31,107 bases of DNA from a virus. Taxonomy: Duplodnaviria > Heunggongvirae > Uroviricota > Caudoviricetes. Below the pieces are notes generated by a model. The model had not been told where the DNA came from. It saw nothing but the letters and a program-made list of their open reading frames with translations, and did not search any database. The stretch is taken from the IMG/VR virus record IMGVR_UViG_2602041644_000001; one strand, 5' to 3'. The position numbers and the translations under genes are program-made. Shown here in pieces: positions 1-31,107 of the stretch. Positions within the stretch are counted from its first letter, which is position 1. The number at the start of each line of letters is the position of its first letter.

Positions 1-111
1 GAAACACAACGTGTTATCTACCTCCGCGAAGGCTATGAGCATGAGTGCTTCAGCCCGCTCGAACAGTTTCGTCGTAAATTCAGGGAAATAGAGGTCGGTC
101 ATGAGCACTAA
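1..111 (+). CDS. 3' end of an upstream phage gene (partial), function unknown
   Basis: Frame 1 is open from the window edge to TAA at 109-111 and overlaps the next start at 101. Too short to assign. Confidence 0.3.
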   Translation, partial: ETQRVIYLREGYEHECFSPLEQFRRKFREIEVGHEH

Positions 112-1042
112 ATTAACCGGCTATGTATGGGATGGTTGCGCTGCATCAGGCATGAAATTATCCAGCGTGGCAATTATGGCCCGCCTGGCTGATTTCAGTA
201 ATGACGAAGGTGTGTGCTGGCCATCAATTGAAACTATTGCCCGTCAGATTGGCGCGGGGATGAGTACCGTCAGGACGGCTATCGCACGGCTGGAAGCAGA
301 AGGCTGGTTAACGCGTAAGGCGCGTCGCCAGGGTAACCGCAATGCGTCGAATGTTTATCAGCTTAACGTTGCGAAGCTTCAGGCAGCGGCATTTTCTCAA
401 CTGTCAGATTCTGACCCGTCAAAATCTGACGCATCAAAATCTGACCCGTCAAAATTTGATGCGTCGAAATCTGGCAAAAAAGCGGGTTTTCACCCGTCAG
501 AATCTGGCGGGGATCCGTCAGTAAAATCAAAACATGATCCGTCAGATAAAAAACCTTCTCGTCCGGACGCTTCGCAACCGGACACGCAGACGGATGAACA
601 GGATTTTTTAACTCGCCATCCTGATGCGGTTGTATTCAGCCCTAAAAAGCGCCAGTGGGGAACGCAGGATGATTTGACCTGCGCACAGTGGCTCTGGAAA
701 AAAATCATCGCCCTGTACGAGCAAGCCGCCGAATGTGACGGCGAGGTGGTTCGTCCCAAAGAACCGAACTGGACAGCCTGGGCAAACGAAATTCGCCTGA
801 TGTGTGTACAGGATGGTCGTACTCACAAACAAATCTGCGAGATGTACAGCCGCGTCAGCCGCGATCCGTTCTGGTGCCGTAACGTGCTCAGCCCGTCGAA
901 GTTGCGGGAAAAATGGGATGAGCTTTCCCTGCGCTTATCACCGTCCGTCAGCACGTACACCGAAAAACGCGAAGACCCGTACTTCAAATCCAGTTACGAC
1001 AACGTGGACTACAGCCAGATCCCGGCAGGATTCAGGGGGTGA
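101..1042 (+). CDS. Phage replication initiator / replisome organiser (O-like, N-terminal HTH)
   Basis: ATG at 101 follows GAGGT. N-terminus resembles phage replisome-organiser HTH domains. The central region is encoded by tandem DNA repeats, as in lambda O where ori lies inside the gene. Confidence 0.7.
   Translation: MSTKLTGYVWDGCAASGMKLSSVAIMARLADFSNDEGVCWPSIETIARQIGAGMSTVRTAIARLEAEGWLTRKARRQGNRNASNVYQLNVAKLQAAAFSQLSDSDPSKSDASKSDPSKFDASKSGKKAGFHPSESGGDPSVKSKHDPSDKKPSRPDASQPDTQTDEQDFLTRHPDAVVFSPKKRQWGTQDDLTCAQWLWKKIIALYEQAAECDGEVVRPKEPNWTAWANEIRLMCVQDGRTHKQICEMYSRVSRDPFWCRNVLSPSKLREKWDELSLRLSPSVSTYTEKREDPYFKSSYDNVDYSQIPAGFRG
403..548. repeat. Iteron-like direct repeats (putative phage replication origin) inside the initiator gene
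   Basis: About 6-7 copies of a CCGTCA(A/G)AATCTG(A/G)C-like unit at roughly 15-bp spacing between 416 and 548, translating as SDPSKSDASKSDPSKFDASKSG. Confidence 0.55.
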
Positions 1043-1044
1043 TC

Positions 1045-1533
1045 ATGAGTCTGTTAAATGACGTTCAGAAATTCATTGAAGCCCATCCGGGGTGTACTTC
1101 CGGAGACATTGCGGATGCTTTTGCAGGTTACTCACGGCAGCGCGTTCTGCAGTCTGCAAGCAAGTTACGTCAGAGTGGGCGTGTGGCTCACCGTTGTGAA
1201 GGAGATACACGCAGACATTTCCCGCGCCTGACTGAGAGAGCGCAGGAGCCGGAACCACAACCAGTTCGTGAAACCAGACCTGTGCGCAATTTCTATGTCG
1301 GCACTAACGATCCCCGGGTGATTTTGTGCCTGACCCGCCAGGCGGAAGAACTGGAGTCCAGGGGCTTATACCGTCGTGCTGCAACGGTGTGGATGGCGGC
1401 ATTCCGTGAAAGCCACTCCCAGCCAGAACGAAACAATTTTCTGGCGCGTCGTGAACGGTGTTTACGGAAAAGCAGTAAGCGGGCTGCATCAGGTGAAGAG
1501 TGGTATCTCTCAGGGAATTACGTGGGGGCTTAA
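1045..1533 (+). CDS. Putative regulator: N-terminal winged-helix-like region plus C-terminal PerC-like motif
   Basis: ATG at 1045 (GTG at 1039 also possible). C-terminal segment LESRGLYRRAATVWMAAF...NFLARRERCLRK resembles the PerC/Pch signature (LESKGLWRRAA..W) as I recall it. Confidence 0.5.
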   Translation: MSLLNDVQKFIEAHPGCTSGDIADAFAGYSRQRVLQSASKLRQSGRVAHRCEGDTRRHFPRLTERAQEPEPQPVRETRPVRNFYVGTNDPRVILCLTRQAEELESRGLYRRAATVWMAAFRESHSQPERNNFLARRERCLRKSSKRAASGEEWYLSGNYVGA

Positions 1534-2186
1534 TGAGTAATAAATATTGCCAGGCGCTGGTGGAACTGCGGAACAAACCAGCCCATGAACTGAAGGAAGT
1601 GGGCGATCAGTGGCGCACGCCGGACAACATTTTCTGGGGAATTAACACCCTGTTTGGCCCGTTTGTTCTGGATCTGTTCACTGACGGTGATAACGCCAAA
1701 TGTGCTGCGTATTACACGGCGGAAGACAACGCGCTGGCGCATGACTGGTCAGAACGCCTTGCGGAGCTTAAAGGTGCTGCCTTTGGTAATCCCCCATACA
1801 GCCGCGCCAGTCAGCATGAGGGGCAATACATCACCGGCATGCGTTACATCATGAAGCATGCCAGTGCCATGCGTGATAAAGGCGGGCGCTATGTTTTCCT
1901 GATCAAAGCTGCCACCAGCGAAGTGTGGTGGCCGGAAGATGCAGATCATATTGCTTTTATTCGCGGGCGTATTGGTTTTGAACTGCCTGCCTGGTTTATC
2001 CCGAAGGATGAGAAGCAGGTGCCGACAGGCGCTTTCTTCGCTGGTGCTATTGCTGTTTTCGACAAGACCTGGAAGGGACCGGCAATCAGCTACATCGGGC
2101 GCGATGAACTTGAGGCATGTGGTGAGGCCTTTCTGGCGCAGGTTCGCCAGCAGGCAGAAAAACTGGTCAGGGAGATGGCGGCATGA
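1533..2186 (+). CDS. Phage DNA N6-adenine methyltransferase (Dam-type)
   Basis: NPPY catalytic motif (FGNPPYS). Start ATG at 1533 overlaps the preceding stop (TAATG). Typical nin-region position. Confidence 0.8.
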   Translation: MSNKYCQALVELRNKPAHELKEVGDQWRTPDNIFWGINTLFGPFVLDLFTDGDNAKCAAYYTAEDNALAHDWSERLAELKGAAFGNPPYSRASQHEGQYITGMRYIMKHASAMRDKGGRYVFLIKAATSEVWWPEDADHIAFIRGRIGFELPAWFIPKDEKQVPTGAFFAGAIAVFDKTWKGPAISYIGRDELEACGEAFLAQVRQQAEKLVREMAA

Positions 2187-2509
2187 CGACGTTAACTCAA
2201 TGCCAGCAGCAGGTGCTGGATATGCTGATTTCTTATCAGAAAGAACGTGGCTTCCCGCCAACCAATCAGGAGGTGGCAACCATGCTGGGATACCGTTCAG
2301 TGAATGCAGCGGTGGAGCATCTTCGCGCACTGGAGAAAAAAGGCGTCATCACGATAAAGCGTGGCGTGGCCCGGGGCATCACGCTTCATACTGCGGTGAA
2401 GGACGACGACAGCGAGGCGGTCGGGATTATCCGCTCACTGCTTGCCGGTGAGGAAAACGCAAGGCTGCGTGCAGCCCACTGGTTACATGAGAGGGGCCTG
2501 AAAGTATGA
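2183..2509 (+). CDS. LexA-type DNA-binding domain protein (no peptidase domain)
   Basis: 108 aa resembling the LexA N-terminal winged-helix domain (QQQVLDMLISYQKERGFPPTNQEVA...VEHLRALEKKGVI). Start overlaps the upstream stop (ATGA). Confidence 0.7.
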   Translation: MTTLTQCQQQVLDMLISYQKERGFPPTNQEVATMLGYRSVNAAVEHLRALEKKGVITIKRGVARGITLHTAVKDDDSEAVGIIRSLLAGEENARLRAAHWLHERGLKV

Positions 2510-2895
2510 AGCTGATCCTGCCTTTTCCGCCCAGCGTGAACACGTACTGGCGACACCCCAACAAAGGGGCGTTTGCTGGTAAGAGCCTGATAAGCGCGGC
2601 TGGGCGAAAATTCCAGAGCGCGGCGTACGCAGCAATAGTTGAGCAGTTACGTCGTCTGCCGAAACCAACGTCGGCACCTGCTTCAGTGGAGATCGTGTTG
2701 TTTCCTCCGGATAACAGGATCCGCGATCTGGACAACTATAACAAGGCGCTGTTTGACGCCCTGACCCACGCGGGGGTGTGGGAAGACGACAGTCAGGTGA
2801 AAAGAATGCTGGTGGAGTGGGGACCGGTTATCCCGGAAGGGAAGGTCGAGATCACTATCAGTAAGTACGAGAAAACGGCGGGTGCAGCTGCCTGA
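2506..2895 (+). CDS. rusA: RusA Holliday-junction resolvase
   Basis: MKLILPFPPSVNTYW N-terminus and overall ~129 aa length are characteristic of RusA. Confidence 0.9.
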   Translation: MKLILPFPPSVNTYWRHPNKGAFAGKSLISAAGRKFQSAAYAAIVEQLRRLPKPTSAPASVEIVLFPPDNRIRDLDNYNKALFDALTHAGVWEDDSQVKRMLVEWGPVIPEGKVEITISKYEKTAGAAA

Positions 2896-2914
2896 TTAAG
2901 AGGAGAAACGAAGT

Positions 2915-3724
2915 ATGAATAATCTGATGGTCATTGATGGTATTGAAGTTCGTCGTGATGCTTATGGGCGTTACAGCCTGAACGATCTGCATCGCGCAGC
3001 AGTAGCATCTGGTGCAAATGCCAGAACCAAGGAGCCGGGAAAGTTTCTTTCCAGCCAACAAACTGTTGAGCTTGTTCATGAATTGACCAACACCCAGAAT
3101 TTGGGTGTTGACCCGGTGAGTGTGATTCATGGGGGAAATGAACGGGGAACGTATGTCTGCAAGGAACTGGTGTATGCCTATGCAATGTGGATCAGCCCGT
3201 CATTCCATCTGAAGGTGATCCGTACTTTCGATATGGTAACCAGCGCACCGGAAAAATTATCCGGACAGGCTGCTGACAAGATGCAGGCTGGCGTGATCCT
3301 GCTGGACTTTATGCGCCGGGAGTTAAACCTGTCTAACTCTTCAGTGCTTGGTGCCTGTCAGAAACTCCAGGAGGCTGTTGGCTTACCGAATCTGGCACCG
3401 CGCTATGCCATTGATGCTCCTGCTGATGCACACGATGGCTCAAGTCGCCCGACACTGTCACTGAGTGCACTGCTGAAACAGTATGGTATACGCCTGACGG
3501 CTAATCAGGCATATCACCAGATGGTGAAACTGGGGATCGTCGAGCAGCGCGAACGATACAGCCGTACCGCGATTAACAACATCAAAAAATTCTGGTCGCT
3601 GACAGCGAAAGGTTGCATGTTCGGCAAGAACATCACCAGTCCCGCAAATCCGCGCGAGACGCAGCCGCATTTCTTAGAATCCCGATTCCCTGAGCTGTTA
3701 AAGCTGCTCGATACCGTTCATTGA
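2915..3724 (+). CDS. KilA-N domain protein
   Basis: N-terminal KilA-N-like segment (GRYSLNDLH...KELVYAYAMWISPSFHLKVIRTFD). Good RBS AAGAGGAG upstream. Confidence 0.8.
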   Translation: MNNLMVIDGIEVRRDAYGRYSLNDLHRAAVASGANARTKEPGKFLSSQQTVELVHELTNTQNLGVDPVSVIHGGNERGTYVCKELVYAYAMWISPSFHLKVIRTFDMVTSAPEKLSGQAADKMQAGVILLDFMRRELNLSNSSVLGACQKLQEAVGLPNLAPRYAIDAPADAHDGSSRPTLSLSALLKQYGIRLTANQAYHQMVKLGIVEQRERYSRTAINNIKKFWSLTAKGCMFGKNITSPANPRETQPHFLESRFPELLKLLDTVH

Positions 3725-3725
3725 G

Positions 3726-4721
3726 GTGACCGTGAGAGCACTACTGACCCCTGAAATTGCCCCGCGTATGGGGATCGTATTGTTCAGGCCAGGTTCAGAG
3801 CTGATGCCCCTGTTTATGCAGGGGCGTGTCCTGCTGGAGCCTGAGCCGGAGCGTTATTCATCTTTCGCCAGTGGTGCCGTTCCGGCGGCATCACAACCGC
3901 TGGCGGATGATCCTGCCGTTCGGGCCGTGTTCCGCAATGAGGCAGTGATCCGTCGTGCTGGTGGCGTGGAATGTCTTGAAAGCTGGTTACTTCGTGAAAA
4001 AGGCTGCCAGTGGCCTCATTCCGACTGGCACAGCGAGAACATGACCACAATGCGACACGCGCCGGGCGCAATCCGTCTGTGCTGGCACTGCGATAACCAG
4101 CTGCGCGATCAGTTCACGGAACGGCTGGAATCAATGGCAACGGATAACTGTGTCCGGTGGGTGTTATCTGTCGTGCGTCGGGATCTCGGTTTTGATGACA
4201 GTCACGTTGTGACAATGCCGGAACTGTGCTGGTGGCTGATTCGTAATGATCTGGCGGATGCCTTACCGGAAAGTGCAGCCCGTAAGGCACTGAGATTACC
4301 GAAGCCTGTTGTGCCGTCTGTTACCCGGGAAAGTGACCTTGTGCCTTCGGTTCCTGCCACCAGCATCATCCAGGATAAGGCGAAAAAGGTGCTGGCGCTG
4401 AAAGTGGATCCGGAGTCGCCGGAGTCTTTTATGTTACGCCCAAAACGTCGCCGCTGGGTTAATGAAAAGTACACGCGCTGGGTTAAGACACAGCCGTGTG
4501 CATGTTGTGGAAAGCCTGCTGATGATCCCCACCACCTGATAGGCCACGGTCAGGGGGGAATGGGTACAAAAGCGCATGACCTCTTTGTGTTGCCTTTGTG
4601 CAGAAAGCATCACGACGAGTTGCATGCGGATACCGTGGCATTTGAAGAGATGTATGGCTCCCAGCTGGAGCTGATATTTCGTTTTATCGATCGTGCGCTG
4701 GCAATAGGCGTACTGGCGTAA
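3726..4721 (+). CDS. DUF968-like protein (YdfU-like) with C-terminal Cys/His metal-binding motif
   Basis: C-terminus CACCGKPADDPHHLIGHG...HDLFVLPLCRKHHDELH. Sits next to the Q-like gene as ydfU does in Qin. Start uncertain (GTG at 3726; ATG at 3768 possible). Confidence 0.6.
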   Translation: MTVRALLTPEIAPRMGIVLFRPGSELMPLFMQGRVLLEPEPERYSSFASGAVPAASQPLADDPAVRAVFRNEAVIRRAGGVECLESWLLREKGCQWPHSDWHSENMTTMRHAPGAIRLCWHCDNQLRDQFTERLESMATDNCVRWVLSVVRRDLGFDDSHVVTMPELCWWLIRNDLADALPESAARKALRLPKPVVPSVTRESDLVPSVPATSIIQDKAKKVLALKVDPESPESFMLRPKRRRWVNEKYTRWVKTQPCACCGKPADDPHHLIGHGQGGMGTKAHDLFVLPLCRKHHDELHADTVAFEEMYGSQLELIFRFIDRALAIGVLA

Positions 4722-4734
4722 GTGGAGAACGAGC

Positions 4735-5487
4735 ATGAACCTTGAAGCCTTACCGAAATATTACTCCCCAAAATCTCCAAAATTGAGCGATGACGCACCG
4801 GCGACAGGCTCTGGTGGTTTAACAATTACGGATGTAATGGCTGCGCAGGGGATGGTGCAGTCGAAAGCACCGCTTGGGTTTGCCTTATTCCTGGCAAAAG
4901 TTGGTGTTCAGGATCCTCAGTTTGCGATTGAAGGTCTGCTCAATTACGCGATGGCACTGGATAACCCGACATTGAACAAATTGAGTGAAGAAACCCGGCT
5001 ACAGATCATTCCTTACCTTGTGAATTTTGCCTTTGCTGATTATTCCAGGTCTGCGGCAAGTAAGGCTCGCTGTGAGCATTGTGCTGGTACTGGATTTCAT
5101 GATGTATTGCGCGAGGTGGTGAAACACTCCAGAAGCGGGGAATCTGTTATCAAGGAAGAGTGGGTGAAGGAACTGTGTCAGCATTGTCATGGTAAGGGAG
5201 AAGTCAGCACAGCGTGCAGAGGGTGTAAGGGTAAAGGTATTGTCCTGGATGAAAAAAGAACCCGGCTTCATGGCACGCCTGTTTATAAGGTTTGTGGGCG
5301 TTGCAATGGAAACCGGTTTAGCCGTTTACCAACCACACTGGCGCGGCTTCATGTCCAGAAGCTGGTACCAGACCTGACGGATTATCAGTGGTACAAAGGA
5401 TATGCAGATGTCATTGATAAACTGGTTACAAAGTGCTGGCAGGAAGAAGCGTATGCTGAGACACAATTGAGGAAAGTGACGAGATGA
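4735..5487 (+). CDS. Putative late-gene antiterminator Q (QuuQ-like, four CxxCxGxG zinc-finger repeats)
   Basis: 250 aa with CEHCAGTG, CQHCHGKG, CRGCKGKG, CGRCNGNRF repeats. Immediately upstream of a strong promoter and intrinsic terminator, and of the lysis cassette. Confidence 0.6.
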   Translation: MNLEALPKYYSPKSPKLSDDAPATGSGGLTITDVMAAQGMVQSKAPLGFALFLAKVGVQDPQFAIEGLLNYAMALDNPTLNKLSEETRLQIIPYLVNFAFADYSRSAASKARCEHCAGTGFHDVLREVVKHSRSGESVIKEEWVKELCQHCHGKGEVSTACRGCKGKGIVLDEKRTRLHGTPVYKVCGRCNGNRFSRLPTTLARLHVQKLVPDLTDYQWYKGYADVIDKLVTKCWQEEAYAETQLRKVTR

Positions 5488-5518
5488 ATGATTTTCGACG
5501 AAAATGGCGACATGATGC

Positions 5519-5547
5519 TTGCATTTTTCAAAAAAAATGGATAATAT
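5519..5547 (+). promoter_or_regulatory. Putative late promoter (pR'-like)
   Basis: TTGCAT (5519-5524), 17-nt spacer, TAATAT (5542-5547), directly downstream of the Q-like gene. Confidence 0.5.
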
Positions 5548-5593
5548 TATCTCAATGATAGGCATTGTGTGTCCGGCTTTAATAAAAAGTAGA

Positions 5594-5620
5594 AAACCCG
5601 CTGATGTGCGGGTTTTTTTT
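5594..5620 (+). terminator. Intrinsic terminator (tR'-like)
   Basis: Hairpin CCCGC-TGATGT-GCGGG followed by T8. Confidence 0.7.
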
Positions 5621-5698
5621 CGGAATTTTAGATGTGTGGCATTGAAATGGTATTCGGCGAGTAGGTAGAATTTAAACTTTCGTCTCGTCTGGATCGAC

Positions 5699-6241
5699 AT
5701 GATGTTTCAAGCCTTCCAAACAGCAGTATTTAAAAATGTTGCAGAGTATTTAAAAGGGCGCTTCCCTCATAAGTCGTTAGGGCTCGTATATGCCGACGAG
5801 CTGGTACTAAAAGATATGGAGTTCCTCAAGGCTAACAATAAACTGCGGTGGGATCCCGGACTAAAGTCGCGAGTGTTTATGGATATGATGGAAGAACACC
5901 CGATAAAACTAGTTGTTTATTATCGTGGGGAGCCTATTGGATTTGCATTTGGGTGTTACTGTAAGCCGAAAAATGCGGTGCATATTTGCTGGATGGAAAA
6001 ACGTAATGATGCACATGAAGACCTAGACCATCAGATGCTTGGTATCGTTTTGGATTGCTTCTCTGCATATGCACGATTTCTGAACCTTCAGGGTGAATCT
6101 ATTGATTCGATAGCTTTAGTTAGTCCAGTTGATGGGGCAATAAGATACTATACTGAAAGTGGTTTTGAGTACATTGCTGATTACGAACGAGGTGGTTGCG
6201 CAATGGTGCTTAGGAGCGTTTTACCTAACCAATCAGTGTGA
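5699..6241 (+). CDS. Cargo protein, possible GNAT-like acetyltransferase fold
   Basis: 180-aa ORF in a visibly AT-rich island. Segment MLGIVLDCFSAYARFL...AIRYYTESGFEY loosely fits GNAT motifs A/B. No confident family assignment. Confidence 0.5.
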   Translation: MMFQAFQTAVFKNVAEYLKGRFPHKSLGLVYADELVLKDMEFLKANNKLRWDPGLKSRVFMDMMEEHPIKLVVYYRGEPIGFAFGCYCKPKNAVHICWMEKRNDAHEDLDHQMLGIVLDCFSAYARFLNLQGESIDSIALVSPVDGAIRYYTESGFEYIADYERGGCAMVLRSVLPNQSV

Positions 6242-6432
6242 GTTAGATTCTTAATTTCTCCAGAATCATTACAAAAGTATTGAAAACCTCTTTTAGTTGA
6301 TGCAATCTGGATCCACACAAAGCACACACAAAATGTACTACGCTTTACTTTATACATCTTCAGGTAACAAACTTTGTTGCCTTTATGCTTCAAAGAAGCA
6401 ACTACAGCTTAGTGCTGAACAAGGGGATTTTT

Positions 6433-6618
6433 ATGAAACATCATGAGCAGATAGAGATTGAGGCAGCTAAAGTCGTCGCCGAACTCTTTGCTGGCAATGC
6501 ATCTCCAATGGAAACCTTTGGTATTACATGGAGTCAAACTCAGATGTTAGAGCGTAAGAATCCTGGTGTAGTGATCAAACTAGTACCGGATGACGGTAAA
6601 AAACTTGCGTATTGCTGA
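6433..6618 (+). CDS. Small hypothetical protein (61 aa)
   Basis: ATG at 6433 with AAGGGGA RBS. AT-rich context, followed by an intrinsic terminator. Confidence 0.45.
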   Translation: MKHHEQIEIEAAKVVAELFAGNASPMETFGITWSQTQMLERKNPGVVIKLVPDDGKKLAYC

Positions 6619-6676
6619 TAATTTTTAAAGATTTTTTCAGCTAGAGAATCGATTATTTTACTATAAATCGCGAAGG

Positions 6677-6705
6677 AGCCCCACATATTGTGGGGCTTTT
6701 TGTTT
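6677..6705 (+). terminator. Intrinsic terminator
   Basis: Hairpin AGCCCCA-CATATT-GTGGGGCT followed by a T-run. Confidence 0.6.
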
Positions 6706-6875
6706 CATCTTAGTTAGCCGTTATTCACATTCACTACTTTGCTACTTATCCACTGTAAAAATAAATTGTGAATTATTTTGTGGCTTATTGTTAGTGTTCT
6801 ATCAATTTTGTGTGTGATATTCCATTGGCGTGGTTATTATCTGTGCATCGCACTTAAATGTATAAAGCTCACTAG

Positions 6876-7190
6876 TTGAGACAATCCTACCACCAGTTGG
6901 TGGTATCTCATGATTCACTGAATTGCAAATCTTCTGAATTGCTGGATGAGTTTAAATCTCACCGGCGCTATTTCTCCGTATCAGTCTCCGTGCCTTATAC
7001 CGATGTCAGGACGCATAAGCCCGTTCAGTTCTACCCGGGTAAACATCCGTGCGAGAAACCGGCGGATATGCTCAGGCAAATAATCAATGCCAGTAGTCGA
7101 CCTGGTGATCTGGTTGCTGATTTCTTTATGGGATTCGGTTCCACAATAAAAGCAGCAATGGCGCTGGGGCGTCGGGCGTTAGGTGTTTAA
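6876..7190 (+). pseudogene. C-terminal remnant of an N6/N4 DNA methyltransferase
   Basis: Only the C-terminal AdoMet-binding part is present (HPCEKPADMLRQII, DFFMGFGST ~ HPTxKP / FxGxG). The N-terminal ~35 codons are unrelated and there is no DPPY motif. Coding status of the remnant unknown. Confidence 0.6.
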
Positions 7191-7326
7191 CTTGAGTCAG
7201 AGCGGTTTAATCAGACGGTGAAAGAGGTAAGTGAACTGGTGGGGAAATAATTCTGGTGGCCACGTTGCGTGGCCTTTTTATTTCCAACACAGCACCCGCA
7301 AATATCGCGAGGTGAGAGATGACGAA

Positions 7327-7653
7327 ATGCCTCATAACCCAAATACCTGGCTGGACTTGGTCCAGAGCTGGTGGCGTGGAGACACACCGCTGGGTGCAGT
7401 GATTATGTCGATCGTTATGGCTGGTTTGCGCATCGCCTATTTTGGCGGTGGTGGTGGCTGGAAGCGAAAAACGCTCGAAATTCTACTCTGTGGCGCTCTG
7501 ACGCTGACTTTTGCATCCGCTCTTGAGTATGTCGGATGGCCTAAATCACTTTCTGTTGCCATTGGTGGTGGGGTGGGGCTGATCGGTGTCGATGCTATTC
7601 GTGGGGCTGCAATGCGAGTAATCGGTAACAAATTTGGTGGCTCTAAGGAGTAA
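7327..7653 (+). CDS. Class I holin (lambda S-like, three TMDs)
   Basis: Three predicted hydrophobic helices and a charged C-terminus, immediately upstream of the R lysozyme. ATG at 7327 chosen (RBS GAGGTGAGAG) over the longer 7231 ORF. Confidence 0.8.
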   Translation: MPHNPNTWLDLVQSWWRGDTPLGAVIMSIVMAGLRIAYFGGGGGWKRKTLEILLCGALTLTFASALEYVGWPKSLSVAIGGGVGLIGVDAIRGAAMRVIGNKFGGSKE

Positions 7654-7656
7654 TTT

Positions 7657-8133
7657 ATGCAGGTACTAAATTCCCAGCGTAAAGCTTTCCTTGATATGGT
7701 GGCTTGGTCAGAAGGAACGGATAACGGACGACAACCGACACGTAACCACGGTTATGACGTTATTGTCGGTGGTGAACTCTTCACTGATTACTCCGATCAC
7801 CCTCGCAAACTTGTCACGCTAAACCCGAAACTCAAGTCAACAGCCGCCGGACGTTACCAGCTTCTTTCACGCTGGTGGGATGCTTACCGTAAACAGCTTG
7901 GCCTGAAAGATTTTTCTCCAGAAAGCCAGGACGCTGTAGCTCTGCAGCAGATTAAAGAGCGTGGCGCTTTACCGATGATTGACCGTGGCAATATTCGTCA
8001 GGCAATCGACCGTTGCAGCAATATTTGGGCTTCATTGCCCGGTGCTGGCTACGGTCAGTATGAACACAAGATCGATAGTCTGATTGCCAAATTCAAAGAA
8101 GCTGGCGGGGTGGTTAATGAAACTTCGCTATAA
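7657..8133 (+). CDS. R: Endolysin, lambda R-type lytic transglycosylase
   Basis: Near-identical to lambda R as recalled (NSQRKAFLDM.AWSEGTDNGRQ.TRNHGYDVIVGGELFTDYSDHPRKLVTLNPKLKST.AGRYQLLSRWWDAYRKQLGLKDFSP). Confidence 0.95.
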   Translation: MQVLNSQRKAFLDMVAWSEGTDNGRQPTRNHGYDVIVGGELFTDYSDHPRKLVTLNPKLKSTAAGRYQLLSRWWDAYRKQLGLKDFSPESQDAVALQQIKERGALPMIDRGNIRQAIDRCSNIWASLPGAGYGQYEHKIDSLIAKFKEAGGVVNETSL

Positions 8134-8509
8134 GCTGGTTATTTCTGCTTTCCTCCTGACTTTATTCGGTTCTCTCGTCTGGTCAGCTAACCACTACCAC
8201 AGCAAATACCAGCGCGAAAAGAAACGTGCTGATGAGGCTGTACAAAATGCCGAATCGGCAACCGCTATTACCAATAACGTCCTGCAATCACTGCAAATCG
8301 TCAATACAGTTCTGGAGGCTAACCAGCATGCAAAACAGCAGATCGCACTGGAGTCACAGAGAACCCAGGCTGATATCAAAGTGGCTGTTGCGGATGATGA
8401 TTGTGCTGTACGCCCTGTGCCTGCTGCCGCTGCTGACCGGTTGTGGAAGTACGCGAACAGTTTACGTGAGCATTCCGAAGACTCCACTACCAGTCAGCTT
8501 GACTTCTGA
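8117..8509 (+). CDS. Rz-like inner-membrane spanin (i-spanin)
   Basis: N-terminal TMD (LVISAFLLTLFGSLVWSANHYH, cf. lambda Rz ...WAVNHY) and charged coiled-coil periplasmic domain. Overlaps the R stop. Confidence 0.75.
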   Translation: MKLRYKLVISAFLLTLFGSLVWSANHYHSKYQREKKRADEAVQNAESATAITNNVLQSLQIVNTVLEANQHAKQQIALESQRTQADIKVAVADDDCAVRPVPAAAADRLWKYANSLREHSEDSTTSQLDF

Positions 8510-8642
8510 TACACCTGTACCGTTTATACCCAACCCACTGACGTATGGTGCAAGTCTTGATTTGAATGTAAGTTTGTTATCCGCGTTGGCTCAATGTAAT
8601 AGGGATAAGTCAGATATCAGAATCATTGATAATCAAAATTGA
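8394..8642 (+). CDS. Rz1-like outer-membrane lipoprotein spanin (o-spanin), overlapped type
   Basis: +1 frame relative to Rz. Lipobox LLTGC after a hydrophobic signal, proline-rich mature region. Extends 133 nt past the Rz stop. Confidence 0.7.
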   Translation: MMIVLYALCLLPLLTGCGSTRTVYVSIPKTPLPVSLTSDTPVPFIPNPLTYGASLDLNVSLLSALAQCNRDKSDIRIIDNQN

Positions 8643-8846
8643 TGTATATTTTTATCGTCATGTAGATAACGAACAAGGTATTCCTCTGATACGTATTCGT
8701 TGAATACAGGTCATGGGTAGGCATTGCAATATCGCTTCGAAATTATCTGTGATAATGCTCTTAATTTTGAATGTATGTATTTGGGAAAAGAGATAAAGTA
8801 ATAGTCTAATTAATGGAGATATCCACAAAACACAAAAGGGACTATT

Positions 8847-9353
8847 ATGAGACCAGATCAATTTTTCTATCCAGATACTTTTACCTTTAATTCATCCACC
8901 TATTATGGTCAACGTGACTCATCTAAAGGCCGATTGTATATTCCTATTGAAAGTGACTTATGCCCATTTAATATCGGCGATATCATTGTGCAAAAAATGG
9001 TCGACAGGGAAAGACTATTTGAAGTGCTTGATTACGAGGTGCAAATTAGTCTCGAGGTTGGTTGCCCTGGCTACTCACATTTGGCGGTATTGATAGTGAA
9101 GGCATTGGATGTAAAAGAGAAGCCGAAGCAGATTACGACCCATTTGACGTTTAACGGTGCTATTAATGCTGGTGGTGATTTTCAAGCCGGTAATGATAAT
9201 TCGATCACAAAGAATATAACCATTCAACAACTACATGATGCTATAGAGCATTGCAATGATCCAGAGGTTAAAAGCCTTTGGCAAAAGCTATTGGAAAATC
9301 CGACGTTTGCTTCAATTGCTTCAATATTGGCAAAAAGTGCTTTAGGACAGTAA
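8847..9353 (+). CDS. Hypothetical cargo protein (168 aa), no recognisable family
   Basis: AT-rich island between the lysis and packaging modules. RBS AAAAGGGA, own AT-rich upstream region and own intrinsic terminator. Confidence 0.6.
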   Translation: MRPDQFFYPDTFTFNSSTYYGQRDSSKGRLYIPIESDLCPFNIGDIIVQKMVDRERLFEVLDYEVQISLEVGCPGYSHLAVLIVKALDVKEKPKQITTHLTFNGAINAGGDFQAGNDNSITKNITIQQLHDAIEHCNDPEVKSLWQKLLENPTFASIASILAKSALGQ

Positions 9354-9361
9354 TTCATCAA

Positions 9362-9386
9362 GCCCCATTCAATATGGGGTTTTTAT
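9362..9386 (+). terminator. Intrinsic terminator
   Basis: Hairpin CCCCAT-TCAAT-ATGGGG followed by TTTTTAT. Confidence 0.6.
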
Positions 9387-9410
9387 GCTTATTACAAAGA
9401 GTTTTCTTCA

Positions 9411-9761
9411 ATGCCACCACGAATCCCAAAATCCTGCCGCGTTCGCGGCTGCCGCCATACCACTACTGACCCGTCAGGCTACTGCGAAAGCCACAAAAGC
9501 GAAGGCTGGAAGCAATACAAGCCAGGACAATCCCGTCATCAGCGCGGCTACGGTTCGAAATGGGATGCTATCCGTGAACGTGTACTGAAACGTGACAAAG
9601 GTTTATGTCAGTTATGTCTGCGTGCCGGTGTGGTGCGTGAAGCGAAAACCGTTGACCACATCATCCCTAAAGCGCATGGCGGCACTGATGCCGACTGTAA
9701 TCTGCAGAGTCTGTGCTGGCCGTGTCATAAGGCGAAGACGGCCCGTGAACGGTTGAAGTGA
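9411..9761 (+). CDS. HNH endonuclease (terminase-associated)
   Basis: Cys-rich N-terminus (CRVRGCRH...CESH) and HNH core (VDHIIPKAHGGTD...NLQSLCWPCHKAKT), immediately upstream of the terminase genes. Confidence 0.85.
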   Translation: MPPRIPKSCRVRGCRHTTTDPSGYCESHKSEGWKQYKPGQSRHQRGYGSKWDAIRERVLKRDKGLCQLCLRAGVVREAKTVDHIIPKAHGGTDADCNLQSLCWPCHKAKTARERLK

Positions 9762-9782
9762 TAATGATTCTCAACTTCCTGA

Positions 9783-9848
9783 GGGGAGGGGCGGGTCAAA
9801 TCCCTGCGGCCTGACGTCTTCCGGACTGCCCGCCCCATCGTTTTTTTA
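9783..9848. other. GC-rich stem-loop element plus T-run (terminator and/or part of the cos/packaging region)
   Basis: GGGGCGGG (9788-9795) pairs with CCCGCCCC (9829-9836), followed by ATCGTTTTTTTA. Lies between HNH and the small terminase subunit, where HK97-like phages carry cos. Confidence 0.4.
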
Positions 9849-9886
9849 TACCCGCGAAAAATGAAATTTAACCAGGAGTGCCGCAT

Positions 9887-10381
9887 ATGGCTGGAACGGC
9901 GGGGCGTTCCGGGCGTCGCCCCAAGCCAACGGCGCGCAAGGCGCTGGCCGGAAACCCCGGCAAGCGAGCCCTGAATAAAGATGAACCTGTTTTTACGCCC
10001 ATCAAAGGTGTTGAGCCACCGGAGTGGTTCGCTGAAGAAGATCTCCCTCTCGCTACGATCATGTGGCAACTGACAACTAAAGAACTCTGCGGTCAGGGCC
10101 TGCTGTGCGTGACTGACCTCGCGGTGCTTGAGCGGTGGTGCGTGGCCTACGAGTTCTGGCGACGTGCCGTGAAAAATATTGCCAGACAGGGCAACACCAT
10201 CACCGGTGCAATGGGCGGTATGGTCAAAAATCCGGAGCTGACCGCCAAAAAAGAACAGGAGTCCGAGATGAGCAGTACGGGGGCAATGCTCGGACTCGAC
10301 CCCAGCAGCCGCCAGCGTCTGATTGGCCTGGCGGGGCAGAAGAAAGCCACTAACCCGTTTCTGAAAATCATCGAATCATGA
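9887..10381 (+). CDS. Terminase small subunit
   Basis: Basic N-terminus ([22 protein letters not shown]). ATG at 9887 after ACCAGGAG. Stop overlaps the large-subunit start. Confidence 0.8.
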
Positions 10382-12111
10382 GCCGGAAATCTTACCCCAA
10401 CGTAAATGCTGCCAATCAGTATGCCCGTGATGTCGTGCGCGGAAAGATTGTGGCCTGCCAGTTTGTGATTCAGGCCTGCCAGCGCCATCTTGATGACCTA
10501 ATGGAGGAAAAAAGTAAGTCGTTTCGTTACCGCTTCGACAAGGACCTGGCTGAACGGGCCGCGAAATTTATTCAGCTGTTGCCGCACACCAAGGGTGAGT
10601 GGGCATTTAAGAGGATGCCCATCACGCTGGAGCCGTGGCAGCTCTTTGTGATCTGCTGCGCGTTTGGCTGGGTCAATAAAGGCTCCCGGCTGCGCCGCTT
10701 CCGTGAGGTGTATACCGAAATCCCCCGTAAGAACGGCAAATCGGCAATCTCTGCCGGTGTCGCCCTGTATTGTTTTGCCTGTGATAACGAGTTCGGCGCG
10801 GAAGTGTATTCCGGTGCCACGACGGAGAAACAGGCATGGGAAGTCTTTCGTCCGGCAAGACTGATGTGTAAACGCACACCCATGCTGACGGAAGCGTTCG
10901 GGATTGAGGTTAACGCCTCAAACATGAACCGTCCGGAGGATGGTGCGCGTTTTGAACCGCTGATCGGTAACCCCGGTGATGGTTCATCACCCCACTGTGC
11001 GGTGGTGGATGAATATCACGAGCACGCCACAGATGCGCTTTACACCACGATGCTTACCGGGATGGGGGCGCGACGTCAGCCACTGATGTGGGCTATCACT
11101 ACCGCCGGGTACAACATTGAGGGGCCGTGCTACGACAAACGGCGGGAAGTCATCGAGATGCTCAACGGCTCGGTGCCTAACGATGAACTGTTCGGGATCA
11201 TCTATACCGTTGATGAAGGTGACGACTGGACCGACCCGCAGGTGCTGGAAAAAGCCAATCCAAATATTGGCGTGTCGGTTTATCGCGAATTTTTGTTAAG
11301 TCAGCAGCAGCGTGCGAAAAATAACGCCCGTCTGGCAAACGTCTTTAAAACAAAACACCTCAATATCTGGGTGTCGGCGCGTTCGGCGTATTTCAACCTG
11401 GTGAGCTGGCAGAGCTGCGAGGATAAATCACTGACCCTTGAGCAGTTCGAGGGGCAGCCGTGCATTCTGGCCTTTGACCTGGCGCGTAAGCTGGATATGA
11501 ACAGCATGGCGCGACTTTATACCCGCGAGATTGACGGTAAAACGCATTACTACAGTGTGGCCCCGCGTTTCTGGGTACCGTATGACACGGTGTACAGCGT
11601 CGAGAAAAATGAAGATCGACGGACAGCCGAACGCTTTCAGAAATGGGTGGAAATGGGCGTTCTGACCGTTACCGATGGTGCGGAGGTGGATTATCGCTAC
11701 ATCCTCGAGGAGGCCAAAGCGGCGAACAAAATCAGCCCGGTCAGTGAGTCACCCATCGACCCCTTCGGGGCGACCGGGTTGTCACATGACCTTGCTGATG
11801 AAGACCTGAACCCCATCACTATCATTCAGAACTACACCAACATGTCCGACCCGATGAAAGAGCTGGAAGCGGCAATTGAATCGGGGCGCTTTCATCATGA
11901 TGGCAATCCCATCATGACCTGGTGTATCGGCAACGTGGTCGGCAAAACCATTCCGGGTAACGATGATGTGGTGAAGCCCGTTAAAGAGCAGGCGGAAAAC
12001 AAAATCGATGGTGCAGTTGCGCTGATTATGGCGGTTGGCAGAGCCATGCTGTACGAGAAAGAAGACACGTTGTCTGACCACATTGAGTCCTATGGGATCC
12101 GCTCGCTTTAA
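10378..12111 (+). CDS. Terminase large subunit
   Basis: 577 aa with ATPase and nuclease regions, HK97-like organisation. Confidence 0.95.
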
Positions 12112-12122
12112 CTGAGGTAATT

Positions 12123-12305
12123 ATGATCATGCTGATTCTCGCGCCTCTGGTGGGCGTGCTGGGGGCGCTTTTGCTGGCGTATGGTGCCTGGCTGATTTAT
12201 CCCCCGGCGGGGTTTGTTGTTGCCGGGGCGTTGTGCCTGTTCTGGTCGTGGCTGGTGGCGCGATATCTTGACCGTACACAGTCGTCTGTCGGCGGAGGTA
12301 AATAG
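12123..12305 (+). CDS. Small hydrophobic protein (two predicted TM helices)
   Basis: 60-aa ORF with RBS between terminase and portal. Could be spurious. Confidence 0.35.
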
Positions 12306-13546
12306 TGTTCTTTTCGGGATTATTTCAACGAAAAAGTGACGCGCCGGTGACCACGCCAGCAGAGCTGGCGGATGCTATCGGGCTGTCATATGACACCTAT
12401 ACCGGAAAGCAGATCAGCAGCCAGCGGGCCATGCGACTGACGGCGGTTTTTTCCTGCGTCAGGGTGCTGGCAGAGTCGGTCGGGATGTTGCCCTGCAATC
12501 TGTATCACCTGAACGGCAGCCTGAAACAGAGGGCCACCGGCGAACGTCTGCATAAGCTGATCTCCACGCATCCCAATGGCTATATGACGCCGCAGGAGTT
12601 CTGGGAGCTGGTGGTCACCTGTCTGTGCCTGCGGGGAAACTTTTACGCCTACAAAGTGAAAGCATTTGGCGAAGTGGCTGAACTGCTGCCCGTCGATCCC
12701 GGCTGTGTGGTACCGAAGCTTAACAGTAGCTGGGAGCCGGTCTATCAGGTCACATTCCCGGACGGCTCCACGGATGTGCTGAGCCAGGAGGATATCTGGC
12801 ATGTGCGCACGCTGACGCTGGACGGACTGGTGGGGCTGAATCCCGTCGCCTATGCCCGCGAGGCAATATCGCTGGCGGCAGCGACTGAAGAGCACGGGGC
12901 CAGACTGTTCAGCAATGGTGCGGTGACGTCGGGTGTGTTGCGTACAGAGCAGACGCTGTCAGATCAGGCTTATGAGCGCCTGAAGAAAGATTTTGAGGAG
13001 CGTCACACCGGGCTTGGCAATGCTCACCGCCCGATGATCCTTGAGATGGGGCTGGACTGGAAGTCGATGGCGCTGAACGCCGAGGACAGCCAGTTCCTGG
13101 AAACCCGCAAGTTTCAGCTTGAAGAAATCTGTCGTCTGTTCCGGGTACCGTTGCACATGGTGCAGAACACCGATCGCGCCACCTTCAACAATATCGAAGA
13201 ACTGGGGCTCGGATTTATCAACTATTCACTGGTGCCGTATCTGACCCGCATCGAACAGCGGATCAACACCGGACTGGTACGAAAAAGTAAGCAGGGCGTT
13301 TATTACGCCAAATTTAACGCCGGGGCGTTACTGCGCGGGGATATGAAGTCCCGTTTTGAAGCCTACGCCACCGGGATTAACTGGGGAATTTACTCTCCCA
13401 ATGACTGCCGCGACCTGGAAGATATGAATCCGCGTCCCGGTGGGGATGTCTATCTCACACCGATGAACATGACCACGAAACCCTCCGATGGCAGTAAAGC
13501 CGGTAAGCAGAAGGATAACGCCAATGCAGACGAAACAACGTCTTGA
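12305..13546 (+). CDS. Portal protein (HK97 family)
   Basis: N-terminus FFSGLFQRK...RAMRLTAVFSCVRVLAESVGMLP parallels the HK97 portal N-terminus. GTG start at 12305. Confidence 0.9.
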   Translation: MFFSGLFQRKSDAPVTTPAELADAIGLSYDTYTGKQISSQRAMRLTAVFSCVRVLAESVGMLPCNLYHLNGSLKQRATGERLHKLISTHPNGYMTPQEFWELVVTCLCLRGNFYAYKVKAFGEVAELLPVDPGCVVPKLNSSWEPVYQVTFPDGSTDVLSQEDIWHVRTLTLDGLVGLNPVAYAREAISLAAATEEHGARLFSNGAVTSGVLRTEQTLSDQAYERLKKDFEERHTGLGNAHRPMILEMGLDWKSMALNAEDSQFLETRKFQLEEICRLFRVPLHMVQNTDRATFNNIEELGLGFINYSLVPYLTRIEQRINTGLVRKSKQGVYYAKFNAGALLRGDMKSRFEAYATGINWGIYSPNDCRDLEDMNPRPGGDVYLTPMNMTTKPSDGSKAGKQKDNANADETTS

Positions 13547-14174
13547 TGTACCGCTGAGTCTGAAATCTGTCAGTGACTCCGGTGAGTTTGAAGGGTATGG
13601 CTCCGTCTTTGGTGTAAAGGACAGCCACGATGATGTGGTGATGTCCGGGGCATTTGCTGCTTCCCTGCGGGCGTGGAGTGACAGAAAAGCGTTACCTGCG
13701 CTGCTCTGGCAGCACCGCATGGATGAGCCCATCGGTGTTTACACCGAAATGAAGGAAGACGATGTCGGGCTTTACGTCAGGGGGCGGTTGCTCATTGATG
13801 ATGATCCTCTGGCAAAACGCGCACATGCACACATGAAGGCCGGTTCGTTAACCGGCCTTTCTATTGGGTACGTCCTGAAGGACTGGGAATACGACCAGAC
13901 GAAAGAAGCCTTTCTGCTGAAAGAAATCGACCTCTGGGAAGTCAGTCTGGTGACGTTTCCGTCTAACGACGAGGCGCGGATCAGCGACGTCAAGAACGCG
14001 CTGGCCCGCGGGGAAATCCCCGAACAGAAAAAAATCGAAAGAGTCCTGCGTGATGTCGGACTCTCCCGTACCCAGGCCAAAGCATTCATGGCCGGGGGCT
14101 ATGGCGCACTGTCCCTGCGCGACGCTGAGGATGTGGGCTCTGCACTGAATGCACTGAAAAATCTGAACTTCTAA
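13524..14174 (+). CDS. Prohead protease (HK97 family)
   Basis: Position between portal and capsid, and sequence (EFEGYGSVFGVKDSHDDVVMSGAF). ATG at 13524 overlaps the portal end. Confidence 0.85.
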   Translation: MQTKQRLDVPLSLKSVSDSGEFEGYGSVFGVKDSHDDVVMSGAFAASLRAWSDRKALPALLWQHRMDEPIGVYTEMKEDDVGLYVRGRLLIDDDPLAKRAHAHMKAGSLTGLSIGYVLKDWEYDQTKEAFLLKEIDLWEVSLVTFPSNDEARISDVKNALARGEIPEQKKIERVLRDVGLSRTQAKAFMAGGYGALSLRDAEDVGSALNALKNLNF

Positions 14175-14188
14175 TCAGGAGAAATACG

Positions 14189-15394
14189 ATGGCGGTTGAT
14201 ATTAAAGATGTCGAACAGGTCGCGCAGGAGCTGCAGCAGAAGTTTGACGACTTCAAAGCAAAGAACGACAAGCGCGTGGATGCGATTGAGCAGGAAAAAG
14301 GCAAACTTGCCGGGCAGGTGGAAACCCTGAACGGGAAACTCAGCGAGCTGGAAAACCTCAAAAGCGATCTTGAAAAAGAGCTGCTTGAGCTGAAACGTCC
14401 GGCAGGTGGTGCGCAAAATAAACTGGCCACCGAGCATAAAGAGGCGTTTGTGGGCTTCCTGCGTAAAGGCCGTGAAGACGGTCTGCGCGATCTGGAGCGT
14501 AAGGCATTGCAGGTGGGCACCGATGAAGACGGTGGCTACGCCGTGCCGGAAGAACTGGATCGCAACATTCTTAACCTGCTGAAAGATGAAGTGGTGATGC
14601 GTCAGGAAGCCACGGTGATCACCGTTGGTGGTTCCGACTACAAAAAACTGGTGAATCTGGGCGGCACGGCTTCCGGATGGGTTGGCGAGACTGACGCGCG
14701 CTCCCAGACTGCCACCTCAAAACTGGGGCTGATTGAACCTTTCATGGGGGAAATCTACGGTAACCCGCAGGCCACCCAGAAAATGCTGGATGATGCCTTT
14801 TTCAACGTGGAGGCCTGGATCAACAGCGAGCTGGCAACCGAATTTGCCGAACAGGAAGAAATTGCCTTTACCACCGGCGATGGTACCAAGAAGCCGAAAG
14901 GGTTCCTGGCGTATGAATCCACGGATGAAACCGATAAGGTCCGGGCGTTCGGCAAACTTCAGCATATTGTATCCGGCGACGCGACTGCGGTGACCGCAGA
15001 CGCCATTATCAAACTGATTTACACGCTGCGAAAGGCACACCGCACTGGCGCGAAGTTCATGATGAACAACAACAGCCTGTTTGCCATCCGTCTGCTGAAA
15101 GACACCGAGGGTAACTATCTGTGGCGTCCGGGGCTGGAACTGGGGCAGCCGTCCTCTCTGGCGGGTTACGGTATCGCTGAAAACGAACAGATGCCGGATA
15201 TCGCCGCTGATGCGAAAGCCATTGCATTTGGTAACTTCAAACGGGGTTACACCATCGTTGACCGTATCGGCACCCGCATTCTGCGTGACCCGTACACCAA
15301 TAAACCGTTTGTCGGTTTTTATACCACCAAACGCACCGGCGGCATGCTGGTCGATTCGCAGGCCATCAAACTGCTGAAGATTGCAGTGGCGTAA
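14189..15394 (+). CDS. Major capsid protein (HK97 fold) with N-terminal coiled-coil delta domain
   Basis: 401 aa with a coiled-coil N-terminal ~100 aa followed by a capsid domain. Strong RBS AGGAGA. Confidence 0.9.
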   Translation: MAVDIKDVEQVAQELQQKFDDFKAKNDKRVDAIEQEKGKLAGQVETLNGKLSELENLKSDLEKELLELKRPAGGAQNKLATEHKEAFVGFLRKGREDGLRDLERKALQVGTDEDGGYAVPEELDRNILNLLKDEVVMRQEATVITVGGSDYKKLVNLGGTASGWVGETDARSQTATSKLGLIEPFMGEIYGNPQATQKMLDDAFFNVEAWINSELATEFAEQEEIAFTTGDGTKKPKGFLAYESTDETDKVRAFGKLQHIVSGDATAVTADAIIKLIYTLRKAHRTGAKFMMNNNSLFAIRLLKDTEGNYLWRPGLELGQPSSLAGYGIAENEQMPDIAADAKAIAFGNFKRGYTIVDRIGTRILRDPYTNKPFVGFYTTKRTGGMLVDSQAIKLLKIAVA

Positions 15395-15401
15395 TCACTC
15401 A

Positions 15402-15430
15402 GGGGCGCGGAACCGCGCCCCTGTTCTGAT
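15402..15430 (+). terminator. Terminator-like hairpin after the capsid gene
   Basis: GGGGCGCGG-AACC-GCGCCCC stem with a weak T-tract. Confidence 0.4.
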
Positions 15431-15442
15431 GGGTGAAGAATC

Positions 15443-15643
15443 ATGATCCTGAAACAAGATCTGAAATGGTCACCGGACGGTATGCGTGTTGAGGTCATTC
15501 GGGCCGGTGAGTATGACGACGGGGCGCTTCCTGCCCGGGTGCAGGAGGTTGCACTTCAGGCCGGGTTAGCAGAGCGCGGAACCAGTGCAAAAAGCAGTAA
15601 AGCGACAAAAGAGAAAAAAGCCACGACCAGTAAAGAGGGCTGA
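15443..15643 (+). CDS. Hypothetical small protein (66 aa, lysine-rich C-terminus)
   Basis: ORF with plausible RBS between capsid and connector genes. Confidence 0.4.
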   Translation: MILKQDLKWSPDGMRVEVIRAGEYDDGALPARVQEVALQAGLAERGTSAKSSKATKEKKATTSKEG

Positions 15644-15645
15644 GT

Positions 15646-15969
15646 ATGCTTCTGACAATGGAAGAGATTAAAGCCCAACTCCGGCTGGATGAGGATTTCG
15701 ATGCTGATGACCGCCATCTGCAACTGCTGGCCTATGCGGCACAAAAGCGGACGGAAACGTATCTGAACCGGAAGCTCTATGCACCGGATGAAACCATTCC
15801 GGACAGCGATCCGGACGGGCTGCACCTGCCGGATGATATTCGTCTGGGGATGCTGATGCTTATCAGCCATTTTTACGAAAACCGCTCGTCGGTTACGGAA
15901 GTGGAGAAACTCGACATGCCGCAGAGTTTTGGCTGGCTTGTCGGCCCGTACAGGTACTTTCCGCAATGA
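15646..15969 (+). CDS. Head-tail connector protein (gp6-like)
   Basis: Size, position and N-terminal MEEIKAQLRLDED motif typical of gp6-like connectors. Confidence 0.75.
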   Translation: MLLTMEEIKAQLRLDEDFDADDRHLQLLAYAAQKRTETYLNRKLYAPDETIPDSDPDGLHLPDDIRLGMLMLISHFYENRSSVTEVEKLDMPQSFGWLVGPYRYFPQ

Positions 15970-16376
15970 AAATTCGTCAGGCGCAGACCAGCGCAACCTA
16001 CATTCTGCCGGACCCCGGTGAACTGAATAAACGCGTCCTGATCCGCCTGCGGGTGGATATGCCCGCGGATAACTTTGGCGTGGAGCCTCAATACCCGGTT
16101 ACGTTCCGGACATGGGCGAAGGTTATCCAGACCAGTGCCACCACCTGGCAGGAAACCGCGCAGACCGGGGACGCCATCACCCATTACATCACCATTCGTT
16201 ACCGCCGGGGGATCACCGCTGATTATGAGGTGGTCTGCGGTGACAGTGTGTACCGGGTGAAACGTCAGCGCGATCTGAACGGGGCGCGGCGCTTTCTGCT
16301 GCTGGAGTGTACGGAGCTGGGCGAATGTAGGCAGAGTCACGGAGGCAACAATGACGACTTCCTTTTTGCACGTTGA
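15966..16376 (+). CDS. Head closure / head-tail adaptor protein
   Basis: Position after the connector, ~136 aa, overlapping starts. Confidence 0.6.
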   Translation: MKIRQAQTSATYILPDPGELNKRVLIRLRVDMPADNFGVEPQYPVTFRTWAKVIQTSATTWQETAQTGDAITHYITIRYRRGITADYEVVCGDSVYRVKRQRDLNGARRFLLLECTELGECRQSHGGNNDDFLFAR

Positions 16377-16857
16377 TTTTCAGCAGCCCGCGGAGATGCG
16401 CTTTAACCGCGCCCGTGTCCGGCGGGCGTTTGTCACGATTGGTCAGCGTCATATGCGTGATGCCCGTCGGCTGGTGATGCGCCGTGCGCGGTCGGCACCG
16501 GGTGAAAACCCCGGTTATCAGACCGGACGCCTGGCTCGTTCGATTGGTTACATGGTACCCAGAGCCAGTAAACATCGCCCTGGTTTTATGGCACGTATAG
16601 CCCCTAACCAGCGTAATGGAGAGGGAAACCGCCGTATCACCGGTGATTTTTATCCGGCTTTTTTGTTCTATGGCGTGAGGCGAGGGGCAAAGCGTCGTCG
16701 CAGCCATCATCGTGGTGCATCCGGTGGCAGCGGCTGGCGACTGGCTCCACGTAATAACTTCATGGTGGAAACGCTTGAAAAGAACCGCAGCTGGACACGC
16801 TATTTTCTGGCGCGGGAATTGCGTAAATCACTGAAGCCGGAGCGACGACACAGATGA
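16351..16857 (+). CDS. HK97 gp10-like protein
   Basis: Basic ~168-aa protein in the expected position. Start ATG 16351 with RBS GGAGG. Confidence 0.65.
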   Translation: MTTSFLHVDFQQPAEMRFNRARVRRAFVTIGQRHMRDARRLVMRRARSAPGENPGYQTGRLARSIGYMVPRASKHRPGFMARIAPNQRNGEGNRRITGDFYPAFLFYGVRRGAKRRRSHHRGASGGSGWRLAPRNNFMVETLEKNRSWTRYFLARELRKSLKPERRHR

Positions 16858-17414
16858 AACTGACGCCTGTTATTGCTGCACTGCGTGCCCGCTGTCCGTA
16901 TTTTGAATACCGGGTTGCAGGCGCGGCCCAGTTCAAAAATCTGCCGGAGGTCGGAAAGCTGAAACTCCCTGCGGCATATGTTGTACCGGGTGATGATTCT
17001 CCGGGAGAAAACAAAAGCCAGACCGACTACTGGCAGGAGCTGAAAGAGGGTTTCTCCGTGGTTGTCATACTGAGTAACGGGCGTGATGAGCGCGGTCAGT
17101 TTGCCTCGTATGATGTGGTGGACGATGTCCGGCAGATGCTCTTTAAGGCTCTGCTGGGCTGGAACCCGGAGGCGTGCGGTAACCCGATTACCTATGACGG
17201 CGGCACGCTGCTGGATCTGAATCGTCATGAGCTGATTTATCAGTTCGATTTTTCGGTCATCAGCGAGCTGACTGAAGACGATACCCGCCAGCAGGATGAT
17301 CTGAACAGTCTGGATGAACTGCAAACGCTGGCGATTGATGTTGATTATCTCGATCCCGGTAACGGGCCTGACGGCGATATCGAACATCACACCGAAATAA
17401 CCCTTCCTTCCTGA
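16854..17414 (+). CDS. Tail completion / terminator-like protein
   Basis: Position between the head-completion genes and the sheath gene. Confidence 0.5.
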   Translation: MKLTPVIAALRARCPYFEYRVAGAAQFKNLPEVGKLKLPAAYVVPGDDSPGENKSQTDYWQELKEGFSVVVILSNGRDERGQFASYDVVDDVRQMLFKALLGWNPEACGNPITYDGGTLLDLNRHELIYQFDFSVISELTEDDTRQQDDLNSLDELQTLAIDVDYLDPGNGPDGDIEHHTEITLPS

Positions 17415-17422
17415 GAATCTTC

Positions 17423-17590
17423 ATGTTTGTGAAACCTGTTAAAGGGCGGTCAGTGCCTGACCCTGCCCGCGGTGACCTTTTGCCCACCGAAGGGCGAAAT
17501 GTTGACGAGAACAACTACTGGCTGCGCCGTGAAGCAGCGGGTGATATCCGGCGCGTGAATGAAAAGGTGAATACCGATGACGAGCTTTAA
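17423..17590 (+). CDS. Small DUF2635-like protein (55 aa) upstream of the tail sheath
   Basis: ATG 17423 to TAA 17588-17590 (MFVKPVKGRSVPDPARGDLLPTEGRNVDENNYWLRR...). Absent from the ORF track because it is under 60 aa. Confidence 0.6.
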   Translation: MFVKPVKGRSVPDPARGDLLPTEGRNVDENNYWLRREAAGDIRRVNEKVNTDDEL

Positions 17591-19070
17591 CACCATTCCG
17601 TCAAATACGCTGGTTCCGATTTTTTATGCGGAAATGGATAACTCGGCGGCGAATACTGCACAGGACAGCGGAGCATCGCTGCTGATTGGTCATGCCAATA
17701 ACGGTGCAGAGATTGTTGCCAACAGTCTGGTGCTGATGCCATCGGCAGACTATGCACGCCAGATTTGTGGTGCGGGAAGTCAGCTGGCGCGTATGGTCGA
17801 GGCTTATCGCCAGACCGACCCGTTTGGTGAGCTGTATGTGATTGCCGTTCCGGAAGCCACAGGCGCGGCGGCAACGGTTACGCTGACGGTGACCGGGGAA
17901 GCAACCGAAAGCGGCACGGTGAATGTTTATGTGGGACGTACCCGCGTGCAGGCACCGGTGACCAACGGCGATAACGTTGCGACGATTGCCAGCAGTATCC
18001 AGGATGCCATCAATGCCGTTCCGGCCCTGCCGTTTACGGCCTCATCTTCGGCTGGCGTGGTCACACTGACCGCGCGTCATAAGGGGCTTTGCGGGAATGA
18101 AATTCCTGTCAGCCTCAATTACTACGGCTTTGGTGGGGGCGAAGTGCTGCCAGCGGGCGTACAGATTGCCGTGGCGACGGGTACCGCCGGAACGGGTGCT
18201 CCGGTTCTCACCGGCGCGGTGGCTGCAATGGCGGATGAGCCGTTTGATTATATCGGCCTGCCGTTCAACGACACGGCCTCCGTTAACACGCTGGTGACCG
18301 AGATGAACGATACCAGCGGTCGCTGGAGCTATGCGCGTCAGCTGTATGGTCATGTGTATACGGCAAAGATCGGCACGCTGTCAGAACTGGTGACCGCAGG
18401 TGACCAGTTTAACCAGCAGCACATTACCCTGGCGGGGTACGAAAAAGACACCCAGACGCCTGCCGATGAGCTGGCGGCAAGCCGTACCGCCCGCGCAGCG
18501 GTGTTTATCCGCAACGATCCGGCACGTCCCACGCAGACCGGTGAGCTGGTGGGTATGCTGCCTGCGCCGAAGGGGAAACGGTTCACGATGACCGAACAAC
18601 AGACCCTGCTGTCTCATGGCGTGGCAACGGCGTATGTCGAAAGCGGGGTACTGCGCATTCAGCGTGATGTCACCACGTACAGGAAAAACGCTTACGGGGT
18701 TGCGGATAACAGCTATCTCGACAGCGAGACGCTGTATACCAGTGCGTATGTACTGCGCAAACTGAAATCCGTCATTACCAGTAAGTACGGGCGTCACAAG
18801 CTTGCCAGCGACGGTACCCGCTTTGGTCCCGGTCAGGCGATTGTCACCCCGGCGGTGATCAAAGGGGAACTGCTGGCAACCTACCGTCAGCTTGAGCGTG
18901 CGGGGATCGTGGAAAACTACGAACTGTTTAAGCAGTACCTGGTTGTGGAGCGTGATGCCAGCGATCCGAACCGCCTGAACACGCTGTTCCCGCCTGACTA
19001 TGTTAACCAGTTGCGTGTCTTTGCCGTGGTTAACCAGTTCCGTCTTCAGTATTCAGAGGAGTCTGCATAA
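17577..19070 (+). CDS. Tail sheath protein (Mu gpL-like)
   Basis: 497 aa. N-terminus MTSFNTIPSNTLVPIFYAEMDNS is characteristic of Mu-like sheath proteins. Confidence 0.9.
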   Translation: MTSFNTIPSNTLVPIFYAEMDNSAANTAQDSGASLLIGHANNGAEIVANSLVLMPSADYARQICGAGSQLARMVEAYRQTDPFGELYVIAVPEATGAAATVTLTVTGEATESGTVNVYVGRTRVQAPVTNGDNVATIASSIQDAINAVPALPFTASSSAGVVTLTARHKGLCGNEIPVSLNYYGFGGGEVLPAGVQIAVATGTAGTGAPVLTGAVAAMADEPFDYIGLPFNDTASVNTLVTEMNDTSGRWSYARQLYGHVYTAKIGTLSELVTAGDQFNQQHITLAGYEKDTQTPADELAASRTARAAVFIRNDPARPTQTGELVGMLPAPKGKRFTMTEQQTLLSHGVATAYVESGVLRIQRDVTTYRKNAYGVADNSYLDSETLYTSAYVLRKLKSVITSKYGRHKLASDGTRFGPGQAIVTPAVIKGELLATYRQLERAGIVENYELFKQYLVVERDASDPNRLNTLFPPDYVNQLRVFAVVNQFRLQYSEESA

Positions 19071-19426
19071 TGGCCCGTATCGGGGGAACCTGTTATTTCA
19101 AAATTGACGGTCAGCAGCTATCGCTGACCGGCGGCATTGAGGTGCCCATGAACAGGACGGTCAATGATGACATCATCGGCCTGGACGGTTCAGTGGACCG
19201 CAAGGAAACTCACCGTGCGCCTTATGTCAAAGGGACCTTCAAGGTGCCGAAGAATTTTCCGGTGAGCAAAATCACCTCGTCTGATGAGATGACCATCACT
19301 GCCGAGCTGGCGAACGGTCAGGTCTATGTATTGTCGTCCGCCTGGCTGCACGGCGAAGCGAACCATAATGCCGAAGAAGGCACGGTTGATCTTGAGTTCC
19401 ACGGTGAAGAAGGGGATTACCAGTAA
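19070..19426 (+). CDS. Tail tube protein (Mu gpM-like)
   Basis: 118 aa directly after the sheath gene. Confidence 0.85.
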   Translation: MARIGGTCYFKIDGQQLSLTGGIEVPMNRTVNDDIIGLDGSVDRKETHRAPYVKGTFKVPKNFPVSKITSSDEMTITAELANGQVYVLSSAWLHGEANHNAEEGTVDLEFHGEEGDYQ

Positions 19427-19695
19427 TGAAAGAGCTTGAGTTAAAGAAACCGATTATCGCTCATGGCGAGACACTCTCCGTACTGGAGTTTGATGAACCC
19501 ACCGGGAAGGATGTCCGCGAGCTGGGGTATCCCTACCAGATGAATCAGGATGAGTCCGTCAGACTTCTGGCGCATGTGGTGTCGAAATACATTGTGCGGC
19601 TGGCGAAAGTGCCGCAAAGCTCTGTCGACCAGATGTCTCCGGCAGACCTGAATGCAGCGGCGTGGCTTGTGGCTGGTTTTTTCCTCCAGGCCTGA
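19426..19695 (+). CDS. Tail assembly chaperone, short form
   Basis: 89 aa between the tube and tape-measure genes. Contains the slippery heptamer near its 3' end. Confidence 0.75.
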   Translation: MKELELKKPIIAHGETLSVLEFDEPTGKDVRELGYPYQMNQDESVRLLAHVVSKYIVRLAKVPQSSVDQMSPADLNAAAWLVAGFFLQA

Positions 19696-19844
19696 CGGCT
19701 GAATACCTCACTGATCGCTTCTTTGACTGCGCCAGCTACTGGCGCATTAATCCCTTCGAATTGCTGAATATGCCGATCAGTGAAATTCCCTTGCTGGTCA
19801 GTCAGGCAAACAGGATAGAGCAGGAGAAACGCACACATGGCTGA
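19426..19844 (+). CDS. Tail assembly chaperone, -1 frameshift fusion product
   Basis: Slippery heptamer T_TTT_TTC at 19677-19683 in the zero frame. The -1 frame is open to TGA at 19842-19844, ending at the tape-measure start. Confidence 0.6.
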
Positions 19845-21672
19845 ATTTGAGCTTAAGGCGTTGATCACCGGTGTCGACAGGCTTTCTCCCGCGCTGTCGA
19901 AAATGCAAAAGAAAATCCGGGGATTTAAACGCCAGGCGGAAGAAGCGTCACAGGGTGGGCTGGCGCTTGGTGGCGGACTGGCAGCGGGTCTGACGCTTTC
20001 CCTGAAATCTTATGCCGATCAGGAAAACGCCGCCACCGGGCTGAAAGTCGCCATGATGGATGCGAACGGCGAGGTTGGAAAGAGCTTTCAGGACATCAAT
20101 AAACTGGCTATTGGCCTGGGTAACCAGCTACCCGGTACAACGGCTGATTTCCAGAACATGATGCAGATGCTGGTGCGTCAGGGGATCCCGGCAGAAAACA
20201 TTCTTGGTGGTGTGGGTAAAGCGACAGCTTATCTTGCGGTACAACTGAAAAAAACACCGGAAGCGGCTGCTGAGTTTGCTGCAAAGATGCAGGATGCTAC
20301 CGGAACGGCCTCAGAAGACATGATGGGGCTGTTCGACACAATTCAGAAGGCGTTTTATCTGGGCGTTGACGACACCAACATGTTGTCATTCTTCACTAAA
20401 ACCAGCTCTGTTCTGAAGATGGTGAACAAGGACGGTCTTCAGGCTGCACAGAGTCTTGCCCCCATCAGTGTCATGATGGATCAGATGGGGATGAACGGGG
20501 AGTCGGCAGGTAATGCCCTGCGAAAAGTTATCCAGTCCGGATTAAGCGTTAAGAAAATCAGGGACGTCAATAAAATCATGGCCCGCCAGAAACTCGGGGT
20601 ACAGCTCGATTTTACTGATGGCAAAGGGAGTTTTGGCGGTCTTGATAACATGTTCAGGCAACTGGCAAAGCTGCGAAAACTGACCGACGTTAAGCGAACC
20701 GGTGTACTTAAGGCAATATTTGGTGATGATGCCGAAACCCTTCAGGTGGTCAATGCGCTGATCGATAAAGGAAAGGATGGCTACGATCAGATCCAGCAGA
20801 AGATGAATAAACAGGCCAGCCTGAATAAACGTGTTCAGGCCCAGCTTGGTACGCTGTCCAACCTGTGGGAGGCAATGACGGGGACCGCAACTAACGGCCT
20901 TGCGGCTATTGGCGGCGCATTTTCTGGTGACGCTAAGAACATCACGCAGTGGCTGGGGGAGTTGGGGGAGAAATTCACGAAGTTTGCGGATGAAAATCCC
21001 CGGGTTATTCGCGGCGTCGTCGGGCTTGCTGCCGGTCTTGCGATTCTGAAACTGGGATTGATGGGCGTGGGCGGTGCCATCAGTATTGTCAGCAGGATCA
21101 TGTCGATGACGCCGATTGGCATGATTGCGACGGCGATTGCTCTGGCTGCGGGATTAATTATCACTAACTGGGATGTTGTCGGACCTTATTTCAAGAAGCT
21201 CTGGGAAACTATTGGTCCTTATTTTGAGGCAGGCTGGGAACTTCTGAAGAAGGTTTTTGCCTGGTCGCCGCTGGGGATGGTGATCAATAACTGGGGACCG
21301 GTTGTTAAGTGGTTTCAGGATATGTGGGACAAGCTGAAGCCGATTATTGAATGGTTTACCGACAGTTCCGGTGACACGGTCGATGCCATTAACTCGGCGC
21401 AGTGGGGCGCGGGTGCTTATGATGCTTATGGGACGGGAATACCGCCACGGGGATACACTCCTTATCCGGCGGTGGATCCGGCTCAGGCAAACAACGCCTC
21501 CGGTGCCACAGGCCCGAATCCCTTCATGATCAACAAAGCTTCTGCGCCAAAAGTTGATGGTGAGATCAAGGTCTCTTTTGTGAATTCGCCTCCGGGTATG
21601 CGGGTTATGGAAACGCGATCCAGCGGTTTTGATGTCAGCCATGATGTTGGCTATACGCGCTTTGGCAGGTAA
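19837..21672 (+). CDS. Tail tape measure protein
   Basis: 611 aa, helical N-terminal half and Gly/hydrophobic C-terminal segments, in the canonical position. Confidence 0.9.
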   Translation: MAEFELKALITGVDRLSPALSKMQKKIRGFKRQAEEASQGGLALGGGLAAGLTLSLKSYADQENAATGLKVAMMDANGEVGKSFQDINKLAIGLGNQLPGTTADFQNMMQMLVRQGIPAENILGGVGKATAYLAVQLKKTPEAAAEFAAKMQDATGTASEDMMGLFDTIQKAFYLGVDDTNMLSFFTKTSSVLKMVNKDGLQAAQSLAPISVMMDQMGMNGESAGNALRKVIQSGLSVKKIRDVNKIMARQKLGVQLDFTDGKGSFGGLDNMFRQLAKLRKLTDVKRTGVLKAIFGDDAETLQVVNALIDKGKDGYDQIQQKMNKQASLNKRVQAQLGTLSNLWEAMTGTATNGLAAIGGAFSGDAKNITQWLGELGEKFTKFADENPRVIRGVVGLAAGLAILKLGLMGVGGAISIVSRIMSMTPIGMIATAIALAAGLIITNWDVVGPYFKKLWETIGPYFEAGWELLKKVFAWSPLGMVINNWGPVVKWFQDMWDKLKPIIEWFTDSSGDTVDAINSAQWGAGAYDAYGTGIPPRGYTPYPAVDPAQANNASGATGPNPFMINKASAPKVDGEIKVSFVNSPPGMRVMETRSSGFDVSHDVGYTRFGR

Positions 21673-21732
21673 TGAAAAATTAATCTGTTAATGAGTCCCA
21701 CTCCGGTGGGATTTTTTATGTACGGAGTTTAT

Positions 21733-23061
21733 ATGACGTGGAAAGACAGGCTTCAGGACGCGTCATTTCGCGGTGTGCCGTTTAAGGTTGAAGAAGAAAG
21801 TGCGGGAACCGGTCGCCGTGTGGAAACACACGAATATCCGAACCGCGACAAGCCCTATACCGAAGACCTGGGGAAAATCACTTTTCGCCCGTCCATCACG
21901 GCTTATGTGGTGGGAGATGACTGCTTTGACCAGCGTGATCGCCTGATTGACGCGCTGAATAAACCCGGTCCCGGCACGCTTGTCCATCCGACTTACGGTG
22001 AGCTGAAAGTCTGTGTTGACGGAGAGGTTCGGGTCAGCACATCGAAGAGTGAAGGGCGTATTGTCCGCTTTGACCTGAAGTTTGTCGAAGCGGGAGAACT
22101 CTCTTACCCCACATCAGGTGCGGCGACGGCGCAGACGCTGATGTCATCCTGTTCTGCACTGGATGACTGCATCAGTGACAGTTTCAGTGGTTTCAGTATC
22201 GATGGCGTGGCAGATTTTGTGCAGAACGACGTCGTCGGTAATGCCAGCACAATGCTTGGGTATGTTTCTGATGCGATGAAAGTGGTGGATTCTGCCGTAT
22301 CGGATGCCGCCAGGCTGTTGCAGGGGGATATCTCGGTACTTCTGCCGCCGCCATCGTCAGGCAAAAATTTCGTTGAGCAGGTGCAGAAAATGTGGCGTAC
22401 CGGGAAACGCCTTTATGGTAACGCCAGCGACCTGGTCACCATGATCAAAACGCTTTCCGGTGTCAGCCTCGGCAGCGATCTGCAACCGCGCGGCGTCTGG
22501 AAAACGGACAGTAAAACCACCGCCACGGCGACGCAGCAGCGTAACGTGGTTGCCAGTACCCTTCGTACGACCGCAATCAGCGAAGCGGCGTATGCCGTCA
22601 CACGATTGCCTGCGCCCACAACTTCCGCGGTGATGCAGAATGCCACAGTGGGGCAGTCAACAACACCCGCGCAGAGCACCGGCTGGCCTTCTGTCACGCA
22701 TCCGGCACTGAACAATGCACCGGCGGTGAAAAACACGGTTGACCTGCCAACGTGGGAAGAACTGACCGACATTCGCGACACGCTGAATACGGCAATTGAT
22801 AAGGAGTTGTCCCGTACAACCAGTGATGCGCTGTTTCTGGCACTGCGCCGGGTGAAAGCAGATCTGAATGCGGATATCAACACGCGCCTTGAACAGTCTG
22901 CACGGATCATTCAGCGCACGCCGGATGAGGTCTTACCCGCGCTGGTGCTGGCGGCGACCTGGTTTGATAACGCGGCGCGTGACGCGGACATTATCCGGCG
23001 TAATGCCATTAAACATCCCGGCTTTGTGCCGGTGATCCCTCTGAAGGTGCCAGTGCAATGA
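21733..23061 (+). CDS. DNA circularisation protein (Mu N-like)
   Basis: N-terminus MTWKDRLQDASFRGVPF typical of Mu N-like proteins. ATG 21733 preferred over 21691. Confidence 0.8.
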   Translation: MTWKDRLQDASFRGVPFKVEEESAGTGRRVETHEYPNRDKPYTEDLGKITFRPSITAYVVGDDCFDQRDRLIDALNKPGPGTLVHPTYGELKVCVDGEVRVSTSKSEGRIVRFDLKFVEAGELSYPTSGAATAQTLMSSCSALDDCISDSFSGFSIDGVADFVQNDVVGNASTMLGYVSDAMKVVDSAVSDAARLLQGDISVLLPPPSSGKNFVEQVQKMWRTGKRLYGNASDLVTMIKTLSGVSLGSDLQPRGVWKTDSKTTATATQQRNVVASTLRTTAISEAAYAVTRLPAPTTSAVMQNATVGQSTTPAQSTGWPSVTHPALNNAPAVKNTVDLPTWEELTDIRDTLNTAIDKELSRTTSDALFLALRRVKADLNADINTRLEQSARIIQRTPDEVLPALVLAATWFDNAARDADIIRRNAIKHPGFVPVIPLKVPVQ

Positions 23062-24137
23062 ACGATAACGTCACGCTACGGGTAAATGGCCGGGAGTGGA
23101 ATGGCTGGACATCGGTGCGCATCGGTGCCGGTATTGAACGGCTGGCGCGGGATTTCAGTGTGGAGATCACCCGCCAGTGGCCGGGAGATGAGGGTATCAC
23201 CACGCTTCAGCCGCGCATTAAAAATGGTTCAAAAGTGGAAGTGCTGATTGGTGATGAGCTGGTGATCACCGGCTGGGTGGAGGCGACCCCCGTTCGTTAC
23301 GATGCCCGTTCGGTCAGCACCGGTATTGCCGGACGTAGTCTGACTGCTGACCTGATTGACTGTGCAGCCGAACCGACACAGTTTAACGGACGATCGCTGG
23401 TACAGATTGCGCAGGCGCTTGCTGCGCCTTTCGGCATTGAGGTGGTGAACAACGGTGCGCCGTCGGGTGTTATTCCTGATGTCCAGCCTGATCACGGTGA
23501 AACGGTGATTGAGGTAATCAACAAAATACTCGGTCAGCAGCAGGCACTGGCTTACGACGACCCGCACGGCAGGCTGGTGATTGGCGGTATTGGCTCAACG
23601 CGGGCACATACTGCGCTGGTACTCGGGGAAAACATCCTTTCCTGCGATACGGAGAAGAGTATCCGGGAGCGGTTTTCTGTTTACCAGGTGGCGGGGCAGC
23701 GTGCCGGAAACGACGATGATTTCGGTGAGGCCACCACCACCGCGCTGCGGGCCCGCACAGAGGACGCATTTATTGCCCGTTACCGTCCGATGTATATCAG
23801 GCAGACAGGGCAGGCTACGGGGGCAGGCTGTATTGCCCGTGCGGACTTTGAAGCCAAACAACGGGCGGCGCGGACGGATGAAACCACCTATGTGGTGCAG
23901 GGCTGGCGACAGGGTAACGGTACGCTGTGGCAGCCCAACCAGCGGGTGATTGTCTTTGATCCGGTCTGTGGTTTCGACAATACCGAACTGCTTGTTTCGG
24001 AAGTCACGTTTACTCAGGACCAGAACGGCACCCTGACGGAAATCCGTGTCGGCCCACCTGATGCTTATCTGCCTGAACCCGAAGCCCCCGGCGCGCGGAA
24101 AAAGAAAAAAGCCAGAGTACAGGAGGACCCGTTCTGA
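23058..24137 (+). CDS. Mu gpP-like tail / baseplate hub protein
   Basis: 359 aa in the Mu-like order N-P-45-46-47-48. Confidence 0.8.
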   Translation: MNDNVTLRVNGREWNGWTSVRIGAGIERLARDFSVEITRQWPGDEGITTLQPRIKNGSKVEVLIGDELVITGWVEATPVRYDARSVSTGIAGRSLTADLIDCAAEPTQFNGRSLVQIAQALAAPFGIEVVNNGAPSGVIPDVQPDHGETVIEVINKILGQQQALAYDDPHGRLVIGGIGSTRAHTALVLGENILSCDTEKSIRERFSVYQVAGQRAGNDDDFGEATTTALRARTEDAFIARYRPMYIRQTGQATGAGCIARADFEAKQRAARTDETTYVVQGWRQGNGTLWQPNQRVIVFDPVCGFDNTELLVSEVTFTQDQNGTLTEIRVGPPDAYLPEPEAPGARKKKKARVQEDPF

Positions 24138-24685
24138 TGAGGACGATTGAAGCCATGCAGCGACAACTCCTCGGCCTGATTGGGCGGGCCGTGGTGAAAA
24201 GCATCAGTGCCGCCACGAAATGTCAGACCGTGGATGTGTCTCTGATTGCCGGTGAACCCAAAGCCGGGGTTGAACATCTTGAACCCTACGGTTTTACCGC
24301 AAGGGCAAACAGCGGTGCGGAAGCGGTGGTGTTGTTTCCGGATGGCGACCGTTCTCATGCGGTGGTTGTTACGGTGTCGGACCGGCGCTACCGCCTGAAA
24401 GGGCTGCAGACGGGTGAGGTGGCTGTCTATGACGATCAGGGGCAGTCCGTGACGCTGACCCGGGAGGGGATCGTGGTGGACGGTGCAGGTAAAACGATCA
24501 CGTTTCGCAATTCACCTAAAGCACGTTTTGAAATGGACCTGGAAGTGACCGGACAGGTGAAAGACCTGTGCGACTCCAGCGGCACCACCATGTCAGCGAT
24601 GCGGCTTGCCTATAACGGGCATCGTCACAGAGAGAACGGTCAGGGCAGTAACACCGACAAACCTGATAAAGCAATGGAGGCATGA
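24137..24685 (+). CDS. Baseplate spike / assembly protein V (Mu gp45-like)
   Basis: 182 aa gpV-like protein with coupled start. Confidence 0.8.
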   Translation: MRTIEAMQRQLLGLIGRAVVKSISAATKCQTVDVSLIAGEPKAGVEHLEPYGFTARANSGAEAVVLFPDGDRSHAVVVTVSDRRYRLKGLQTGEVAVYDDQGQSVTLTREGIVVDGAGKTITFRNSPKARFEMDLEVTGQVKDLCDSSGTTMSAMRLAYNGHRHRENGQGSNTDKPDKAMEA

Positions 24686-25110
24686 TGGAACTGTGGCTGA
24701 TGGTGAACGGTAAACGCACCTGCGCCAGCACACCGCTGGATCCGCTGACCCGCGCCGTGGTGATTTCCCTGTTTACCTGGCGGCGGGCGGAGCCTGATGA
24801 CAACGCCGACGTCCCGATGGGATGGTGGGGGGATACCTGGCCTGCGGTACAGAATGACCGTTACGGCTCCCGGCTGTGGCTGCTTCAGCGCAGCAAACTG
24901 ACCAATCAGCTGGTGCAGACGGTAAGGGGGTATATCCGCGAATGCCTGCAATGGATGATTGATGACGGTGTGGTGTCCCGTATTGATCTGGATATCCGCC
25001 GCACCGGGATTAATGAACTGGGTAACAGTATCACTCTCTGGCGTCGTGACGGACCGGTAATGATTTCTTTTGATGATCTGTGGAGTGCGATAACGCATGG
25101 CGGACAGTGA
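24682..25110 (+). CDS. GP46-family baseplate protein (Mu gp46-like)
   Basis: 142 aa in conserved position. Confidence 0.75.
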   Translation: MMELWLMVNGKRTCASTPLDPLTRAVVISLFTWRRAEPDDNADVPMGWWGDTWPAVQNDRYGSRLWLLQRSKLTNQLVQTVRGYIRECLQWMIDDGVVSRIDLDIRRTGINELGNSITLWRRDGPVMISFDDLWSAITHGGQ

Positions 25111-26155
25111 ATTTCAGCGCCCGACGCTGGCAGAAAATATCAGTATGCTCCGTAACGATTTATTCGCCAGGCTGGACGTCAGCGACACGCTCCGGCGCAT
25201 GGATGAAGACGTGCGGGCAAAGGTGTATGCGGCGGCGCTGCATACGGTTTACGGGTACATCGATTATCTGGCAATGAACATGCTGCCTGACCTGTGCGAT
25301 GAGTCCTGGCTGGCGCGACATGCTGCGATGAAACGGTGTCCGCGCAAGGGGGCCACGGCTGCCAGCGGGTATATGCGCTGGGAAGGTGTCAGCGATGGCC
25401 TGAAAGTGACCGCCGGGAGCGTGATTCAGCGCGATGACCTGGTTCAGTACACGGCAACTGCCGATGCAACCAGCTCCGGTGGTGTCCTGCGCGTGCCGAT
25501 CGCCTGCTCAAGTGCAGGCGCGGTCGGTAACGCTGACGACGGTACGGCATTAATCCTGGTCACGCCGGTGAATGGTCTGCCGTCTTCCGGTGTGGCTGAC
25601 ACTCTGACAGGCGGATTTGATACTGAAGATCTGGAAACGTGGCGCGCCCGCGTCATTGAGCGGTATTACTGGACGCCGCAGGGCGGGGCTGACGGGGACT
25701 ATGTCGTCTGGGCTAAAGAAGTGCCCGGCATTACCCGCGCATGGACATACCGTCACTGGATGGGAACGGGAACTGTCGGTGTGATGATTGCCGGCAGTGA
25801 CCTGATTAATCCCATTCCGGAAGAATCAACGGAAACGGCGGCAAGACAACACATCGAGCCACTGGCCCCGGTGGCAGGCTCTGATTTGTATGTGTTCAGG
25901 CCGGTGGCGCATACGGTGGATTTTCATATCCGCGTGACGCCGGACACACCGGAAATACGGGCTGCCATCACCGCGGAGTTGCGTTCGTTCCTGCTGCGTG
26001 ATGGTTATCCGCAGGGAGAACTGAAGGTGTCACGTATCAGTGAAGCGATTTCCGGTGCGAACGGGGAATACAGCCATCAGTTGCTTGCTCCGGCGGACAA
26101 TATCTCCATTGCGAAAAATGAACTGGCGGTTCTGGGGACGATTTCATGGACGTGA
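25097..26155 (+). CDS. Baseplate J-like protein (Mu gp47-like)
   Basis: 352 aa in conserved position. Confidence 0.85.
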
Positions 26156-26730
26156 CAAACGATGATTACATCCGCCTGTTATCGGCACTGTTGCCGCCCG
26201 GTCCGGCGTGGTCAGCCAGCGATCCGGCGATTGCCGGTGCGGCGCCTTCATTAACCCGTGTTCATCAGCGTGCGGATGCCCTGATGCGGGAGCTGGATCC
26301 GCGCACCACCACCGAACTGATAAATCGCTGGGAGCGTCTGTGCGGTCTGCCGGATGAATGTATTCCCACAGGGACACAGACCCTTCGCCAGCGTCAGCAA
26401 CGGCTGGATGCGAAGGTTAACCTGGCGGGCGGCATCAACGAGGATTTTTACCTTGCCCAGCTTGCTGCCCTGGGCAGACCAGACGCCAGCATCACGCGAT
26501 ACGACAAAAGCACGTTCACCTGCTCATCGGCCTGTACTGACGCGGTGAATGCGCCGGAATGGCGGTATTACTGGCAGGTCAACATGGCAGCTGCCACCAA
26601 CACCACCTGGATGACATGTGGCGATCCCTGTGATTCCGCACTGCGTATCTGGGGCGACACCGTTGTCGAGTGTGTGCTTAACAAACTCTGCCCGTCGCAT
26701 ACCTACGTAATTTTTAAATATCCGGAGTAA
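26146..26730 (+). CDS. Tail protein, Mu gp48-like / YmfQ-like (DUF2313)
   Basis: 194 aa resembling e14 YmfQ-type proteins, directly upstream of the tail fibre gene. Confidence 0.8.
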
Positions 26731-26733
26731 TCC

Positions 26734-27489
26734 ATGCATCGTATAGACACGAAAACCGCGCAGAAGGATAAGTTCGGCGCGGGTAAGAACGGTTTTACCC
26801 GTGGTAACCCCCAGACCGGCACACCTGCCACCGATCTGGATGATGACTACTTTGACATGTTGCAGGAGGAGCTTTGCGGCGTGGTGGAGGCATCCGGTGC
26901 CAGCCTGGAGAAGGGGCGGCACGACCAGCTGCTTACCGCGCTTAGTGCGCTACTGTTAAGCCGCAAAAATCCGTTTGGCGATATCAAATCGGACGGCACG
27001 GTGAAAACGGCTCTCGAAAACCTTGGTTTGGGAGAAGGCTCTGCATTACCTGTTGGTGTGCCTGTTCCGTGGCCCTCAGCCACTCCGCCAACAGGCTGGC
27101 TAAAATGCAACGGAGCAGCTTTTTCTGCTGAAGAATACCCGGAACTGGCAAAGGCTTACCCGACAAATAAATTGCCTGATTTACGCGGTGAATTTATTCG
27201 TGGCTGGGATGACGGACGTGGAGTGGATGCCGGGCGACAATTATTATCTTCACAGGGGGATGCAATAAGAAATATTGAGGGATTCGCAGATGGCGGGATC
27301 GGCATGTCTTTTGATGCAATCAGAGGGGCTTTTTACGATGCAGGAACACGATCAGCGAGAATGCCGAATAACACAACTGATATAGGCAAAACCGATGACC
27401 TTGGATTCGACGCCTCTCGTGTCGTGCCAACAGCTAATGAAAACCGTCCACGTAACATCGCCTTTAATTATATTGTGAGGGCTGCATAA
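26734..27489 (+). CDS. Tail fibre protein: constant N-terminal part fused to the currently expressed variable C-terminal cassette
   Basis: The constant part ends at the recombination site near codon ~97 (…LENLGLGE). The downstream part lies inside the invertible segment. Confidence 0.8.
27011..27037. repeat. Left inversion crossover site (gix/pix-like)
   Basis: CTCTCGAAAACCTTGGTTTGGGAGAAG. The 15-nt TTGGTTTGGGAGAAG is the exact reverse complement of 28841-28855 and the site resembles hix/gix half-sites. Confidence 0.65.
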
Positions 27490-28082
27490 TGAAACCTGTT
27501 TTTGATGAAAATGGGCTGGCTACAGTGCCGGGTGATATGCGTTGTTATTATTATGATGCAGTAACGTCTGAATATACGGGCTGGTCTGATGAATATATTA
27601 ATACTGGCGTAAGTATGCCCGCCTGTTCCACTGGTATTGACCCGGGCGAATACATTCCGGGGCAAGTGGCAGTATTCACGGGTAAGGGATGGAGCCATGA
27701 AGAAGACCATCGCAATGAGACTGTTTACTCAACAGAAAATGGCGCAGCTGTTACAGTGGATTATATCGGTGCCATCAAAGACGGTTATGTCACGCTTTCA
27801 CCGTTAACGCCATACGATAAATGGGATGGTGAGAAATGGGTGACAGATACTGAGGCACAGCATAGTGCCGCACTAGACGCGGCAGAAGCACAGCGCCAGT
27901 CGCTGATTGATGCTGCAATGGCTTCCATCAGTCTGATTCAACTGAAATTACAGGCCGGGCGGAAGCTGACGCAGGCAGAAACAACCCGACTTAACGCCGT
28001 GCTGGATTATATTGACGCGGTGACGGTAACAGATACCAGCACTGCGCCGGATGTCATCTGGCCTGAACTGCCGGAGGCGTAG
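27489..28082 (+). CDS. Tail fibre assembly protein (Tfa) for the expressed cassette
   Basis: 197 aa with a typical Tfa C-terminus (…DTSTAPDVIWPELPEA). Start coupled to the fibre gene stop. Confidence 0.8.
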   Translation: MKPVFDENGLATVPGDMRCYYYDAVTSEYTGWSDEYINTGVSMPACSTGIDPGEYIPGQVAVFTGKGWSHEEDHRNETVYSTENGAAVTVDYIGAIKDGYVTLSPLTPYDKWDGEKWVTDTEAQHSAALDAAEAQRQSLIDAAMASISLIQLKLQAGRKLTQAETTRLNAVLDYIDAVTVTDTSTAPDVIWPELPEA

Positions 28083-28494
28083 GCCATTCAATATCTGGCG
28101 CACCGGAAGTATCGACCAGTTCCAGTGTGTCCAGATAATCCAGCCACAAATTATATTGCGCCAGTTCCTCACCTTTCAGGCGACCAATCGCCGCTTTACC
28201 AGGCCATTGCTTACTGTTTATGTATTCGTTGACCTGATTAATCAATTGCTGCTTTTCCAGTTCGGCTGCGGCAATTTGTTCCTCATGAGTTGGCGGTGGA
28301 ATATCAATCCATGCAGGCATTCCGTCGATGACACCTCTGTATTTTCCTTCTGGTGCTTCCTTCATAAATTCGGCGGCAACAGTGTCGTCAATTTCGATTC
28401 CATCATCGGGCCATTCGCCGGATTCCTGATAAGCGATTTTAAGCTCCACAGGGAAAAACGCATTTTTATCGGCACTGAAAATATATTTCTGCAT
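28054..28494 (-). CDS. Alternative tail fibre assembly protein (Tfa') for the silent cassette
   Basis: 146 aa on the minus strand with the matching C-terminus (…DTSGAPDIEWPTPPAVQAR). Convergent with and overlapping the plus-strand tfa by 29 bp. Confidence 0.8.
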   Translation of the reverse strand: MQKYIFSADKNAFFPVELKIAYQESGEWPDDGIEIDDTVAAEFMKEAPEGKYRGVIDGMPAWIDIPPPTHEEQIAAAELEKQQLINQVNEYINSKQWPGKAAIGRLKGEELAQYNLWLDYLDTLELVDTSGAPDIEWPTPPAVQAR

Positions 28495-28496
28495 TT

Positions 28497-28855
28497 CTAC
28501 CGTCCTATCGAAATATAACTGAATCTGTATTGCTGTGAGATATCACTGGTTGCCACACGCCACGCTGAATTACTGATATGTTCAAAATTTACAGACAAAA
28601 CCTGCAGGGCAGGATTCGACGGGTCTGACTGAACGGCATCAGACATAACACTGACTGAAACCATCGGCTGATTAGGGAATGGTATAGGGAAGTGTCCACT
28701 GATAAAGCGGGTCGTGTTTCCTGAAAAAGTGCCAAACTGAACAATATATCCACCTGGTAGCCTGAACCATCCCGAACCAGAAGCGAATGCTCCCATATCC
28801 GGTATCTGATTATCTCCTGTGCCCACATCCCTTTTCGCCGCTTCTCCCAAACCAA
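28497..28855 (-). CDS. Silent alternative tail-fibre C-terminal cassette (promoterless until inversion)
   Basis: Minus-strand frame reads GLGEAAKRD… from the crossover site, the same GLGE junction as the plus-strand fibre. Confidence 0.7.
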
Positions 28856-28867
28856 CATTTATGAAAA
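28841..28867. repeat. Right inversion crossover site (gix/pix-like)
   Basis: CTTCTCCCAAACCAACATTTATGAAAA. The first 15 nt are the inverted repeat of 27023-27037. Located just upstream of pin. Confidence 0.65.
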
Positions 28868-28921
28868 TGCAGAAATAACGAGCAAATGGCATCATTCCTG
28901 CTTTTGCTAGGGAGATCTACC

Positions 28922-29476
28922 ATGCTTATTGGCTATGTACGTGTGTCAACAAATGACCAGAACACAGATCTACAACGTAATGCGCTGAACTGTGCAGGAT
29001 GCGAGCTGATTTTTGAAGACAAGATAAGCGGTACAAAGTCCGAAAGGCCGGGACTGAAAAAACTGCTCAGGACATTATCGGCAGGTGACACTCTGGTTGT
29101 CTGGAAGCTGGATCGGCTGGGGCGCAGTATGCGGCATCTGGTCATTCTGGTTGAGGAGTTGCGCGAACGTGGCGTTAATTTTCGCAGCCTGACGGATGCT
29201 ATTGATACCAGCACACCGATGGGGCGTTTTTTCTTTCATGTGATGGGTGCCCTGGCTGAAATGGAACGAGAACTGATTGTTGAACGAACAAAAGCTGGAC
29301 TGGAAGCTGCTCGCGCACAGGGACGAATTGGGGGACGTCGTCCCAAACTTACACTAGAACAATGGGCGCAGGCCGGGCGATTAATTGCATCAGGCATTCC
29401 TCGCCAGAAGGTGGCGATTATCTATGATGTTGGTGTGTCAACTTTGTATAAGAGGTTTCCTGCAGGGGATAAATAA
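28922..29476 (+). CDS. pin: Serine DNA invertase (Pin/Gin/Hin family)
   Basis: MLIGYVRVSTNDQ catalytic N-terminus and C-terminal HTH. 184 aa like e14 PinE. ATG 28922 after GGGAGA. Confidence 0.95.
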   Translation: MLIGYVRVSTNDQNTDLQRNALNCAGCELIFEDKISGTKSERPGLKKLLRTLSAGDTLVVWKLDRLGRSMRHLVILVEELRERGVNFRSLTDAIDTSTPMGRFFFHVMGALAEMERELIVERTKAGLEAARAQGRIGGRRPKLTLEQWAQAGRLIASGIPRQKVAIIYDVGVSTLYKRFPAGDK

Positions 29477-29577
29477 AGTTAAAGACACTTTGTGTACAAA
29501 ATAAAACAACAGCAACTTGTTGCAATTTTATCAATAAAAGTAGTATTGTCGTAAAAAATTGATTAAAGATTAATGCT

Positions 29578-30411
29578 ATGCATGTTTTTGATAATAATGG
29601 AATTGAACTAAAAGCTGAGTGTTCGATAGGTGAAGAGGATGGCGTTTATGGTCTAATCCTTGAGTCGTGGGGGCCGGGTGACAGAAACAAAGATTACAAT
29701 ATCGCTCTTGATTATATCATTGAACGGTTGGTTGATTCTGGTGTATCCCAAATCGTAGTATATCTGGCGTCATCATCAGTCAGAAAACATATGCATTCTT
29801 TGGATGAAAGAAAAATCCATCCTGGTGAATATTTTACTTTGATTGGTAATAGCCCCCGCGATATACGCTTGAAGATGTGTGGTTATCAGGCTTATTTTAG
29901 TCGTACGGGGAGAAAGGAAATTCCTTCCGGCAATAGAACGAAACGAATATTGATAAATGTTCCAGGTATTTATAGTGACAGTTTTTGGGCGTCTATAATA
30001 CGTGGAGATCTATCAGAGCTTTCACAGCCTACAGATGATGAATCGCTTCTGAATATGAGGGTTAGTAAATTAATTAAGAAAACGTTGAGTCAACCCGAGG
30101 GCTCCAGAAAACCAGTTGAGGTAGAAAGACTACAAAAAGTTTATCTCCGAGACCCGATGGTAAAAGCTTGGATTTTACAGCAAAGTAAAGGTATATGTGA
30201 AAACTGTGGTAAAAATGCTCCGTTTTATTTAAATGATGGAAGCCCATACTTGGAAGTGCATCATGTAATTCCCCTGTCTTCAGGTGGTGCTGATACAACA
30301 GATAACTGTGTTGCCCTTTGTCCGAATTGCCATAGAGAATTGCACTATAGTAAAAATGCAAAAGAACTAATCGAGATGCTTTACGTTAATATAAACCGAT
30401 TACAGAAATAA
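29578..30411 (+). CDS. mcrA: McrA-type modified-cytosine restriction endonuclease (HNH)
   Basis: 277 aa. C-terminal HNH motif (HHVIPLSSGGADTTDNCVALCPNCHRELH) with CxxC pairs. Sequence and position after pin match e14 McrA as recalled. AT-rich gene. Confidence 0.85.
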   Translation: MHVFDNNGIELKAECSIGEEDGVYGLILESWGPGDRNKDYNIALDYIIERLVDSGVSQIVVYLASSSVRKHMHSLDERKIHPGEYFTLIGNSPRDIRLKMCGYQAYFSRTGRKEIPSGNRTKRILINVPGIYSDSFWASIIRGDLSELSQPTDDESLLNMRVSKLIKKTLSQPEGSRKPVEVERLQKVYLRDPMVKAWILQQSKGICENCGKNAPFYLNDGSPYLEVHHVIPLSSGGADTTDNCVALCPNCHRELHYSKNAKELIEMLYVNINRLQK

Positions 30412-30644
30412 AATTGTTTATTAAAGTCACATTTAAGACGTAATACCTTACAGGGTAAAAATTTTCTCTGATCTTAACTTCTGCAAATGTTAACTGCTTT
30501 TTTTATGCTAAAAATGGTTATCAAAACTCAAAAACACATGTTGATAATCAATGAGTTATGGAAATGCTAAGAGCTAATGAGTTATATGCAAATTAGTAAA
30601 ATTATGTTGCTATGTCAAATAGTTACGATTTAATCATCTAACTA

Positions 30645-30809
30645 ATGCTGCGCCATATGGGCTGGACTGAAGCCGCAGACCTGATTGTTAAAGGTATGGA
30701 AGGCGCAATCAACGCCAAGACTGTAACCTATGACTTCGAGCGTCTGATGGATGGCGCTAAACTGCTGAAATGTTCAGAGTTTGGTGATGCGATCATCAAG
30801 AACATGTAA
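30645..30809 (+). pseudogene. icd: Displaced 3' fragment of isocitrate dehydrogenase gene (icdC-like), marking attR
   Basis: Encodes [54 protein letters not shown], the Icd C-terminus, with no upstream icd sequence. Confidence 0.9.
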
Positions 30810-30831
30810 TCTCTACATGTGTTAAATATTG

Positions 30832-30862
30832 AAACGGGCGTGTTATACGCCCGTTGTTTTTG
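30832..30862 (+). terminator. Intrinsic terminator downstream of the icd fragment
   Basis: Hairpin ACGGGCG-TGTTATA-CGCCCGT followed by TGTTTTTGTG. Confidence 0.7.
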
Positions 30863-30865
30863 TGC

Positions 30866-31107
30866 ACAGAAAACCCCCAGCTAGGCTGGGGGTTCCGGAA
30901 AGCTTTCAGCTTTAAGCCAGTTATTAAAACCCCTTTTGATTTGTTAAAACACCTTGCGGTCTGGCAACTGCAAGTGTCAAACAAGAAATCAAAAGGGGGT
31001 CCCAATGGGGAACGAAAAGAGCTTAGCGCACACCCGATGGAACTGTAAATATCACATAGTTTTTGCGCCAAAATACCGAAGACAGGTGTTCTACAGAGAG
31101 AAGCGTA
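30866..31107 (+). mobile_element. IS200-family insertion sequence, left end (partial, continues beyond window)
   Basis: Perfect hairpin CCCCCAGC-TA-GCTGGGGG (30874-30892), a second structured leader, and the tnpA start. Exact left boundary not determined. Confidence 0.7.
31005..31107 (+). CDS. tnpA: IS200 transposase TnpA (Y1 HUH), N-terminal 34 codons only
   Basis: MGNEKSLAHTRWNCKYHIVFAPKYRRQVFYREKR matches the conserved IS200 TnpA N-terminus. Open to the window end. Confidence 0.85.
   Translation, partial: MGNEKSLAHTRWNCKYHIVFAPKYRRQVFYREKR

Follow-up and report, generated by a model that had tools for sequence, protein, structure and literature searches.

Genes and Sites of the Window

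The window (the whole stretch of DNA analyzed, 31,107 nucleotides) opens inside the early-right operon of a prophage, so that position 1 is the edge of the window and not a prophage boundary. The gene order reported in the first-pass annotation, from replication through mcrA to a displaced icd fragment, is present where it was placed. The early region, late promoter-like site, morons and lysis genes come first:

1–111, +: 3′ ends of ymfM (112 aa, ends at about 91) and of a DUF4222 gene (59 aa, ends at 111), overlapping in different frames
101–1042, +: O-like replication initiator, 313 aa, HTH_36 (Pfam)
1039–1533, +: YfdN/PerC-like protein
1533–2186, +: Dam-type N6-A methyltransferase
2183–2509, +: LexA_DNA_bind-only protein
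2506–2895, +: RusA
2915–3724, +: KilA-N protein
3732–4721, +: DUF968/HNHc protein
4735–5487, +: Q antiterminator
5519–5620, +: late promoter-like site (TTGCAT 5519–5524, TAATAT 5542–5547) and tR′-type hairpin with T-run (5593–5620)
5621–6875, +: low-GC moron block (GC 0.385–0.44)
5699–6241, +: 180-aa GNAT-fold-like protein (fold evidence; phrog match), with its own promoter-like site at 5642–5671
6433–6618, +: 61-aa ORF
6876–7190, +: DNA methyltransferase remnant, C-terminal 104 codons (PGAP "missing N-terminus")
7327–8642, +: lysis cassette (holin 7327–7653, GH24 endolysin 7657–8133, Rz 8117–8509, embedded Rz1 8394–8642)
8847–9353, +: 168-aa protein of unknown function (phrog_5789), in a moron position at the lysis/packaging boundary
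9411–9761, +: HNH endonuclease (Pfam HNH) adjoining the packaging genes

The ymfM frame is open, its DNA being 98–99% identical to K-12 and SfII, and the other frame matches Pfam DUF4222. Replication and nin-type genes together span 101–5487. The full complement of replication, nin, lysis, packaging, head and tail genes claimed initially stands as far as the modules go, but its replication part amounts to the single O-like initiator, which is full length and 100% identical to SfII gp41. The nin-type genes and Q (1039–5487), named from Pfam and PGAP, are full length and 86–100% identical to SfII, SfV or mEp460. The segment at 5519–5620 is conserved with SfV 33599–33700, whose annotation lists the hairpin as a terminator, and the stem shows compensatory changes; it probably acts as pR′/tR′.

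The moron block, for which no DNA match was found in SfII, SfV or mEp460, occupies the place of the 5′ two thirds of an SfV-type methylase gene; a signal scan placed terminator-like hairpins in it at 6362–6382 and 6673–6701, and its ORFs match phrog_11949 and phrog_11292, both families of unknown function. The adjoining stub, rightly singled out at first reading as the only gene remnant within the window, lines up with the last 104 aa of SfV orf48, a 350-aa protein (88% identical), and covers only profile positions 156–209 of 221 in Pfam PF01555 (N6_N4_Mtase). The lysis proteins (PGAP names) align over their whole length with SfII and SfV at 61–97% identity, and the HNH protein is 92–93% identical to its SfII and SfV counterparts. 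The 168-aa protein has no Pfam or PADLOC match and is absent from SfII and SfV.

Packaging, head and tail genes follow:

9827–9836, +: cos overhang TGCCCGCCCC
9887–10381, +: terS
10378–12111, +: terL
12123–12305, +: YmfR
12305–13546, +: portal (HK97-type head)
13524–14174, +: S78 prohead protease
14189–15394, +: HK97-type capsid protein, PF05065
15443–15643, +: 66-aa ORF
15646–15969, +: head-tail connector
15966–16376, +: head closure
16351–16857, +: neck/tail completion
16854–17414, +: tail terminator
17423–17590, +: DUF2635 protein
17577–19070, +: sheath
19070–19426, +: tube
19426–19695, +: tail chaperone, with −1 slippery site T_TTT_TTC at 19677–19683 and extension frame to 19844
19837–21672, +: tape measure
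21733–23061, +: Mu N-like protein
23058–24137, +: Mu P-like protein
24137–24685, +: gp45
24685–25110, +: gp46
25097–26155, +: gp47/J
26146–26730, +: gp48/YmfQ

The overhang, read in the window itself, is the same as the 10-nt cohesive end of SfI, which was determined experimentally (PMC3636060), and the linear records of SfII and SfV begin at window 9762 and 9820. The genes for packaging, head and neck (9887–16857) are full length, 93–100% identical to SfII, and match Pfam and PHROG families; the tail and baseplate proteins (16854–26730) are full length, 94–100% identical to SfII and SfV, and belong to Pfam Mu-type families. The slippery heptamer of the chaperone gene would drive the frameshift into its extension. 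The structural genes had been described as free of frameshifts, and this holds: from cos to the fibre N-terminus, window 9762–27037 is collinear with SfII 1–17280 at 97.6% DNA identity with two gap openings, and the 24 structural proteins encoded between terS and YmfQ, both included, all keep their full length, with 93–100% identity to those of isolated phage SfII. Alignment to SfII and SfV likewise found the structural and early modules collinear and full length (protein identity 96–100%).

Fibre Switch and Right Attachment Site

The fibre genes and the invertible segment together occupy 26734–28892, and they are followed by pin, mcrA and the attachment site:

26734–28082, +: expressed tail fibre (251 aa; Pfam Collar, Caudo_TAP) and Tfa (27489–28082)
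27018–27037, unstranded: left crossover site (15-nt core 27023–27037)
28054–28892, −: silent alternative set, Tfa2 (28054–28494) and alternative fibre C-terminus (28497–28892; Pfam Gp53-like_C)
28841–28860, unstranded: right crossover site (15-nt core 28841–28855)
28922–29476, +: pin, serine DNA invertase, 184 aa (Pfam Resolvase and HTH_7), 96% identical to K-12 PinE
29578–30411, +: mcrA, type IV methyl-directed HNH restriction enzyme, 277 aa, 99% identical to K-12 McrA (PADLOC mREase_IV, E 1e-200)
30645–30861, +: attR, the displaced native icd 3′ end (165-bp coding part 30645–30809, then 52 bp with the icd terminator)
30862–31107, +: start of an IS200C copy, outside the prophage (Rfam STnc490 at 30872–30995, 146 bits; tnpA annotated from 31005)

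The expressed fibre consists of a constant N-terminal part of about 100 aa, whose first 105–108 aa are 91–95% identical to K-12 StfP and to the SfII and SfV fibres, and a variable C-terminus with the Collar domain. The crossover sites form an inverted repeat pair of 20 nt, 90% complementary, with identical 15-nt cores. Simulated inversion yields an in-frame 215-aa fibre followed by Tfa2, and this arrangement is the one annotated in the sister strains 22AR0747 and MSB1_6C, in which window 27023–28855 is exactly inverted, the segment and its flanks being 100% identical and the inversion ending within the 15-nt core. Pin has thus acted in this lineage. As in the Din-family switches Mu G/Gin, P1 C/Cin and e14 P/Pin, a serine invertase gene adjoins a segment bounded by short inverted repeats, two alternative fibre C-termini with their chaperones lie inside the segment, the constant N-terminus lies outside, and both orientations are in frame. 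The variable fibre parts bear only a partial relation to their K-12 e14 counterparts.

The prophage ends where the attR block starts, the displaced icd fragment beginning exactly at 30645. The attR sequence and the icd 3′ end at attL (L001 3985–4201) share 92.3% identity, homology beginning at ATGCTGCGCCA. This geometry matches that of K-12 icd/icdC, including the start of homology at ATGCTGCGCCA and the 165-bp displaced end.

The Left Arm in Near-Identical Genomes

In matching genomes the element extends about 8.5 kb further left, up to attL within icd; this left arm is read from near-identical genomes and lies outside the window's own sequence. E. coli WR3-3 differs from the window by two SNPs, and four further complete sister genomes are 100% identical across window 1–25000. 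Directly upstream of the window WR3-3 carries icd (intact, 416 codons), IntE, XisE, the repressor, Cro and YmfL, so the genes on which the initial reading of an intact prophage depended are all present in near-identical genomes. IntE (376 aa) has 94–95% identity with its K-12 counterpart and retains the catalytic motifs R..HxxR..H..Y. The repressor combines HTH_3 and Peptidase_S24 domains (Pfam) with AG, GDSM and VKK motifs, as would be expected of a self-cleaving type, and phage mEp460_4F5 matches the repressor region at 95.5% identity. The attL-side cargo comprises a DUF262 protein and a 216-aa protein.

Window 1–30644 thus probably represents the right-hand 30.6 kb (78%) of a complete-looking temperate phage genome that is about 39.2 kb long and lies in the icd 3′ end. 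By its lambdoid early genes, cos packaging, HK97-type head and Mu-type contractile tail, it likely belongs to the SfV/SfII group.

Comparison with K-12 e14

The first-pass annotation had contrasted the element with the defective e14 of E. coli K-12 while noting a similar right end, and alignment bears out both points. K-12 e14 (NC_000913.3 1196209–1211412) aligns to window 1–334, 10975–12712, 25368–27038 and 28841–30860 at 96–98%, the last block matching K-12 pinE-mcrA-icdC at 96.0%. Exactly two internal blocks of this element, window ~335–10974 and ~12713–25367, are therefore missing from K-12, and the adjacent aligned blocks overlap by 3–4 nt at each deletion junction. The two junctions account for the K-12 fusions ymfN (oweE/aaaE, the O N-terminus joined to the terL C-terminus) and beeE/jayE. 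K-12 retains only the first 79 codons of the O-like initiator (the oweE part of ymfN; 99% identical over residues 1–79), and only terL residues 200–577, YmfR and portal residues 1–139 of the packaging, head and neck set.

The two elements share the attachment site and icd geometry, IntE (94–95%), XisE (94%), YmfL (94%), ymfM/DUF4222 (98%), the terL C-terminus, YmfR and portal N-terminus (98–100%), the gp47 C-terminus, YmfQ and Stf N-terminus (92–97%), PinE (96%) and McrA (99%). They differ in that K-12 is without the replication, nin, Q, lysis, terS, head and tail genes of the two deleted blocks; repressor and cro are ymfK/ymfT in K-12 (repressor 42% identical, in the S24 part only); the early-left genes are ymfH/I/J in K-12 and yfdR/Q/P here; the attL cargo is ymfD, ymfE and lit in K-12 and the DUF262 and 216-aa protein genes here; and the K-12 invertible segment lies in the opposite orientation and is only partly homologous. 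The differing repressor/cro and attL-side cargo make the two heteroimmune mosaic relatives, and on the same differences in immunity region and cargo the element was rejected as the literal progenitor of K-12 e14.

Isolated Phages and a Known Prophage Record

SfI, SfII, SfV and SfIV are isolated Shigella serotype-converting phages with cos ends and myovirus morphology. In addition to the structural module and initiator of SfII and the cos 10-mer of SfI, the Sf phages share its nin genes, Q (SfV), holin, endolysin and HNH protein. They differ in integrating at tRNA-thrW with an unrelated integrase, in carrying gtr or oac O-antigen genes in place of the invertible fibre segment, pin and mcrA, and in their fibre C-termini; SfV further differs in its portal, protease and capsid (26–27% identity) and in keeping a full methylase.

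The prophage was already known: ON470584 (Escherichia phage vB_EcoM-689R6) is the same prophage, with three SNPs over window 1–27222 and 100% identity over 28895–30704 and the left arm. That record is a scaffold delimited by PHASTER, predicted "intact" and not particle-derived, with the host genes icd, rluE and mnmA, a gap of N at the cos region and no counterpart of window 27223–28894; the study behind it induced eight strains, and the source strain, Eco_689, was not one of them. Earlier comparisons have also drawn on full-length "e14" structural modules (PMC3636060).

Proposed Life Cycle, Origin and Functional State

The gene content suggests an ordinary prophage, most likely an element of the e14 type without the deletions seen in the K-12 remnant. 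The phage, probably inserted by its e14-type tyrosine integrase, supplies a replacement icd 3′ end at attL and displaces the native end to attR (30645–30809), and the HTH and S24 repressor just left of the window would keep the prophage silent. On DNA damage, RecA-stimulated self-cleavage of the repressor would derepress cro, ymfL and the O-like initiator, after which excision would fall to Int and Xis. Read-through of tR′, brought about by Q, would extend transcription into the genes for lysis, packaging and structure, and terminase with the adjacent HNH protein would cut the cos site. Pin flips the 1.8 kb segment between the 15-nt cores, exchanging fibre C-terminus and chaperone, which would give two alternative host ranges, and mcrA, the attL-side DUF262 gene pair and the GNAT-fold moron are probably lysogen cargo. 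K-12 e14 is on this reading the same type of element after two internal deletions of about 10.6 kb and 12.7 kb. The sequences themselves establish that genes and sites are complete, that the K-12 deletions correspond to blocks of this element, what the att geometry is and that an inversion took place. Induction, excision and virion production are in this scheme predictions from sequence.

A different origin, which we consider possible though doubtful, is recent hybridization rather than descent within the e14 lineage: an SfII-type phage, normally at thrW, would have recombined with a resident e14-type icd remnant, taking from it int, xis and att on the left and the fibre, pin and mcrA on the right. 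In keeping with this, strain D3 carries a 98.2% identical core at thrW with an SfV-type integrase, its repressor, Cro and moron proteins having the same WP accessions as those here, and homology to K-12 e14 is confined to int/xis, the ymfL-O N-terminus, terL-portal and gp47-icdC. The K-12 remnant, however, holds terL, portal, gp47 and ymfQ pieces of the same structural module, which argues that the e14 lineage had an SfII-type body before the deletions. Moreover, a full-length icd relative in O91 RM7190 combines the same int, xis and body with a different immunity region and lysis cassette, as fits an exchanging phage population. Hybridization would bear on origin alone and would fit a functional element as well as a grounded one.

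It is unlikely that the element, complete-looking as it is, is grounded and as cryptic as e14 through a missense or regulatory change that blocks induction or virion production, candidates being a repressor that cannot be cleaved and a faulty Xis or structural protein; completeness was judged from open frames, alignments and sites, to which such defects are invisible. The public collections searched contained no virion or attP form: a two-arm attP pattern gave no match in IMG/VR, JGI metagenome contigs or GTDB genomes (exact-match searches of limited sensitivity), and each of the three IMG/VR contigs with the attR arm has the prophage arrangement. The integrase is carried by none of the isolates among 50,697 phage records (next best 83%, a Klebsiella record, then about 60%), the sole "phage" record being a software prediction, and another icd prophage excised yet gave no plaques (PMC10111431). 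Against a grounded element stand the 24 full-length terS–YmfQ proteins at 93–100% identity to isolated phages, the conserved cis sites, the retained repressor self-cleavage motifs, the recent action of Pin in the lineage, and mosaic full-length relatives in unrelated strains.

That the locus is a domesticated tail-only (tailocin) or defence island kept for its mcrA and DUF262 cargo is highly improbable: defence cargo genes do lie at both ends, but the element keeps intact modules for head, portal, protease, terminase, cos, lysis, replication and lysogeny, tailocin loci are without head and packaging genes, and a tailocin is contradicted by the intact head and packaging module.

Distribution and Use of icd

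Only 35 of 5426 complete E. coli genomes have the baseplate in undeleted form linked to pin, mcrA and the icd fragment, which counts against the reading as a complete phage. Phage 21 also uses icd as attB and carries a replacement 3′ end. Further icd-integrating lambdoid prophages with a phage-borne replacement 3′ end are 50icd and Eco160.55.icd (PMC10111431). All three are lambda-like siphoviruses. Among isolates, the nearest integrases have only about 60% identity to this IntE.

Prophage Boundaries and Carrier Genomes

At the sequence level, the element whose right-hand part occupies window positions 1–30644 is confirmed as a complete SfII-type temperate myovirus that carries the integration module and right end of e14, the cryptic prophage of Escherichia coli K-12; it is probably functional. 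Five complete E. coli chromosomes from human-derived strains (WR3-3, WR14-2, MSB1_6C, S1-JOR-02-A, and 22AR0747) match the window at 100% over its first 25 kb, and WR3-3 differs from the window by 2 SNPs (positions 12 and 3676) over all 31,107 bases. The left 8.5 kb of the prophage, which are absent from the window, were read in WR3-3, where the element extends from L001 ~3985 to the attR block at window 30645, a span of ~39.2 kb (L001 is WR3-3 3079328–3129327, reverse-complemented; window coordinates equal L001 coordinates minus 12,500). The gene order proposed in the first-pass annotation agrees with the RefSeq annotation of the WR3-3 locus, Pfam scans and the ORF list. No tRNA genes were found in the window, and an Rfam scan of it returned the IS200 RNA as the sole match.

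Features of the prophage read in WR3-3 and in the window
attL, L001 3985–4201: final 165 bp of icd and the 52 bp that follow
Cargo, WR3-3 left part: 216-aa unknown protein and DUF262 protein
Integration and early-left genes, WR3-3 left part: intE, xisE; yfdR, yfdQ, yfdP
Immunity and early-right genes, WR3-3 left part: HTH+S24 repressor, cro, ymfL, ymfM
Inverted repeats, window 27018–27037 and 28841–28860: flanks of the invertible fiber segment
attR, window 30645–30861: 92.3% identity with the attL block

Phage 21 also uses the icd site. As with e14 in K-12, the element is integrated in the 3′ end of icd, such that icd is completed at attL by a phage-borne replacement end and the displaced native end (icdC) has moved to attR; in a four-way alignment, the start of homology (ATGCTGCGCCA) and the layout are common to the prophage and K-12 icd/icdC. 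This attachment geometry, and icd as a well-known prophage site, have been described (PMC6379469; PMC10111431).

Structural and Replication Genes Compared with Isolated Phages

The prophage had been noted as apparently intact, with no evident frameshifts in its structural genes, and this reading is supported by the comparison with isolated relatives, against which all essential modules are open and full length. Window 9762–27037 is collinear with bases 1–17280 of the Shigella phage SfII at 97.6% identity with two gap openings, and the 24 structural proteins running from terS to YmfQ are without exception full length relative to those of SfII (93–100% identical). Both SfII and SfI were obtained as phage isolates. 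As in the SfV/SfII group, Pfam matches define an HK97-type head (portal, S78 protease, and PF05065 capsid), a P27-type terS, terL and an adjacent HNH gene, together with a Mu-type contractile tail and baseplate (sheath, tube, chaperone, TMP, N, P, and gp45–gp48). The head and packaging proteins and HNH are full length and 92–100% identical to their SfII counterparts, and the tail and baseplate proteins are 94–100% identical to those of SfII and SfV. The O-like initiator matches SfII gp41 at 100% identity. Full-length matches to proteins of SfII, SfV or mEp460, at 86–100% identity, were obtained for YfdN, Dam, the LexA_DNA_bind protein, RusA, KilA-N, DUF968, and Q.

Noncoding signals are likewise conserved. 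The predicted 10-nt cos overhang (TGCCCGCCCC, window 9827–9836) is identical to the cohesive end determined for SfI, the promoter-like site and the terminator hairpin that follow Q are conserved in SfV, with compensatory changes in the stem, and the heptamer T_TTT_TTC (19677–19683) lies at the start of the −1 frame of the tail chaperone, which is open to 19844. Unlike the SfV/SfII group, the element sits at icd with an e14-type integrase rather than at tRNA-thrW, and it is without the gtr or oac O-antigen modification genes of those serotype-converting phages.

Among the genes of the window only one is a remnant, the methylase stub (6876–7190), as had been proposed; the 5′ part of the methylase gene is replaced by a low-GC block (5621–6875). 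Two further candidates for decay were rejected. An upstream ORF annotated by PGAP as frameshifted (L001 9429–9739) lies in a region that is collinear without gaps with the isolated phage SfIV, which annotates this frame as an N-terminal extension of gp34; the frameshift call is probably an annotation artifact. PGAP flags a frameshifted hypothetical protein at the same place in strains S88 and D3. The other candidate was suspected damage to ymfM: PGAP annotates DUF4222 at that place, yet the 112-aa frame of ymfM is uninterrupted. The two ORFs overlap out of frame, reaching into window 1–111 (L001 12253–12611), and both are open (ymfM, 112 aa; DUF4222, 59 aa); in K-12, ymfM is annotated as a cell division inhibitor.

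Integration and Immunity Genes

Upstream of the window, where integrase and repressor genes were sought in the two-SNP genome WR3-3, intE, xisE, an HTH+S24 repressor gene and cro are present. The catalytic R, HxxR, H, and Y residues of K-12 IntE are retained in this IntE, and the repressor shows features typical of S24 repressors that cleave themselves (Ala-Gly, GDSM, and VKK). The immunity region is nearest to that of the isolate mEp460_4F5 (95.5% DNA identity); an SfIV-like immunity region was discounted, as the SfIV match skips L001 10648–11680, for which mEp460_4F5 is the best isolate.

Repeats of the GTTATCAAAA type occur three times just inside attL (L001 4218–4251), once left of the attR core (window 30517–30526) and once upstream of xis (L001 7443–7452). 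With at most one mismatch, 13 such matches are observed in 50 kb where 4.4 are expected, and the repeats are candidate arm-type sites for Int.

Relationship to K-12 e14

BLAST alignment of the window to NC_000913.3 yields four collinear blocks.

Collinear blocks shared by the window and the K-12 locus (L003)
Window 1–334: L003 11071–11404, 98.2% identity
Window 10975–12712: L003 11402–13139, 98.0% identity
Window 25368–27038: L003 13136–14806, 96.6% identity
Window 28841–30860: L003 16605–18629, 96.0% identity

Since the blocks are collinear and adjoining ones share 3 and 4 nt in K-12 coordinates, K-12 e14 is without the equivalents of window ~335–10974 and ~12713–25367. The first K-12 junction joins codons 1–79 of the O-like initiator to terL residues 200–577, a fusion that corresponds to the K-12 "chimeric replication protein/phage terminase YmfN" (oweE/aaaE); the second joins portal residues 1–139 (beeE) to gp47/J residues 74–352 (jayE). 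The K-12 gene names already carry this reading, so the deletion relationship was already known, and e14 was reportedly described by Mehta et al. in 2004 as an SfV-related lambdoid prophage that has suffered deletions. What the undeleted reference state provides is a base-resolution view of the two lost blocks and their junctions, which accounts for the chimeric K-12 genes ymfN (oweE/aaaE) and beeE/jayE.

The right end was expected to be of the e14 type and is so: ymfQ, the stf/tfa invertible segment, pinE, and mcrA follow in the same order as in K-12, and YmfQ, PinE, and McrA are 96–99% identical. The similarity extends to the integration genes of WR3-3, whose 376-aa IntE is 94–95% identical and XisE 94% identical to the K-12 proteins. 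Unlike K-12 e14, with its YmfK/CohE and YmfT/CroE immunity, the element has a repressor that is 42% identical to YmfK in the S24 domain only and a Cro without any match in K-12 e14; further differences lie in the early-left genes and in the cargo at attL, which in K-12 consists of ymfD, ymfE, and lit. Given these differences, the element is not itself the progenitor of K-12 e14.

Inversion of the Fiber Segment

As in Din-family switches, a serine invertase (Pfam Resolvase and HTH_7) lies beside a segment bounded by inverted crossover sites, the 27018–27037 and 28841–28860 repeats. When the segment is flipped in silico, the constant N-terminus of the fiber comes in frame with a silent gp53-like C-terminus to give a 215-aa fiber, followed by a 146-aa Tfa2. 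Two strains, 22AR0747 (New Zealand) and MSB1_6C (Australia), show this orientation: both carry window 27023–28855 in inverted form at 100% identity, with 9.1 kb of equally identical flanking sequence and a fiber annotated at 215 aa. The end points of the inversion fall inside the 15-nt cores, and both orientations occur among prophages that are 100% identical elsewhere; this near-clonal set has therefore undergone Pin-mediated inversion in the past. The MG1655 segment lies in the opposite orientation to that of the window and is only partly homologous to it.

Distribution and Exchange of Modules

Among 5426 complete genomes, 570 hold at least 80% of window 1–25000 at any site. A plain right-end query gave no usable count of full-length icd prophages, because the invertible segment and IS200 split its matches; a chimeric query built without that segment, in which the baseplate genes lost from K-12 are placed next to pin, mcrA, and the icd fragment, was covered at 80% or more in 35 of the 5426. 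The K-12 O/terL deletion junction was found in 283 genomes.

In strain D3 (NZ_CP010140.1 801064–850864), a phage body 98.2% identical to that of the window lies at tRNA-thrW with an SfV-type integrase; its repressor, Cro, Q, and moron proteins are identical, its fiber region is disrupted and its pin is truncated. Integration modules have evidently been swapped between otherwise near-identical phages, nearly the same body occurring with either a thrW-type or an icd-type module. In O91 strain RM7190, a full-length icd prophage has identical IntE, XisE, and DUF262 proteins with a different immunity region and lysis cassette. The S88 "e14", which served in the SfI paper (PMC3636060), was set aside as a full-length icd example: it has another integrase, another site and a truncated pin. 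Full-length SfV-like "e14" prophages, and the exact window sequence, are already in the public record.

Prospects for Induction and the Search for a Free Phage

K-12 e14 excises after SOS induction. Induction and infectivity of the present prophage are rated as fairly to quite probable, and the reading that it is a viable, SOS-inducible phage as somewhat better than even. The searches gave no evidence of a free phage. A search for the attP form by a two-arm pattern, validated on attL, found none in IMG/VR, JGI metagenomes or GTDB genomes; the attR arm was present in three IMG/VR contigs, all of them prophage forms. Of 50,697 phage records, only ON470584 (vB_EcoM-689R6), which has the same sequence as the window prophage, contained the e14-type left arm (int and xis), and the next nearest integrases in a protein search were 83% and ~60% identical. 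ON470584 was rejected as proof of a phage: it is a PHASTER "intact" prediction from a draft assembly, its sequence takes in host genes as well as an N gap, and strain Eco_689 was not among the strains induced. The 50,697 records include no infectious isolate with the e14 integrase and attachment system.

If viable and SOS-inducible, the element would be the first infectious phage with this system and would represent the ancestor type of K-12 e14 in living form, its dual host range switched by Pin; an inducible carrier strain would offer an experimental phage for icd integration, Pin fiber switching, McrA, and other cargo. As a finding, the prophage leaves current understanding unchanged and is an ordinary one.

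Accessory and Neighboring Genes

Between the late terminator and the methylase stub lies a low-GC moron (window 5621–6875). Its 180-aa protein (5699–6241) has its own promoter-like site, is followed by a 61-aa ORF (6433–6618), and has relatives of 40–87% identity in Cronobacter, Proteus, Pragia, and other records. No Pfam or PADLOC match was found for this protein; its AlphaFold model (mean pLDDT 86) is matched by Foldseek to GNAT acetyltransferases (best E 1.8e-6, TM ~0.5). SfII and SfV have no counterpart of a 168-aa phrog_5789 protein (window 8847–9353) whose gene separates Rz1 from HNH. The 108-aa protein at window 2183–2509 consists of a LexA DNA-binding domain without the S24 peptidase part and is 97–99% conserved in SfII, SfV, and mEp460; one possibility is that it competes at LexA boxes.

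On the attL side, outside the window, the DUF262 protein and the 216-aa unknown protein (L001 4275–5986) stand where K-12 e14 has ymfD/ymfE/lit. PADLOC matches the DUF262 protein to NsnA (E 8.5e-32) and PD-T4-2_A (E 9.5e-14), and the pair, of which identical proteins occur in O91 RM7190, is a candidate anti-phage system.

An IS200C copy begins directly right of the attR homology (window 30862–31107; Rfam STnc490 at 30872–30995), and in WR3-3 another copy lies past iraM and ymgK (L001 43505–45541). In 22AR0747 (L009 9006–10175), two IS200C copies are adjacent, without iraM and ymgK between them, which suggests that the absence of these genes reflects an IS200-associated deletion.

Follow-up and report, generated by a model that had tools for sequence, protein, structure and literature searches.

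The stretch of DNA analysed here, referred to below as the window, is 31,107 nucleotides (31 kb) long and belongs to a temperate lambdoid phage. Over the first 2.2 kb it matches Escherichia phage vB_EcoM-689R6 at 100% identity and the Shigella serotype-converting phages SfII and SfIV at about 98%, and related DNA is carried by about half of the complete E. coli genomes. The gene order in SfII is cI, cro, cII, DUF4222, initiator, PerC-family regulator, Dam, LexA-like protein and RusA, with Q further along. The initiator gene of the window and the identifiable parts of its protein are as follows.

101-1042, plus strand: O-like replication initiator gene, an ORF of 313 amino acids that matches phrog_391 ("replication initiation O-like") over its full length (E=1e-135)
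101-391, plus strand: N-terminal winged-helix DNA-binding domain, aa 1-97, with Pfam HTH_36 (PF13730) at aa 23-70 (E=4e-11)
596-940, plus strand: C-terminal domain, aa 166-280, homologous to lambda O and phi80 gp15 (tblastn, BLASTP)
1013-1039, plus strand: C-terminal nonapeptide SQIPAGFRG, aa 305-313, identical at 8 of 9 positions to the C-terminus of E. coli DnaT (SQIPPGFRG)

The N-terminal domain is composed of helices and a beta-wing in the AlphaFold model, and its best Foldseek matches are winged helices of the MarR/ArsR type, a similarity that is generic by fold. Pfam identifies in it only an HTH_36/GntR/MarR-like winged helix and no origin-binding domain of the lambda O type. Solved structures searched by sequence with the initiator give weak MarR matches only, an NCBIfam search of the initiator returned no replication family, and BLASTP of the initiator against lambda O found no N-terminal similarity. 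The C-terminal domain shows 39% identity to lambda O and 35% to phi80 gene 15 by tblastn, and BLASTP aligns the initiator with lambda O at 31% identity over 216 amino acids (E=7e-26). The original prediction that this gene encodes a replication initiator is thus borne out by the full-length phrog_391 match and by a C-terminal domain 31-39% identical to that of lambda O.

Between the two domains the gene contains an array of short repeats, a spacer, one further repeat unit and a core, none of which is assigned to a strand.

401-475: five contiguous 15-bp units, putative iterons 1-5, with the 13-bp dyad-symmetric core GTCARAWTCTGAC (repeat computation)
start 401: unit 1, CTGTCAGATTCTGAC
start 416: unit 2, CCGTCAAAATCTGAC
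start 431: unit 3, GCATCAAAATCTGAC
start 446: unit 4, CCGTCAAAATTTGAT
start 461: unit 5, GCGTCGAAATCTGGC
476-493: conserved 18-bp spacer AAAAAAGCGGGTTTTCAC between units 5 and 6, with A6 and T4 tracts and a small hairpin
494-508: unit 6, CCGTCAGAATCTGGC, a conserved putative iteron adjoining the core
512-552: invariant core, candidate unwinding or helicase-entry region, with two GATCCGTCAG motifs 24 bp apart
395-583: whole DNA-constrained segment, putative origin, coding for the disordered linker aa 99-161 (synonymous-site statistics)

Tandem Repeats Finder reports positions 410-473 with a period of 15, 4.3 copies and 81% matches, and scores the array also at a period of 30 (88%), while the repeat search gives 6 copies with spacings of 15, 15, 15, 15 and 33. 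Both methods agree with the original prediction that tandem repeats are present. Its figure of 6-7 copies at 403-548 was a fair one, as there are six units at 401-508 and two partial unit copies GATCCGTCAG at 512 and 536, with CCGTCAG half-sites at 515 and 539; the extent is right for the repeats and too narrow for the constrained element, which covers about 395-583. The repeats are also, as had been proposed, in the frame of ORF 101-1042 and encode a linker of the SKSD type, the six units reading LSDSD/PSKSD/ASKSD/PSKFD/ASKSG/PSESG, with the array at aa 101-136 and the core at aa 138-151 of the initiator. The prediction did not include the dyad symmetry of the units: unit 1 is a perfect 6+1+6 palindrome, and every unit is internally dyad-symmetric.

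With up to two mismatches allowed, GTCARAWTCTGAC is found in the 31-kb window exclusively at the six sites of the array; first-order Markov random sequences of the same length contain 1.8 such sites scattered over 31 kb. Six sites at exact 15-bp phasing within 106 bp are far beyond chance. No second iteron cluster was found in the complete SfII genome, and GATCCGTCAG is confined to the core in both the window and SfII. Further copies of CCGTCAG at 241, 267 and 945, in other frames, were treated as chance occurrences because the heptamer is over-represented throughout the window. CCGTCAR occurs 26 times against 8.4 expected, mostly as CTGACGG on the plus strand outside the initiator gene, an excess that probably results from codon or dicodon bias. 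The codon of R48, which underlies the copy at 241, varies among homologues, CGC being the commonest (53%) and CGT the one in the window.

Positions 513-552 are 67.5% A+T (66-67.5% for the core), against a 95th percentile of 65% for the window, and are A-rich on the top strand, each GATCCGTCAG motif preceding an A-rich run. GATC (Dam) sites lie at 512-515 and 536-539, and the GAT codons of D138 and D146 are fixed at 100% in 72 homologues; since the whole core is conserved, the GATC sites are not statistically separable from it. Neither a DnaA box nor an IHF consensus was found in or near 395-583, and the match to the oriC 13-mer is poor. The spacer between units 5 and 6 contains on the minus strand (496-483) a terminator-like hairpin followed by a T-run, CGGGTGAAAACCCG CTTTTTTGCC, which is probably incidental, as its stem is weakened in phage phiP27.

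Conservation of this segment was analysed using 80 loci with relatives of the initiator, taken from Enterobacterales with one genome per species, and a codon alignment of 72 full-length homologues from many genera of that order. The protein sequence of the N-terminal domain (aa 2-97) hardly varies, and its third codon positions are saturated, with a mean entropy of 1.47 bits. Third positions of the linker (aa 99-161) have an entropy of only 0.83 bits (Mann-Whitney p=1e-12, a value that overstates independence as the homologues share a phylogeny, the N-terminal domain of the same sequences serving as internal control), and those of aa 129-151, in the core, 0.58 bits. Diverged pairs use the same codon at identical residues in 77% of cases in the array and 85% in the core, compared with 40% in the N-terminal domain and 44% downstream. 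At aa 107, 112 and 117 serine is encoded by TCA in 99-100%, and as summarised over the 72 homologues this codon reaches 100% at S107, S112, S133, S140, S143 and S148. In the core, P139 is CCG in 93% and V141 GTA in 96%, alongside the invariant GAT codons of D138 and D146, and in the spacer F130 is TTT in 100% and G129 GGT in 97%. At column 133 the third base is invariant though the residue is serine in only 56% of sequences, and columns in which serine has been replaced still carry nCA-like codons, namely CCA, GCA and TTA alongside TCA.

In phiP27 (N-terminal domain 60% identical), the last, conserved unit is read in another frame owing to a 1-nt deletion that precedes it, and GGTTTTCACCCGTCAGAATCTGG of the window (GFHPSESG) aligns with GGTTTTGACCCTTCAGAATCTGG of phiP27 (VLTLQNL); the spacer is kept save for this deletion. 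AlphaFold assigns aa 102-161 a pLDDT below 50 and no secondary structure, and this disordered stretch coincides with the constrained DNA. The near-fixed synonymous sites of the linker, the frame change in phiP27 and the disorder of the peptide together show, as far as comparison of sequences goes, that 395-583 is a cis-acting DNA element, selected as DNA and accommodated in a structurally tolerant linker. The DNA is conserved and the peptide is free to change, the opposite of the pattern (repeats lost, linker peptide conserved) that the original prediction had named as evidence against itself, and at least 2-3 units and the core are present in all type-1 homologues examined.

The number of units varies from about 2 to about 10 among relatives with nearly identical flanks, the common forms having 4-7. 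Variant P0015, which is 99% identical, retains two units and the whole core, the expected product of an unequal crossover between units 2 and 6. A low-copy variant in Salmonella (P0034) is present on 128 contigs, its locus lying next to icd (L086). Within the 10 kb examined, the prophage that contains it passes directly from Q and the holins to tail-fibre genes, and it appears to be a degraded, truncated remnant.

Initiators with type-2 N-terminal domains (MSSKLHGLVWEG...) keep the 15-nt period (autocorrelation 0.43 at lag 15), while their dyad units differ, for example CCAACGGTTGA and TCAAATATTGA, the changed bases being symmetric in both half-sites. The core is common to type-1 and type-2 initiators, with the GATCCGTCAG motifs spaced 24 bp apart in type 1 and 18 bp in type 2. 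Directly after their DNA-binding domains, the initiator of Stx2a_F403 has 3 x 21 bp of GGGGTGGGGCAGGAGCTGCCC and that of Klebsiella phage RothC has 4 x ~22 bp with TGCCATCTGATGGCA. In mEp460_4F5, an unrelated N-terminal domain is joined to a C-terminal domain of the window type at SRPDASQPD, just after the position of the core. Its palindromic repeats, 4-5 copies of the CATCGGGTCAAAATG type at a spacing of ~23 bp and in more than one frame (L089 945-1103), are followed by an A/T-rich tract with three 12-bp repeats TACAGAGAATACAAC, and the segment appears to be a second type of origin acquired as a cassette. Five types of binding domain are accompanied by five types of repeat, the repeat sequence co-varying with the DNA-binding domain. 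At many loci aa 1 to ~161-178 are found at 65-83% identity joined to other C-termini, and the N-terminal domain and the linker move together as a single module. In lambda, too, the N-terminal domain and ori travel together.

Explanations that place the constraint elsewhere than in a DNA element have to account for these patterns. A low-complexity SKSD protein linker produced by replication slippage, with copies alike through recent duplication, would suit the highly variable copy number, the disordered peptide and a period that is a multiple of 3. It is contradicted by the synonymous constraint and the frame-shifted copies and is very unlikely: synonymous sites are nearly fixed across genera whose sequences for the adjacent domain are saturated, the nucleotides persist where the amino acid is replaced, phiP27 holds the DNA in another frame, and the mEp460-type repeats occupy more than one. 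Selection on the RNA, through mRNA hairpins or an antisense or small RNA regulating translation or stability of the initiator message, could be read from a strand that folds much better than its shuffles (z=-6.4), from the terminator-like hairpin in the spacer, and from the symmetric base changes in the dyads, which would resemble compensatory pairs. There is little chance of this, however, as the fold signal follows trivially from short dyads with stems of 5-6 bp and loops of 1-3 nt, neither an Rfam match nor a promoter-like site was found in the repeat region, the number of units varies from 2 to 10, and the unit sequence tracks the DNA-binding domain and not an RNA partner. ORFs of 60 amino acids (342-524, plus strand) and 55 amino acids (363-530, minus strand) overlap the repeats, but synonymous constraint imposed by a gene in another frame is hardly credible and is contradicted by the frame survey, in which each alternative frame is open across the linker in at most 15% of the 72 homologues.

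A cis-acting element bound by the initiator or another protein, and yet not an origin, would satisfy the same conservation, for constraint at the DNA level shows a function and not which function. Such an element might act as an operator for autoregulation or a transcriptional roadblock within the gene, as an array for copy control (handcuffing), or as a recombination-promoting "module junction"; the weak A/T-rich tract and the position of the element, right at the border across which N- and C-terminal modules are swapped, agree with this. Even taken jointly, these candidates are improbable. The element agrees with ori-lambda in its position, in having dyad repeats ahead of a tract moderately richer in A+T, and in being inherited together with the DNA-binding domain. 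The complete SfII genome contains no other iteron cluster able to serve as origin, and phased dyad repeats that vary with the binding domain would be superfluous in a pure recombination junction.

Nucleotides ~395-583 are therefore considered, with good but not full confidence, to be the replication origin of the phage, of the lambda style and situated within the disordered linker of the initiator gene. We infer initiator binding and origin activity from position, architecture, covariation and modular inheritance. The element lies between the winged-helix domain and the lambda-O-like C-terminal domain, which is where ori-lambda lies: the annotated iterons of lambda are at aa 117-145 of O and are followed by a tract of 78% A+T and then by the homologous C-terminal domain. 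The parallel with lambda drawn in the original prediction is supported, the repeats being at the position equivalent to these iterons. The initiator of SfIV, an inducible and plaque-forming phage, is 98.7% identical to that of the window.

Winged helices of the MarR/ArsR kind typically bind dyads as dimers. Dimers of the N-terminal domain would bind the 13-bp dyad boxes, and six boxes at 15-bp intervals would build a nucleoprotein complex resembling the O-some. This complex may stress the adjacent core at 512-552, with its two GATC-containing 24-bp repeats, so that the duplex opens there and the host DnaB helicase enters. In a phage without a P protein, the helicase would be recruited through the C-terminal part of the initiator and host factors. 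Extra upstream units may raise the local concentration of initiator, and units would expand and contract by unequal crossover in whole steps of 15 bp (5 codons) with the frame kept. As the initiator gene belongs to the pR operon, rightward transcription would cross the origin, as in lambda. Two iterons and the A/T-rich tract are enough for unwinding in lambda (PMC7466680), and P0015, with two units and the core, fits this minimum.

Several features count against the proposed origin. With 66-67.5% A+T, compared with 78% in lambda, the A/T-rich tract is weak, and it is accompanied by no DnaA or IHF box. A spacing of 15 bp would place adjacent dimers almost on opposite sides of the helix, compared with a spacing of 20-24 bp in lambda. 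The core is common to initiators with different units, which implies that whatever reads the core is not the specificity-determining part of the initiator. The phage also encodes no loader for the helicase.

The closest known system is the ori-lambda of gene O in lambda, 434, 933W and other Stx phages, in which the origin is likewise located between a DNA-binding and a C-terminal domain. Both consist of several direct repeats, each dyad-symmetric, followed by a tract richer in A+T, in the window only moderately so, both vary in iteron number among relatives (4 versus 6 in lambda and Stx phages, PMC7466680), and both lie in a gene of the pR operon with a homologous C-terminal domain (31-39%). 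They differ in that the N-terminal domain of the window is an HTH_36 winged helix, another family than that of lambda O, and that the 13-bp dyads of the window are packed at 15 bp, whereas lambda has 18-bp iterons at 20-24 bp. The less A/T-rich tract of the window is distinguished by its two conserved GATCCGTCAG motifs, and the phage lacks a P gene and has an initiator tail that is DnaT-like, not lambda-O-like. In lambda, positions 39160-39183 (L090 561-584), to the right of the A/T-rich tract, TCGTCAGAGAATTCTGGCGAATCC resembles CCGTCAGAATCTGGCGGGGATCC at 494-516 of the window; this likeness may be due to chance, since the two occupy non-equivalent positions in the protein alignment.

The L17/DnaC module of phiP27, the "O" of Stx2a_F403 and the initiator of RothC share the N-terminal fold family and also have 3-5 palindromic direct repeats after it. 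The unit and core of the window are common to phiP27 at high DNA identity, while the units of F403 and RothC are unrelated, 21-22 bp long and spaced at about two helical turns. All three have other C-terminal domains and partners (DnaC, P, or a large replication protein). Theta plasmids and plasmid-prophages (P1 oriR/RepA, pSC101, R6K) similarly combine a winged-helix initiator, direct repeats and an adjacent unwinding region, and the conserved GATC in the presumed unwinding region of the window recalls P1 oriR and oriC. The iterons of these replicons usually measure 17-22 bp, lack palindromic symmetry, are bound by monomers and lie between genes, whereas the units of the window are dyads inside a coding sequence.

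The gene following the initiator (1045-1530) encodes a yfdN-like winged-helix and PerC regulator, with no P-like or DnaC-like gene adjoining, and no helicase or helicase-loader gene was found anywhere in SfII. This absence is observed although the initiator has a C-terminal domain homologous to the one by which lambda O binds P. A phage Dam gene is located at 1530-2183, two genes downstream of the initiator. SfIV has no Dam gene, and as it is inducible and plaque-forming, phage Dam is not required.

Profile comparison of the initiator with DnaT aligns only the last ~33 positions. A tail of the form ...GFRx is found in 50 of the 80 initiators, and the 2.5 kb downstream of these 50 contain no ORF resembling lambda P or DnaC. 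The lambda-O-like ...W..L tail, in the forms ...HWNSPEAWENTL and ...GWEDVL, is found in 7 initiators, each of which is directly followed by a lambda P homologue (E 1e-32 to 1e-44). The association of tail type with the P gene holds on two different C-domain backgrounds, and in the P-linked relatives homology with the protein of the window ends at ~aa 280-284, immediately ahead of the tail. The tail by itself gave no match in a PDB sequence search, and in a 2026 preprimosome structure DnaT is modelled only to residue 153 and the tail is not discussed. These patterns suggest that the tail of the initiator chooses the helicase-loading route. A more specific and tentative proposal, more doubtful than probable, is that P-less lambdoid phages bypass a phage loader, the core being read by host machinery while the C-terminal ~30 residues (SQIPxGFRG) mimic DnaT and hand DnaB-DnaC to the opened origin. 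If true, the tail would serve as a transferable switch between initiation that depends on P and initiation that depends on the host primosome, and would hint at a function of the unmodelled tail of DnaT. The observation on the DnaT-like tail offers a concrete and testable idea of helicase loading in lambdoid phages without P.

Of 5,426 complete E. coli genomes, 2,057 carry the element, which is 191 bp long and also occurs in Shigella serotype-converting phages and relatives across Enterobacterales. No paper describing this origin, and none containing the unit or core sequence, was found in the searchable literature, and the SfIV genome paper does not mention an origin. The element is best explained as an origin of the known lambda kind with an initiator of a different family, widespread yet undescribed in that literature. 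The origin and its specificity rules, in which the type of binding domain is matched to the unit sequence, may help to predict replication-competent prophages, to interpret the read depth of induced lysogens, and to design minimal replicons or origin decoys. The locus is also a clean, textbook-style example of a cis-element hosted in a disordered protein linker.

A plasmid collection was considered as a source of autonomous replicons and rejected, since the matches are megaplasmids or misassigned chromosomes with integrated prophages, and small "plasmids" with the module are circularised prophage fragments, such as e14, that are uninformative on replication. A relation to oriJ of the Rac prophage was likewise discarded: the K-12 match near 1.41 Mb is the truncated yfdO of CPS-53 in a rearranged strain, and the oriJ literature is unrelated. 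In CPS-53 of the E. coli K-12 type, yfdO (L091 3941-4648; also L003 and L004) keeps the origin segment and has lost the binding domain, and is thus a putative origin without its binder. At the far end of the window, positions 30872-30995 on the plus strand contain its only Rfam match, a full-length RF01405, the STnc490 Hfq-binding sRNA (146 bits, E=4e-30).

What the first reader, a model, noticed from the sequence alone, without database searches (positions are those of the whole stretch)
5650..6870. AT-rich cargo island after the late terminator: GNAT-like 180-aa protein plus a 61-aa ORF
Between the tR'-like terminator and the lysis cassette, where lambdoid phages carry lysogenic-conversion or defence cargo, lies a ~1.2 kb block much more AT-rich than the flanking phage DNA. 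It encodes a 180-aa protein with a tentative GNAT-like core (MLGIVLDCFSAYARFL…AIRYYTESGFEY) and, 190 bp downstream, a 61-aa protein with good RBS and its own terminator. I recognise neither as a standard phage structural or lysis protein. A GNAT toxin with a small partner, or an anti-defence acetyltransferase, are both possible, and this is one of two top candidates for an undescribed accessory function.
Basis: partly seen in the sequence, partly recalled or inferred. Interest (0 to 1): 0.7.

Follow-up and report, generated by a model that had tools for sequence, protein, structure and literature searches.

The report
Prophage cargo: acyltransferase-like enzyme plus partner
An AT-rich insert in an E. 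coli prophage carries two always-linked genes of unknown function, an enzyme with an acetyltransferase-type fold and a 61-residue partner, which move together between cargo slots of many phages and genomic islands, sometimes next to anti-phage defence genes, so they are a good candidate for an undescribed accessory (probably defence-type) system.

Summary
Window 5621-6888 is a 1.27-kb AT-rich block (GC 0.39 against 0.52). It starts right after the tR'-like terminator downstream of Q and ends at a 5'-truncated DNA methylase, just before the lysis genes. It holds a 180-aa ORF (5699-6241) and a 61-aa ORF (6433-6618).

The main new result is that the small gene follows the large one in every locus with enough downstream sequence. 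This holds down to about 26% identity and across Enterobacterales, Vibrio and Psychrosphaera. The pair sits in at least six kinds of cargo slot, including the P2 gpA-gpQ defence hotspot, and mostly has a promoter-like site upstream and a terminator downstream.

It is therefore a self-contained two-gene "moron". It fails the defining features of the GNAT-RHH toxin-antitoxin family. Function is untested. My best guess, at about 0.4, is a lysogen-protecting enzyme plus small regulatory partner. It is undescribed, moderately interesting and easy to test.

The parts
5593..5620 (+). tR'-like intrinsic terminator downstream of Q: hairpin AAAACCCGC/GCGGGTTTT plus a T run. It marks the left edge of the cargo slot.
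   Evidence: Read from the sequence. The same hairpin was called on the minus strand. It is conserved with mEp460, and homology ends just after the T run.
5642..5671 (+). Sigma-70-type promoter-like site TTGAAA-18-TAGAAT, ending 27 nt before the p180 start codon.
   Evidence: 10 of 12 consensus matches. A comparable site ends 27-37 nt upstream of the homologue in 11 of 20 diverse loci, against about 5% expected per locus. This is a consensus match only, with no transcript data.
5699..6241 (+). p180: a 180-aa GNAT-fold protein from a new sequence family (phrog_11949, function unknown).
6242..6432 (+). 191-nt non-coding spacer. It holds a conserved box at 6280-6309 (TTGAAAAC...TGATGCAATCTG) and a terminator-like hairpin at 6362-6382.
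   Evidence: Spacer alignment. Hairpin. Spacers are 82-237 nt in all loci. No reading frame in the spacer is conserved between subgroups.
6433..6618 (+). p61: a 61-aa partner protein (phrog_11292, function unknown). It has three short helices and a disordered tail that carries a cysteine.
6673..6701 (+). Intrinsic terminator that closes the cassette.
   Evidence: 13-pair stem with 6 G-C pairs, followed by a T run. A terminator follows the p61 homologue in 19 of 20 loci.
6702..6888 (.). AT-rich tail of the insert, origin unknown.
   Evidence: Found only in the same 98 E. coli genomes that carry the cassette. It does not align with what lies downstream of the cassette in the four related loci compared (L020, L022, L024, L036).
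6876..7190 (+). 3' remnant of an N6/N4 DNA methylase gene. It marks the right edge of the slot.
   Evidence: PF01555 profile positions 156-209 only. RefSeq calls it a pseudogene missing its N-terminus. The gene is full length, 348-350 aa, in mEp460 and in locus L036.

Best explanation
This is a self-contained two-gene 'moron' cassette, carried as cargo by temperate phages and other mobile elements of gamma-proteobacteria.

Gene 1 encodes a divergent GNAT-fold transferase-like enzyme. Gene 2 encodes an obligate 56-65-aa partner with a small helical domain and a flexible tail that bears a cysteine.

The cassette appears to bring its own sigma-70 promoter and terminator. It could therefore be expressed from the repressed prophage and also be read through late in infection.

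My committed mechanism is inferred, not shown. The small protein binds and restrains or directs the enzyme. The pair benefits the lysogen, most probably by excluding or aborting infection by other phages: a toxin/antidote-like or sensor/effector-like defence module with the enzyme gene first.

Shown here: the anatomy, the fold, the strict pairing, the mobility, and the cargo or hotspot locations. Inferred: promoter activity, physical interaction of the two proteins, enzymatic activity and any defence phenotype.

For: Pairing.
- A p61 homologue lies 82-237 nt downstream of every p180 homologue that has downstream sequence, down to about 26% identity.
- Pairwise identities of the two proteins correlate at r=0.93, and p61 has dN/dS 0.04-0.06.

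Cassette behaviour.
- A promoter-like site ends 27-37 nt upstream in 11 of 20 loci, against about 5% by chance.
- A terminator follows the pair in 19 of 20 loci.
- GC is 0.39 against 0.52 for the window.

Mobility. The same pair sits in these places:
- between Q and the lysis genes, in phages with different Q and holin families;
- after Rz/Rz1;
- between lambda-like tail genes K and I;
- next to integrases at prophage ends;
- in the P2 gpA-gpQ region, which Rousset et al. 2022 showed to be a defence hotspot (PMC9122126);
- between chromosomal genes.

Neighbours include an AbiP/AbiC-like gene, PADLOC candidates PDC-S33 (a RelA/SpoT-type protein) and PDC-S49, HicB-like genes and a pyocin.

The cassette is intact, at 99.6% identity or more, in all 98 of 5426 complete E. 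coli genomes that carry it. GNAT-domain proteins have precedent as single-gene phage defences (Brc113 and BrcP, bioRxiv 10.1101/2024.07.02.601719).
Against: There are no functional data of any kind. Neither protein matches a PADLOC defence model.

Hotspot and neighbour association is circumstantial. Only 3 of 10 neighbours tested hit PADLOC. Many contexts are simply 'cargo', which also fits anti-defence or conversion genes.

A terminator-like hairpin lies between the two genes in 10 of 20 loci. That is awkward for an antidote that must be made in excess, unless p61 has its own promoter. A promoter-like site was seen there in only about 6 of 21 loci, and not in this window.

p61 has no recognisable DNA-binding fold.

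The beta4-alpha3 loop reads EKRNDAHEDLD rather than Q/RxxGxG/A, so acetyl-CoA use is uncertain.
Confidence: 0.4

Rival explanations
1. Lysogenic-conversion enzyme. p180 acylates a small molecule or a host protein, for example a basic antibiotic, a peptide-nucleotide toxin, a polyamine or a protein N-terminus. This changes host physiology or resistance. p61 would be an accessory subunit.
For: The top structural neighbours are RimI and other N-alpha-acetyltransferases, a glycylthricin acetyltransferase and a putative streptothricin acetyltransferase. The p180 family is acidic, pI mostly 4.7-6.5, which suits basic substrates. The cassette seems to have its own promoter, so it could be expressed in lysogens. 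One homologue lies next to a chloramphenicol acetyltransferase. Some homologues lie between ordinary chromosomal genes.
Confidence: 0.2
2. Anti-defence module. p180 inactivates a host immune protein or signal by acylation, as AcrVA5 acetylates Cas12a. p61 would act as the operon's regulator, like an Aca protein.
For: A phage-borne GNAT with anti-CRISPR activity exists (AcrVA5; abstracts). The cassette is short, mobile and phage-borne. An orphan p61 fragment sits beside a Tad2-like gene in Xenorhabdus bovienii.
Confidence: 0.15
3. Enzyme-substrate pair. p61 is the substrate. Its conserved N-terminal domain docks on p180, and its variable Cys-bearing tail is acylated, which would yield a modified small protein that is the real effector.
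For: p61 has a conserved helical N-part (residues about 14-44) and a hypervariable, disordered tail. That tail still contains a Cys in 30 of 32 homologue clusters. This resembles a leader/core layout. Strict co-inheritance fits. GNAT-like enzymes that use other acyl donors, such as FeeM and FemA, are among the structural matches.
Against: No export, protease or further tailoring genes travel with the pair. The Cys position is not fixed, and two clusters lack it. Nothing points to a particular chemistry.
Confidence: 0.1
4. A canonical GNAT-RHH type II toxin-antitoxin system of the TacAT/AtaRT/KacAT type, whose toxin acetylates aminoacyl-tRNA.
Confidence: 0.05

Closest known systems
GNAT superfamily acetyltransferases (closest solved structures: RimI 5isv, glycylthricin acetyltransferase OrfE 7ypu, Naa20, Naa40)
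   Different: There is no detectable sequence relationship, single-sequence or profile, to Pfam or PDB. Profile-profile comparison with E. coli RimI aligns only beta2-beta3. The beta4-alpha3 loop is acidic and glycine-free (EKRNDAHEDLD) instead of Q/RxxGxG/A. There is an extra N-terminal helix. There is an obligate small partner gene.
GNAT-RHH type II toxin-antitoxin systems (TacAT, AtaRT, KacAT, ItaRT)
   Same: A two-gene module on mobile elements with one GNAT-fold protein and one small protein. It may work in a similar way, with the enzyme restrained by a small partner that has a flexible tail.
   Different: The small gene is downstream, not upstream. It is separated by a long spacer and has no RHH/DUF1778 fold. 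The enzyme is acidic and lacks the canonical CoA loop. In AtaT a G108D change blocks acetyl-CoA binding (PMC7595197). By memory that glycine lies in this same CoA loop, but I could not align the two proteins residue by residue.
Morons of lambdoid phages, in the sense of Hendrix and colleagues (from memory): for example, the different cargo in the same slot of mEp460
   Same: A promoter-like site, a terminator, deviant base composition, and presence or absence between genes that are adjacent in relatives.
   Different: 'Moron' describes architecture, not function. This one is an obligate two-gene unit whose contents are undescribed.
AcrVA5, a phage GNAT that acetylates Cas12a
   Same: A phage-borne GNAT-type enzyme that acts on another protein.
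   Different: No sequence relationship was tested or found. The partner is not a helix-turn-helix regulator. The cassette also lives outside phages.
Brc113 and BrcP, integron-cassette phage-defence proteins with a GNAT domain
   Same: Small mobile cassettes encoding a GNAT-type protein, reported to protect against phages.
   Different: They are presented there as single proteins. Their relationship to p180 was not tested because the sequences were not at hand.

Membership tests
GNAT superfamily (fold level) | Mixed alpha/beta fold beta1-alpha1-alpha2-beta2-beta3-beta4-alpha3-beta5-alpha4-beta6-beta7 | tested here: met
GNAT superfamily (sequence families such as Pfam Acetyltransf_1) | Significant match to a curated GNAT profile | tested here: not met
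   The window protein matched no family at E<=1. Among 32 family members, 2 reached only E=0.11 to PF00583. The family profile found nothing in PDB sequences.
GNAT superfamily (acetyl-CoA users) | Q/R-x-x-G-x-G/A pyrophosphate-binding loop between beta4 and alpha3 | tested here: inconclusive
   The loop reads R102-N-D-A105-H-E-D-L-D. Arg and a small residue are in register, but there is no Gly and the loop is rich in Asp and Glu. The register rests on secondary structure and a partial hhalign with RimI, not on a superposition.
GNAT superfamily (active enzymes) | Catalytic general acid or base (commonly a Tyr in alpha4 and a Glu on beta4 or beta5) and measurable acyl transfer | not testable with these tools
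   Y151 and E100 are invariant or nearly invariant and lie where such residues usually sit. Activity needs biochemistry.
GNAT-RHH (DUF1778) type II toxin-antitoxin | RHH/DUF1778 antitoxin gene immediately upstream of the toxin gene | tested here: not met
GNAT-RHH (DUF1778) type II toxin-antitoxin | Compact bicistronic operon | tested here: not met
   The spacer is 82-237 nt in 20 loci, and 10 of them have a terminator-like hairpin in it.
GNAT-RHH (DUF1778) type II toxin-antitoxin | Positively charged tRNA-binding surface, and acetylation of aminoacyl-tRNA | tested here: inconclusive
   Only a proxy was available. The p180 family has pI mostly 4.7-6.5, whereas AtaT uses a positively charged dimer interface. 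No surface calculation or assay was possible.
Moron (self-contained phage cargo unit) | Own promoter and own terminator | tested here: met
   Consensus-level evidence only. TTGAAA-18-TAGAAT lies at 5642-5671 and a terminator at 6673-6701. The promoter-like site recurs in position in 11 of 20 loci and the terminator in 19 of 20.
Moron (self-contained phage cargo unit) | Deviant composition, and insertion between genes that are adjacent in related phages | tested here: met
   GC is 0.39 against 0.52. mEp460 has other genes in the same slot. In Erwinia the pair sits between tail genes K and I.
Anti-phage defence system | Match to a known or candidate defence protein model | tested here: not met
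   Neither protein hit PADLOC-DB v2.
Anti-phage defence system | Residence in experimentally validated defence hotspots or next to defence genes | tested here: met
   Vibrio homologues lie between gpA/ogr and portal gpQ of P2-like prophages. This is the hotspot of PMC9122126. Neighbours hit AbiP, PDC-S33 and PDC-S49. This evidence is circumstantial.
Anti-phage defence system | Protection phenotype | not testable with these tools
   Needs cloning and phage challenge.
Acr-Aca anti-CRISPR operon | Downstream helix-turn-helix Aca regulator in a compact operon | tested here: not met

The most novel reading that the evidence does not exclude
The pair is a new kind of two-component system in which the 60-aa protein is the enzyme's dedicated substrate rather than its inhibitor. 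Its conserved helical domain would dock on the GNAT-fold enzyme. Its hypervariable, Cys-bearing tail would be acylated, possibly from a donor other than acetyl-CoA given the glycine-free acidic loop. The result would be a modified small protein that acts as the effector in phage-host or phage-phage conflict.
Probability: 0.1. Interest if true: 0.8.

Novelty: new variant of a known kind. Interest (0 to 1): 0.55.

Why it matters
Prophage cargo slots have been a productive source of new immune and counter-immune systems. This cassette is small (about 1 kb) and apparently self-contained. It is intact in 98 of 5426 complete E. coli genomes, including O157:H7 strains. It has spread through Enterobacterales, Vibrio and Psychrosphaera into at least six kinds of cargo position. 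Yet neither protein belongs to any described family.

If the pair is a defence or counter-defence system, it would add a GNAT-fold effector with a new type of small partner to the known repertoire. It would also give a function to two PHROG families now labelled 'unknown'. If it is a conversion enzyme, it would mark a trait that phages move between enteric pathogens. Either way, one cloning experiment can test it.

Tried and rejected
- Sequence-family searches found nothing for either protein, apart from the PHROG 'unknown function' families: Pfam, NCBIfam, PADLOC, and PDB by single sequence and by profile.
- The afdb50 fold library was not available. BFVD gave only generic GNAT matches.
- Profile-profile comparison with genuine E. 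coli RimI aligned only beta2-beta3. The state of the CoA loop therefore rests on a hand alignment.
- Rfam found nothing above threshold in 5400-7300.
- I tested for an operator-like palindrome in front of p61. It exceeded shuffles in only about 5 of 20 loci, so I rejected it as a general feature.
- I tested for a hidden conserved small ORF in the spacer. No frame is conserved between subgroups.
- Literature searches for a described GNAT-plus-small-protein prophage or defence system found only the single-gene Brc113/BrcP precedent.
- I rejected spurious ORFs and a composition artefact, because of purifying selection, conserved ORF length and the statistics of the GC dip.

Full report
**What the window is.** The window is an E. 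coli prophage. Bases 5500-7000 are identical to NZ_CP145634.1 and 99.9% identical to the isolated phage vB_EcoM-689R6.

The RefSeq annotation of the identical prophage, converted to window coordinates, gives this order:
- a DUF968 gene;
- antiterminator Q (4735-5487, PF03589);
- two hypothetical genes;
- a methylase pseudogene missing its N-terminus (6876-7190);
- a lambda-family holin (7327-7653);
- a lysozyme (7657-8133);
- Rz and Rz1.

**Check of the observation.** The 180-aa ORF (5699-6241) and the 61-aa ORF (6433-6618) are present, 191 nt apart. The second has an AAGGGGA ribosome-binding site and is followed by a strong terminator at 6673-6701.

Upstream, a hairpin followed by a T run at 5593-5620 follows Q. 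GC is 0.388 over 5488-6875 against 0.521 for the window. Only 1.8% of equal-length windows are as low. GC3 of the two ORFs is 0.37-0.38, against 0.46-0.57 for the flanking genes.

Phage mEp460 has the same Q and the same terminator. Homology then stops just after the T run. mEp460 carries an unrelated lipoprotein-like gene and a 67-aa gene, followed by a full-length methylase. Homology to the window resumes at 6889. The block 5621-6888 is therefore exchangeable cargo, and its arrival went with loss of the 5' two-thirds of the methylase gene.

**The large protein.** p180 matches nothing in Pfam, NCBIfam, PADLOC or PDB sequences. Its only hit is PHROG 11949, 'unknown function'.

The family is small. 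It has 28 clusters in 5.8 billion proteins and 25 representatives in an exhaustive HMMER scan of 1.84 billion. All members are 173-197 aa apart from a few fragments. A family profile still finds no Pfam or PDB relative.

Family-conserved residues include Y74, Y75, G81, G85, E100, K101, Y124, P143, Y151, F156 and Y162. By hand alignment on the 'A..YY..GF' motif, Y151 falls on the tyrosine I recall as RimI's catalytic Tyr115.

The beta4-alpha3 loop normally carries Q/RxxGxG/A. Here it reads EKRNDAHEDLD and contains no glycine. In AtaT a G108D change blocks acetyl-CoA binding (PMC7595197). From memory that glycine lies in the corresponding CoA loop, but I could not align the two proteins residue by residue. 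The hhalign with genuine RimI covers only beta2-beta3, so I rate the cofactor site as undetermined.

The family is mostly acidic, with pI of 4.7-6.5.

**The small protein and the pairing.** This is the main new result. In all 31 loci found by pattern scans, a p61 homologue lies downstream of the p180 homologue. The same holds for the most distant members, looked up one by one:
- Vibrio vulnificus (35% identity);
- Psychrosphaera (about 26-28% identity);
- metagenomic members;
- a Citrobacter/E. coli lineage.

The only loci lacking it are cut off by a contig end.

The small proteins are homologous throughout. They share the core LFAxGxSPMExFGxxWxQxxxLERxxP. Pairwise identities of the two proteins correlate at r=0.93, and p61 has dN/dS 0.04-0.06.

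One truncated orphan copy was seen in a decayed Xenorhabdus prophage.

**Cassette architecture.**
- A sigma-70-like site (TTGAAA-18-TAGAAT, 5642-5671) ends 27 nt before p180.
- A comparable site ends 27-37 nt upstream in 11 of 20 diverse loci, against about 5% expected by chance per locus. The binomial P is about 1e-9, but the loci are not fully independent.
- A terminator follows p61 in 19 of 20 loci.
- The spacer is always long (82-237 nt) and has no conserved reading frame.
- The spacer contains a terminator-like hairpin in 10 of 20 loci, including 6362-6382 here.
- A conserved box at 6280-6309 is unexplained.

**Where the cassette travels.**
- Between Q and the lysis genes, in phages with different Q families (PF03589, PF06530) and different holin families.
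- After Rz/Rz1 and before the terminase, beside a pyocin gene, in Pragia.
- Between lambda-like tail genes K and I in Erwinia.
- Between gpA/ogr and the portal gene of P2-like Vibrio prophages, once beside an AbiC/AbiP-like gene. Rousset et al. showed this locus to be a defence hotspot (PMC9122126).
- At prophage ends next to integrases.
- In integrase or transposase islets.
- Next to a HicB-like gene and a chloramphenicol acetyltransferase.
- Next to a RelA/SpoT-type protein that matches PADLOC PDC-S33.
- Next to a PDC-S49 candidate.
- Between ordinary chromosomal genes in marine metagenome contigs.

In E. coli, 98 of 5426 complete genomes carry it. Each has a single copy, intact and at least 99.6% identical.

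**Interpretation.** Architecture and behaviour meet every criterion of a moron. The obligate pairing argues that the two proteins work together.

The known GNAT-RHH toxin-antitoxin family is excluded on organisation: there is no upstream RHH/DUF1778 gene, the order is reversed, the spacer is long and the enzyme is acidic. A toxin-first module in which the small protein restrains the enzyme remains a reasonable way for it to work. Together with the apparent own promoter and the hotspot and neighbour associations, this makes a lysogen-protecting defence or exclusion role my best guess, at about 0.4.

Three rivals remain open:
- a conversion or resistance enzyme with an accessory subunit (0.2);
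- an anti-defence enzyme (0.15);
- an enzyme with its dedicated substrate (0.1).

None of these is tested.

**Novelty and verdict.** I found no description of this pair in the libraries or papers searched. The nearest precedent is single-gene GNAT-domain defence cassettes in integrons. I class it as a new variant of a known kind: a GNAT-fold protein in a phage moron, with an undescribed obligate partner and a divergent cofactor loop. Interest is moderate, at 0.55. The finding is not surprising in kind, but it is well defined, widespread, undescribed and directly testable.

Noticed in passing
window 8847-9353: A second AT-rich cargo-like ORF of 168 aa (GC 0.39, GC3 0.35) lies just after the lysis cassette and before the HNH and terminase genes. 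It matches only PHROG 5789 (unknown function), with no NCBIfam or PADLOC hit and only a weak sub-threshold Pfam match (PF21615, E=0.14).
   Followed up: partly
window 6280-6309: A conserved non-coding box, TTGAAAAC...TGATGCAATCTG, lies in the spacer between the two genes. It is kept in subgroups whose proteins are only 45-65% identical. A terminator-like hairpin follows about 55 nt later. It could be a promoter plus attenuator, a small RNA or a binding site.
   Followed up: partly
window 6702-6888: An AT-rich 187-bp tail of the insert is found only in the 98 genomes that carry the cassette. It contains a 33-codon, very hydrophobic ORF at 6778-6879 with a TTG start.
   Followed up: partly
window 6876-7190: An N6/N4 DNA methylase is reduced to its C-terminal 104 codons. 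The same gene is full length in mEp460 and in locus L036, where it follows the cassette.
   Followed up: yes
window 28886-30411: The lowest-GC stretch of the window holds a serine invertase-type recombinase (28886-29476). It also holds a 277-aa protein with a C-terminal HNH motif (29578-30411), which I recognise from memory as McrA-like. Here it gave only sub-threshold HNH-type NCBIfam matches.
   Followed up: partly
L052 (phage mEp460) 1316-2159: mEp460 fills the same Q-to-methylase slot with a different pair: a 138-aa protein with a lipoprotein-type signal and a 67-aa protein. They are 223 nt apart and unrelated to p180 and p61.
   Followed up: partly
L051 (Xenorhabdus bovienii) 4211-5162: A truncated orphan p61 homologue (53 aa) sits directly after a Tad2-like/DUF7823 gene, downstream of Q, in a decayed prophage with no p180.
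   Followed up: no
L033 (Pragia fontium) 7444-9037: A Pyocin_S-domain gene and a 100-aa gene lie inside a prophage, between the cassette and the terminase.
   Followed up: no
plasmid CP044351.1 39590-40100: A p180 homologue (67% identity) on a conjugative E. coli plasmid aligns in three pieces, so it may be disrupted.
   Followed up: no
L053 1356-2245 and L054 871-1760: In marine metagenome contigs the two-gene cassette sits alone between a thermostable-hemolysin-family gene and glyoxalase-family, pirin and GST genes. No phage genes are in view.
   Followed up: no

Follow-up and report, generated by a model that had tools for sequence, protein, structure and literature searches.

An open reading frame with a TTG start and 104 amino acids, located at positions 6876-7190 of a lambdoid prophage, resembles the C-terminal part of a DNA methyltransferase and raises the question of how the remainder of the gene was lost. 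A sequence-only reading of the window, i.e. the whole stretch of 31,107 nucleotides analyzed here, had placed the break at a palindrome and regarded it as a fossil insertion boundary, left by the acquisition of the cargo genes located upstream.

The late operon and the 3' methylase remnant

The window is a complete-looking SfV/e14-like prophage at icd, and 25 kb of it are 100% identical to a prophage in a human E. coli isolate. The start of its late operon comprises a DUF968 gene (3726-4721), the Q antiterminator gene (4735-5487, + strand; PF03589, E 8e-53; antitermination protein in the RefSeq copies), a tR'-like intrinsic terminator (5593-5616, + strand), two small ORFs, ORF 6876-7190, a further intrinsic terminator (7258-7284, + strand) and the genes for a Lambda-family holin (7327-7653, + strand; PF05106 and RefSeq annotation), lysozyme and Rz. 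Q and the holin gene form the left and right anchors of an exchangeable slot, the left edge of which is the tR'-like terminator. This terminator was located by alignment with SfV and mEp460 and follows the leader of the late promoter, and the homology to both phages stops just past it. The hairpin was scored by the terminator scan on the minus strand only; its plus-strand reading is based on the T run in the sequence and on the terminator annotated at the equivalent position in SfV. The terminator between methylase and holin was identified by scan, SfV annotation and alignment and is conserved in SfV. The order in intact relatives is Q, tR' terminator, a small exchangeable cassette (orf47 in SfV), a 350-aa methylase, terminator and holin. 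The intact gene of 1053 nt (350 aa) occupies the same place in SfV (orf48), mEp460 (gp53), cdtI and E. coli strain CP8-3, and it is present in about 1143 of 5426 complete E. coli genomes (~21%). The suggestion that relatives lacking the cargo might carry an intact methylase was thus borne out by SfV, mEp460, cdtI and these E. coli genomes.

Some further features of the region were observed. The leader between the Q gene and tR' (5521-5618) gave a sub-threshold Rfam match to isrK (18.9 bits versus a gathering score of 50), which would fit a lambda 6S-like late leader transcript; all Rfam matches were below threshold. The holin gene of an O157:H7 copy (L001 8728-9063) is 9 nt longer, in-frame, than that of the window. 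A second low-GC insertion (8510-9400, 32-44% GC) lies between Rz and the HNH/terminase genes; its ORF 8847-9353 encodes a 168-aa protein of phrog_5789, a gene that SfV does not have at this place. A separate phage N-6-adenine methyltransferase gene, apparently intact, is located in the early-right operon (1533-2186, by offset from L030 8533-9186). Thus, the phage still has another methylase after the loss of the late-operon one.

ORF 6876-7190 matches PF01555 (N6_N4_Mtase) with 65.8 bits, above the gathering score of 26.7, and the match is limited to profile positions 156-209 of 221, the C-terminal quarter. It aligns to residues 227-350 of the 350 residues of the SfV orf48 methylase with 90% identity; no part beyond these residues was detectable by tblastn of the orf48 protein against the window. 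The stop codon of the ORF (7188-7190) is a nonsense change, GAA>TAA, and the original frame runs on past 7190 to the ancestral stop at 7248-7250. The 3' remnant that includes this ORF ends at 7250 (6889-7250, + strand; gene nt 692-1053); over 362 nt it shares 97% identity with CP8-3, the closest intact E. coli allele, and ~95% with SfV. In motif I (FxGxG) the window harbors FFMGFGST versus FFMGSGST in the intact protein, a change that costs the serine but leaves the glycines in place. The complete frame of ~350 aa is absent: a 544-nt internal deletion, loss of the start codon and the in-frame TAA at 7188 interrupt it. This is in line with the earlier description of a non-functional N6/N4 DNA methyltransferase remnant, recognizable by its C-terminal part, in which the FxGxG motif for AdoMet binding lies. 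The DNA methyltransferase gene found in the late operon of SfV/e14-like lambdoid prophages is represented here by a dead copy, and RefSeq (PGAP) already lists exactly ORF 6876-7190 as a DNA methyltransferase pseudogene, "incomplete; missing N-terminus".

Relative to the closest intact allele, the 3' remnant carries 2 synonymous and 9 non-synonymous changes, corresponding to a pN/pS of 1.39 (0.12-0.37 between intact alleles), and these substitutions look neutral. The changes L>H, W>R and GSG>GFG in motif I are shared by the window lineage and strain 1409, and the nonsense change GAA>TAA occurs in the lineages of the window and of O157:H7; in some lineages the frame is open to the ancestral stop. 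That open frame, together with the occurrence of the truncated ORF in 98 E. coli genomes and in the inducible phage vB_EcoM-689R6, whose annotation lists it as a CDS, could be taken to indicate a conserved functional small protein, e.g. an AdoMet-binding fragment or a regulator. However, the ORF has no ATG start, no ribosome-binding sequence was seen upstream of its TTG or GTG starts, and it is called a pseudogene by PGAP. Its pN/pS of about 1.4, the missing motif I serine and the nonsense codon in two lineages also argue against a function, and recombination (see below) explains why the distal part resembles intact alleles. A functional small protein is therefore hardly credible, and the 3' remnant is probably not functional.

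The decayed 5' relic and the deletion junction

The flank to the left of the palindrome had been regarded as unrelated to the methylase. Local alignment contradicts this, as positions 6752-6886 (+ strand) correspond to gene nt 10-145 (codons 4-48) with a score of 71, compared to 22.2 +/- 2.6 (maximum 34) in shuffles and a highest score of 29 in controls with real window sequence. An nhmmer profile built from five diverse intact genes gave a marginal match (E 0.13) in which window positions 6752-6886 are colinear with gene nt 10-145. Relative to the SfV allele, 91 of 139 alignment columns are identical (65%); in an earlier ungapped comparison left of the palindrome, 14 of 28 positions matched. 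The relic has lost its start codon, contains in-frame stops and reads ICASHL in place of TDPPYF (codons 34-39 of the intact gene), and a DPPYF-coding pattern was found in none of the loci that share the junction. Its GC content is 32% versus 43% in SfV, with 23 GC>AT versus 9 AT>GC changes. Homology further upstream than gene nt 10 was not significant. Derivation from a distant AT-rich methylase homologue was rejected, since the SfV/mEp460 allele is the best match and distant alleles score lower; a sensitive blastn search of the relic against phages returned nothing closer than SfV/mEp460. Convergent AT-rich noise was excluded by the shuffles and the real-sequence controls. A 33-aa hydrophobic ORF with a TTG start (6778-6879) lies within the relic and is most likely a by-product of AT-biased decay. 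Thus, ORF 6876-7190 is real and matches PF01555, but the view of an unrelated left flank has to be given up in light of the decayed 5' relic.

Homology to intact genes begins at gene nt 692 in megablast and at nt 684 in blastn. As a relic of nt 10-145 is present to the left, the apparent junction represents an internal deletion of nt 146-689. Its 544 nt have been lost between imperfect direct repeats, CTGGGACAATC at nt 135-145 and CTGGAACAACC at nt 679-689, which agree at 9 of 11 positions in the mEp460 allele and at 8 of 11 in SfV; among random position pairs in the methylase gene, a 9/11 match occurs with a frequency of 1.9e-4. The junction itself consists of the two bases CT at 6887-6888 (+ strand), which match neither parent segment. 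Judged from these alignments, the site is a deletion scar inside the methylase and not a fossil insertion boundary, as the breakpoint is internal to the gene and has the decayed 5' relic on its left. Alignment with intact methylases, which had been proposed for locating the breakpoint, did so, but the expected coincidence with the cargo boundary was not observed.

A deletion between short repeats followed by decay, with no causal part for the cargo insertion, is the likely explanation of the locus. The deletion would have been made by illegitimate recombination or replication slippage between the short imperfect direct repeats. The two partners may have lain in a single genome, or one may have been an old decayed copy and the other an intact copy carried by another phage. 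The event would have taken out the target-recognition region and shifted the frame. The leftover pieces would then have decayed without selection, the isolated 135-bp 5' relic diverging strongly and turning AT-rich, whereas the 3' piece may have been held near intact alleles by repeated overwriting through homologous recombination with intact methylases of other prophages. Such overwriting would also exchange the downstream lysis cassette. The imperfection of the repeats and the two junction bases that fit neither side argue against the deletion model, and a pre-deletion ancestor, i.e. the same cargo allele beside an intact SfV-type methylase, was not found.

Cargo and 5' relic together make up the block 5615-6889, which was detected, invariably at full length, in 98 of 5426 E. 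coli genomes and one induced phage; neither the E. coli genomes nor the phage collection contain the cargo with any other junction. Direct inspection verified this junction in 18 block-bearing loci, 13 IMG/VR contigs among them. Wherever this cargo allele was found (98 E. coli genomes, 13 loci from IMG/VR and 4 from metagenomes), it comes with the mutated palindrome. Since the mutated palindrome is shared throughout and the junction by all 18 loci inspected, the sequences point to a single deletion event.

Divergence from intact alleles amounts to ~35% in the 5' relic, 9% over the initial 56 nt of the 3' piece and 1.6-3% in the rest. A step of this kind at the junction is unexpected under in-place deletion and uniform decay. 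It calls for either later refreshment by recombination as far as the junction, or a junction that was made from a relic already old and a fresh intact gene, as by unequal crossover. Within 56 nt to the right of the junction there are five SNPs that occur in none of the intact alleles aligned; the closest intact E. coli allele is at most 97.3% identical, so that the full set of five cannot be present in any of them. Cargo, junction and these first five SNPs are common to the window and the lineages AR216 and 2-331, but the latter contain an mEp460-like allele right of about 6932-6961, and their lysis cassette is of the phage-21 type (essD, rrrD; L006 and L007, locus 3762-5380) instead of the lambda type. 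This allele switch within the remnant indicates that homologous recombination inside the pseudogene occurs and swaps the downstream module. The 3' remnant was thus probably kept similar to intact alleles by recombination, whereas the isolated 5' relic could not be refreshed.

The cargo cassette, the palindrome and Chi

The cargo cassette (5617-6701, + strand) was delimited by the ORF list and consensus scans and consists of two genes with a predicted promoter and terminator. It contains a promoter-like site at 5642-5671 (10/12 consensus match), ORFs of 180 aa (5699-6241) and 61 aa (6433-6618), and a terminator-like site at 6673-6701 found by consensus scan. Its GC content is 32-43% versus ~50% in the flanks. 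The two proteins belong to phrog_11949 and phrog_11292, both families of unknown function in PHROGs, and profile searches against Pfam, NCBIfam and PDB gave no match; a single-sequence AlphaFold model of the cargo protein reached a pLDDT of 44. A GNAT-like motif pattern, seen by eye in the 180-aa protein, is a candidate only. One genome per bacterial species was scanned for the origin of the cargo, with the 180-aa protein as first query and a 4-sequence profile as second, without a match. SfV and mEp460 lack the cargo and hold orf47 and gp51 plus gp52, respectively, in the slot. In mEp460 (L002 about 1140-1960), the gp51 cassette lies between two copies of the tR' terminator (AACCCGCC..GAGCGGGTTTTT). 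This duplication suggests that the tR' terminator is a recombination site for cassette exchange in the slot.

The edge of the cargo lies at about 6702-6751, near the former methylase start, and not at 6889. The cargo therefore is located upstream of the breakpoint, as had been stated, but does not abut it, because its end is ~140-190 bp away and the gap holds the relic. In the metagenome contig L038, ORF61 is followed by an intact 350-aa methylase, holin and lysin (endolysin), and this methylase keeps DPPY, FFMGSGST and a perfect palindrome. A second contig, L035, shows the same arrangement of cargo beside methylase, with the contig running out near the 3' end of the methylase gene. Three other cargo-bearing contigs (L026, L028, L029) contain no methylase according to alignment and a DPPYF-motif search. 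Diverged copies of the cassette, with 72-91% protein identity, are located between a Q-type terminator and lysis genes, and neither the alignment nor the motif search showed a methylase there. The configurations of the cargo in public data are three: with intact, with deleted and with no methylase.

The presence of the cargo beside an intact methylase in L038 implies that cargo gain and methylase loss were separate events, which contradicts the claim that cargo acquisition destroyed the 5' half of the gene. A single recombination or deletion event that brought the cargo and removed this half, with the palindrome as insertion boundary, would agree with the inseparability of cargo and remnant in E. 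coli (98/98) and with the position, 1 nt left of the palindrome, at which clear homology to intact genes sets in. It is nevertheless highly improbable, as the methylase's own 5' end (nt 10-145) lies between cargo terminator and palindrome, the cargo edge is not at the palindrome, intact or nearly complete methylases accompany the cargo in L038 and L035, and the palindrome already occurs in intact genes.

The palindrome, CCACCAGTTGGTGG, was described as a perfect one of 14 bp at 6888-6901. It is located at 6890-6903 as read from the sequence, and in the window it is imperfect: its reverse complement is CCACCAACTGGTGG, with 6-nt arms around a 2-nt spacer. Repeats of this 6+2+6 type number 12 in the window versus 7.6 +/- 2.8 in shuffles, and the hairpin is weak (-5.4 kcal/mol, z -1.7). 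A role as structural signal was rejected on the basis of the non-significant hairpin energy and this chance-level count. A break inside the palindrome, by restriction at CAGCTG or hairpin cleavage, was likewise rejected, as both arms are fully retained. The perfect form, CCACCAGCTGGTGG, was found in 5 of 7 intact alleles examined, where it codes for HHQLV (His-His-Gln-Leu-Val). It thus belongs to the methylase gene and is native coding sequence of the intact gene instead of a mark of the junction; by chance, this ordinary coding sequence would have come to lie 3 nt right of the deletion end.

CCACCAGCTGGTGG carries the Chi octamer (5'-GCTGGTGG-3') on both strands at gene nt 693-706. Chi occurs on both strands in the intact alleles SfV, mEp460, CP8-3, 2017.15, Eeyore, L035 and L038. 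The window palindrome contains no exact Chi octamer; it reads GTTGGTGG on the plus strand and ACTGGTGG on the minus strand, one C>T change having abolished both sites. Elsewhere in the window, Chi is located at 1556, 2808, 3957, 4228, 7367, 7871, 9168, 12251, 12607 and 18545 on the plus strand and at 1912 and 4357 on the minus strand.

The Chi pair offers another explanation for the right end of the deletion: after a break in the methylase, rightward RecBCD resection would have stopped at the minus-strand Chi (CCACCAGC), and microhomology joining would have followed. The presence of both Chi sites in 5 of the 7 intact alleles examined fits this idea, as does the position of the deletion end 3-4 nt 3' of the minus-strand Chi, which is the only one between the DUF968 gene and holin in SfV. 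The phage is also Chi-rich, with 12 sites in 31 kb versus 1.3 expected (~9-fold), 10 on the plus and 2 on the minus strand, in agreement with a class of phages lacking a Rec module (PMC12315714). Properly oriented Chi shields linear DNA from RecBCD in vivo (PMC3240628), which makes a Chi-set end possible in principle. However, the idea is post hoc, and by our own estimate an end would fall beside some Chi flank of the dispensable 1580 bp with a chance of ~4%. The 9/11 direct repeat accounts for the endpoint without Chi, the left endpoint has no Chi, and no independent truncations at the same Chi were found among the matches listed. RecBCD cuts 4-6 nt 3' of Chi. Such a cut would strip most of the right-hand repeat from the protected strand. 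Resection limited by Chi is thus an unlikely cause of the right end, and the short-repeat deletion is preferred. A stronger form, that the perfect CCACCAGCTGGTGG is a selected back-to-back Chi pair stopping RecBCD from either side in Chi-dependent Rec-less lambdoid phages and that its minus-strand Chi fixed the right end, is very doubtful. If true, the scar would be a natural record of Chi-limited resection and subsequent microhomology joining. The word "palindrome" is absent from the text of PMC12315714, and no role for Chi in deletion endpoints was seen there.

Meaning and comparison with known systems

The locus is an ordinary decaying prophage methyltransferase pseudogene that was already flagged as such in RefSeq. 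It is a worked example of the evolution of the Q-to-holin slot in SfV/e14-like prophages and carries little weight alone. In this slot, small cassettes are swapped at gene boundaries and a dispensable late gene would die via a short-repeat deletion, while its surviving 3' fragment may serve as a homology patch for the exchange of whole lysis cassettes between prophages. The locus also calls for caution in annotation: a remnant labeled "missing N-terminus" can conceal a decayed 5' relic, so that an apparent junction need not be the boundary of an insertion. Of wider relevance is the palindromic double Chi in a common prophage gene (~21% of complete E. coli genomes), which could interest the field of Chi-dependent phage growth.

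Morons, a concept of Hendrix and colleagues, are promoter-gene-terminator cassettes inserted between lambdoid phage genes. The cargo resembles them in its low GC content, its promoter-like and terminator-like sites and its location in a slot that holds other small genes in relatives. An own promoter and terminator, atypical composition and absence from the corresponding site of close relatives were all found for the cargo, the promoter and terminator being consensus matches only.

Deletions between short direct repeats arise by slipped mispairing or short-homology illegitimate recombination, as in the classic lacI deletion spectra. Like these, the methylase deletion has its endpoints in 11-nt repeats, matching at 9 of 11 positions, of which one copy was retained. 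In contrast to lacI-type deletions, the methylase repeats are imperfect, two bases at the junction have no explanation, and one flank is far more diverged than the other.

Lambdoid phages that are rich in Chi and lack a recombination module were defined as a class by Zheng, Casjens, Davidson, Amundsen and Smith in 2025 (PMC12315714), with at least 8 Chi in active and at most 6 in inactive orientation; the corresponding numbers in the window are 10 and 2. As in this class, the 10 sites have the orientation that acts on RecBCD when it enters at the right, cos-proximal end, and the 2 are oriented oppositely. A further trait of the class is the lack of a recombination module or RecBCD inhibitor in the early left operon; for the full prophage, RefSeq names int, xis, yfdR, yfdQ and yfdP but has no entry called exo, bet, gam or recET. 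Phage LLS, treated in the same paper, has a 73% identical homologue of the late-operon methylase. The window differs from the class in that the Chi pair at its palindrome is already mutated.

The closest counterparts in the lambdoid late operon are the beta-class adenine methylases (PF01555) SfV orf48, mEp460 gp53 and that of cdtI. Like these, the remnant of the window is located between Q and holin and is followed by the same terminator. Unlike the SfV-type methylase, it lacks nt 146-689, the start codon and DPPY, its 5' part shows only 65% identity, motif I is altered and a nonsense codon interrupts the frame.

Follow-up and report, generated by a model that had tools for sequence, protein, structure and literature searches.

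The 31,107-nt window (the whole stretch of DNA analysed here) holds an e14/SfV-like prophage of E. coli. Between its lysis and packaging genes lies what the evidence strongly supports as a discrete, compositionally foreign single-gene cassette, equipped with its own terminator and seated in a variable slot. The encoded protein belongs to a widespread, unstudied family found at the usual sites of anti-phage genes, making it a good candidate for a phage-conflict gene. Our best guess is that it serves as a single-gene effector in conflict between phages.

A foreign single-gene cassette in a variable lysis–packaging slot

Flanking genes were named from the RefSeq annotation of a 100% identical prophage in NZ_CP145634.1 (Table 1), with the HNH gene being followed by those for TerS (P27 family) and TerL. 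The cultivable phage vB_EcoM-689R6 is identical to the present prophage. Aligned against L056, a sister prophage whose slot is empty and in which just 26 bp separate Rz1 from HNH, the window shows homology ending at ~8600 and resuming exactly at 9411; the insert therefore measures ~810 bp, and it also substitutes the last ~14 codons of Rz1. GC content is 0.32–0.41 across positions 8500–9400, as compared to 0.47–0.60 in the flanks. A preliminary description of this DNA had proposed an AT-rich insert at 8640–9390, which is borne out with bounds now at ~8601–9410. The open reading frame it listed is likewise present (8847–9353, plus strand, ATG start, 168 aa), as are the AT-rich upstream region and the ribosome-binding site.

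Comparison of the Rz-to-terminase interval across related prophages, as had been suggested, showed the Rz1–HNH slot of related E. coli prophages to be either empty (L056) or occupied by six unrelated cargos in either orientation (L057–L061). Of 5426 complete E. coli genomes, 29 contain the full insert and 1296 one or both flanks. In all ten contexts examined, the GC content of the gene was below that of its flanks. Slot variability among sisters, sharp bounds, low GC content and a terminator all uphold the earlier proposal of a cargo gene in the Rz/Rz1-to-terminase slot. The gene is mobile, and whatever its function, the Rz1–HNH junction of P27/e14-like prophages is confirmed as a cargo hotspot. 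One of the alternative cargos is a GrlR-family regulator (Pfam match), linked to type III secretion system (T3SS) control; beyond this match, PADLOC and Pfam scans of the alternative cargos returned nothing informative. Inferring function from location carries little weight here, as the slot's remaining cargos are unannotated too.

Table 1. Features of the cassette and its flanks (positions in the window).
Feature	Position	Strand	Basis
Rz spanin (DUF2570), upstream flank	8117–8509	+	RefSeq annotation and ORF list
Rz1/LysC, embedded, upstream flank	8397–8642	+	RefSeq annotation and ORF list
Inserted cargo cassette, including substituted Rz1 3' end	8601–9410	.	Bounded against sister prophage with empty Rz1–HNH slot
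AT-rich non-coding leader, GC 0.31	8643–8846	+	Sequence reading
Best promoter candidate, extended −10-like TGTGATAAT	8748–8756	+	Sequence reading
Ribosome-binding site AAGGGA, 5 nt before ATG	8836–8841	+	Sequence reading
CDS part 1 (aa 1–90), predicted N-terminal six-stranded beta-barrel	8847–9116	+	Predicted structure
CDS part 2 (aa 100–124), conserved segment LTFNGAINAGGDFQAGNDNSITKNI	9144–9218	+	Column entropy, pLDDT
CDS part 3 (aa 125–168), predicted helical C-terminus	9219–9350	+	Predicted structure
Intrinsic-terminator-like hairpin (AAGCCCCAT / ATGGGGTTT, loop of 5) and T-run	9360–9392	+	Terminator scan, RNAfold
HNH endonuclease, downstream flank, first packaging-module gene	9411–9761	+	RefSeq annotation and ORF list

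Transcription signals of the cassette

The terminator, previously placed at 9362–9386, was recovered as a hairpin with T-run that starts 7 nt past the stop codon, with a 9-bp stem (9360–9382; RNAfold energy, −13.3 kcal/mol) followed by TTTTTATGCTTAT. Since the scanned 1.2 kb yielded two terminator-like sites against 1.1 expected, this site by itself lacks significance; what makes it credible is its distance from the stop codon, together with similar hairpin-and-T-run terminators behind eight of ten homologues in unrelated contexts.

Upstream of the reading frame, no sigma-70 consensus promoter was detected on the plus strand at the scan threshold, and an Rfam scan of positions 8400–9500 returned no RNA element. 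TGTGATTAT elements akin to the candidate −10 (Table 1) sit ~40 nt upstream of two homologues (in L065 and L067). The gene shares its orientation with the Q-dependent late operon, and its transcription by late read-through is therefore to be expected. Given this orientation and the lack of a consensus promoter, the independent transcription claimed in the preliminary description is not supported. Homologues on the opposite strand in satellites imply that the family is able to carry a promoter of its own. We envisage that Q-antiterminated late transcripts would read through both gene and terminator, and that a lysogen transcript from the gene's own weak promoter would stop at the hairpin, leaving HNH and terminase genes silent.

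A gammaproteobacterial protein family with a three-part architecture

At a 90% identity cut-off, the family falls into at least 283 clusters, with members of 166–173 aa from Gammaproteobacteria, including the environmental genera Shewanella, Marinomonas and Pseudoalteromonas; every one is called 'hypothetical'. Scans of the 168-aa protein against Pfam, NCBIfam and PADLOC gave no match, and its PHROGs assignment is phrog_5789, of 'unknown function', in keeping with the earlier remark that no motif could be placed. None of Pfam, NCBIfam, PHROGs and PADLOC v2 provides a function for the family. [quoted passage not shown] The remote homology search suggested in the preliminary description returned no significant match to a structural or lysis protein.

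Seven residues are invariant across the family (D62, Q113, G115, N118, L129, D138 and N151), and the protein divides into three parts (Table 1). The N-terminal beta-barrel, confidently predicted, is a putative specificity or sensor domain. Its first two strands account for the N-terminal run FYPDTFTFNSSTYYGQ that had earlier been singled out as odd: the barrel containing them is well predicted. Sequence inspection and hydropathy of the N-terminus (MRPDQFFYPDTF) gave no sign of a signal peptide, a lipobox or a hydrophobic stretch, and the protein is therefore predicted to be cytoplasmic. A profile of the N-domain matched giant Big_9/cadherin adhesins (P0025, 13 stretches); this looks like weak summation over repeats and is uninformative on function.

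The C-terminal part is made up of two helices (ITIQQLHDAIE and DPEVKSLWQKLLEN) and a hydrophobic C-terminal helix of small residues, PTFASIASILAKSALGQ, with pLDDT values of 75–84 for the helices at residues 126–134, 139–150 and 152–166. Kyte–Doolittle hydrophobicity of this tail is ~1.3–1.4 in the present subfamily (14–17 residues, with a lysine inside) and 1.9–2.05 in the wider family, where it reads TVASIVGAGASALLGLL. The C-terminal module of ~70 aa is also joined to unrelated N-domains (Zn-ribbon, helical and 245-aa forms). Such swapping of sensor domains is a typical pattern of conflict systems. The module further occurs in short predicted proteins of 58–78 aa, perhaps fragments, and a homologue search with the 72-aa module returned short or partial proteins only. 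Searches of PDB sequences with full-length and C-module profiles gave chance-level matches (designed helical repeats, flagellin and RIPK1 RHIM peptides).

A conserved segment resembling amyloid-signalling motifs

The segment linking barrel and helices is more strongly conserved than the barrel (column entropy of 1.28 versus 1.45), and AlphaFold assigns it a pLDDT of ~50 and no secondary structure, even with an alignment of 122 sequences. Conservation without a fold in monomer models is the one indirect hint at cross-beta fibrils or prion-like foci. Its pattern, T-F-N-x-G ... phi-Q-phi-G-x-x-N, resembles the phi-Q-phi-G-x-x-N core of RHIM and BASS motifs. The family consensus is Q-V-Q-V-G-N-x-N and some members read exactly G-I-Q-I/V-G; the present protein has G-D-F-Q-A-G. 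The RHIM profile (Pfam PF12721; gathering threshold, 20 bits) did not hit the present 168-aa protein and matched three of 22 relatives, all below threshold (best E-value, 6.5e-4; relative P0055, 17.3 bits, E = 0.0034). When PDB was searched with the profile, RIPK1 RHIM core peptides reached E = 0.56, and flagellin, which is not an amyloid, scored equally well.

A six-frame scan of the 31-kb window identified no second copy of the motif, and in 12 related loci the motif was confined to the family gene, barring a single match in L055 that looks like chance. As no neighbouring gene carries a second copy, we rejected two-gene amyloid signalling. A Bell/HeLo-type pore-forming domain is absent from the N-terminus, which is a predicted beta-barrel without such a Pfam match. 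With F-Q-A-G in place of V-Q-V-G, and a weakly hydrophobic, lysine-containing tail, the amyloid-like and membrane steps proposed below become less secure for the present protein.

Homologues occupy phage and satellite hotspots

Homologues in L004, L062, L066 and L067 come after four other, mutually unrelated lysis cassettes, immediately behind them or no more than two small genes away. The L067 homologue is followed, two genes on, by an Acb2/Tad1-like anti-defence gene. Elsewhere, the homologue of a Serratia prophage stands alone on the opposite strand, adjacent to a DUF927 primase, a P2-like Pseudomonas prophage carries one at its end, adjoining a HEPN protein, and further homologues reside in IS-rich islands. 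Capsid-forming PICI-like satellites of ~15 kb harbour a lone opposite-strand homologue between their pri and capsid modules; sister PICI-like satellites are devoid of the family gene. The cf-PICI version in E. coli 042 is WP_001053661.

Two immune hotspots are named by He et al. (2024, PMC11364771) for Tai (tail assembly inhibition), the single-gene immune systems of phages, PICIs and P4-like satellites: one follows pri in PICIs, and the other precedes the packaging module in phages. The family is found at both of these Tai hotspots, packaging-upstream in phages and pri-downstream in PICIs, such that the Rz1–HNH hotspot and the cf-PICI pri–capsid hotspot are linked by one common gene. Membership of the Tai family itself was considered and rejected (BLASTP E = 0.11 and hhalign probability of 1.9% against phi80 orf63, TaiEcA). 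The validated TaiEcA was likewise missed by the 2023 PADLOC library, and the negative PADLOC result for the present family consequently says little.

A possible role in conflict between mobile elements

We infer, at somewhat under an even chance, that this moron-cassette gene encodes a cytoplasmic family protein acting in conflict between mobile elements (defence or exclusion) by way of a sensing, assembly, membrane or partner step. The cassette comprises leader, one gene and terminator, inserted between the spanin genes and the HNH–terminase module. In the proposed mechanism, the N-terminal barrel would recognise a phage-derived cue, upon which the conserved Q-G-N segment would drive self-assembly in the manner of RHIM and BASS motifs. 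Once assembled, the protein might present its C-terminal helices to a partner or the inner membrane, and the competitor would be aborted or blocked. A more specific version, which we deem unlikely, sees the family as a new class of single-polypeptide amyloid-switch effectors of abortive infection or exclusion on temperate phages and capsid-forming PICIs, combining a swappable N-terminal sensor that would respond to a competitor phage, RHIM/BASS-like cross-beta assembly through the invariant Q-x-G-x-x-N and a C-terminal glycine-zipper helix that, exposed by this assembly, would permeabilise the inner membrane.

The position of the gene would suit a late role or one linked to lysis as well: in the window and the four other lysis contexts, five in total, it is co-oriented right after holin–endolysin–spanin cassettes of different families. 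As a lysis accessory of the late operon—for instance a membrane-active helper, or a regulator of the timing or antiholin type—it would depend on Q read-through alone for its expression and act via a membrane-seeking C-terminal helix, consistent with the lack of a consensus promoter of its own and with the hydrophobic, small-residue-rich tail. Yet the slot is empty in close sister prophages whose lysis genes are the same, cf-PICIs, which possess no lysis genes, bear the family gene on their opposite strand, followed by a terminator of its own, and homologues reside in IS-rich islands as well. Neither Pfam nor PHROGs matched a holin, antiholin or other lysis family, and in the present subfamily the tail is not hydrophobic enough to make a clear transmembrane segment; this role appears rather unlikely. 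We consider it about as unlikely that the barrel mimics a head-closure or stopper protein and poisons head–tail joining or tail use of competitors, with a Tai/Tab-like outcome; in capsid-forming PICIs, such interference would leave the helper's tails available to satellite capsids. Comparison with the prophage's own head-closure protein gave an hhalign probability of 0.1%, Foldseek searches of the PDB and BFVD returned no significant hits, and the likeness may be that of a generic small barrel, leaving head-closure mimicry a weak lead.

The resemblance of the conserved segment to RHIM and BASS motifs could alternatively point to counter-defence, with phi-Q-phi-G-x-x-N acting as a decoy that co-assembles with host amyloid-signalling immunity of the BASS type (e.g., Bab/Agp) and blocks it. 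Herpesvirus RHIM proteins block necroptosis. In line with a decoy, viral RHIM proteins act as counter-defence and amyloid-signalling abortive infection is present at E. coli prophage hotspots (bioRxiv 10.1101/2024.11.07.622273); the anti-defence gene near the L067 homologue also counts in its favour. For a decoy, however, the motif would suffice, yet conservation across the 283 clusters spans the whole length, barrel and helical tail included, and the hotspots at which satellites carry the gene are known for defence, not counter-defence, rendering this reading very unlikely. The preliminary description had further raised a bor-like lysogenic-conversion or virulence gene, which would act on the cell surface or an animal host. 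The GrlR-family regulator among the alternative slot cargos lends this some plausibility, but the predicted cytoplasmic protein has none of the export features of such factors (signal peptide, lipobox or N-terminal hydrophobic segment), and its spread over environmental Gammaproteobacteria argues against host-specific virulence, making the option highly improbable.

Should the family act in phage–phage or phage–satellite conflict, as we tentatively favour, it would add an unannotated single-gene system borne by hundreds of gammaproteobacterial prophages and by cf-PICIs. Its architecture offers testable handles in Q113, G115, N118, the C-terminal tail and the N-terminal domain. If the conserved segment turned out to work as an amyloid switch, signalling of the RHIM/BASS type would reach beyond two-gene NLR-like systems to a compact one-protein format on mobile elements—a single-polypeptide equivalent of Bab/Agp and HET-S/NWD2, which need two genes—with the first such motif on phages and satellites of Enterobacteria, bearing on the age and spread of amyloid-controlled cell death.

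Comparison with known systems

The cassette resembles the morons of lambda-type phages (the moron concept of Juhala and Hendrix). Lambda bor sits in an analogous position after Rz; it is an antisense-oriented gene for an outer-membrane lipoprotein and is expressed in lysogens. As with bor, we find an extra gene of foreign base composition with its own terminator just after Rz/Rz1, present or absent among otherwise syntenic phages. Unlike bor, the present gene is co-oriented with the late genes, has only a candidate promoter and encodes a protein lacking an export signal. Head–tail joining proteins of the Phage_H_T_join type (e.g., PDB 2kz4, 8vhx_F and 9lbn_J) share no sequence similarity with the family, Foldseek provides no confirmation of a relationship, and head-closure, stopper and neck proteins lack its conserved C-terminal module.

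Amyloid-motif-controlled abortive infection by Bab/Agp, which carries the BASS11 motif, was shown in E. coli (bioRxiv 10.1101/2024.11.07.622273); stacked beta-arches are reported for Bab 81–109. With Bab/Agp and the BASS, RHIM and PP motifs (bioRxiv 10.1101/2020.01.06.895854), the family shares a short, conserved Gly/Asn/Gln-rich segment, whose core resembles phi-Q-phi-G. As in Bab/Agp, this segment adjoins a helical, membrane-seeking domain (predicted in the present family) and the gene is borne at E. coli prophage hotspots; the family consensus contains I-G-S-V, the tetrapeptide assigned to Bab residues 87–90. In contrast to BASS and Bab, where the motif is terminal, it is internal here and no neighbouring gene shares it. 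The present family also differs from Bab/Agp in having neither a Bell/HeLo domain nor an NLR or TPR-GreAB-PIN partner, and in placing its hydrophobic helix at the C-terminus instead of the N-terminus.

With respect to Tai (PMC11364771), the prototype TaiEcA is 204 aa long, and the plan of beta-barrel, Q-G-N segment and hydrophobic tail is not apparent in its sequence. While phi80 tai runs antisense to the late operon, in a non-contiguous operon arrangement with a neighbouring anti-Tai gene, the present gene is co-oriented with the late operon and has no conserved neighbour. What the two have in common is a small, single moron gene that escapes libraries of the PADLOC/DefenseFinder type, is widespread in Proteobacteria with low identity between versions, and occupies the same two hotspots.

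The Rz1-HNH slot carries exchangeable cargo

According to the preliminary description, an AT-rich insert between the Rz/Rz1 genes and the HNH-terminase block holds a self-contained gene with a good ribosome-binding site and a clean intrinsic terminator. Each of these features was recovered: AAGGGA lies 5 nt before the start codon of the ORF, a hairpin with a T-run begins 7 nt past its stop codon, and GC content is 0.32-0.41 over about 8500-9400 versus 0.47-0.60 in both flanks. RefSeq annotates a 100% identical prophage in keeping with this placement: a Q-like antiterminator, holin, GH24 endolysin, Rz (DUF2570) and Rz1/LysC, then the ORF, an HNH endonuclease, TerS (P27 family) and TerL, followed by HK97-type head genes and a contractile tail. 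The gene's own promoter, likewise claimed, was not confirmed, a consensus scan of the ORF's upstream region returning no plus-strand sigma-70 site; an extended -10-like element comes closest, and some homologues are preceded by similar elements.

Coordinates of features in the window (nt) and in the 168-aa protein (residues; AlphaFold2)
Feature	Position	Strand	Details
Subject ORF	8847-9353	+	ATG start, 168 aa
Hairpin and T-run terminator	9360-9392	+	9-bp stem at 9360-9382
Candidate promoter element	8748-8756	+	TGTGATAAT, extended -10-like
ORF in second AT-rich stretch	5699-6241		180 aa, no Pfam match
ORF in second AT-rich stretch	6433-6618		61 aa, no Pfam match
Truncated DNA methyltransferase pseudogene	6876-7190		in second AT-rich stretch
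Predicted six-stranded beta-barrel	residues 1-90		pLDDT ~90
Segment predicted without secondary structure	residues 92-122		pLDDT ~50
Three predicted helices	residues 126-166		pLDDT 75-84

That this slot takes up cargo, as also proposed, is well supported by sister E. coli prophages, in which it is either empty or differently filled. Rz1 and HNH are 26 bp apart in an empty-slot sister (L056); homology to it is lost at ~8600, within the 3' end of Rz1, and returns exactly at 9411, the HNH start codon, so the insert measures ~810 bp. The cassette occurs in 29 of 5426 complete E. coli genomes, and one or both flanks in 1296. Elsewhere, the slot houses unrelated minus-strand cargo of two genes or one, an unrelated plus-strand gene of 145 aa or 64 aa, or a GrlR-family gene. 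Among the alternatively filled loci (L057-L061), cargos of 189, 111, 124, 145 and 64 aa all lack annotation and gave no Pfam or PADLOC match, the sixth cargo being homologous to GrlR-family regulators. The slot serves as a store of small, unannotated genes.

At the left edge, homology to the empty-slot prophage stops about 42 nt short of the Rz1 stop codon (8600-8642), so that Rz1, the o-spanin, receives a different C-terminal end with the cassette. The genes for the Q-like antiterminator and the holin flank a second AT-rich stretch (5450-7200; GC 0.32-0.41), which probably corresponds to the ‘first cargo’ slot to which the title of the preliminary description alludes.

Homologues recur in phages and satellites

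Close homologues (49-73% identity, 165-171 aa) lie directly 3' of four other lysis cassettes (L004, L062, L066, L067), composed of different holin, endolysin and spanin families; in a Serratia prophage, one stands alone on the opposite strand, with tail genes on one side and a DUF927 primase on the other. A distant subfamily of equal length, aligning end to end at 27-38% identity, supplies, in ~15-kb elements, the one gene on the opposite strand in the interval from the primase/SSB module to the major capsid gene. The elements encode an integrase, AlpA, an Icd-like gene, primase, capsid gene, protease, portal, connectors, HNH, TerS and TerL, have no tail or lysis genes, and share the gene content of capsid-forming PICIs; sister satellites are devoid of the family gene. 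Others were seen in Aeromonas and Shewanella, within IS-rich islands, and at the end of a Pseudomonas P2-like prophage, where the neighbour is a HEPN protein. Gene GC was below that of the flanks in 10/10 contexts examined, and a hairpin with a T-run followed in 8/10, each built from unrelated sequence: the moron pattern of low GC and an own terminator. Immune hotspots with Tai (tail assembly inhibition) genes are ‘downstream of pri’ in PICIs and ‘upstream of packaging module’ in phages (He et al. 2024, PMC11364771), and the present family was found at both.

Several loci merit separate mention. In E. coli 042 (L055; NC_017626.1 2233235-2252334), a cf-PICI-like element with a homologue appears inserted within a resident prophage terL: TerL fragments, one missing its N-terminus and one its C-terminus, border it, and the satellite integrase adjoins one of them. 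The last ~10 kb of the 106.5-kb ‘phage’ record of Klebsiella phage P12620-1 (L005; PQ569648.1 96543-106503) parallels a satellite in ORF sizes and order, with ORFs of about 388, 186 and 413 aa in the places of the capsid, protease and portal genes of the E. coli cf-PICI-like L054, next the oppositely oriented homologue and last a 711-aa ORF at the position of the L054 DUF927 primase. These ORFs are annotated solely as hypothetical, and the homologue's leader and terminator are near-identical to those in L054, pointing to either a chimeric assembly or a co-packaged satellite. In L067, the homologue has as neighbours an Acb2/Tad1-hairpin-like protein (anti-CBASS/Thoeris sponge family) and a GnsAB toxin (5882-6163 and 8700-8873), and in the P2-like Pseudomonas prophage a HEPN RiboL-PSP-like protein is encoded immediately upstream of it (L070, 6320-6922); these surroundings mix defence and counter-defence.

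A three-part protein with a conserved Q-G-N segment

As anticipated, the protein contains no placeable motif: Pfam, NCBIfam and PADLOC gave no match, and PHROGs assigns it to PHROG 5789, ‘unknown function’. Profile searching returned at least 283 clusters across Gammaproteobacteria, nearly all of 166-173 aa and every one ‘hypothetical’. Two AlphaFold2 runs, with alignments of 19 and then 122 sequences, gave like outcomes. Residues 100-124 are more conserved than the barrel (entropy 1.28 vs 1.45), with Q113, G115 and N118 invariant across the family and T101 and N103 nearly so; that this segment is unfolded in the monomer model is as expected of a region ordering only upon assembly or partner binding. 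Its family consensus, TFNIGS(I/V)SGxQVQVGNxNxxxVNI, includes the phi-Q-phi-G-x-x-N core of RHIM/BASS3-type amyloid motifs, the window's subfamily being less canonical (F-Q-A-G vs V-Q-V-G). Pfam RHIM was the commonest recurring match among C-modules (3/22, best E 6.5e-4, all below threshold), and RIPK1 RHIM core peptides ranked among the top PDB matches (E 0.56, below threshold), with flagellin scoring equally well. Since all database matches fall below threshold, we speak of resemblance to RHIM/BASS, not membership. The protein ends in PTFASIASILAKSALGQ (KD ~1.3-1.4); the wider-family tail, TVASIVGAGASALLGLL, is more hydrophobic (KD 1.9-2.05 over 15-17 residues).

An exhaustive profile search found the C-module (~70 aa: motif, two helices, tail) fused to unrelated N-terminal domains, among them a zinc-ribbon (P0054), a number of helical forms and, in viral contigs, a 245-aa form. 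In a P2-like phage, one variant is encoded downstream of gpA; the module is likewise present in short predicted proteins (58-78 aa) that could be fragments. In conflict systems, sensors are swapped and effectors stay constant, a pattern that the constant C-module with exchangeable N-domains would match.

In P0079 (326 aa) and P0099 (334 aa), the barrel precedes a decayed motif copy (GSESGEQTPG; no match for P0079 in the motif scan) and unrelated C-terminal regions, that of P0079 being a GNAT acetyltransferase, so the barrel can couple to other effector-like domains as well. The barrel profile (positions 4-62) also matches 13 repeats in P0025 (4708 aa) and 5 in P0096 (1793 aa), giant Big_9/cadherin-like RTX adhesins, at a summed E of 1e-27; repetition has probably inflated a weak similarity here, a common beta-strand motif being a residual option.

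Possible functions and comparison with known systems

These comparisons reveal a single-gene cassette that is mobile and occupies hotspots known for accessory and immune genes, and a three-part architecture kept across the family; the gene's status as cargo is well supported by comparative genomics. We infer a role for the protein in mobile-element conflicts, where the barrel would confer specificity, the Q-G-N segment would self-assemble conditionally, and the helical, hydrophobic C-terminus would serve as effector or targeting part. If lambda-type Q antitermination applies, late transcripts would cross the cassette; because the terminase lies beyond it, the terminator would be read through in lytic growth, whereas any transcript started within the cassette in the lysogen would end there.

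A lysis-linked late function, which the position behind lysis genes might suggest, receives lower weight; the protein matched no holin or antiholin family and has no clear transmembrane segment. An anti-defence decoy ranks similarly low, as does Tai-like interference with assembly through barrel mimicry. A bor-type virulence role is unlikely, and the protein has no export signal such as a bor-like lipoprotein would carry. We would be inclined to doubt that it is a one-protein amyloid-switch abortive-infection effector. Family breadth and unusual architecture nonetheless justify interest in the gene as a phage-challenge candidate.

Among known systems, two-gene amyloid signalling (Bab/Agp, BASS pairs) was ruled out: these are defined by a motif common to the adjacent gene, whereas here it lies inside the protein, which has no Bell domain, and a motif scan of the window and 12 related loci found no adjacent gene with the motif and no partner gene. 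The PADLOC negative weighs little, because the same 2023 library also misses the validated TaiEcA. Tai membership was ruled out by comparison with phi80 orf63 (TaiEcA; BLASTP E 0.11, hhalign probability 1.9%); the likeness is one of place, not homology, both Tai hotspots also housing the present family. Among the morons that phages and satellites carry at immune hotspots, a known class, the gene is a new member and has no annotation.

Follow-up and report, generated by a model that had tools for sequence, protein, structure and literature searches.

The 125-bp gap between an HNH endonuclease gene and a small terminase gene (terS) in the 31,107-nucleotide stretch of DNA that we analysed as a whole (hereafter the window) very probably represents the HK97-type, HNH-assisted cos of an SfV/SfI/e14-like temperate phage integrated in Escherichia coli, and the stem-loop that appears within the gap would be a coincidence of two DNA elements, as judged from sequence comparison. 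The cos site at this location is already known, having been mapped in phage SfI and annotated in phage phiP27.

Identity of the prophage and its packaging genes

By megablast against phage records, the window region was 98–99% identical at the nucleotide level, over HNH-cos-terS-terL, to the Shigella flexneri serotype-converting phages SfV, SfI, SfII, and SfIV, 98% identical to E. coli phage vB_EcoM-689R6, which has the same arrangement including an extra ORF at 8847–9353, and 80–94% identical to Salmonella phages ST64B and 118970_sal3. The HNH–terS region could be found in 1153 of the 5426 complete E. coli genomes, in which RefSeq names the two products 'HNH endonuclease' and 'phage terminase small subunit P27 family'. 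Like e14/SfV-like prophages, the window contains a myovirus tail sheath, a Pin invertase, and McrA. In SfV, SfI, SfII, and ST64B, the ends of the linear record fall within the HNH–terS gap, so that HNH stands at one terminus and terS at the opposite one.

The initial annotation had described an HNH gene and a small terminase gene adjoining each other across a 125-bp gap, and the ORFs, Pfam matches, and coordinates confirm this arrangement. The HNH gene (9411–9761, + strand) encodes a gp74-like packaging accessory nuclease of 116 aa (Pfam PF01844, E 5e-15; PHROG 144), which shares 45% identity with HK97 gp74 across 42 aa and has as its top PDB match 5H0M, an HNH endonuclease. Exactly 125 bp of intergenic DNA (9762–9886) separate it from terS (9887–10381, + strand; 164 aa), a member of the P27 family (PF05119 Terminase_4, E 2e-21; PHROG 83) that is 99–100% identical to the terS of SfIV and 689R6; a Shine-Dalgarno sequence AGGAG, read from the sequence (9874–9878, + strand), lies 8 nt before the ATG at 9887. 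The HK97-type large terminase gene terL follows (10378–12111, + strand; Pfam TerL_ATPase and TerL_nuclease), and the sole PDB match of its product was HK97 TerL (6Z6D, E 4.8e-25, residues 112–556). Further downstream, Pfam assigns a portal (PF04860, 12305–13546), an S78 prohead protease (PF04586, 13488–14174), and an HK97-fold major capsid protein (PF05065, 14189–15394). A small + strand ORF (12123–12305, 60 aa, hydrophobic) wedged between terL and the portal gene belongs to phrog_502, 'moron, membrane protein'.

HNH thus stands directly upstream of terS and terL, all on the + strand, and the order of portal, S78 protease, and HK97-fold capsid after TerL matches the HK97-type module. HK97 has the same gene order as the window, HNH-cos-terS-terL-portal-protease-capsid, and its TerL and HNH are homologous to those of the window. 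The small terminases are different, as the window terS showed no detectable similarity to HK97 gp1 (BLASTP E 7; phrog_83 versus phrog_5601), and HK97 gp1 has no Pfam match whereas the window terS belongs to PF05119. In view of this difference, the module should be regarded as a P27-terS variant, the family being named after the Stx2e phage phiP27.

The genes for the Q antiterminator (4735–5487), holin, lysozyme, and Rz are located upstream of HNH on the same strand, and a promoter scan found no promoter-like sites on the + strand between HNH and terS, so that the terminase and head genes would need late transcription reading across cos. Late transcription reads across cos in other lambdoid phages as well. 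From the gene order, late transcription would start downstream of Q, run through the lysis genes and HNH, cross cos, and proceed into terS, terL, portal, protease, and capsid.

Probable location of the cohesive end and the nick

When virion DNA of SfI was subjected to run-off sequencing from primers in HNH and terS, 10 nt, 5'-TGCCCGCCCC-3', were absent in comparison with the prophage (PMC3636060). This cohesive end is present unchanged at 9827–9836 of the window (+ strand), the SfI GenBank record ends exactly on it, and its flanks, GGAC on one side and ATCG/GTCG plus a T-tract on the other, match exactly over 9823–9847, as in cos of the SfV/SfI group. SfV, SfI, SfII, and SfIV are identical to the window in the cohesive end, in the G-rich box upstream of it, in spacer length, and in the block to its right, with only a few spacer substitutions, and SfV differs by lacking the extra 168-aa ORF (8847–9353) and the terminator that stand between Rz and HNH in the window. 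In phiP27, which has the same architecture and spacing, the annotated 'cos-site' CGCCCGCCCC (AJ298298, misc_feature 21806–21815) is homologous to the 10 bp of the window and differs from them by one base; the intergenic identity between phiP27 and the window is about 79%, and the right-hand block differs in detail (AAATTAAAAATT).

The junctions at which other phage records terminate could be placed on the same position. HK97 ends with ...ATGAC|CGCCGCCAAA and aligns to the window nick, Edwardsiella phage EPP-1 ends with ...GTAC|TGCCCGCCTC, and the Proteus phage Pm34 record opens precisely at GAC| on the opposite strand, so that the record termini of HK97, EPP-1, Pm34, and mycobacteriophage 244 fall on one AC| junction, with the 10-nt termini of the HK97, SfI, and EPP-1 records beginning exactly there. 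Deposited records are not all cut at cos, as the SfV record starts at window position 9820, off the nick. The earlier suggestion of an HK97-like cos between HNH and the small terminase, to be compared with the HK97 cos region, is therefore supported: the SfI-mapped end lies at 9827–9836, the ends of phiP27 and HK97 are equivalent, and the HK97 ends align to the nick position of the window. The position of cos rests on identity with the SfI end together with the record termini of six phages, and the length of 10 nt is taken from SfI and phiP27.

Comparison of 19 diverse cos regions shows three conserved blocks (L, N, and R) set apart by spacers whose sequence varies and whose length is fixed; the one around the nick is block N (9825–9833, AC|YGCC). 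Its motif AC|TG (9825–9828, + strand) contains C9826 and G9828, which are invariant, and A9825, which is at least 90% conserved; the bottom-strand nick would fall at 9826|9827, and the top-strand nick, as read from the SfI-mapped end, at 9836|9837. HK97 has 10-nt 3' overhangs (PMC9410871, PMC11331095). One statement in the literature points otherwise, since the Discussion of PMC9410871 swaps the overhang lengths (10 nt for lambda and 12 nt for HK97), whereas its own Fig. 1 legend gives HK97 a 10-nt 3' overhang. The SfI paper leaves the polarity unstated (PMC3636060). The run-off reads showed a gap rather than an overlap, the outcome expected of 3' extensions, in which both templates end at recessed 5' ends, and from this gap together with HK97 we infer that the cos ends of the SfV group are 10-nt 3' overhangs. 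The same paper reports a one-base difference, T versus A, between the cos of SfI and that of SfV at the 5' end (PMC3636060). The SfI and SfV records both read TGCCCGCCCC, their sole nearby difference is A/G just past the overhang, and the T/A difference was thus not reproduced.

HK97 gp74, the HNH protein, stimulates cos cleavage by terminase (PMC9410871, PMC13595911). By identity with the mapped SfI ends, TerL together with HNH would nick the bottom strand of the window DNA at 9826|9827 and its top strand at 9836|9837 to give 10-nt 3' overhangs TGCCCGCCCC, a polarity that follows from the gap result and from HK97. Packaging would then go rightward from the terS end and stop at the next cos. 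The cosQ-cosN-cosB arrangement of lambda resembles that of the window in having an upstream element on the last-packaged side, a nick site, a terS-side site beside the terS gene, and staggered nicks; however, the overhangs of lambda are 5' and 12 nt long, its gpNu1/gpA terminase belongs to a different family, its cosB is IHF-dependent, and it has no HNH partner and no sequence similarity. A lambda-type cos was rejected for the window, because the terminase families differ and SfI gave a 10-nt gap.

A defective prophage with cos as a relic that is no longer cut would be conceivable from the insertions relative to SfV (the ORF at 8847–9353 and the low-GC island at 5400–7200) and from the truncated methylase at 6876–7190, none of which is direct evidence. 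Nevertheless, all packaging and head genes in the window are intact ORFs, the cos elements do not differ from those of SfI, a plaque-forming phage, and vB_EcoM-689R6, with its 98% identity and the same arrangement including the extra ORF, has been deposited as a phage record, so that we regard a relic as improbable. The insertion and the island are described further below.

The inverted repeat as a probable by-product of two DNA elements

The gap contains a perfect 8-bp inverted repeat, GGGGCGGG (9788–9795) and CCCGCCCC (9829–9836), whose arms are 33 nt apart, and a run of seven T (9841–9847) that starts 4 nt past the 3' arm. The initial annotation had described a GC-rich stem followed by a T-run, read as a terminator and/or a structure recognised by terminase. 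The repeat and the T-run are indeed there, whereas the hairpin fares less well, with a loop of 33 nt and a fold no better than that of shuffled sequence. When the 125-bp gap was shuffled with dinucleotide composition retained, 350 of 5000 shuffles (7%) contained a perfect 8-bp inverted repeat with a loop of at most 40 nt; the repeat is only mildly above chance. For RNA folding of 9755–9890, z was +0.68, and 147 of 200 shuffles folded at least as well.

An almost gap-free alignment of the 19 cos regions was used to follow the two arms among relatives, the sequences having been collected by DNA similarity, by terS protein similarity only (Burkholderia, Pseudomonas, Moraxella, Psychrobacter), and by pattern-matching the 5' arm plus TCAAATC in viral contigs. 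The eight stem pairs formed 75.0% standard pairs in this alignment, compared with 74.7% after the letters of the 3' column were shuffled, a value reached by 250 of 500 shuffles, and a double change occurred in only one of the eight pairs, so that covariation was absent. At least seven of the eight Watson-Crick pairs were kept in only 12 of the 48 distinct HNH-linked loci that retain the 5' arm, and whole groups of relatives carry a G-rich sequence (e.g. CGGCGTGGGG) at the position of the 3' arm. Because covariation is lacking and complementarity is lost in most relatives, the pairing is best understood as incidental to the presence of a G-rich box opposite an overhang that is usually C-rich. 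The proposal that the stem is a terminase recognition structure is therefore not supported, as the 3' arm is the cohesive end (which contains 9829–9836) and the 5' arm is part of the conserved G-rich box.

A Rho-independent terminator or attenuator closing the lysis/HNH transcription unit would need the repeat and the T-run to act together. The perfect 8-bp G/C stem (MFE −26 kcal/mol for 9785–9848) with a U7 run beginning 4 nt past it could be read in this way, and such a terminator would be non-lethal if Q-modified RNA polymerase reads through it, while it could cut basal terminase expression in the lysogen. Nevertheless, the 33-nt loop and the 4-nt gap to the U-tract are unfavorable, and the fold is no more stable than expected. 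The terminator scan did not call the stem; the only + strand terminator that it called in 8500–10600 was a canonical intrinsic terminator after the inserted ORF (9360–9382), which lies outside cos and serves here as context. Moreover, the stem shows no covariation, relatives in which it is missing still carry the T-tract as a piece of the conserved block to the right of the cut, and terS and terL depend on read-through, given the lack of a promoter-like site before terS. A terminator at the stem thus appears unlikely, and the suggestion made of it at the outset is not sustained. A search of 9300–9950 with the covariance models of Rfam 15 gave no match at E ≤ 1, and ARAGORN found no tRNA or tmRNA in the window. 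A stem-loop acting as a selected RNA/DNA hairpin or as a dedicated terminator is, on this comparative evidence, not supported.

That the dyad GGGGCGGG/CCCGCCCC could serve the SfV subgroup only, as a functional symmetric recognition element or cruciform for terminase/HNH, is very improbable, since its perfect form in SfV, SfI, SfII, SfIV, ST64B, and phiP27 and its survival with a G-T wobble in sal3, F1055, and EPP-1 concern close relatives in which descent explains retention, whereas HK97, phi467, and the Klebsiella, Burkholderia, Moraxella, and gut-phage groups combine an equally spaced G-box with overhangs that are not complementary to it, and the pairing is no better than column shuffles.

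Among smaller structures, a T-arm-like appearance of GGGTCAAATCCC was considered and rejected, because the would-be 5-bp stem is broken in TCTAC variants without compensation. A small palindrome occurs in the spacer of several phages, at differing registers. Two separate DNA elements, the G-rich box and the cohesive end, thus remain the preferred reading of the repeat.

A conserved G-rich box upstream of the nick

The G-rich box (block L, GGGGAGGGGCGGGTCAAATCCCTG; 9783–9806, core 9788–9802, + strand) contains the 5' stem arm and is the block with the highest information in the alignment of the 19 cos regions, in which its consensus is GGGGAGGGGCGGGTCAAATC with three G's, one further G, and one A invariant. 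Between the box and the nick lies a spacer (9807–9824, + strand) of variable sequence and fixed length, with low information and almost no indels in the alignment. Counted from T9796, which directly follows the G-run, to the base that opens the overhang, the distance is 31 nt in the window, and the same 31 nt were found in SfI, phiP27, HK97, phi467, Pm34, a Klebsiella phage, a Burkholderia phage, Moraxella phage Mcat31, and mycobacteriophage 244, while EPP-1, Pseudomonas VW-6S, and Psychrobacter Psymv2 have 30 nt. In HK97, as in the window, a G-run plus TCAAATC precedes GAC| by 31 nt, and a C-rich end of 10 nt comes next; HK97 differs in its overhang (CGCCGCCAAA), in a G-run that is not complementary to the overhang, and in being a siphovirus.

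A scan for the G-box pattern returned 120 viral contigs (88 unique), in most of which an HNH ORF ends just upstream of the box, 2–100 nt away in most of the pattern-selected loci. These loci include gut-phage lineages with a distant HNH, P27-like terS N-termini, and ParB-methylase genes downstream. In several cases the box overlaps the last codons of HNH in differing frames, giving …GGSNL (loci L098 and L056) or …GAGQI (L065), and the stop codon of Mcat31 lies inside the box; such differing reading frames indicate that conservation acts at the DNA level. The related-locus search with an alignment of five HNH sequences had returned only relatives of 94–100% identity.

Mycobacteriophage 244, chosen through a weak terS similarity, provides a view from outside these HNH-linked loci. 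Its right end reads GAGGGGGTGGGGGTGG, then 31 nt, and the record closes with GAC|CGCTTGTCA, in which CGCTTGTCA makes up the terminal 9 nt; the cos geometry is the same as in HK97 and SfV. No HNH ORF was found within 4 kb of its right end or 1.6 kb of its left end. A reading of the G-box as a mere 3' flank of HNH or as an HNH-specific site is weakened by this phage, in which the box stands without a nearby HNH.

Conversely, the box was missing upstream of terS in two P27-terS phages that have no adjacent HNH, Streptococcus Javan159 and Coprococcus NatCom_10489, and also in Vibrio phage H2, in which HNH abuts terS. The HNH stop codon of Vibrio H2 is 6 nt from the terS start, and its cos must lie elsewhere or differ.

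The phages with a G-box span HK97, SfV-like phages, phiP27, Klebsiella, Proteus, Burkholderia, Pseudomonas, Moraxella, Psychrobacter, and gut Firmicutes-type phages, and mycobacteriophage 244, and the spacer and overhang sequences vary freely among them. We tentatively propose, with somewhat less than even confidence, that the G-box, with the consensus GGGGAGGGGCGGG plus TCAAATC or a related A-rich heptamer, located 30–31 bp (three helical turns) before AC|YG, is a cross-phylum cos subsite, perhaps a site at which TerL and/or HNH docks or measures to place the bottom-strand nick at termination. Lambda cosQ occupies a similar position, likewise on the last-packaged side. An upstream element of this kind was absent from the HK97 packaging papers and the 2026 review that were consulted, and a literature search for the motif string gave only unrelated primer matches.

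The right-hand block and the small terminase

To the right of the cut lies a block (block R, +5 to +33; 9841–9869, + strand) composed of T7 (9841–9847), CCCGCG (9851–9856), A5 (9857–9861), and AAATTT (9864–9869), a putative cosB-like terS site. From E. coli outward to phages of Burkholderia, Pseudomonas, and Moraxella, the block is conserved as non-coding DNA, and the terS of these phages is only 46–50% identical. In Salmonella phage F1055 and in phi467, block R switches with the type of terS and block L stays, which indicates that L and R are separate modules.

The HK97 terS binds +15 to +29, a CCCG plus A-tract site with a C:G step beside the A-tract (PMC11331095). At the corresponding positions, +15 to +29, the window reads CCCGCGAAAAATGAA, and like HK97, which carries CCCG and an A/T-tract downstream of the cut where its terS binds, the window has CCCG and an A-tract there. 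The location of the HK97 site, together with the co-variation of block R with terS type, leads us to assign block R to terS, and it is likely to be the binding site. By the same HK97 analogy and co-variation, the P27-family terS would bind the T-tract/CCCGCG/A-tract block at about 9841–9869 on concatemeric DNA.

As for F1055 and phi467, these phages have HNH, the G-box, and the nick region in common with the window, and their right-hand block and terS are of other types. Such a modular cos suggests recombination at or near the nick.

Other features of the prophage

The ORF at 8847–9353 (+ strand, 168 aa), between Rz and HNH, belongs to phrog_5789, has no Pfam or PADLOC match, and has a GC content of about 38–44%. 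It is missing in SfV, in which Rz1 is directly followed by HNH, and present in vB_EcoM-689R6; a query of ORF-HNH-cos (8700–10000) found a match with at least 80% coverage in only 27 of 5426 E. coli genomes. The ORF looks like a moron. A low-GC island (about 40%; 5400–7200) lies between the Q antiterminator and holin genes and includes an ORF of phrog_11949 with no function assigned (5699–6241) and, at 6876–7190, an ORF that retains only the C-terminal portion of an N6/N4 DNA methylase (PF01555, positions 156–209 of the 221 in the profile).

At the e14-like end of the prophage (28051–30411), a Pin-type serine invertase (28886–29476) stands beside oppositely oriented ORFs of the tail-fibre region (28054–28895), an arrangement that suggests an invertible segment. 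The same end contains a low-GC, McrA-like type IV methyl-directed restriction HNH enzyme (29578–30411; PADLOC mREase_IV, E 1e-200), the second HNH protein in the window and one unrelated to the packaging HNH. Inside the late operon, a GC-rich perfect inverted repeat with a short loop (15400–15423) directly follows the stop of the major capsid gene (15394) and is likely a genuine intrinsic terminator or attenuator.

Implications for genome ends and packaging

With cos placed in the HNH–terS gap, the virion genome ends of this prophage could be annotated to the base, the left end starting from 9837 and the right end extending to 9836. The assignment of cos packaging to the prophage leads us to expect specialised rather than generalised transduction. 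Beyond this single prophage, the base-resolution comparative map of HK97/P27-type cos sites, with its G-box, may offer a simple sequence signature by which the cos termini of prophages and of metagenomic phage contigs can be predicted. A conserved G-box at fixed spacing is unaccounted for by HK97 packaging models, which comprise the terS site at +15 to +29 and the stimulation by gp74, and the box could therefore be targeted to learn what places the second, HNH-dependent nick.

Follow-up and report, generated by a model that had tools for sequence, protein, structure and literature searches.

An invertible tail-fibre segment beside pin in an e14/SfV-like prophage and its two orientations in Escherichia coli genomes

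Inversion by Pin in prophage e14 has been described since the 1980s and is a textbook relative of the Gin system of phage Mu and the Cin system of phage P1. Earlier accounts of the e14 P-segment/PinE system are reportedly those of Plasterk and van de Putte in 1985 and of Mehta and colleagues in 2004. In Mu (Gin) and P1/P7 (Cin), a constant part Sc is followed by Sv/U or by Sv'/U', and this architecture, as well as the 26-bp site consensus, is common to the Pin system. The invertase gene of these phages adjoins the segment and carries the enhancer in its own 5' end. Hin of Salmonella belongs to the same recombinase subfamily and its hix sites are of the same 26-bp type, but Hin flips a promoter and sits inside its segment, whereas pin lies outside and switches a coding-sequence fusion. 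In E. coli K-12, clonal cultures hold both orientations of the homologous segment together (PMC4272514). Moreover, overexpression of pinE lifts the inversion level in K-12 to about 49% (PMC12529663), and PinQ of prophage Qin also inverts the e14 segment (PMC12529663).

The DNA analysed here, called the window, is a stretch of 31,107 nucleotides from a virus of the Caudoviricetes (IMG/VR record IMGVR_UViG_2602041644_000001). Its right-hand part very probably holds the P-inversion system of an e14-family prophage, that is, a tail-fibre switch of the Din type (Gin/Cin/Pin/Hin). In RefSeq, the element of the identical locus is inserted at icd and, exactly as in K-12 e14, mcrA and an icd' remnant come after it; the gene order pinE-mcrA-icd' was found at its right end, as in an e14-type element. 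In the comparison with K-12, McrA reached 98.6%, YmfQ 96.9% and PinE 96%. The element, about 39 kb long, is an e14/SfV-like prophage of full length, with a complete morphogenesis module and Mu gp45-48-like baseplate genes. On the other hand, K-12 e14 has no equivalents of window positions 335-10974 and 12713-25367; it is a double-deletion derivative of such an element, and the full-length prophage hence reveals the ancestor type of this defective one. As prophage e14 has this very P-inversion system, the switch is not new but was already known, and the cassette alleles alone differ from K-12. As a discovery it is of little weight, being a textbook system whose pinE is already annotated in RefSeq for the identical sequence. 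The only record labelled as a phage that carries an identical Pin (ON470584.1) was rejected as a sign of inducibility because it is an in-silico prophage prediction; its gene order is scrambled and host genes are included.

Table 1. Coordinates of the parts of the tail-fibre switch (window positions)
Feature	Position	Strand	Remarks
Sc, constant 5' portion of the fibre gene (codons 1-96)	26734-27022	+	ends at the crossover dinucleotide
Crossover site 1 (fibre-gene side)	27011-27036		CTCTCGAAAACC TT GGTTTGGGAGAA; core dinucleotide 27023-27024
Invertible segment	27023-28855		1833 bp, core dinucleotide to core dinucleotide
Variable cassette 1, Collar-type tip	27025-27489	+	fused to Sc at present, expressed
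tfa for cassette 1 (TfaE-like chaperone)	27489-28082	+	Pfam Caudo_TAP, E 5.9e-27
tfa for cassette 2 (TfaP-like chaperone)	28054-28494	-	Pfam Caudo_TAP, E 2e-34
Variable cassette 2, gp53-like tip	28497-28853	-	detached from Sc at present
Crossover site 2 (pin side)	28842-28867		TTCTCCCAAACC AA CATTTATGAAAA; core dinucleotide 28854-28855
pin, serine DNA invertase of 184 aa	28922-29476	+	Resolvase and HTH_7 domains
Probable recombinational enhancer (Fis-binding, putative)	28940-29007		inside the 5' end of pin; homology only

The fibre gene in the window is an open reading frame of 251 aa (26734-27489, plus strand), whose first 105 aa share 95% identity with StfP of K-12 (Table 1). Cassette 1 was assigned to Pfam Collar (PF07484, E 1.6e-15) and to the tail collar fibre PHROG, and it shares 61% identity with K-12 StfE. 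Cassette 2 matched Pfam Gp53-like_C (PF21882, E 2.3e-9), and BLASTP gave no match between its tip and the variable part of K-12 StfP. The first-pass annotation had proposed one convergent tfa for each variable cassette, and this agrees with the two Caudo_TAP frames, which are 64% identical to K-12 TfaE (cassette 1) and 55% identical to K-12 TfaP (cassette 2) and overlap by 29 nt at their 3' ends. K-12 e14 shows the same overlap, and the layout of two convergent cassette-plus-tfa pairs (stfP-tfaP / tfaE-stfE / pinE) is common to both elements. The first-pass annotation had also proposed that the reading frame is kept through a GLGE junction in both orientations. The minus-strand cassette 2 reads ...FINVGLGEAAKRD at the junction, and flipping 27023-28855 in silico gave an uninterrupted in-frame fibre of 215 aa, which is annotated as one coding sequence in strain 22AR0747; the open reading frames and the flip thus bear the proposal out. 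The constant N-terminal part is therefore fused in frame to either tip, and each tip has its own chaperone. Both fibres are much shorter than those of Mu, P1 and P7, and the cassettes differ as well.

The flipped junction, ...GLGEAAKRD(V/I)GTG.NQIPDM, matches the fibre of Shigella phage SfV. SfV, SfI, SfII and SfIV are serotype-converting phages of Shigella and functional e14-like myoviruses; over the baseplate genes and Sc, their DNA matches that of the window at 97.5% identity, and the match ends at position 27037. The SfV fibre gene keeps the identical 26-bp site and the junction ...GLGEAAKRD... of the flipped state, but SfV has one cassette, one tfa and no invertase, and its fibre is fixed.

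Both arrangements occur in complete E. coli genomes. An unflipped query of 3001 nt was found with 100.0% identity in S1-JOR-02-A, WR3-3 and WR14-2, and 22AR0747 and MSB1_6C gave one uninterrupted match of 100.0% identity over 3001 nt to the query flipped at 27023-28855. In 22AR0747, the segment is exactly reverse-complemented (0 mismatches) between flanks of 3438 and 2267 nt, also with 0 mismatches, and the remaining 25 kb of the prophage are 100.0% identical across all five genomes. When complete genomes with at least 80% of the arrangement were counted, 13 were unflipped and 16 flipped. That prophages identical in all else show both orientations points to natural inversion at exactly these sites; as judged from the comparison of five assemblies, not of one culture, the segment does invert in nature. 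These five prophages, whose sole difference is the 1833-bp flip, constitute a clean worked example that documents natural switching. The reference K-12 sequence holds its segment in the orientation opposite to the window, and its segment and perfect repeat measure 1797 bp and 16 bp (PMC12529663), versus 1833 bp and 15 bp here.

Concerning the crossover sites, two sequences of 26 bp could be lined up with pix, cix and gix; they are imperfect palindromes in opposed (inverted) orientation. The Din-family consensus TTNTCNNAAACC NN GGTTTNNGANAA served to define membership, and against the gix/cix/pix family consensus site 1 matched at 17/18 positions and site 2 at 16/18. Site 1 lies in the fibre gene and splits it, as had been proposed for a gix/pix-like site, and the inverted partner is just upstream of pin, with 67 nt between its centre and the ATG, a spacing that is equal in K-12 pinE and in Mu gin. 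The limits first given (27011-27037 and 28841-28867) were right in location and 1 nt wider than the 26-bp sites. Furthermore, site 1 is identical to the site in stfP of K-12 e14, and site 2 differs from its K-12 e14 counterpart by 1 nt. The dyad match between half-sites is 10/12 for site 1 and 7/12 for site 2, whose outer half-site is degenerate and weak. Once the sites are aligned, the core dinucleotide is AA in both (TT in site 1 and AA in site 2 on the plus strand), as in cix, whereas gix has GA; this common 2-bp core makes religation possible after a rotation of 180 degrees. A multi-inversion system of the Min or shufflon type was rejected, because a scan of 26000-30000 against TTNTCNNAAACCNNGGTTTNNGANAA gave sites 1 and 2 as the only 26-mers with at least 15/18 matches. 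Weak half-site matches appear at window positions 820, 2252, 6219 and 18143, each without a second half-site.

An intact pin adjacent to the segment had also been expected, and it was found with no loss of the active site. The protein scored against Pfam Resolvase (E 8e-52) and HTH_7 (E 4e-14), is 96% identical to K-12 PinE and is annotated as pinE in RefSeq. It aligns end to end with the Gin structures 3UJ3 and 4M6F (181 residues, E 1e-93), the catalytic Ser9 is present and the stretch YVRVSTNDQ is intact, as in a small serine recombinase, whose N-terminal catalytic domain carries the nucleophile Ser9/10 and whose C-terminal part is an HTH. Both orientations exist and Ser9 is intact, which favours a working switch over the single orientation with inactive Pin that the first-pass annotation had named as its counter-case. 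Position 114 of Pin is Met, as in the wild-type Mu gin sequence, whereas both crystallised Gin chains have Val; M114V is presumably the Fis-independent change of those constructs. By analogy with the related invertases, Pin would be expected to depend on the host protein Fis and on supercoiling. The position of pin differs from that of cin in P7, which is found at the opposite side of the segment with respect to Sc.

A cis-acting enhancer is probably located in the 5' end of pin, as homology with other invertase genes suggests. Its counterpart in P7 cin is nt 19-86, annotated there as "putative enhancer", and the stretch shows 76% identity with cin and gin. Of nine invertase genes, 8 preserve the G-N13-C core at pin nt 22-36 and all 9 preserve the one at 71-85. 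The TAATG segment that lies between these presumed Fis cores is common to pin and the Hin enhancer region. The cores of pin start 49 nt apart and the Fis core spacing in hin is 48 bp, so the exact core assignment is uncertain. Synonymous-site conservation was rejected as independent proof of the enhancer since the signal is weak (third-codon-position conservation of 0.52 over the presumed enhancer versus a gene average of 0.46). The first-pass annotation had called the switch fully specified; its structural parts stand, but the cis enhancer in pin had been omitted.

By analogy with Hin and Gin, Pin dimers would bind both 26-bp sites and an invertasome would form together with the enhancer in the 5' part of pin, to which Fis would be bound. 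Both sites would then be cut at the central AA/TT, and rotation by 180 degrees and religation would invert the 1833-bp segment. In the orientation of the window, the 96 codons of Sc would be expressed with the Collar-type tip and the TfaE-like chaperone would be co-transcribed; after inversion, Sc would be in frame with the gp53-like tip, accompanied by the TfaP-like chaperone. As Sc can be joined to either tip, a lysogen population should release virions with two alternative receptor-binding tips. The switch may thereby change the host range, as homology with Mu and P1 would suggest.

It could also be considered that the switch serves, in addition or mainly, as a host anti-phage device, in which a leader-fused gp53-like protein blocks the adsorption of other phages. 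An open reading frame of 132 aa (28497-28895, minus strand) spans site 2 and is annotated as a coding sequence by RefSeq; it starts outside the segment, with an ATG at 28895/28892 (MMPFARYFCIFINVGLGE...). This combination of a leader and a gp53-like tip is the architecture of K-12 StfE2, which, if produced, is reported to stop the adsorption of T2 (Kirigo et al. 2025, PMC12529663), and the segment in the window is in the state that corresponds to StfE2 production. However, the BLASTP result for the gp53-like tip, which gave no match to the variable part of StfP, implies that the blocking specificity of K-12 is not transferable. The AGGA before the leader ATG is poorly spaced, and a simple sigma-70 scan of 28860-28930 found no convincing promoter for either pin or the leader frame. 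Moreover, the complete morphogenesis module, unlike the situation in K-12 e14, makes the classical phage function enough to explain the switch. A defensive role is hence unlikely, and there is a similarly small chance that one inversion could set both the virion tip and a leader-fused adsorption-blocking protein in a possibly inducible prophage. If true, the window would represent the "defence-on" state, but its tip differs from that of K-12 and so, perhaps, would the range of phages targeted. In any case, the cassette alleles unlike those of K-12 bear on any extension of the recent claim that phage adsorption is blocked by products of e14 inversion (PMC12529663).

Regarding the enzyme of the tail-fibre switch, local Pin probably catalyses the inversion. 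A trans-acting invertase, or rare homologous recombination across the 15-bp repeat, might act instead: Din invertases cross-complement, PinQ acts on the K-12 segment as mentioned above, and several invertase loci of this kind are present in many E. coli genomes, the median genome having 2 matching places. Nevertheless, Pin is full length, all the aligned residues of its catalytic domain are common to Gin, and the geometry of sites and enhancer is conserved. Furthermore, 15 bp is far below the length that RecA needs for efficient recombination, and the orientations are about equally common among relatives. Inversion by a route other than local Pin is thus improbable.

The sites had been said to share a perfect 15-bp inverted repeat, and computation found it exact: TTGGTTTGGGAGAAG lies at 27023-27037 (plus strand) and 28841-28855 (minus strand), these are its only exact copies in the whole window, and the pair extends further as a repeat of 20 nt at 90%. 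In first-order Markov simulations of 26500-29600, 9 of 3000 runs produced a perfect non-overlapping inverted pair of 15-mers. The 31-kb window as a whole has 3 such pairs where 0.6 were expected, so the repeat by itself is no more than moderately unusual; it is convincing because of where it lies and how well it fits the site consensus. That it reflects chance or an assembly artefact, with no inversion, would fit the two further chance-like pairs in the window, but such a pair is rare in the local simulation, both sites fit the 26-bp consensus and one has the very sequence of the K-12 site defined by experiment (PMC12529663), and this reading, of negligible probability, is refuted by the exact flipped product in the independent assemblies of 22AR0747 and MSB1_6C. 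A perfect 13-bp inverted repeat (28484-28496 / 28865-28877) was considered as another recombination substrate and rejected; it has no site consensus and was taken as chance. K-12, whose outer copy is AAATGAAGAAATA, does not keep this repeat.

By every testable feature, the tail-fibre region belongs to the Din family, specifically to the e14 Pin system, and its Fis dependence and host-range effect are predicted. It comprises inverted consensus sites with a matching core, adjoining an intact invertase gene, with an in-frame fusion both ways and one chaperone per tip. The first-pass annotation had read 27011-29476 from the sequence alone as a complete Pin-type inversion switch, and this finding is correct, yet the switch was already known. 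The gene layout proposed for 26734-29476 agrees with the ORF reading and with the Pfam and PHROGs domains, which are consistent with each other for these genes, and each cassette has its own tfa; both middle ORFs are Caudo_TAP proteins.

Features of the switch region and of the right end of the prophage (window positions)
Feature	Position	Strand	Remarks
Fibre ORF, 251 aa	26734-27489	+	Tip: Collar domain (Pfam)
Site 1, 26 bp	27011-27036		CTCTCGAAAACC TT GGTTTGGGAGAA
Tail-fibre assembly ORF, 197 aa	27489-28082	+	Caudo_TAP (Pfam)
Tail-fibre assembly ORF, 146 aa	28054-28494	-	Caudo_TAP (Pfam)
ORF reading FINVGLGEAAKRD	28497-28895	-	Tip: Gp53-like_C domain (Pfam)
Site 2, 26 bp	28842-28867		TTCTCCCAAACC AA CATTTATGAAAA
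pin, 184 aa	28922-29476	+	True start: ATG 28922; Resolvase and HTH_7 (Pfam)
McrA	29578-30411		Downstream of pin; 98.6% identical to the K-12 protein
Duplicated icd 3' end	30645-30809		Marks the right attachment junction of the prophage
IS200C transposase start	about 31006-31107

The two tfa genes converge and share their last 29 nt, one on each strand (28054-28082), and tfaP/tfaE of K-12 have the same 29-nt overlap. The detached gp53-like cassette reads through site 2 into a leader of 18 codons that has ATGs at 28895 and 28892; the leader is 27 nt away from the start of pin, which is on the opposite strand. This ORF is a stand-alone CDS in RefSeq and the counterpart of the K-12 stfE/StfE2 ORF, recently claimed to be expressed and anti-phage.

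Concerning the crossover sites, exact computation over the window returned exactly two copies of the 15-mer TTGGTTTGGGAGAAG, at 27023-27037 (+) and 28841-28855 (-), which bears out the perfect 15-bp inverted repeat claimed before. Sites 1 and 2 are the only 26-mers in 26000-30000 with 15 or more matches to the 18 specified positions in the consensus TTNTCNNAAACCNNGGTTTNNGANAA, which also fits Mu gix, P7 cix and the sites beside four other phage invertases. Their core dinucleotide is the same (AA once aligned), and this equality meets the need of a serine invertase for religation after rotation. When the local 3.1 kb was simulated 3000 times, 9 runs gave a perfect, non-overlapping inverted pair of 15-mers; over the whole window three perfect pairs were observed versus 0.6 expected, so the statistical case lies in position and consensus, not in the repeat alone. 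The two further pairs (2012-2026 / 2670-2684, inside methyltransferase and RusA genes and with no extension beyond the repeat, and 9677-9691 / 24201-24215) do not resemble an invertase site and are probably due to chance. The same probably applies to a 13-nt perfect inverted repeat with one arm where the minus-strand tfa starts and the other immediately outside site 2 (28484-28496 / 28865-28877, TATTTCTGCATTT / AAATGCAGAAATA), which is not conserved in K-12.

The product of inversion was built by reverse-complementing 27023-28855, mimicking exchange at the core dinucleotides. This construct carries an uninterrupted fibre ORF in which ...ENLGLGE is joined to AAKRDVGTG..., and the frame is kept through the GLGE junction in both orientations, as proposed (251-aa ORF versus 215-aa flipped ORF). 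Both arrangements were searched against 5,426 complete E. coli genomes. The unflipped one was found at 100.0% over 3001 nt in S1-JOR-02-A, WR3-3 and WR14-2, and the flipped one at 100.0%, as a single aligned piece, in 22AR0747 and MSB1_6C. For 22AR0747, the flanks align over 3438 and 2267 nt without a mismatch, the 1833 nt between them are exactly reverse-complemented, and RefSeq annotates the 215-aa fusion as a single CDS. As the other 25 kb of the prophage are 100.0% identical across these five genomes, the inversion is essentially the sole difference between them here. Counting more distant relatives with at least 80% of an arrangement, 13 genomes are unflipped and 16 flipped. Hence, both orientations occur in nature, which decides in favour of the switch the refuting condition named in the first-pass annotation (only one orientation ever observed in deep long-read data, together with a Pin active-site mutation); the comparison is between assemblies and not within one culture. 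In the K-12 homologue, both orientations have been found together in clonal cultures (PMC4272514), with about 30% of wild-type cells inverted and about 49% under pinE overexpression (PMC12529663).

Pin aligns with the crystallised Gin (3UJ3, 4M6F) over 181 residues (E about 1e-93) and keeps Ser9 within YVRVSTNDQ. Position 114 is Met in Pin, as in the wild-type Mu gin sequence, versus Val in both crystallised Gin chains; M114V is the Fis-independent change in those constructs. The distance from the centre of site 2 to the pin start codon (67 nt) equals that in K-12 pinE and Mu gin. The stretch 28940-29007, 76% identical to cin and gin, is homologous to cin nt 19-86, annotated as 'putative enhancer' in the P7 record, and is probably a recombinational enhancer as well. 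It holds two 15-mers of the form G-N13-C, at pin nt 22-36 (kept in 8 of 9 invertase genes) and 71-85 (9 of 9), which fit Fis cores, described as AT-rich 15-mers that have G and C as their end bases (PMC4784862), and a TAATG segment, which in hin has been noted between the Fis sites of its enhancer (PMC3798978). Third-codon-position conservation over the stretch is only slightly raised, so its putative enhancer status is an assignment by homology.

Following the Hin/Gin literature and the K-12 experiments, Pin dimers and the Fis-bound enhancer would form an invertasome that cleaves at the site cores, rotates and religates. The late operon would express only the cassette and tfa located 3' of the constant part, and the two tips may recognise different receptors. 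Less probably, the flipping is done by invertases acting in trans; in K-12, the segment is inverted by PinQ, from prophage Qin (PMC12529663). A defence role is improbable: in K-12, the leader-fused gp53-like StfE2 has been claimed to block T2 adsorption (PMC12529663), and an analogous 132-aa ORF spans site 2 here, with the segment in the corresponding orientation, but BLASTP shows no relationship between its gp53-like tip and that of K-12, and neither a promoter nor a well-spaced ribosome-binding site was found for this ORF. A chance repeat or an artefact is excluded by the flipped genomes (22AR0747 and MSB1_6C), the simulations (9/3000) and the consensus matches.

The window sequence recurs unchanged in a prophage inserted at icd. 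This prophage has an integrase, an excisionase and a lambdoid early region, followed by a P27-type terminase, an HK97-type head and a contractile tail and baseplate that resemble those of Mu, with homologues of gp45-48. Its right end runs from the fibre switch through pinE, mcrA and the duplicated icd 3' end to IS200C, present as two tandem copies in the source genomes. At least 80% of the 25-kb prophage part is found in 570 of the 5,426 complete E. coli genomes (about a tenth). The defective K-12 prophage e14 has the same ends and matches the window at 96-98% in three blocks (1-334, 10975-12712 and 25368-27038), with Pin 96% (PinE) and YmfQ 96.9% identical at the protein level. Since it lacks equivalents of 335-10974 and 12713-25367, e14 is a double-deletion derivative of such a full-length prophage; the deletions took out the genes for lysis and late regulation as well as the majority of those for head and tail. 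Besides sitting in an undeleted prophage, the switch differs from that of K-12 only in its cassette alleles. Site 1 is identical and site 2 differs in one base, the perfect repeat is 15 bp versus 16 bp in K-12, and the invertible segment 1833 versus 1797 bp. The central ~400 bp (27801-28209) are about 90% conserved, whereas the outer cassette parts diverge, the Collar tip being 61% identical to StfE.

The functional Shigella phages SfI, SfII, SfIV and SfV match the window with about 97.5% DNA identity in the baseplate region and the constant part of the fibre gene (window 23000-27037), and the similarity goes no further than 27037, where the site 1 repeat ends. SfV has a single cassette and no invertase, but retains the identical 26-bp site in its fibre gene (949-974 of the SfV locus, L013) as an orphan crossover site, and its fibre carries the GLGEAAKRD junction of the flipped state. 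A P2-like prophage (NZ_CP132983.1; 2501-4338 of its locus, L001) has a segment 96.8% identical to window 27018-28855, in the opposite orientation relative to an invertase that is 86% identical at the DNA level, and its constant fibre part is unrelated. This homology begins exactly at the crossover site, which therefore acts as the border of a module that unrelated phages exchange. An identical Pin is encoded in ON470584.1 ('Escherichia phage vB_EcoM-689R6'), an in-silico prophage prediction that includes the host genes icd, rluE and mnmA. At the invertible segment, the genes of this record are out of order, with pin first and the fibre constant part after mcrA, and the assembly probably broke at this region.

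Follow-up and report, generated by a model that had tools for sequence, protein, structure and literature searches.

The gene at positions 29578 to 30411 (plus strand) of the DNA analysed here, a stretch of 31,107 nucleotides that we call the window, is the already known, textbook mcrA in its textbook position, present as an intact minority allele. We consider it very probable that this is a functional allele encoding EcoKMcrA, a Type IV enzyme that acts on modified DNA only, and that it is the final gene of a temperate, e14-type myovirus prophage that has icd as its integration site.

The gene and its identity

The open reading frame (ORF), recorded with an ATG start in the six-frame list, comprises 277 codons and a stop and is assigned to the Type IV modification-dependent restriction endonuclease McrA. 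Its GC content is 38.5%. The window as a whole has 52.1%, the structural module (9500-27000) 55.7%, and the DNA between the end of pin and the att junction (29477-30640) 35.0%; an open frame of 834 nt in DNA as AT-rich as this is already unlikely to occur by chance. Residues 1-277 aligned with the crystal structure of EcoKMcrA, PDB 6GHC (E=1.3e-188), and, judged on sequence, a match of such strength cannot be explained as chance. The PADLOC mREase_IV model PDLC03656 was also covered from end to end (1-277/277, E=1.1e-200), Pfam PF01844 (HNH) was matched at residues 207-256 (E=2.1e-15), and the RefSeq annotation of identical DNA is mcrA, with protein WP_021519698.1. NCBIfam holds no McrA-specific HMM, and the HNH domain gave only sub-threshold IscB and PT-restriction matches there. 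The low GC content, the PF01844 domain and the end-to-end match to EcoKMcrA corroborate the earlier note on this DNA, which had described an AT-rich HNH gene matching McrA.

An alignment to K-12 McrA, which that note had proposed as a check, gave 273 of 277 residues identical to the MG1655 protein (98.6%), the substitutions being V59I, E144D, V190L and N222S. At the DNA level 9 of the 834 bases differ from the MG1655 gene, with five codons changed synonymously and four by conservative non-synonymous substitutions, and the codon comparison between the two genes revealed no frameshift or stop. A fifth mismatch, found against 6GHC only, concerns position 196, where the window has K and the crystal sequence E; K196E is a crystallisation variant of EcoKMcrA (PMC6182155). 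The six-frame list also holds an antisense ORF of 95 aa (30074-30361, minus strand) that lies wholly within mcrA; it found no support and was taken as spurious.

Conservation of functional residues

The protein divides into an NEco domain (aa 1-143, positions 29578-30006, plus strand), which aligned with residues 1-143 of the NEco construct 6R64 (E=3.3e-94), and an HNH (beta-beta-alpha-Me) nuclease core (aa 207-256, positions 30196-30345, plus strand), delimited by the Pfam match. The functional residues to be checked in each were drawn from two studies of EcoKMcrA (PMC6182155 and PMC7145662). In the NEco domain, the proximal methyl pocket is made of S30, N119 and K122 and the distal pocket of W31, the backbone of W31 and G34 touches the 5mC:G pair, R109, G118 and T121 add contacts, and the DNA-contact segments comprise residues 29-37, 64-71 and 107-123 (PMC7145662). 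In the nuclease domain, H229 acts as nucleophile activator (general base), H228, H252 and H256 are metal ligands, N243 is structural, and two CxxC motifs hold structural Zn (PMC6182155).

All of these are kept in the window. The pocket and DNA-contact residues S30, W31, G32, P33, G34, R109, G118, N119, T121 and K122 are present, as are H228, H229, N243, H252 and H256 of the HNH site and both zinc motifs (C207/C210 and C248/C251), so that the substitutions in the HNH catalytic residues which the earlier note had named as a test of its reading were not found. V59I, the sole change in the NEco span, falls outside segments 29-37, 64-71 and 107-123, all of which are identical to K-12.

We placed the four substitutions in an alignment of 27 full-length McrA homologues (39-99% identical) from Enterobacterales, Aeromonas, Vibrio, Pseudomonas and Prosthecobacter. 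The HNH catalytic residues, the CxxC zinc residues and S30, N119 and K122 are invariant across the 27, and 26 of them have W31. V59I, E144D, V190L and N222S all fall at variable columns, and the residues of the window recur among the homologues (I59 in 11/27, D144 in 6/27, S222 in 13/27, and L190 in 2/27 at a column that is highly variable). N222S lies within the HNH domain, six residues ahead of H228; at this position S is the majority residue among the homologues and the N of K-12 is the outlier. Nothing in the residues suggests a loss or a change of McrA function, as far as sequence can tell.

Surroundings of mcrA

Upstream of mcrA lies pinE (28922-29476, plus strand; ORF 28886-29476), annotated as such by RefSeq and encoding a serine DNA invertase with a Pfam Resolvase domain (E=1e-51) and an HTH_7 domain. 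Further upstream is a segment of about 1.8 kb (27018-28860) that has an inverted repeat of 20 nt at either end (27018-27037 and 28841-28860, 90% complementary); inside it the annotation places tail-fibre tip and assembly genes opposed to each other, on both strands. The two repeats are presumed to be the Pin crossover sites of an invertible host-range segment, and mcrA is located just outside this last functional module of the phage.

Downstream of the mcrA stop comes an AT-rich stretch of 233 bp (30412-30644), the phage arm of attR, as defined by aligning attR with attL and by the beginning of the icd homology. It is followed by the icdC pseudogene (30645-30809, plus strand, 165 bp), which is the displaced original 3' end of icd: it matches positions 301-348 of the 348 of the Pfam Iso_dh profile, shares 92% identity with the corresponding end of the complete icd copy found at attL of NZ_CP145634.1, and is labelled by RefSeq as a partial isocitrate dehydrogenase pseudogene. 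The alignment of both icd 3' ends puts the junction of phage and host DNA between 30644 and 30645, 233 bp past mcrA, and since attR is placed there, mcrA closes the prophage as its last gene and anchors the right end at that junction. With pinE on one side and attR on the other, the position that the earlier note had assigned to the gene, between pin and the attachment site, holds.

Within the phage arm we detected two exact direct repeats of AATGAGTTAT (30550-30559 and 30576-30585), 26 bp apart. The motif is absent from the rest of the window and has a 9/10 match in the attL arm (position 8409 of locus L003), and the repeats could possibly serve as arm-type sites of the integrase. Beyond icdC, in host DNA, the terminator scan recovered the native intrinsic terminator of icd (30833-30855, plus strand), with a 10-pair stem and a T run, which is also kept in the attR of K-12 and in attL. 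An IS200-family element starts right after it (30857-31107), whose tnpA ORF starts near 31005 and is cut off by the end of the window. The Rfam scan of the whole window returned a single match, the IS200 5' RNA STnc490 at 30872-30995 (146 bits), and no RNA element tied to mcrA. In NZ_CP145634.1 two tandem IS200C copies come after icdC and iraM/ymgK are absent there; in K-12, iraM/ymgK come after icdC.

As to expression, the AT-rich spacer of 101 bp between pinE and mcrA (29477-29577, plus strand) contains neither a consensus sigma-70 promoter nor a terminator on its plus strand, and the Shine-Dalgarno sequence of mcrA is weak. A promoter and terminator scan of 29300-31000 gave 5 promoter-like sites where shuffled sequences led one to expect 5.2, and for this reason the scan says nothing on an mcrA promoter. 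Transcription of mcrA may come from read-through of pinE or from a weak or non-consensus promoter.

The carrier prophage and its distribution

The window is 99.99% identical to positions 5150673-5181779 of NZ_CP145634.1 (3 mismatches in 31107), from strain S1-JOR-02-A. About 17-22 kb before the window begins, that genome contains an intact icd, a DUF262 gene, intE and xisE, and the presence there of intact icd, intE and xisE identifies the element as a prophage of about 39 kb inserted in icd. Its lysis, terminase, portal, capsid, sheath, tube, tape-measure and baseplate genes are complete, and mcrA marks it as a full-length relative of the defective e14 of K-12.

Across 5426 complete E. coli genomes, mcrA was found in 340, of which 5 are 100% identical to the window over 29480-30640; at the DNA level 8 of the 340 are at least 99% identical to the window allele and most are about 98%. 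The block pinE-mcrA-icdC is present at a coverage of at least 80% in 329 of the 5426 genomes. The 25 kb body of the phage (window 1-25000), at the same minimum coverage, occurs in 570 genomes, compared with 340 for mcrA. In a collection of phage genomes the only full-length match to McrA was in ON470584.1 ('Escherichia phage vB_EcoM-689R6'), whose McrA is 100% identical. We did not accept this entry as evidence that the gene travels in virions or that the phage is active, the record being partial and rearranged and containing host genes (icd, rluE, nudJ, mnmA and hflD).

Alternative readings of the gene

The gene could be a silent or decayed relic, its frame intact yet unexpressed or its product catalytically dead. 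Such a reading would draw on the lack of a detected consensus promoter upstream of mcrA and on the four amino acid changes, including one in the HNH domain, that separate the protein from the enzyme characterised in K-12. However, the frame is complete and every functional residue is conserved, the four changes affect variable columns, bringing in residues common in homologues, and, in contrast to the defective e14, the prophage that carries the gene seems to have a full set of genes. Moreover, the pin-mcrA-icdC region of K-12 is 96% identical and K-12 is phenotypically McrA+ (PMC4444293), all of which makes a relic very unlikely. A further possibility is that the window allele has shifted in specificity and reads another sequence context or another modification than K-12 McrA, for which its standing as a minority allele (the 8 of 340 mentioned above) could be invoked; yet the three DNA-contact segments are the same as in K-12 and V59I, the only NEco change, lies outside them, and we regard such a shift as extremely improbable.

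One could also think of a housekeeping HNH nuclease of the phage, of packaging or homing type, with no part in defence, given that several PHROG HNH families match the C-terminus of McrA and that phage packaging modules often contain HNH domains. Against this, the phage has a separate HNH gene, unrelated to mcrA, that encodes a small endonuclease of 116 aa (9411-9761; Pfam HNH E=5e-15) and immediately precedes the one for the small terminase subunit, the usual site of a packaging-associated HNH. The ORF at 29578-30411, on the other hand, carries the full modification-reading NEco domain, matches EcoKMcrA from end to end, and is located outside all functional modules of the phage, at the att end. 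A housekeeping role is thus next to inconceivable.

Predicted mechanism and restriction activity

EcoKMcrA dimerises via its HNH domains, forming one DNA channel (PMC6182155), and at 98.6% identity to the crystallised dimer the McrA of the window would likewise form a homodimer through these domains around a single channel. The NEco domains of EcoKMcrA bind separately and without base flipping, with a preference for fully modified Y-5mC-G-R and acceptance of 5hmC (PMC7145662). In the window protein, each NEco domain would therefore be expected to bind a fully modified Y-5mC-G-R (or 5hmC) site independently, from the major groove and without flipping the base, one methyl lying in the pocket of S30, N119 and K122 and the other packing against W31. 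The HNH site would then cut, with H229 as general base, with H228, H252 and H256 holding a metal that is probably Mn2+, and with the CxxC motifs holding Zn2+.

Cells with wild-type EcoKMcrA restrict plasmid modified by M.HpaII as well as T4gt, but neither glucosylated T4 nor lambda; the mutants H228A and H229A lose restriction, and the nuclease activity of EcoKMcrA in vitro is weak (PMC6182155). We infer restriction activity from the 98.6% identity to this characterised enzyme and presume that the gene is expressed in the lysogen, and by analogy the phenotype is expected to be linked to the prophage in this lysogen as well. The lysogen would restrict incoming plasmids and phages with CpG-type methylation (for example M.HpaII-modified) and non-glucosylated 5hmC phage such as T4gt, and from mcrA one would expect the strain to be ill suited as a recipient of CpG-methylated DNA.

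The gene stands alone, its neighbours being pinE and attR/icdC, with no cognate protective methyltransferase beside it. Two methyltransferase genes were found in the window, an orphan N6-adenine methyltransferase of Dam type in the early region (1500-2186; PF05869, E=1e-45; full-length match to the PADLOC MTase_II model PDLC03263) and a truncated N6/N4 gene (6876-7190), neither of C5 type and both far from mcrA. McrA and methylation by Dcm (C5mCWGG) are compatible (PMC3874153). Host DNA methylated by Dcm (CCWGG) and prophage DNA methylated at adenine would both be non-substrates, and because the methyltransferases of the window are of adenine or N6/N4 type and Dcm is compatible, no self-conflict is apparent for the host of the prophage.

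Possible exchange of defence genes at the prophage ends

The earlier note had considered mcrA to be terminal defence cargo of the prophage, and related elements lend weight to this view, since sister prophages with a 98.2% identical body hold a GmrSD-type enzyme in its place. These sisters, in NZ_CP147125.1 and NZ_CP010140.1, reach that identity over window positions 1-25000, are integrated elsewhere, and in both the homology to the window ends at 29045, inside pin. After the truncated pin comes a gene for a GmrSD-type protein of 629 aa with GmrSD_N and GmrSD_C domains (NZ_CP010140.1, locus L016, 4775-6664, minus strand; NZ_CP147125.1, locus L015, 4353-6242), which covers the PADLOC Type IV model PDLC03655 over its whole length (1-629/629). 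In other prophages that occupy icd, sitABCD is found next to icdC in place of mcrA. This replacement, and the larger number of genomes with the phage body (570) than with mcrA (340), likewise speak for cargo.

The opposite edge of the prophage, outside the window, also carries a candidate gene of this kind. Between icd/attL and intE lies the gene for a GmrSD_N (DUF262) protein of 350 aa (locus L003, 9107-10159, equal to NZ_CP145634.1 5143106-5144158, minus strand; Pfam E=6.7e-20), with PADLOC matches to NsnA (8.5e-32) and PD-T4-2_A (9.5e-14). Two short ORFs of 103 and 83 aa come next, where a phage record annotates a single gene of 216 aa.

We tentatively hypothesise, with the odds somewhat against so specific a scheme, that the slot after pin exchanges single-gene nucleases of modified DNA and that the prophage is bracketed by two such defences, being perhaps a full-length and possibly inducible form of e14. 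The presence of McrA, a GmrSD-type enzyme or sitABCD at equivalent terminal positions in related or co-located prophages provides a modest but concrete case of defence-gene turnover at prophage ends, and this comparative view, of a lineage whose end swaps modification-dependent nucleases, appears to be the only mildly new angle that the locus offers.

Homologues of McrA in other bacteria are also on mobile elements, and the edge varies. The homologue of Serratia marcescens (68%; loci L011/L012, 7001-7834) belongs to an icd-integrated prophage, where its neighbours on the integrase side are a MazG-like gene and a further HNH gene. The same prophage has a gene for a C5 DNA methyltransferase (PF00145), so that one may ask whether this enzyme is compatible with the McrA-like protein of the element. 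The Citrobacter homologue (75%) adjoins a DEAD/YjiV-type helicase of 1946 aa, and that of C. braakii (50%) is found between replication genes and rusA, in a nin-like region of a lambdoid prophage.

The earlier note had further argued that mcrA makes two cargo islands of the same element more credible as accessory loci; a reading of these AT-rich islands as defence loci finds no direct support in their contents. One island (5500-7200, 37-40% GC) lies between an antiterminator gene (4735-5487) and a holin gene, and the other (8500-9400, 35% GC) between the Rz/Rz1 lysis genes and the HNH and terminase genes. The first contains an ORF of 180 aa (5699-6241) that matched only phrog_11949, together with the N6/N4 methyltransferase remnant referred to above, a C-terminal fragment (6876-7190; PF01555; positions 221-314 of the 333 of PADLOC MTase_II). 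The second contains an ORF of 168 aa (8847-9353) that matched only phrog_5789. Neither ORF 5699-6241 nor ORF 8847-9353 had a match in Pfam or PADLOC, so that no match to a defence family emerged, and both of the PHROGs that they do match are of function not known. The low GC content and the positions of the two islands are typical of phage accessory genes.

Comparison with known systems

The mcrA gene of e14 counts among the founding examples of restriction that depends on modification and of defence carried by prophages, and both the structure and the mechanism of its product have been solved. The window gene is alike to EcoKMcrA (mcrA/rglA of the K-12 e14; structures 6GHC, 6R64, 6T21 and 6T22) in its length of 277 aa, in its NEco and HNH architecture and in its recognition, catalytic and zinc residues. 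The two settings also agree, with pinE upstream, icdC/attR downstream and icd as the site of integration. They differ in that the e14 of K-12 is a deletion remnant of about 15 kb with truncated terminase, portal and baseplate-J genes, whereas the carrier of the window gene spans about 39 kb. In e14 the truncated HTH and terminase genes are adjacent or fused, and so are the truncated portal and baseplate-J genes, and only positions 25476-27215, 27801-28158 and 28841-30860 of the window have counterparts in the K-12 stretch from tail genes to attR (locus L002), at 93.6-96.5% identity. The other edge differs as well, consisting of lit, ymfE and ymfD in the e14 of K-12 and of the GmrSD_N protein in the prophage studied here.

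The GmrSD-type enzymes (DUF262 + DUF1524), such as WP_032193087.1 of the sister prophages, resemble McrA in being single-gene nucleases of modified DNA that occupy the terminal position after pin. Unlike McrA, they are built of GmrSD_N and GmrSD_C in place of NEco and HNH, with unrelated folds; the enzyme of the sisters measures 629 aa and is encoded on the opposite strand, and the arrival of its gene truncated pin. ScoMcrA and the SRA-HNH enzymes (TagI, ScoA3IV) share with McrA a C-terminal HNH domain, an N-terminal sensor of modification and dimerisation by the nuclease domain (PMC6182155). In our comparison, 5ZMM matched residues 183-275 of the window McrA (E=1.3e-10), a similarity confined to the HNH domain, and the sensors of the two groups also work differently, since base flipping is a feature of the SRA and SBD sensors of ScoMcrA and the SRA-HNH enzymes and is absent from NEco (PMC7145662; PMC3874153).
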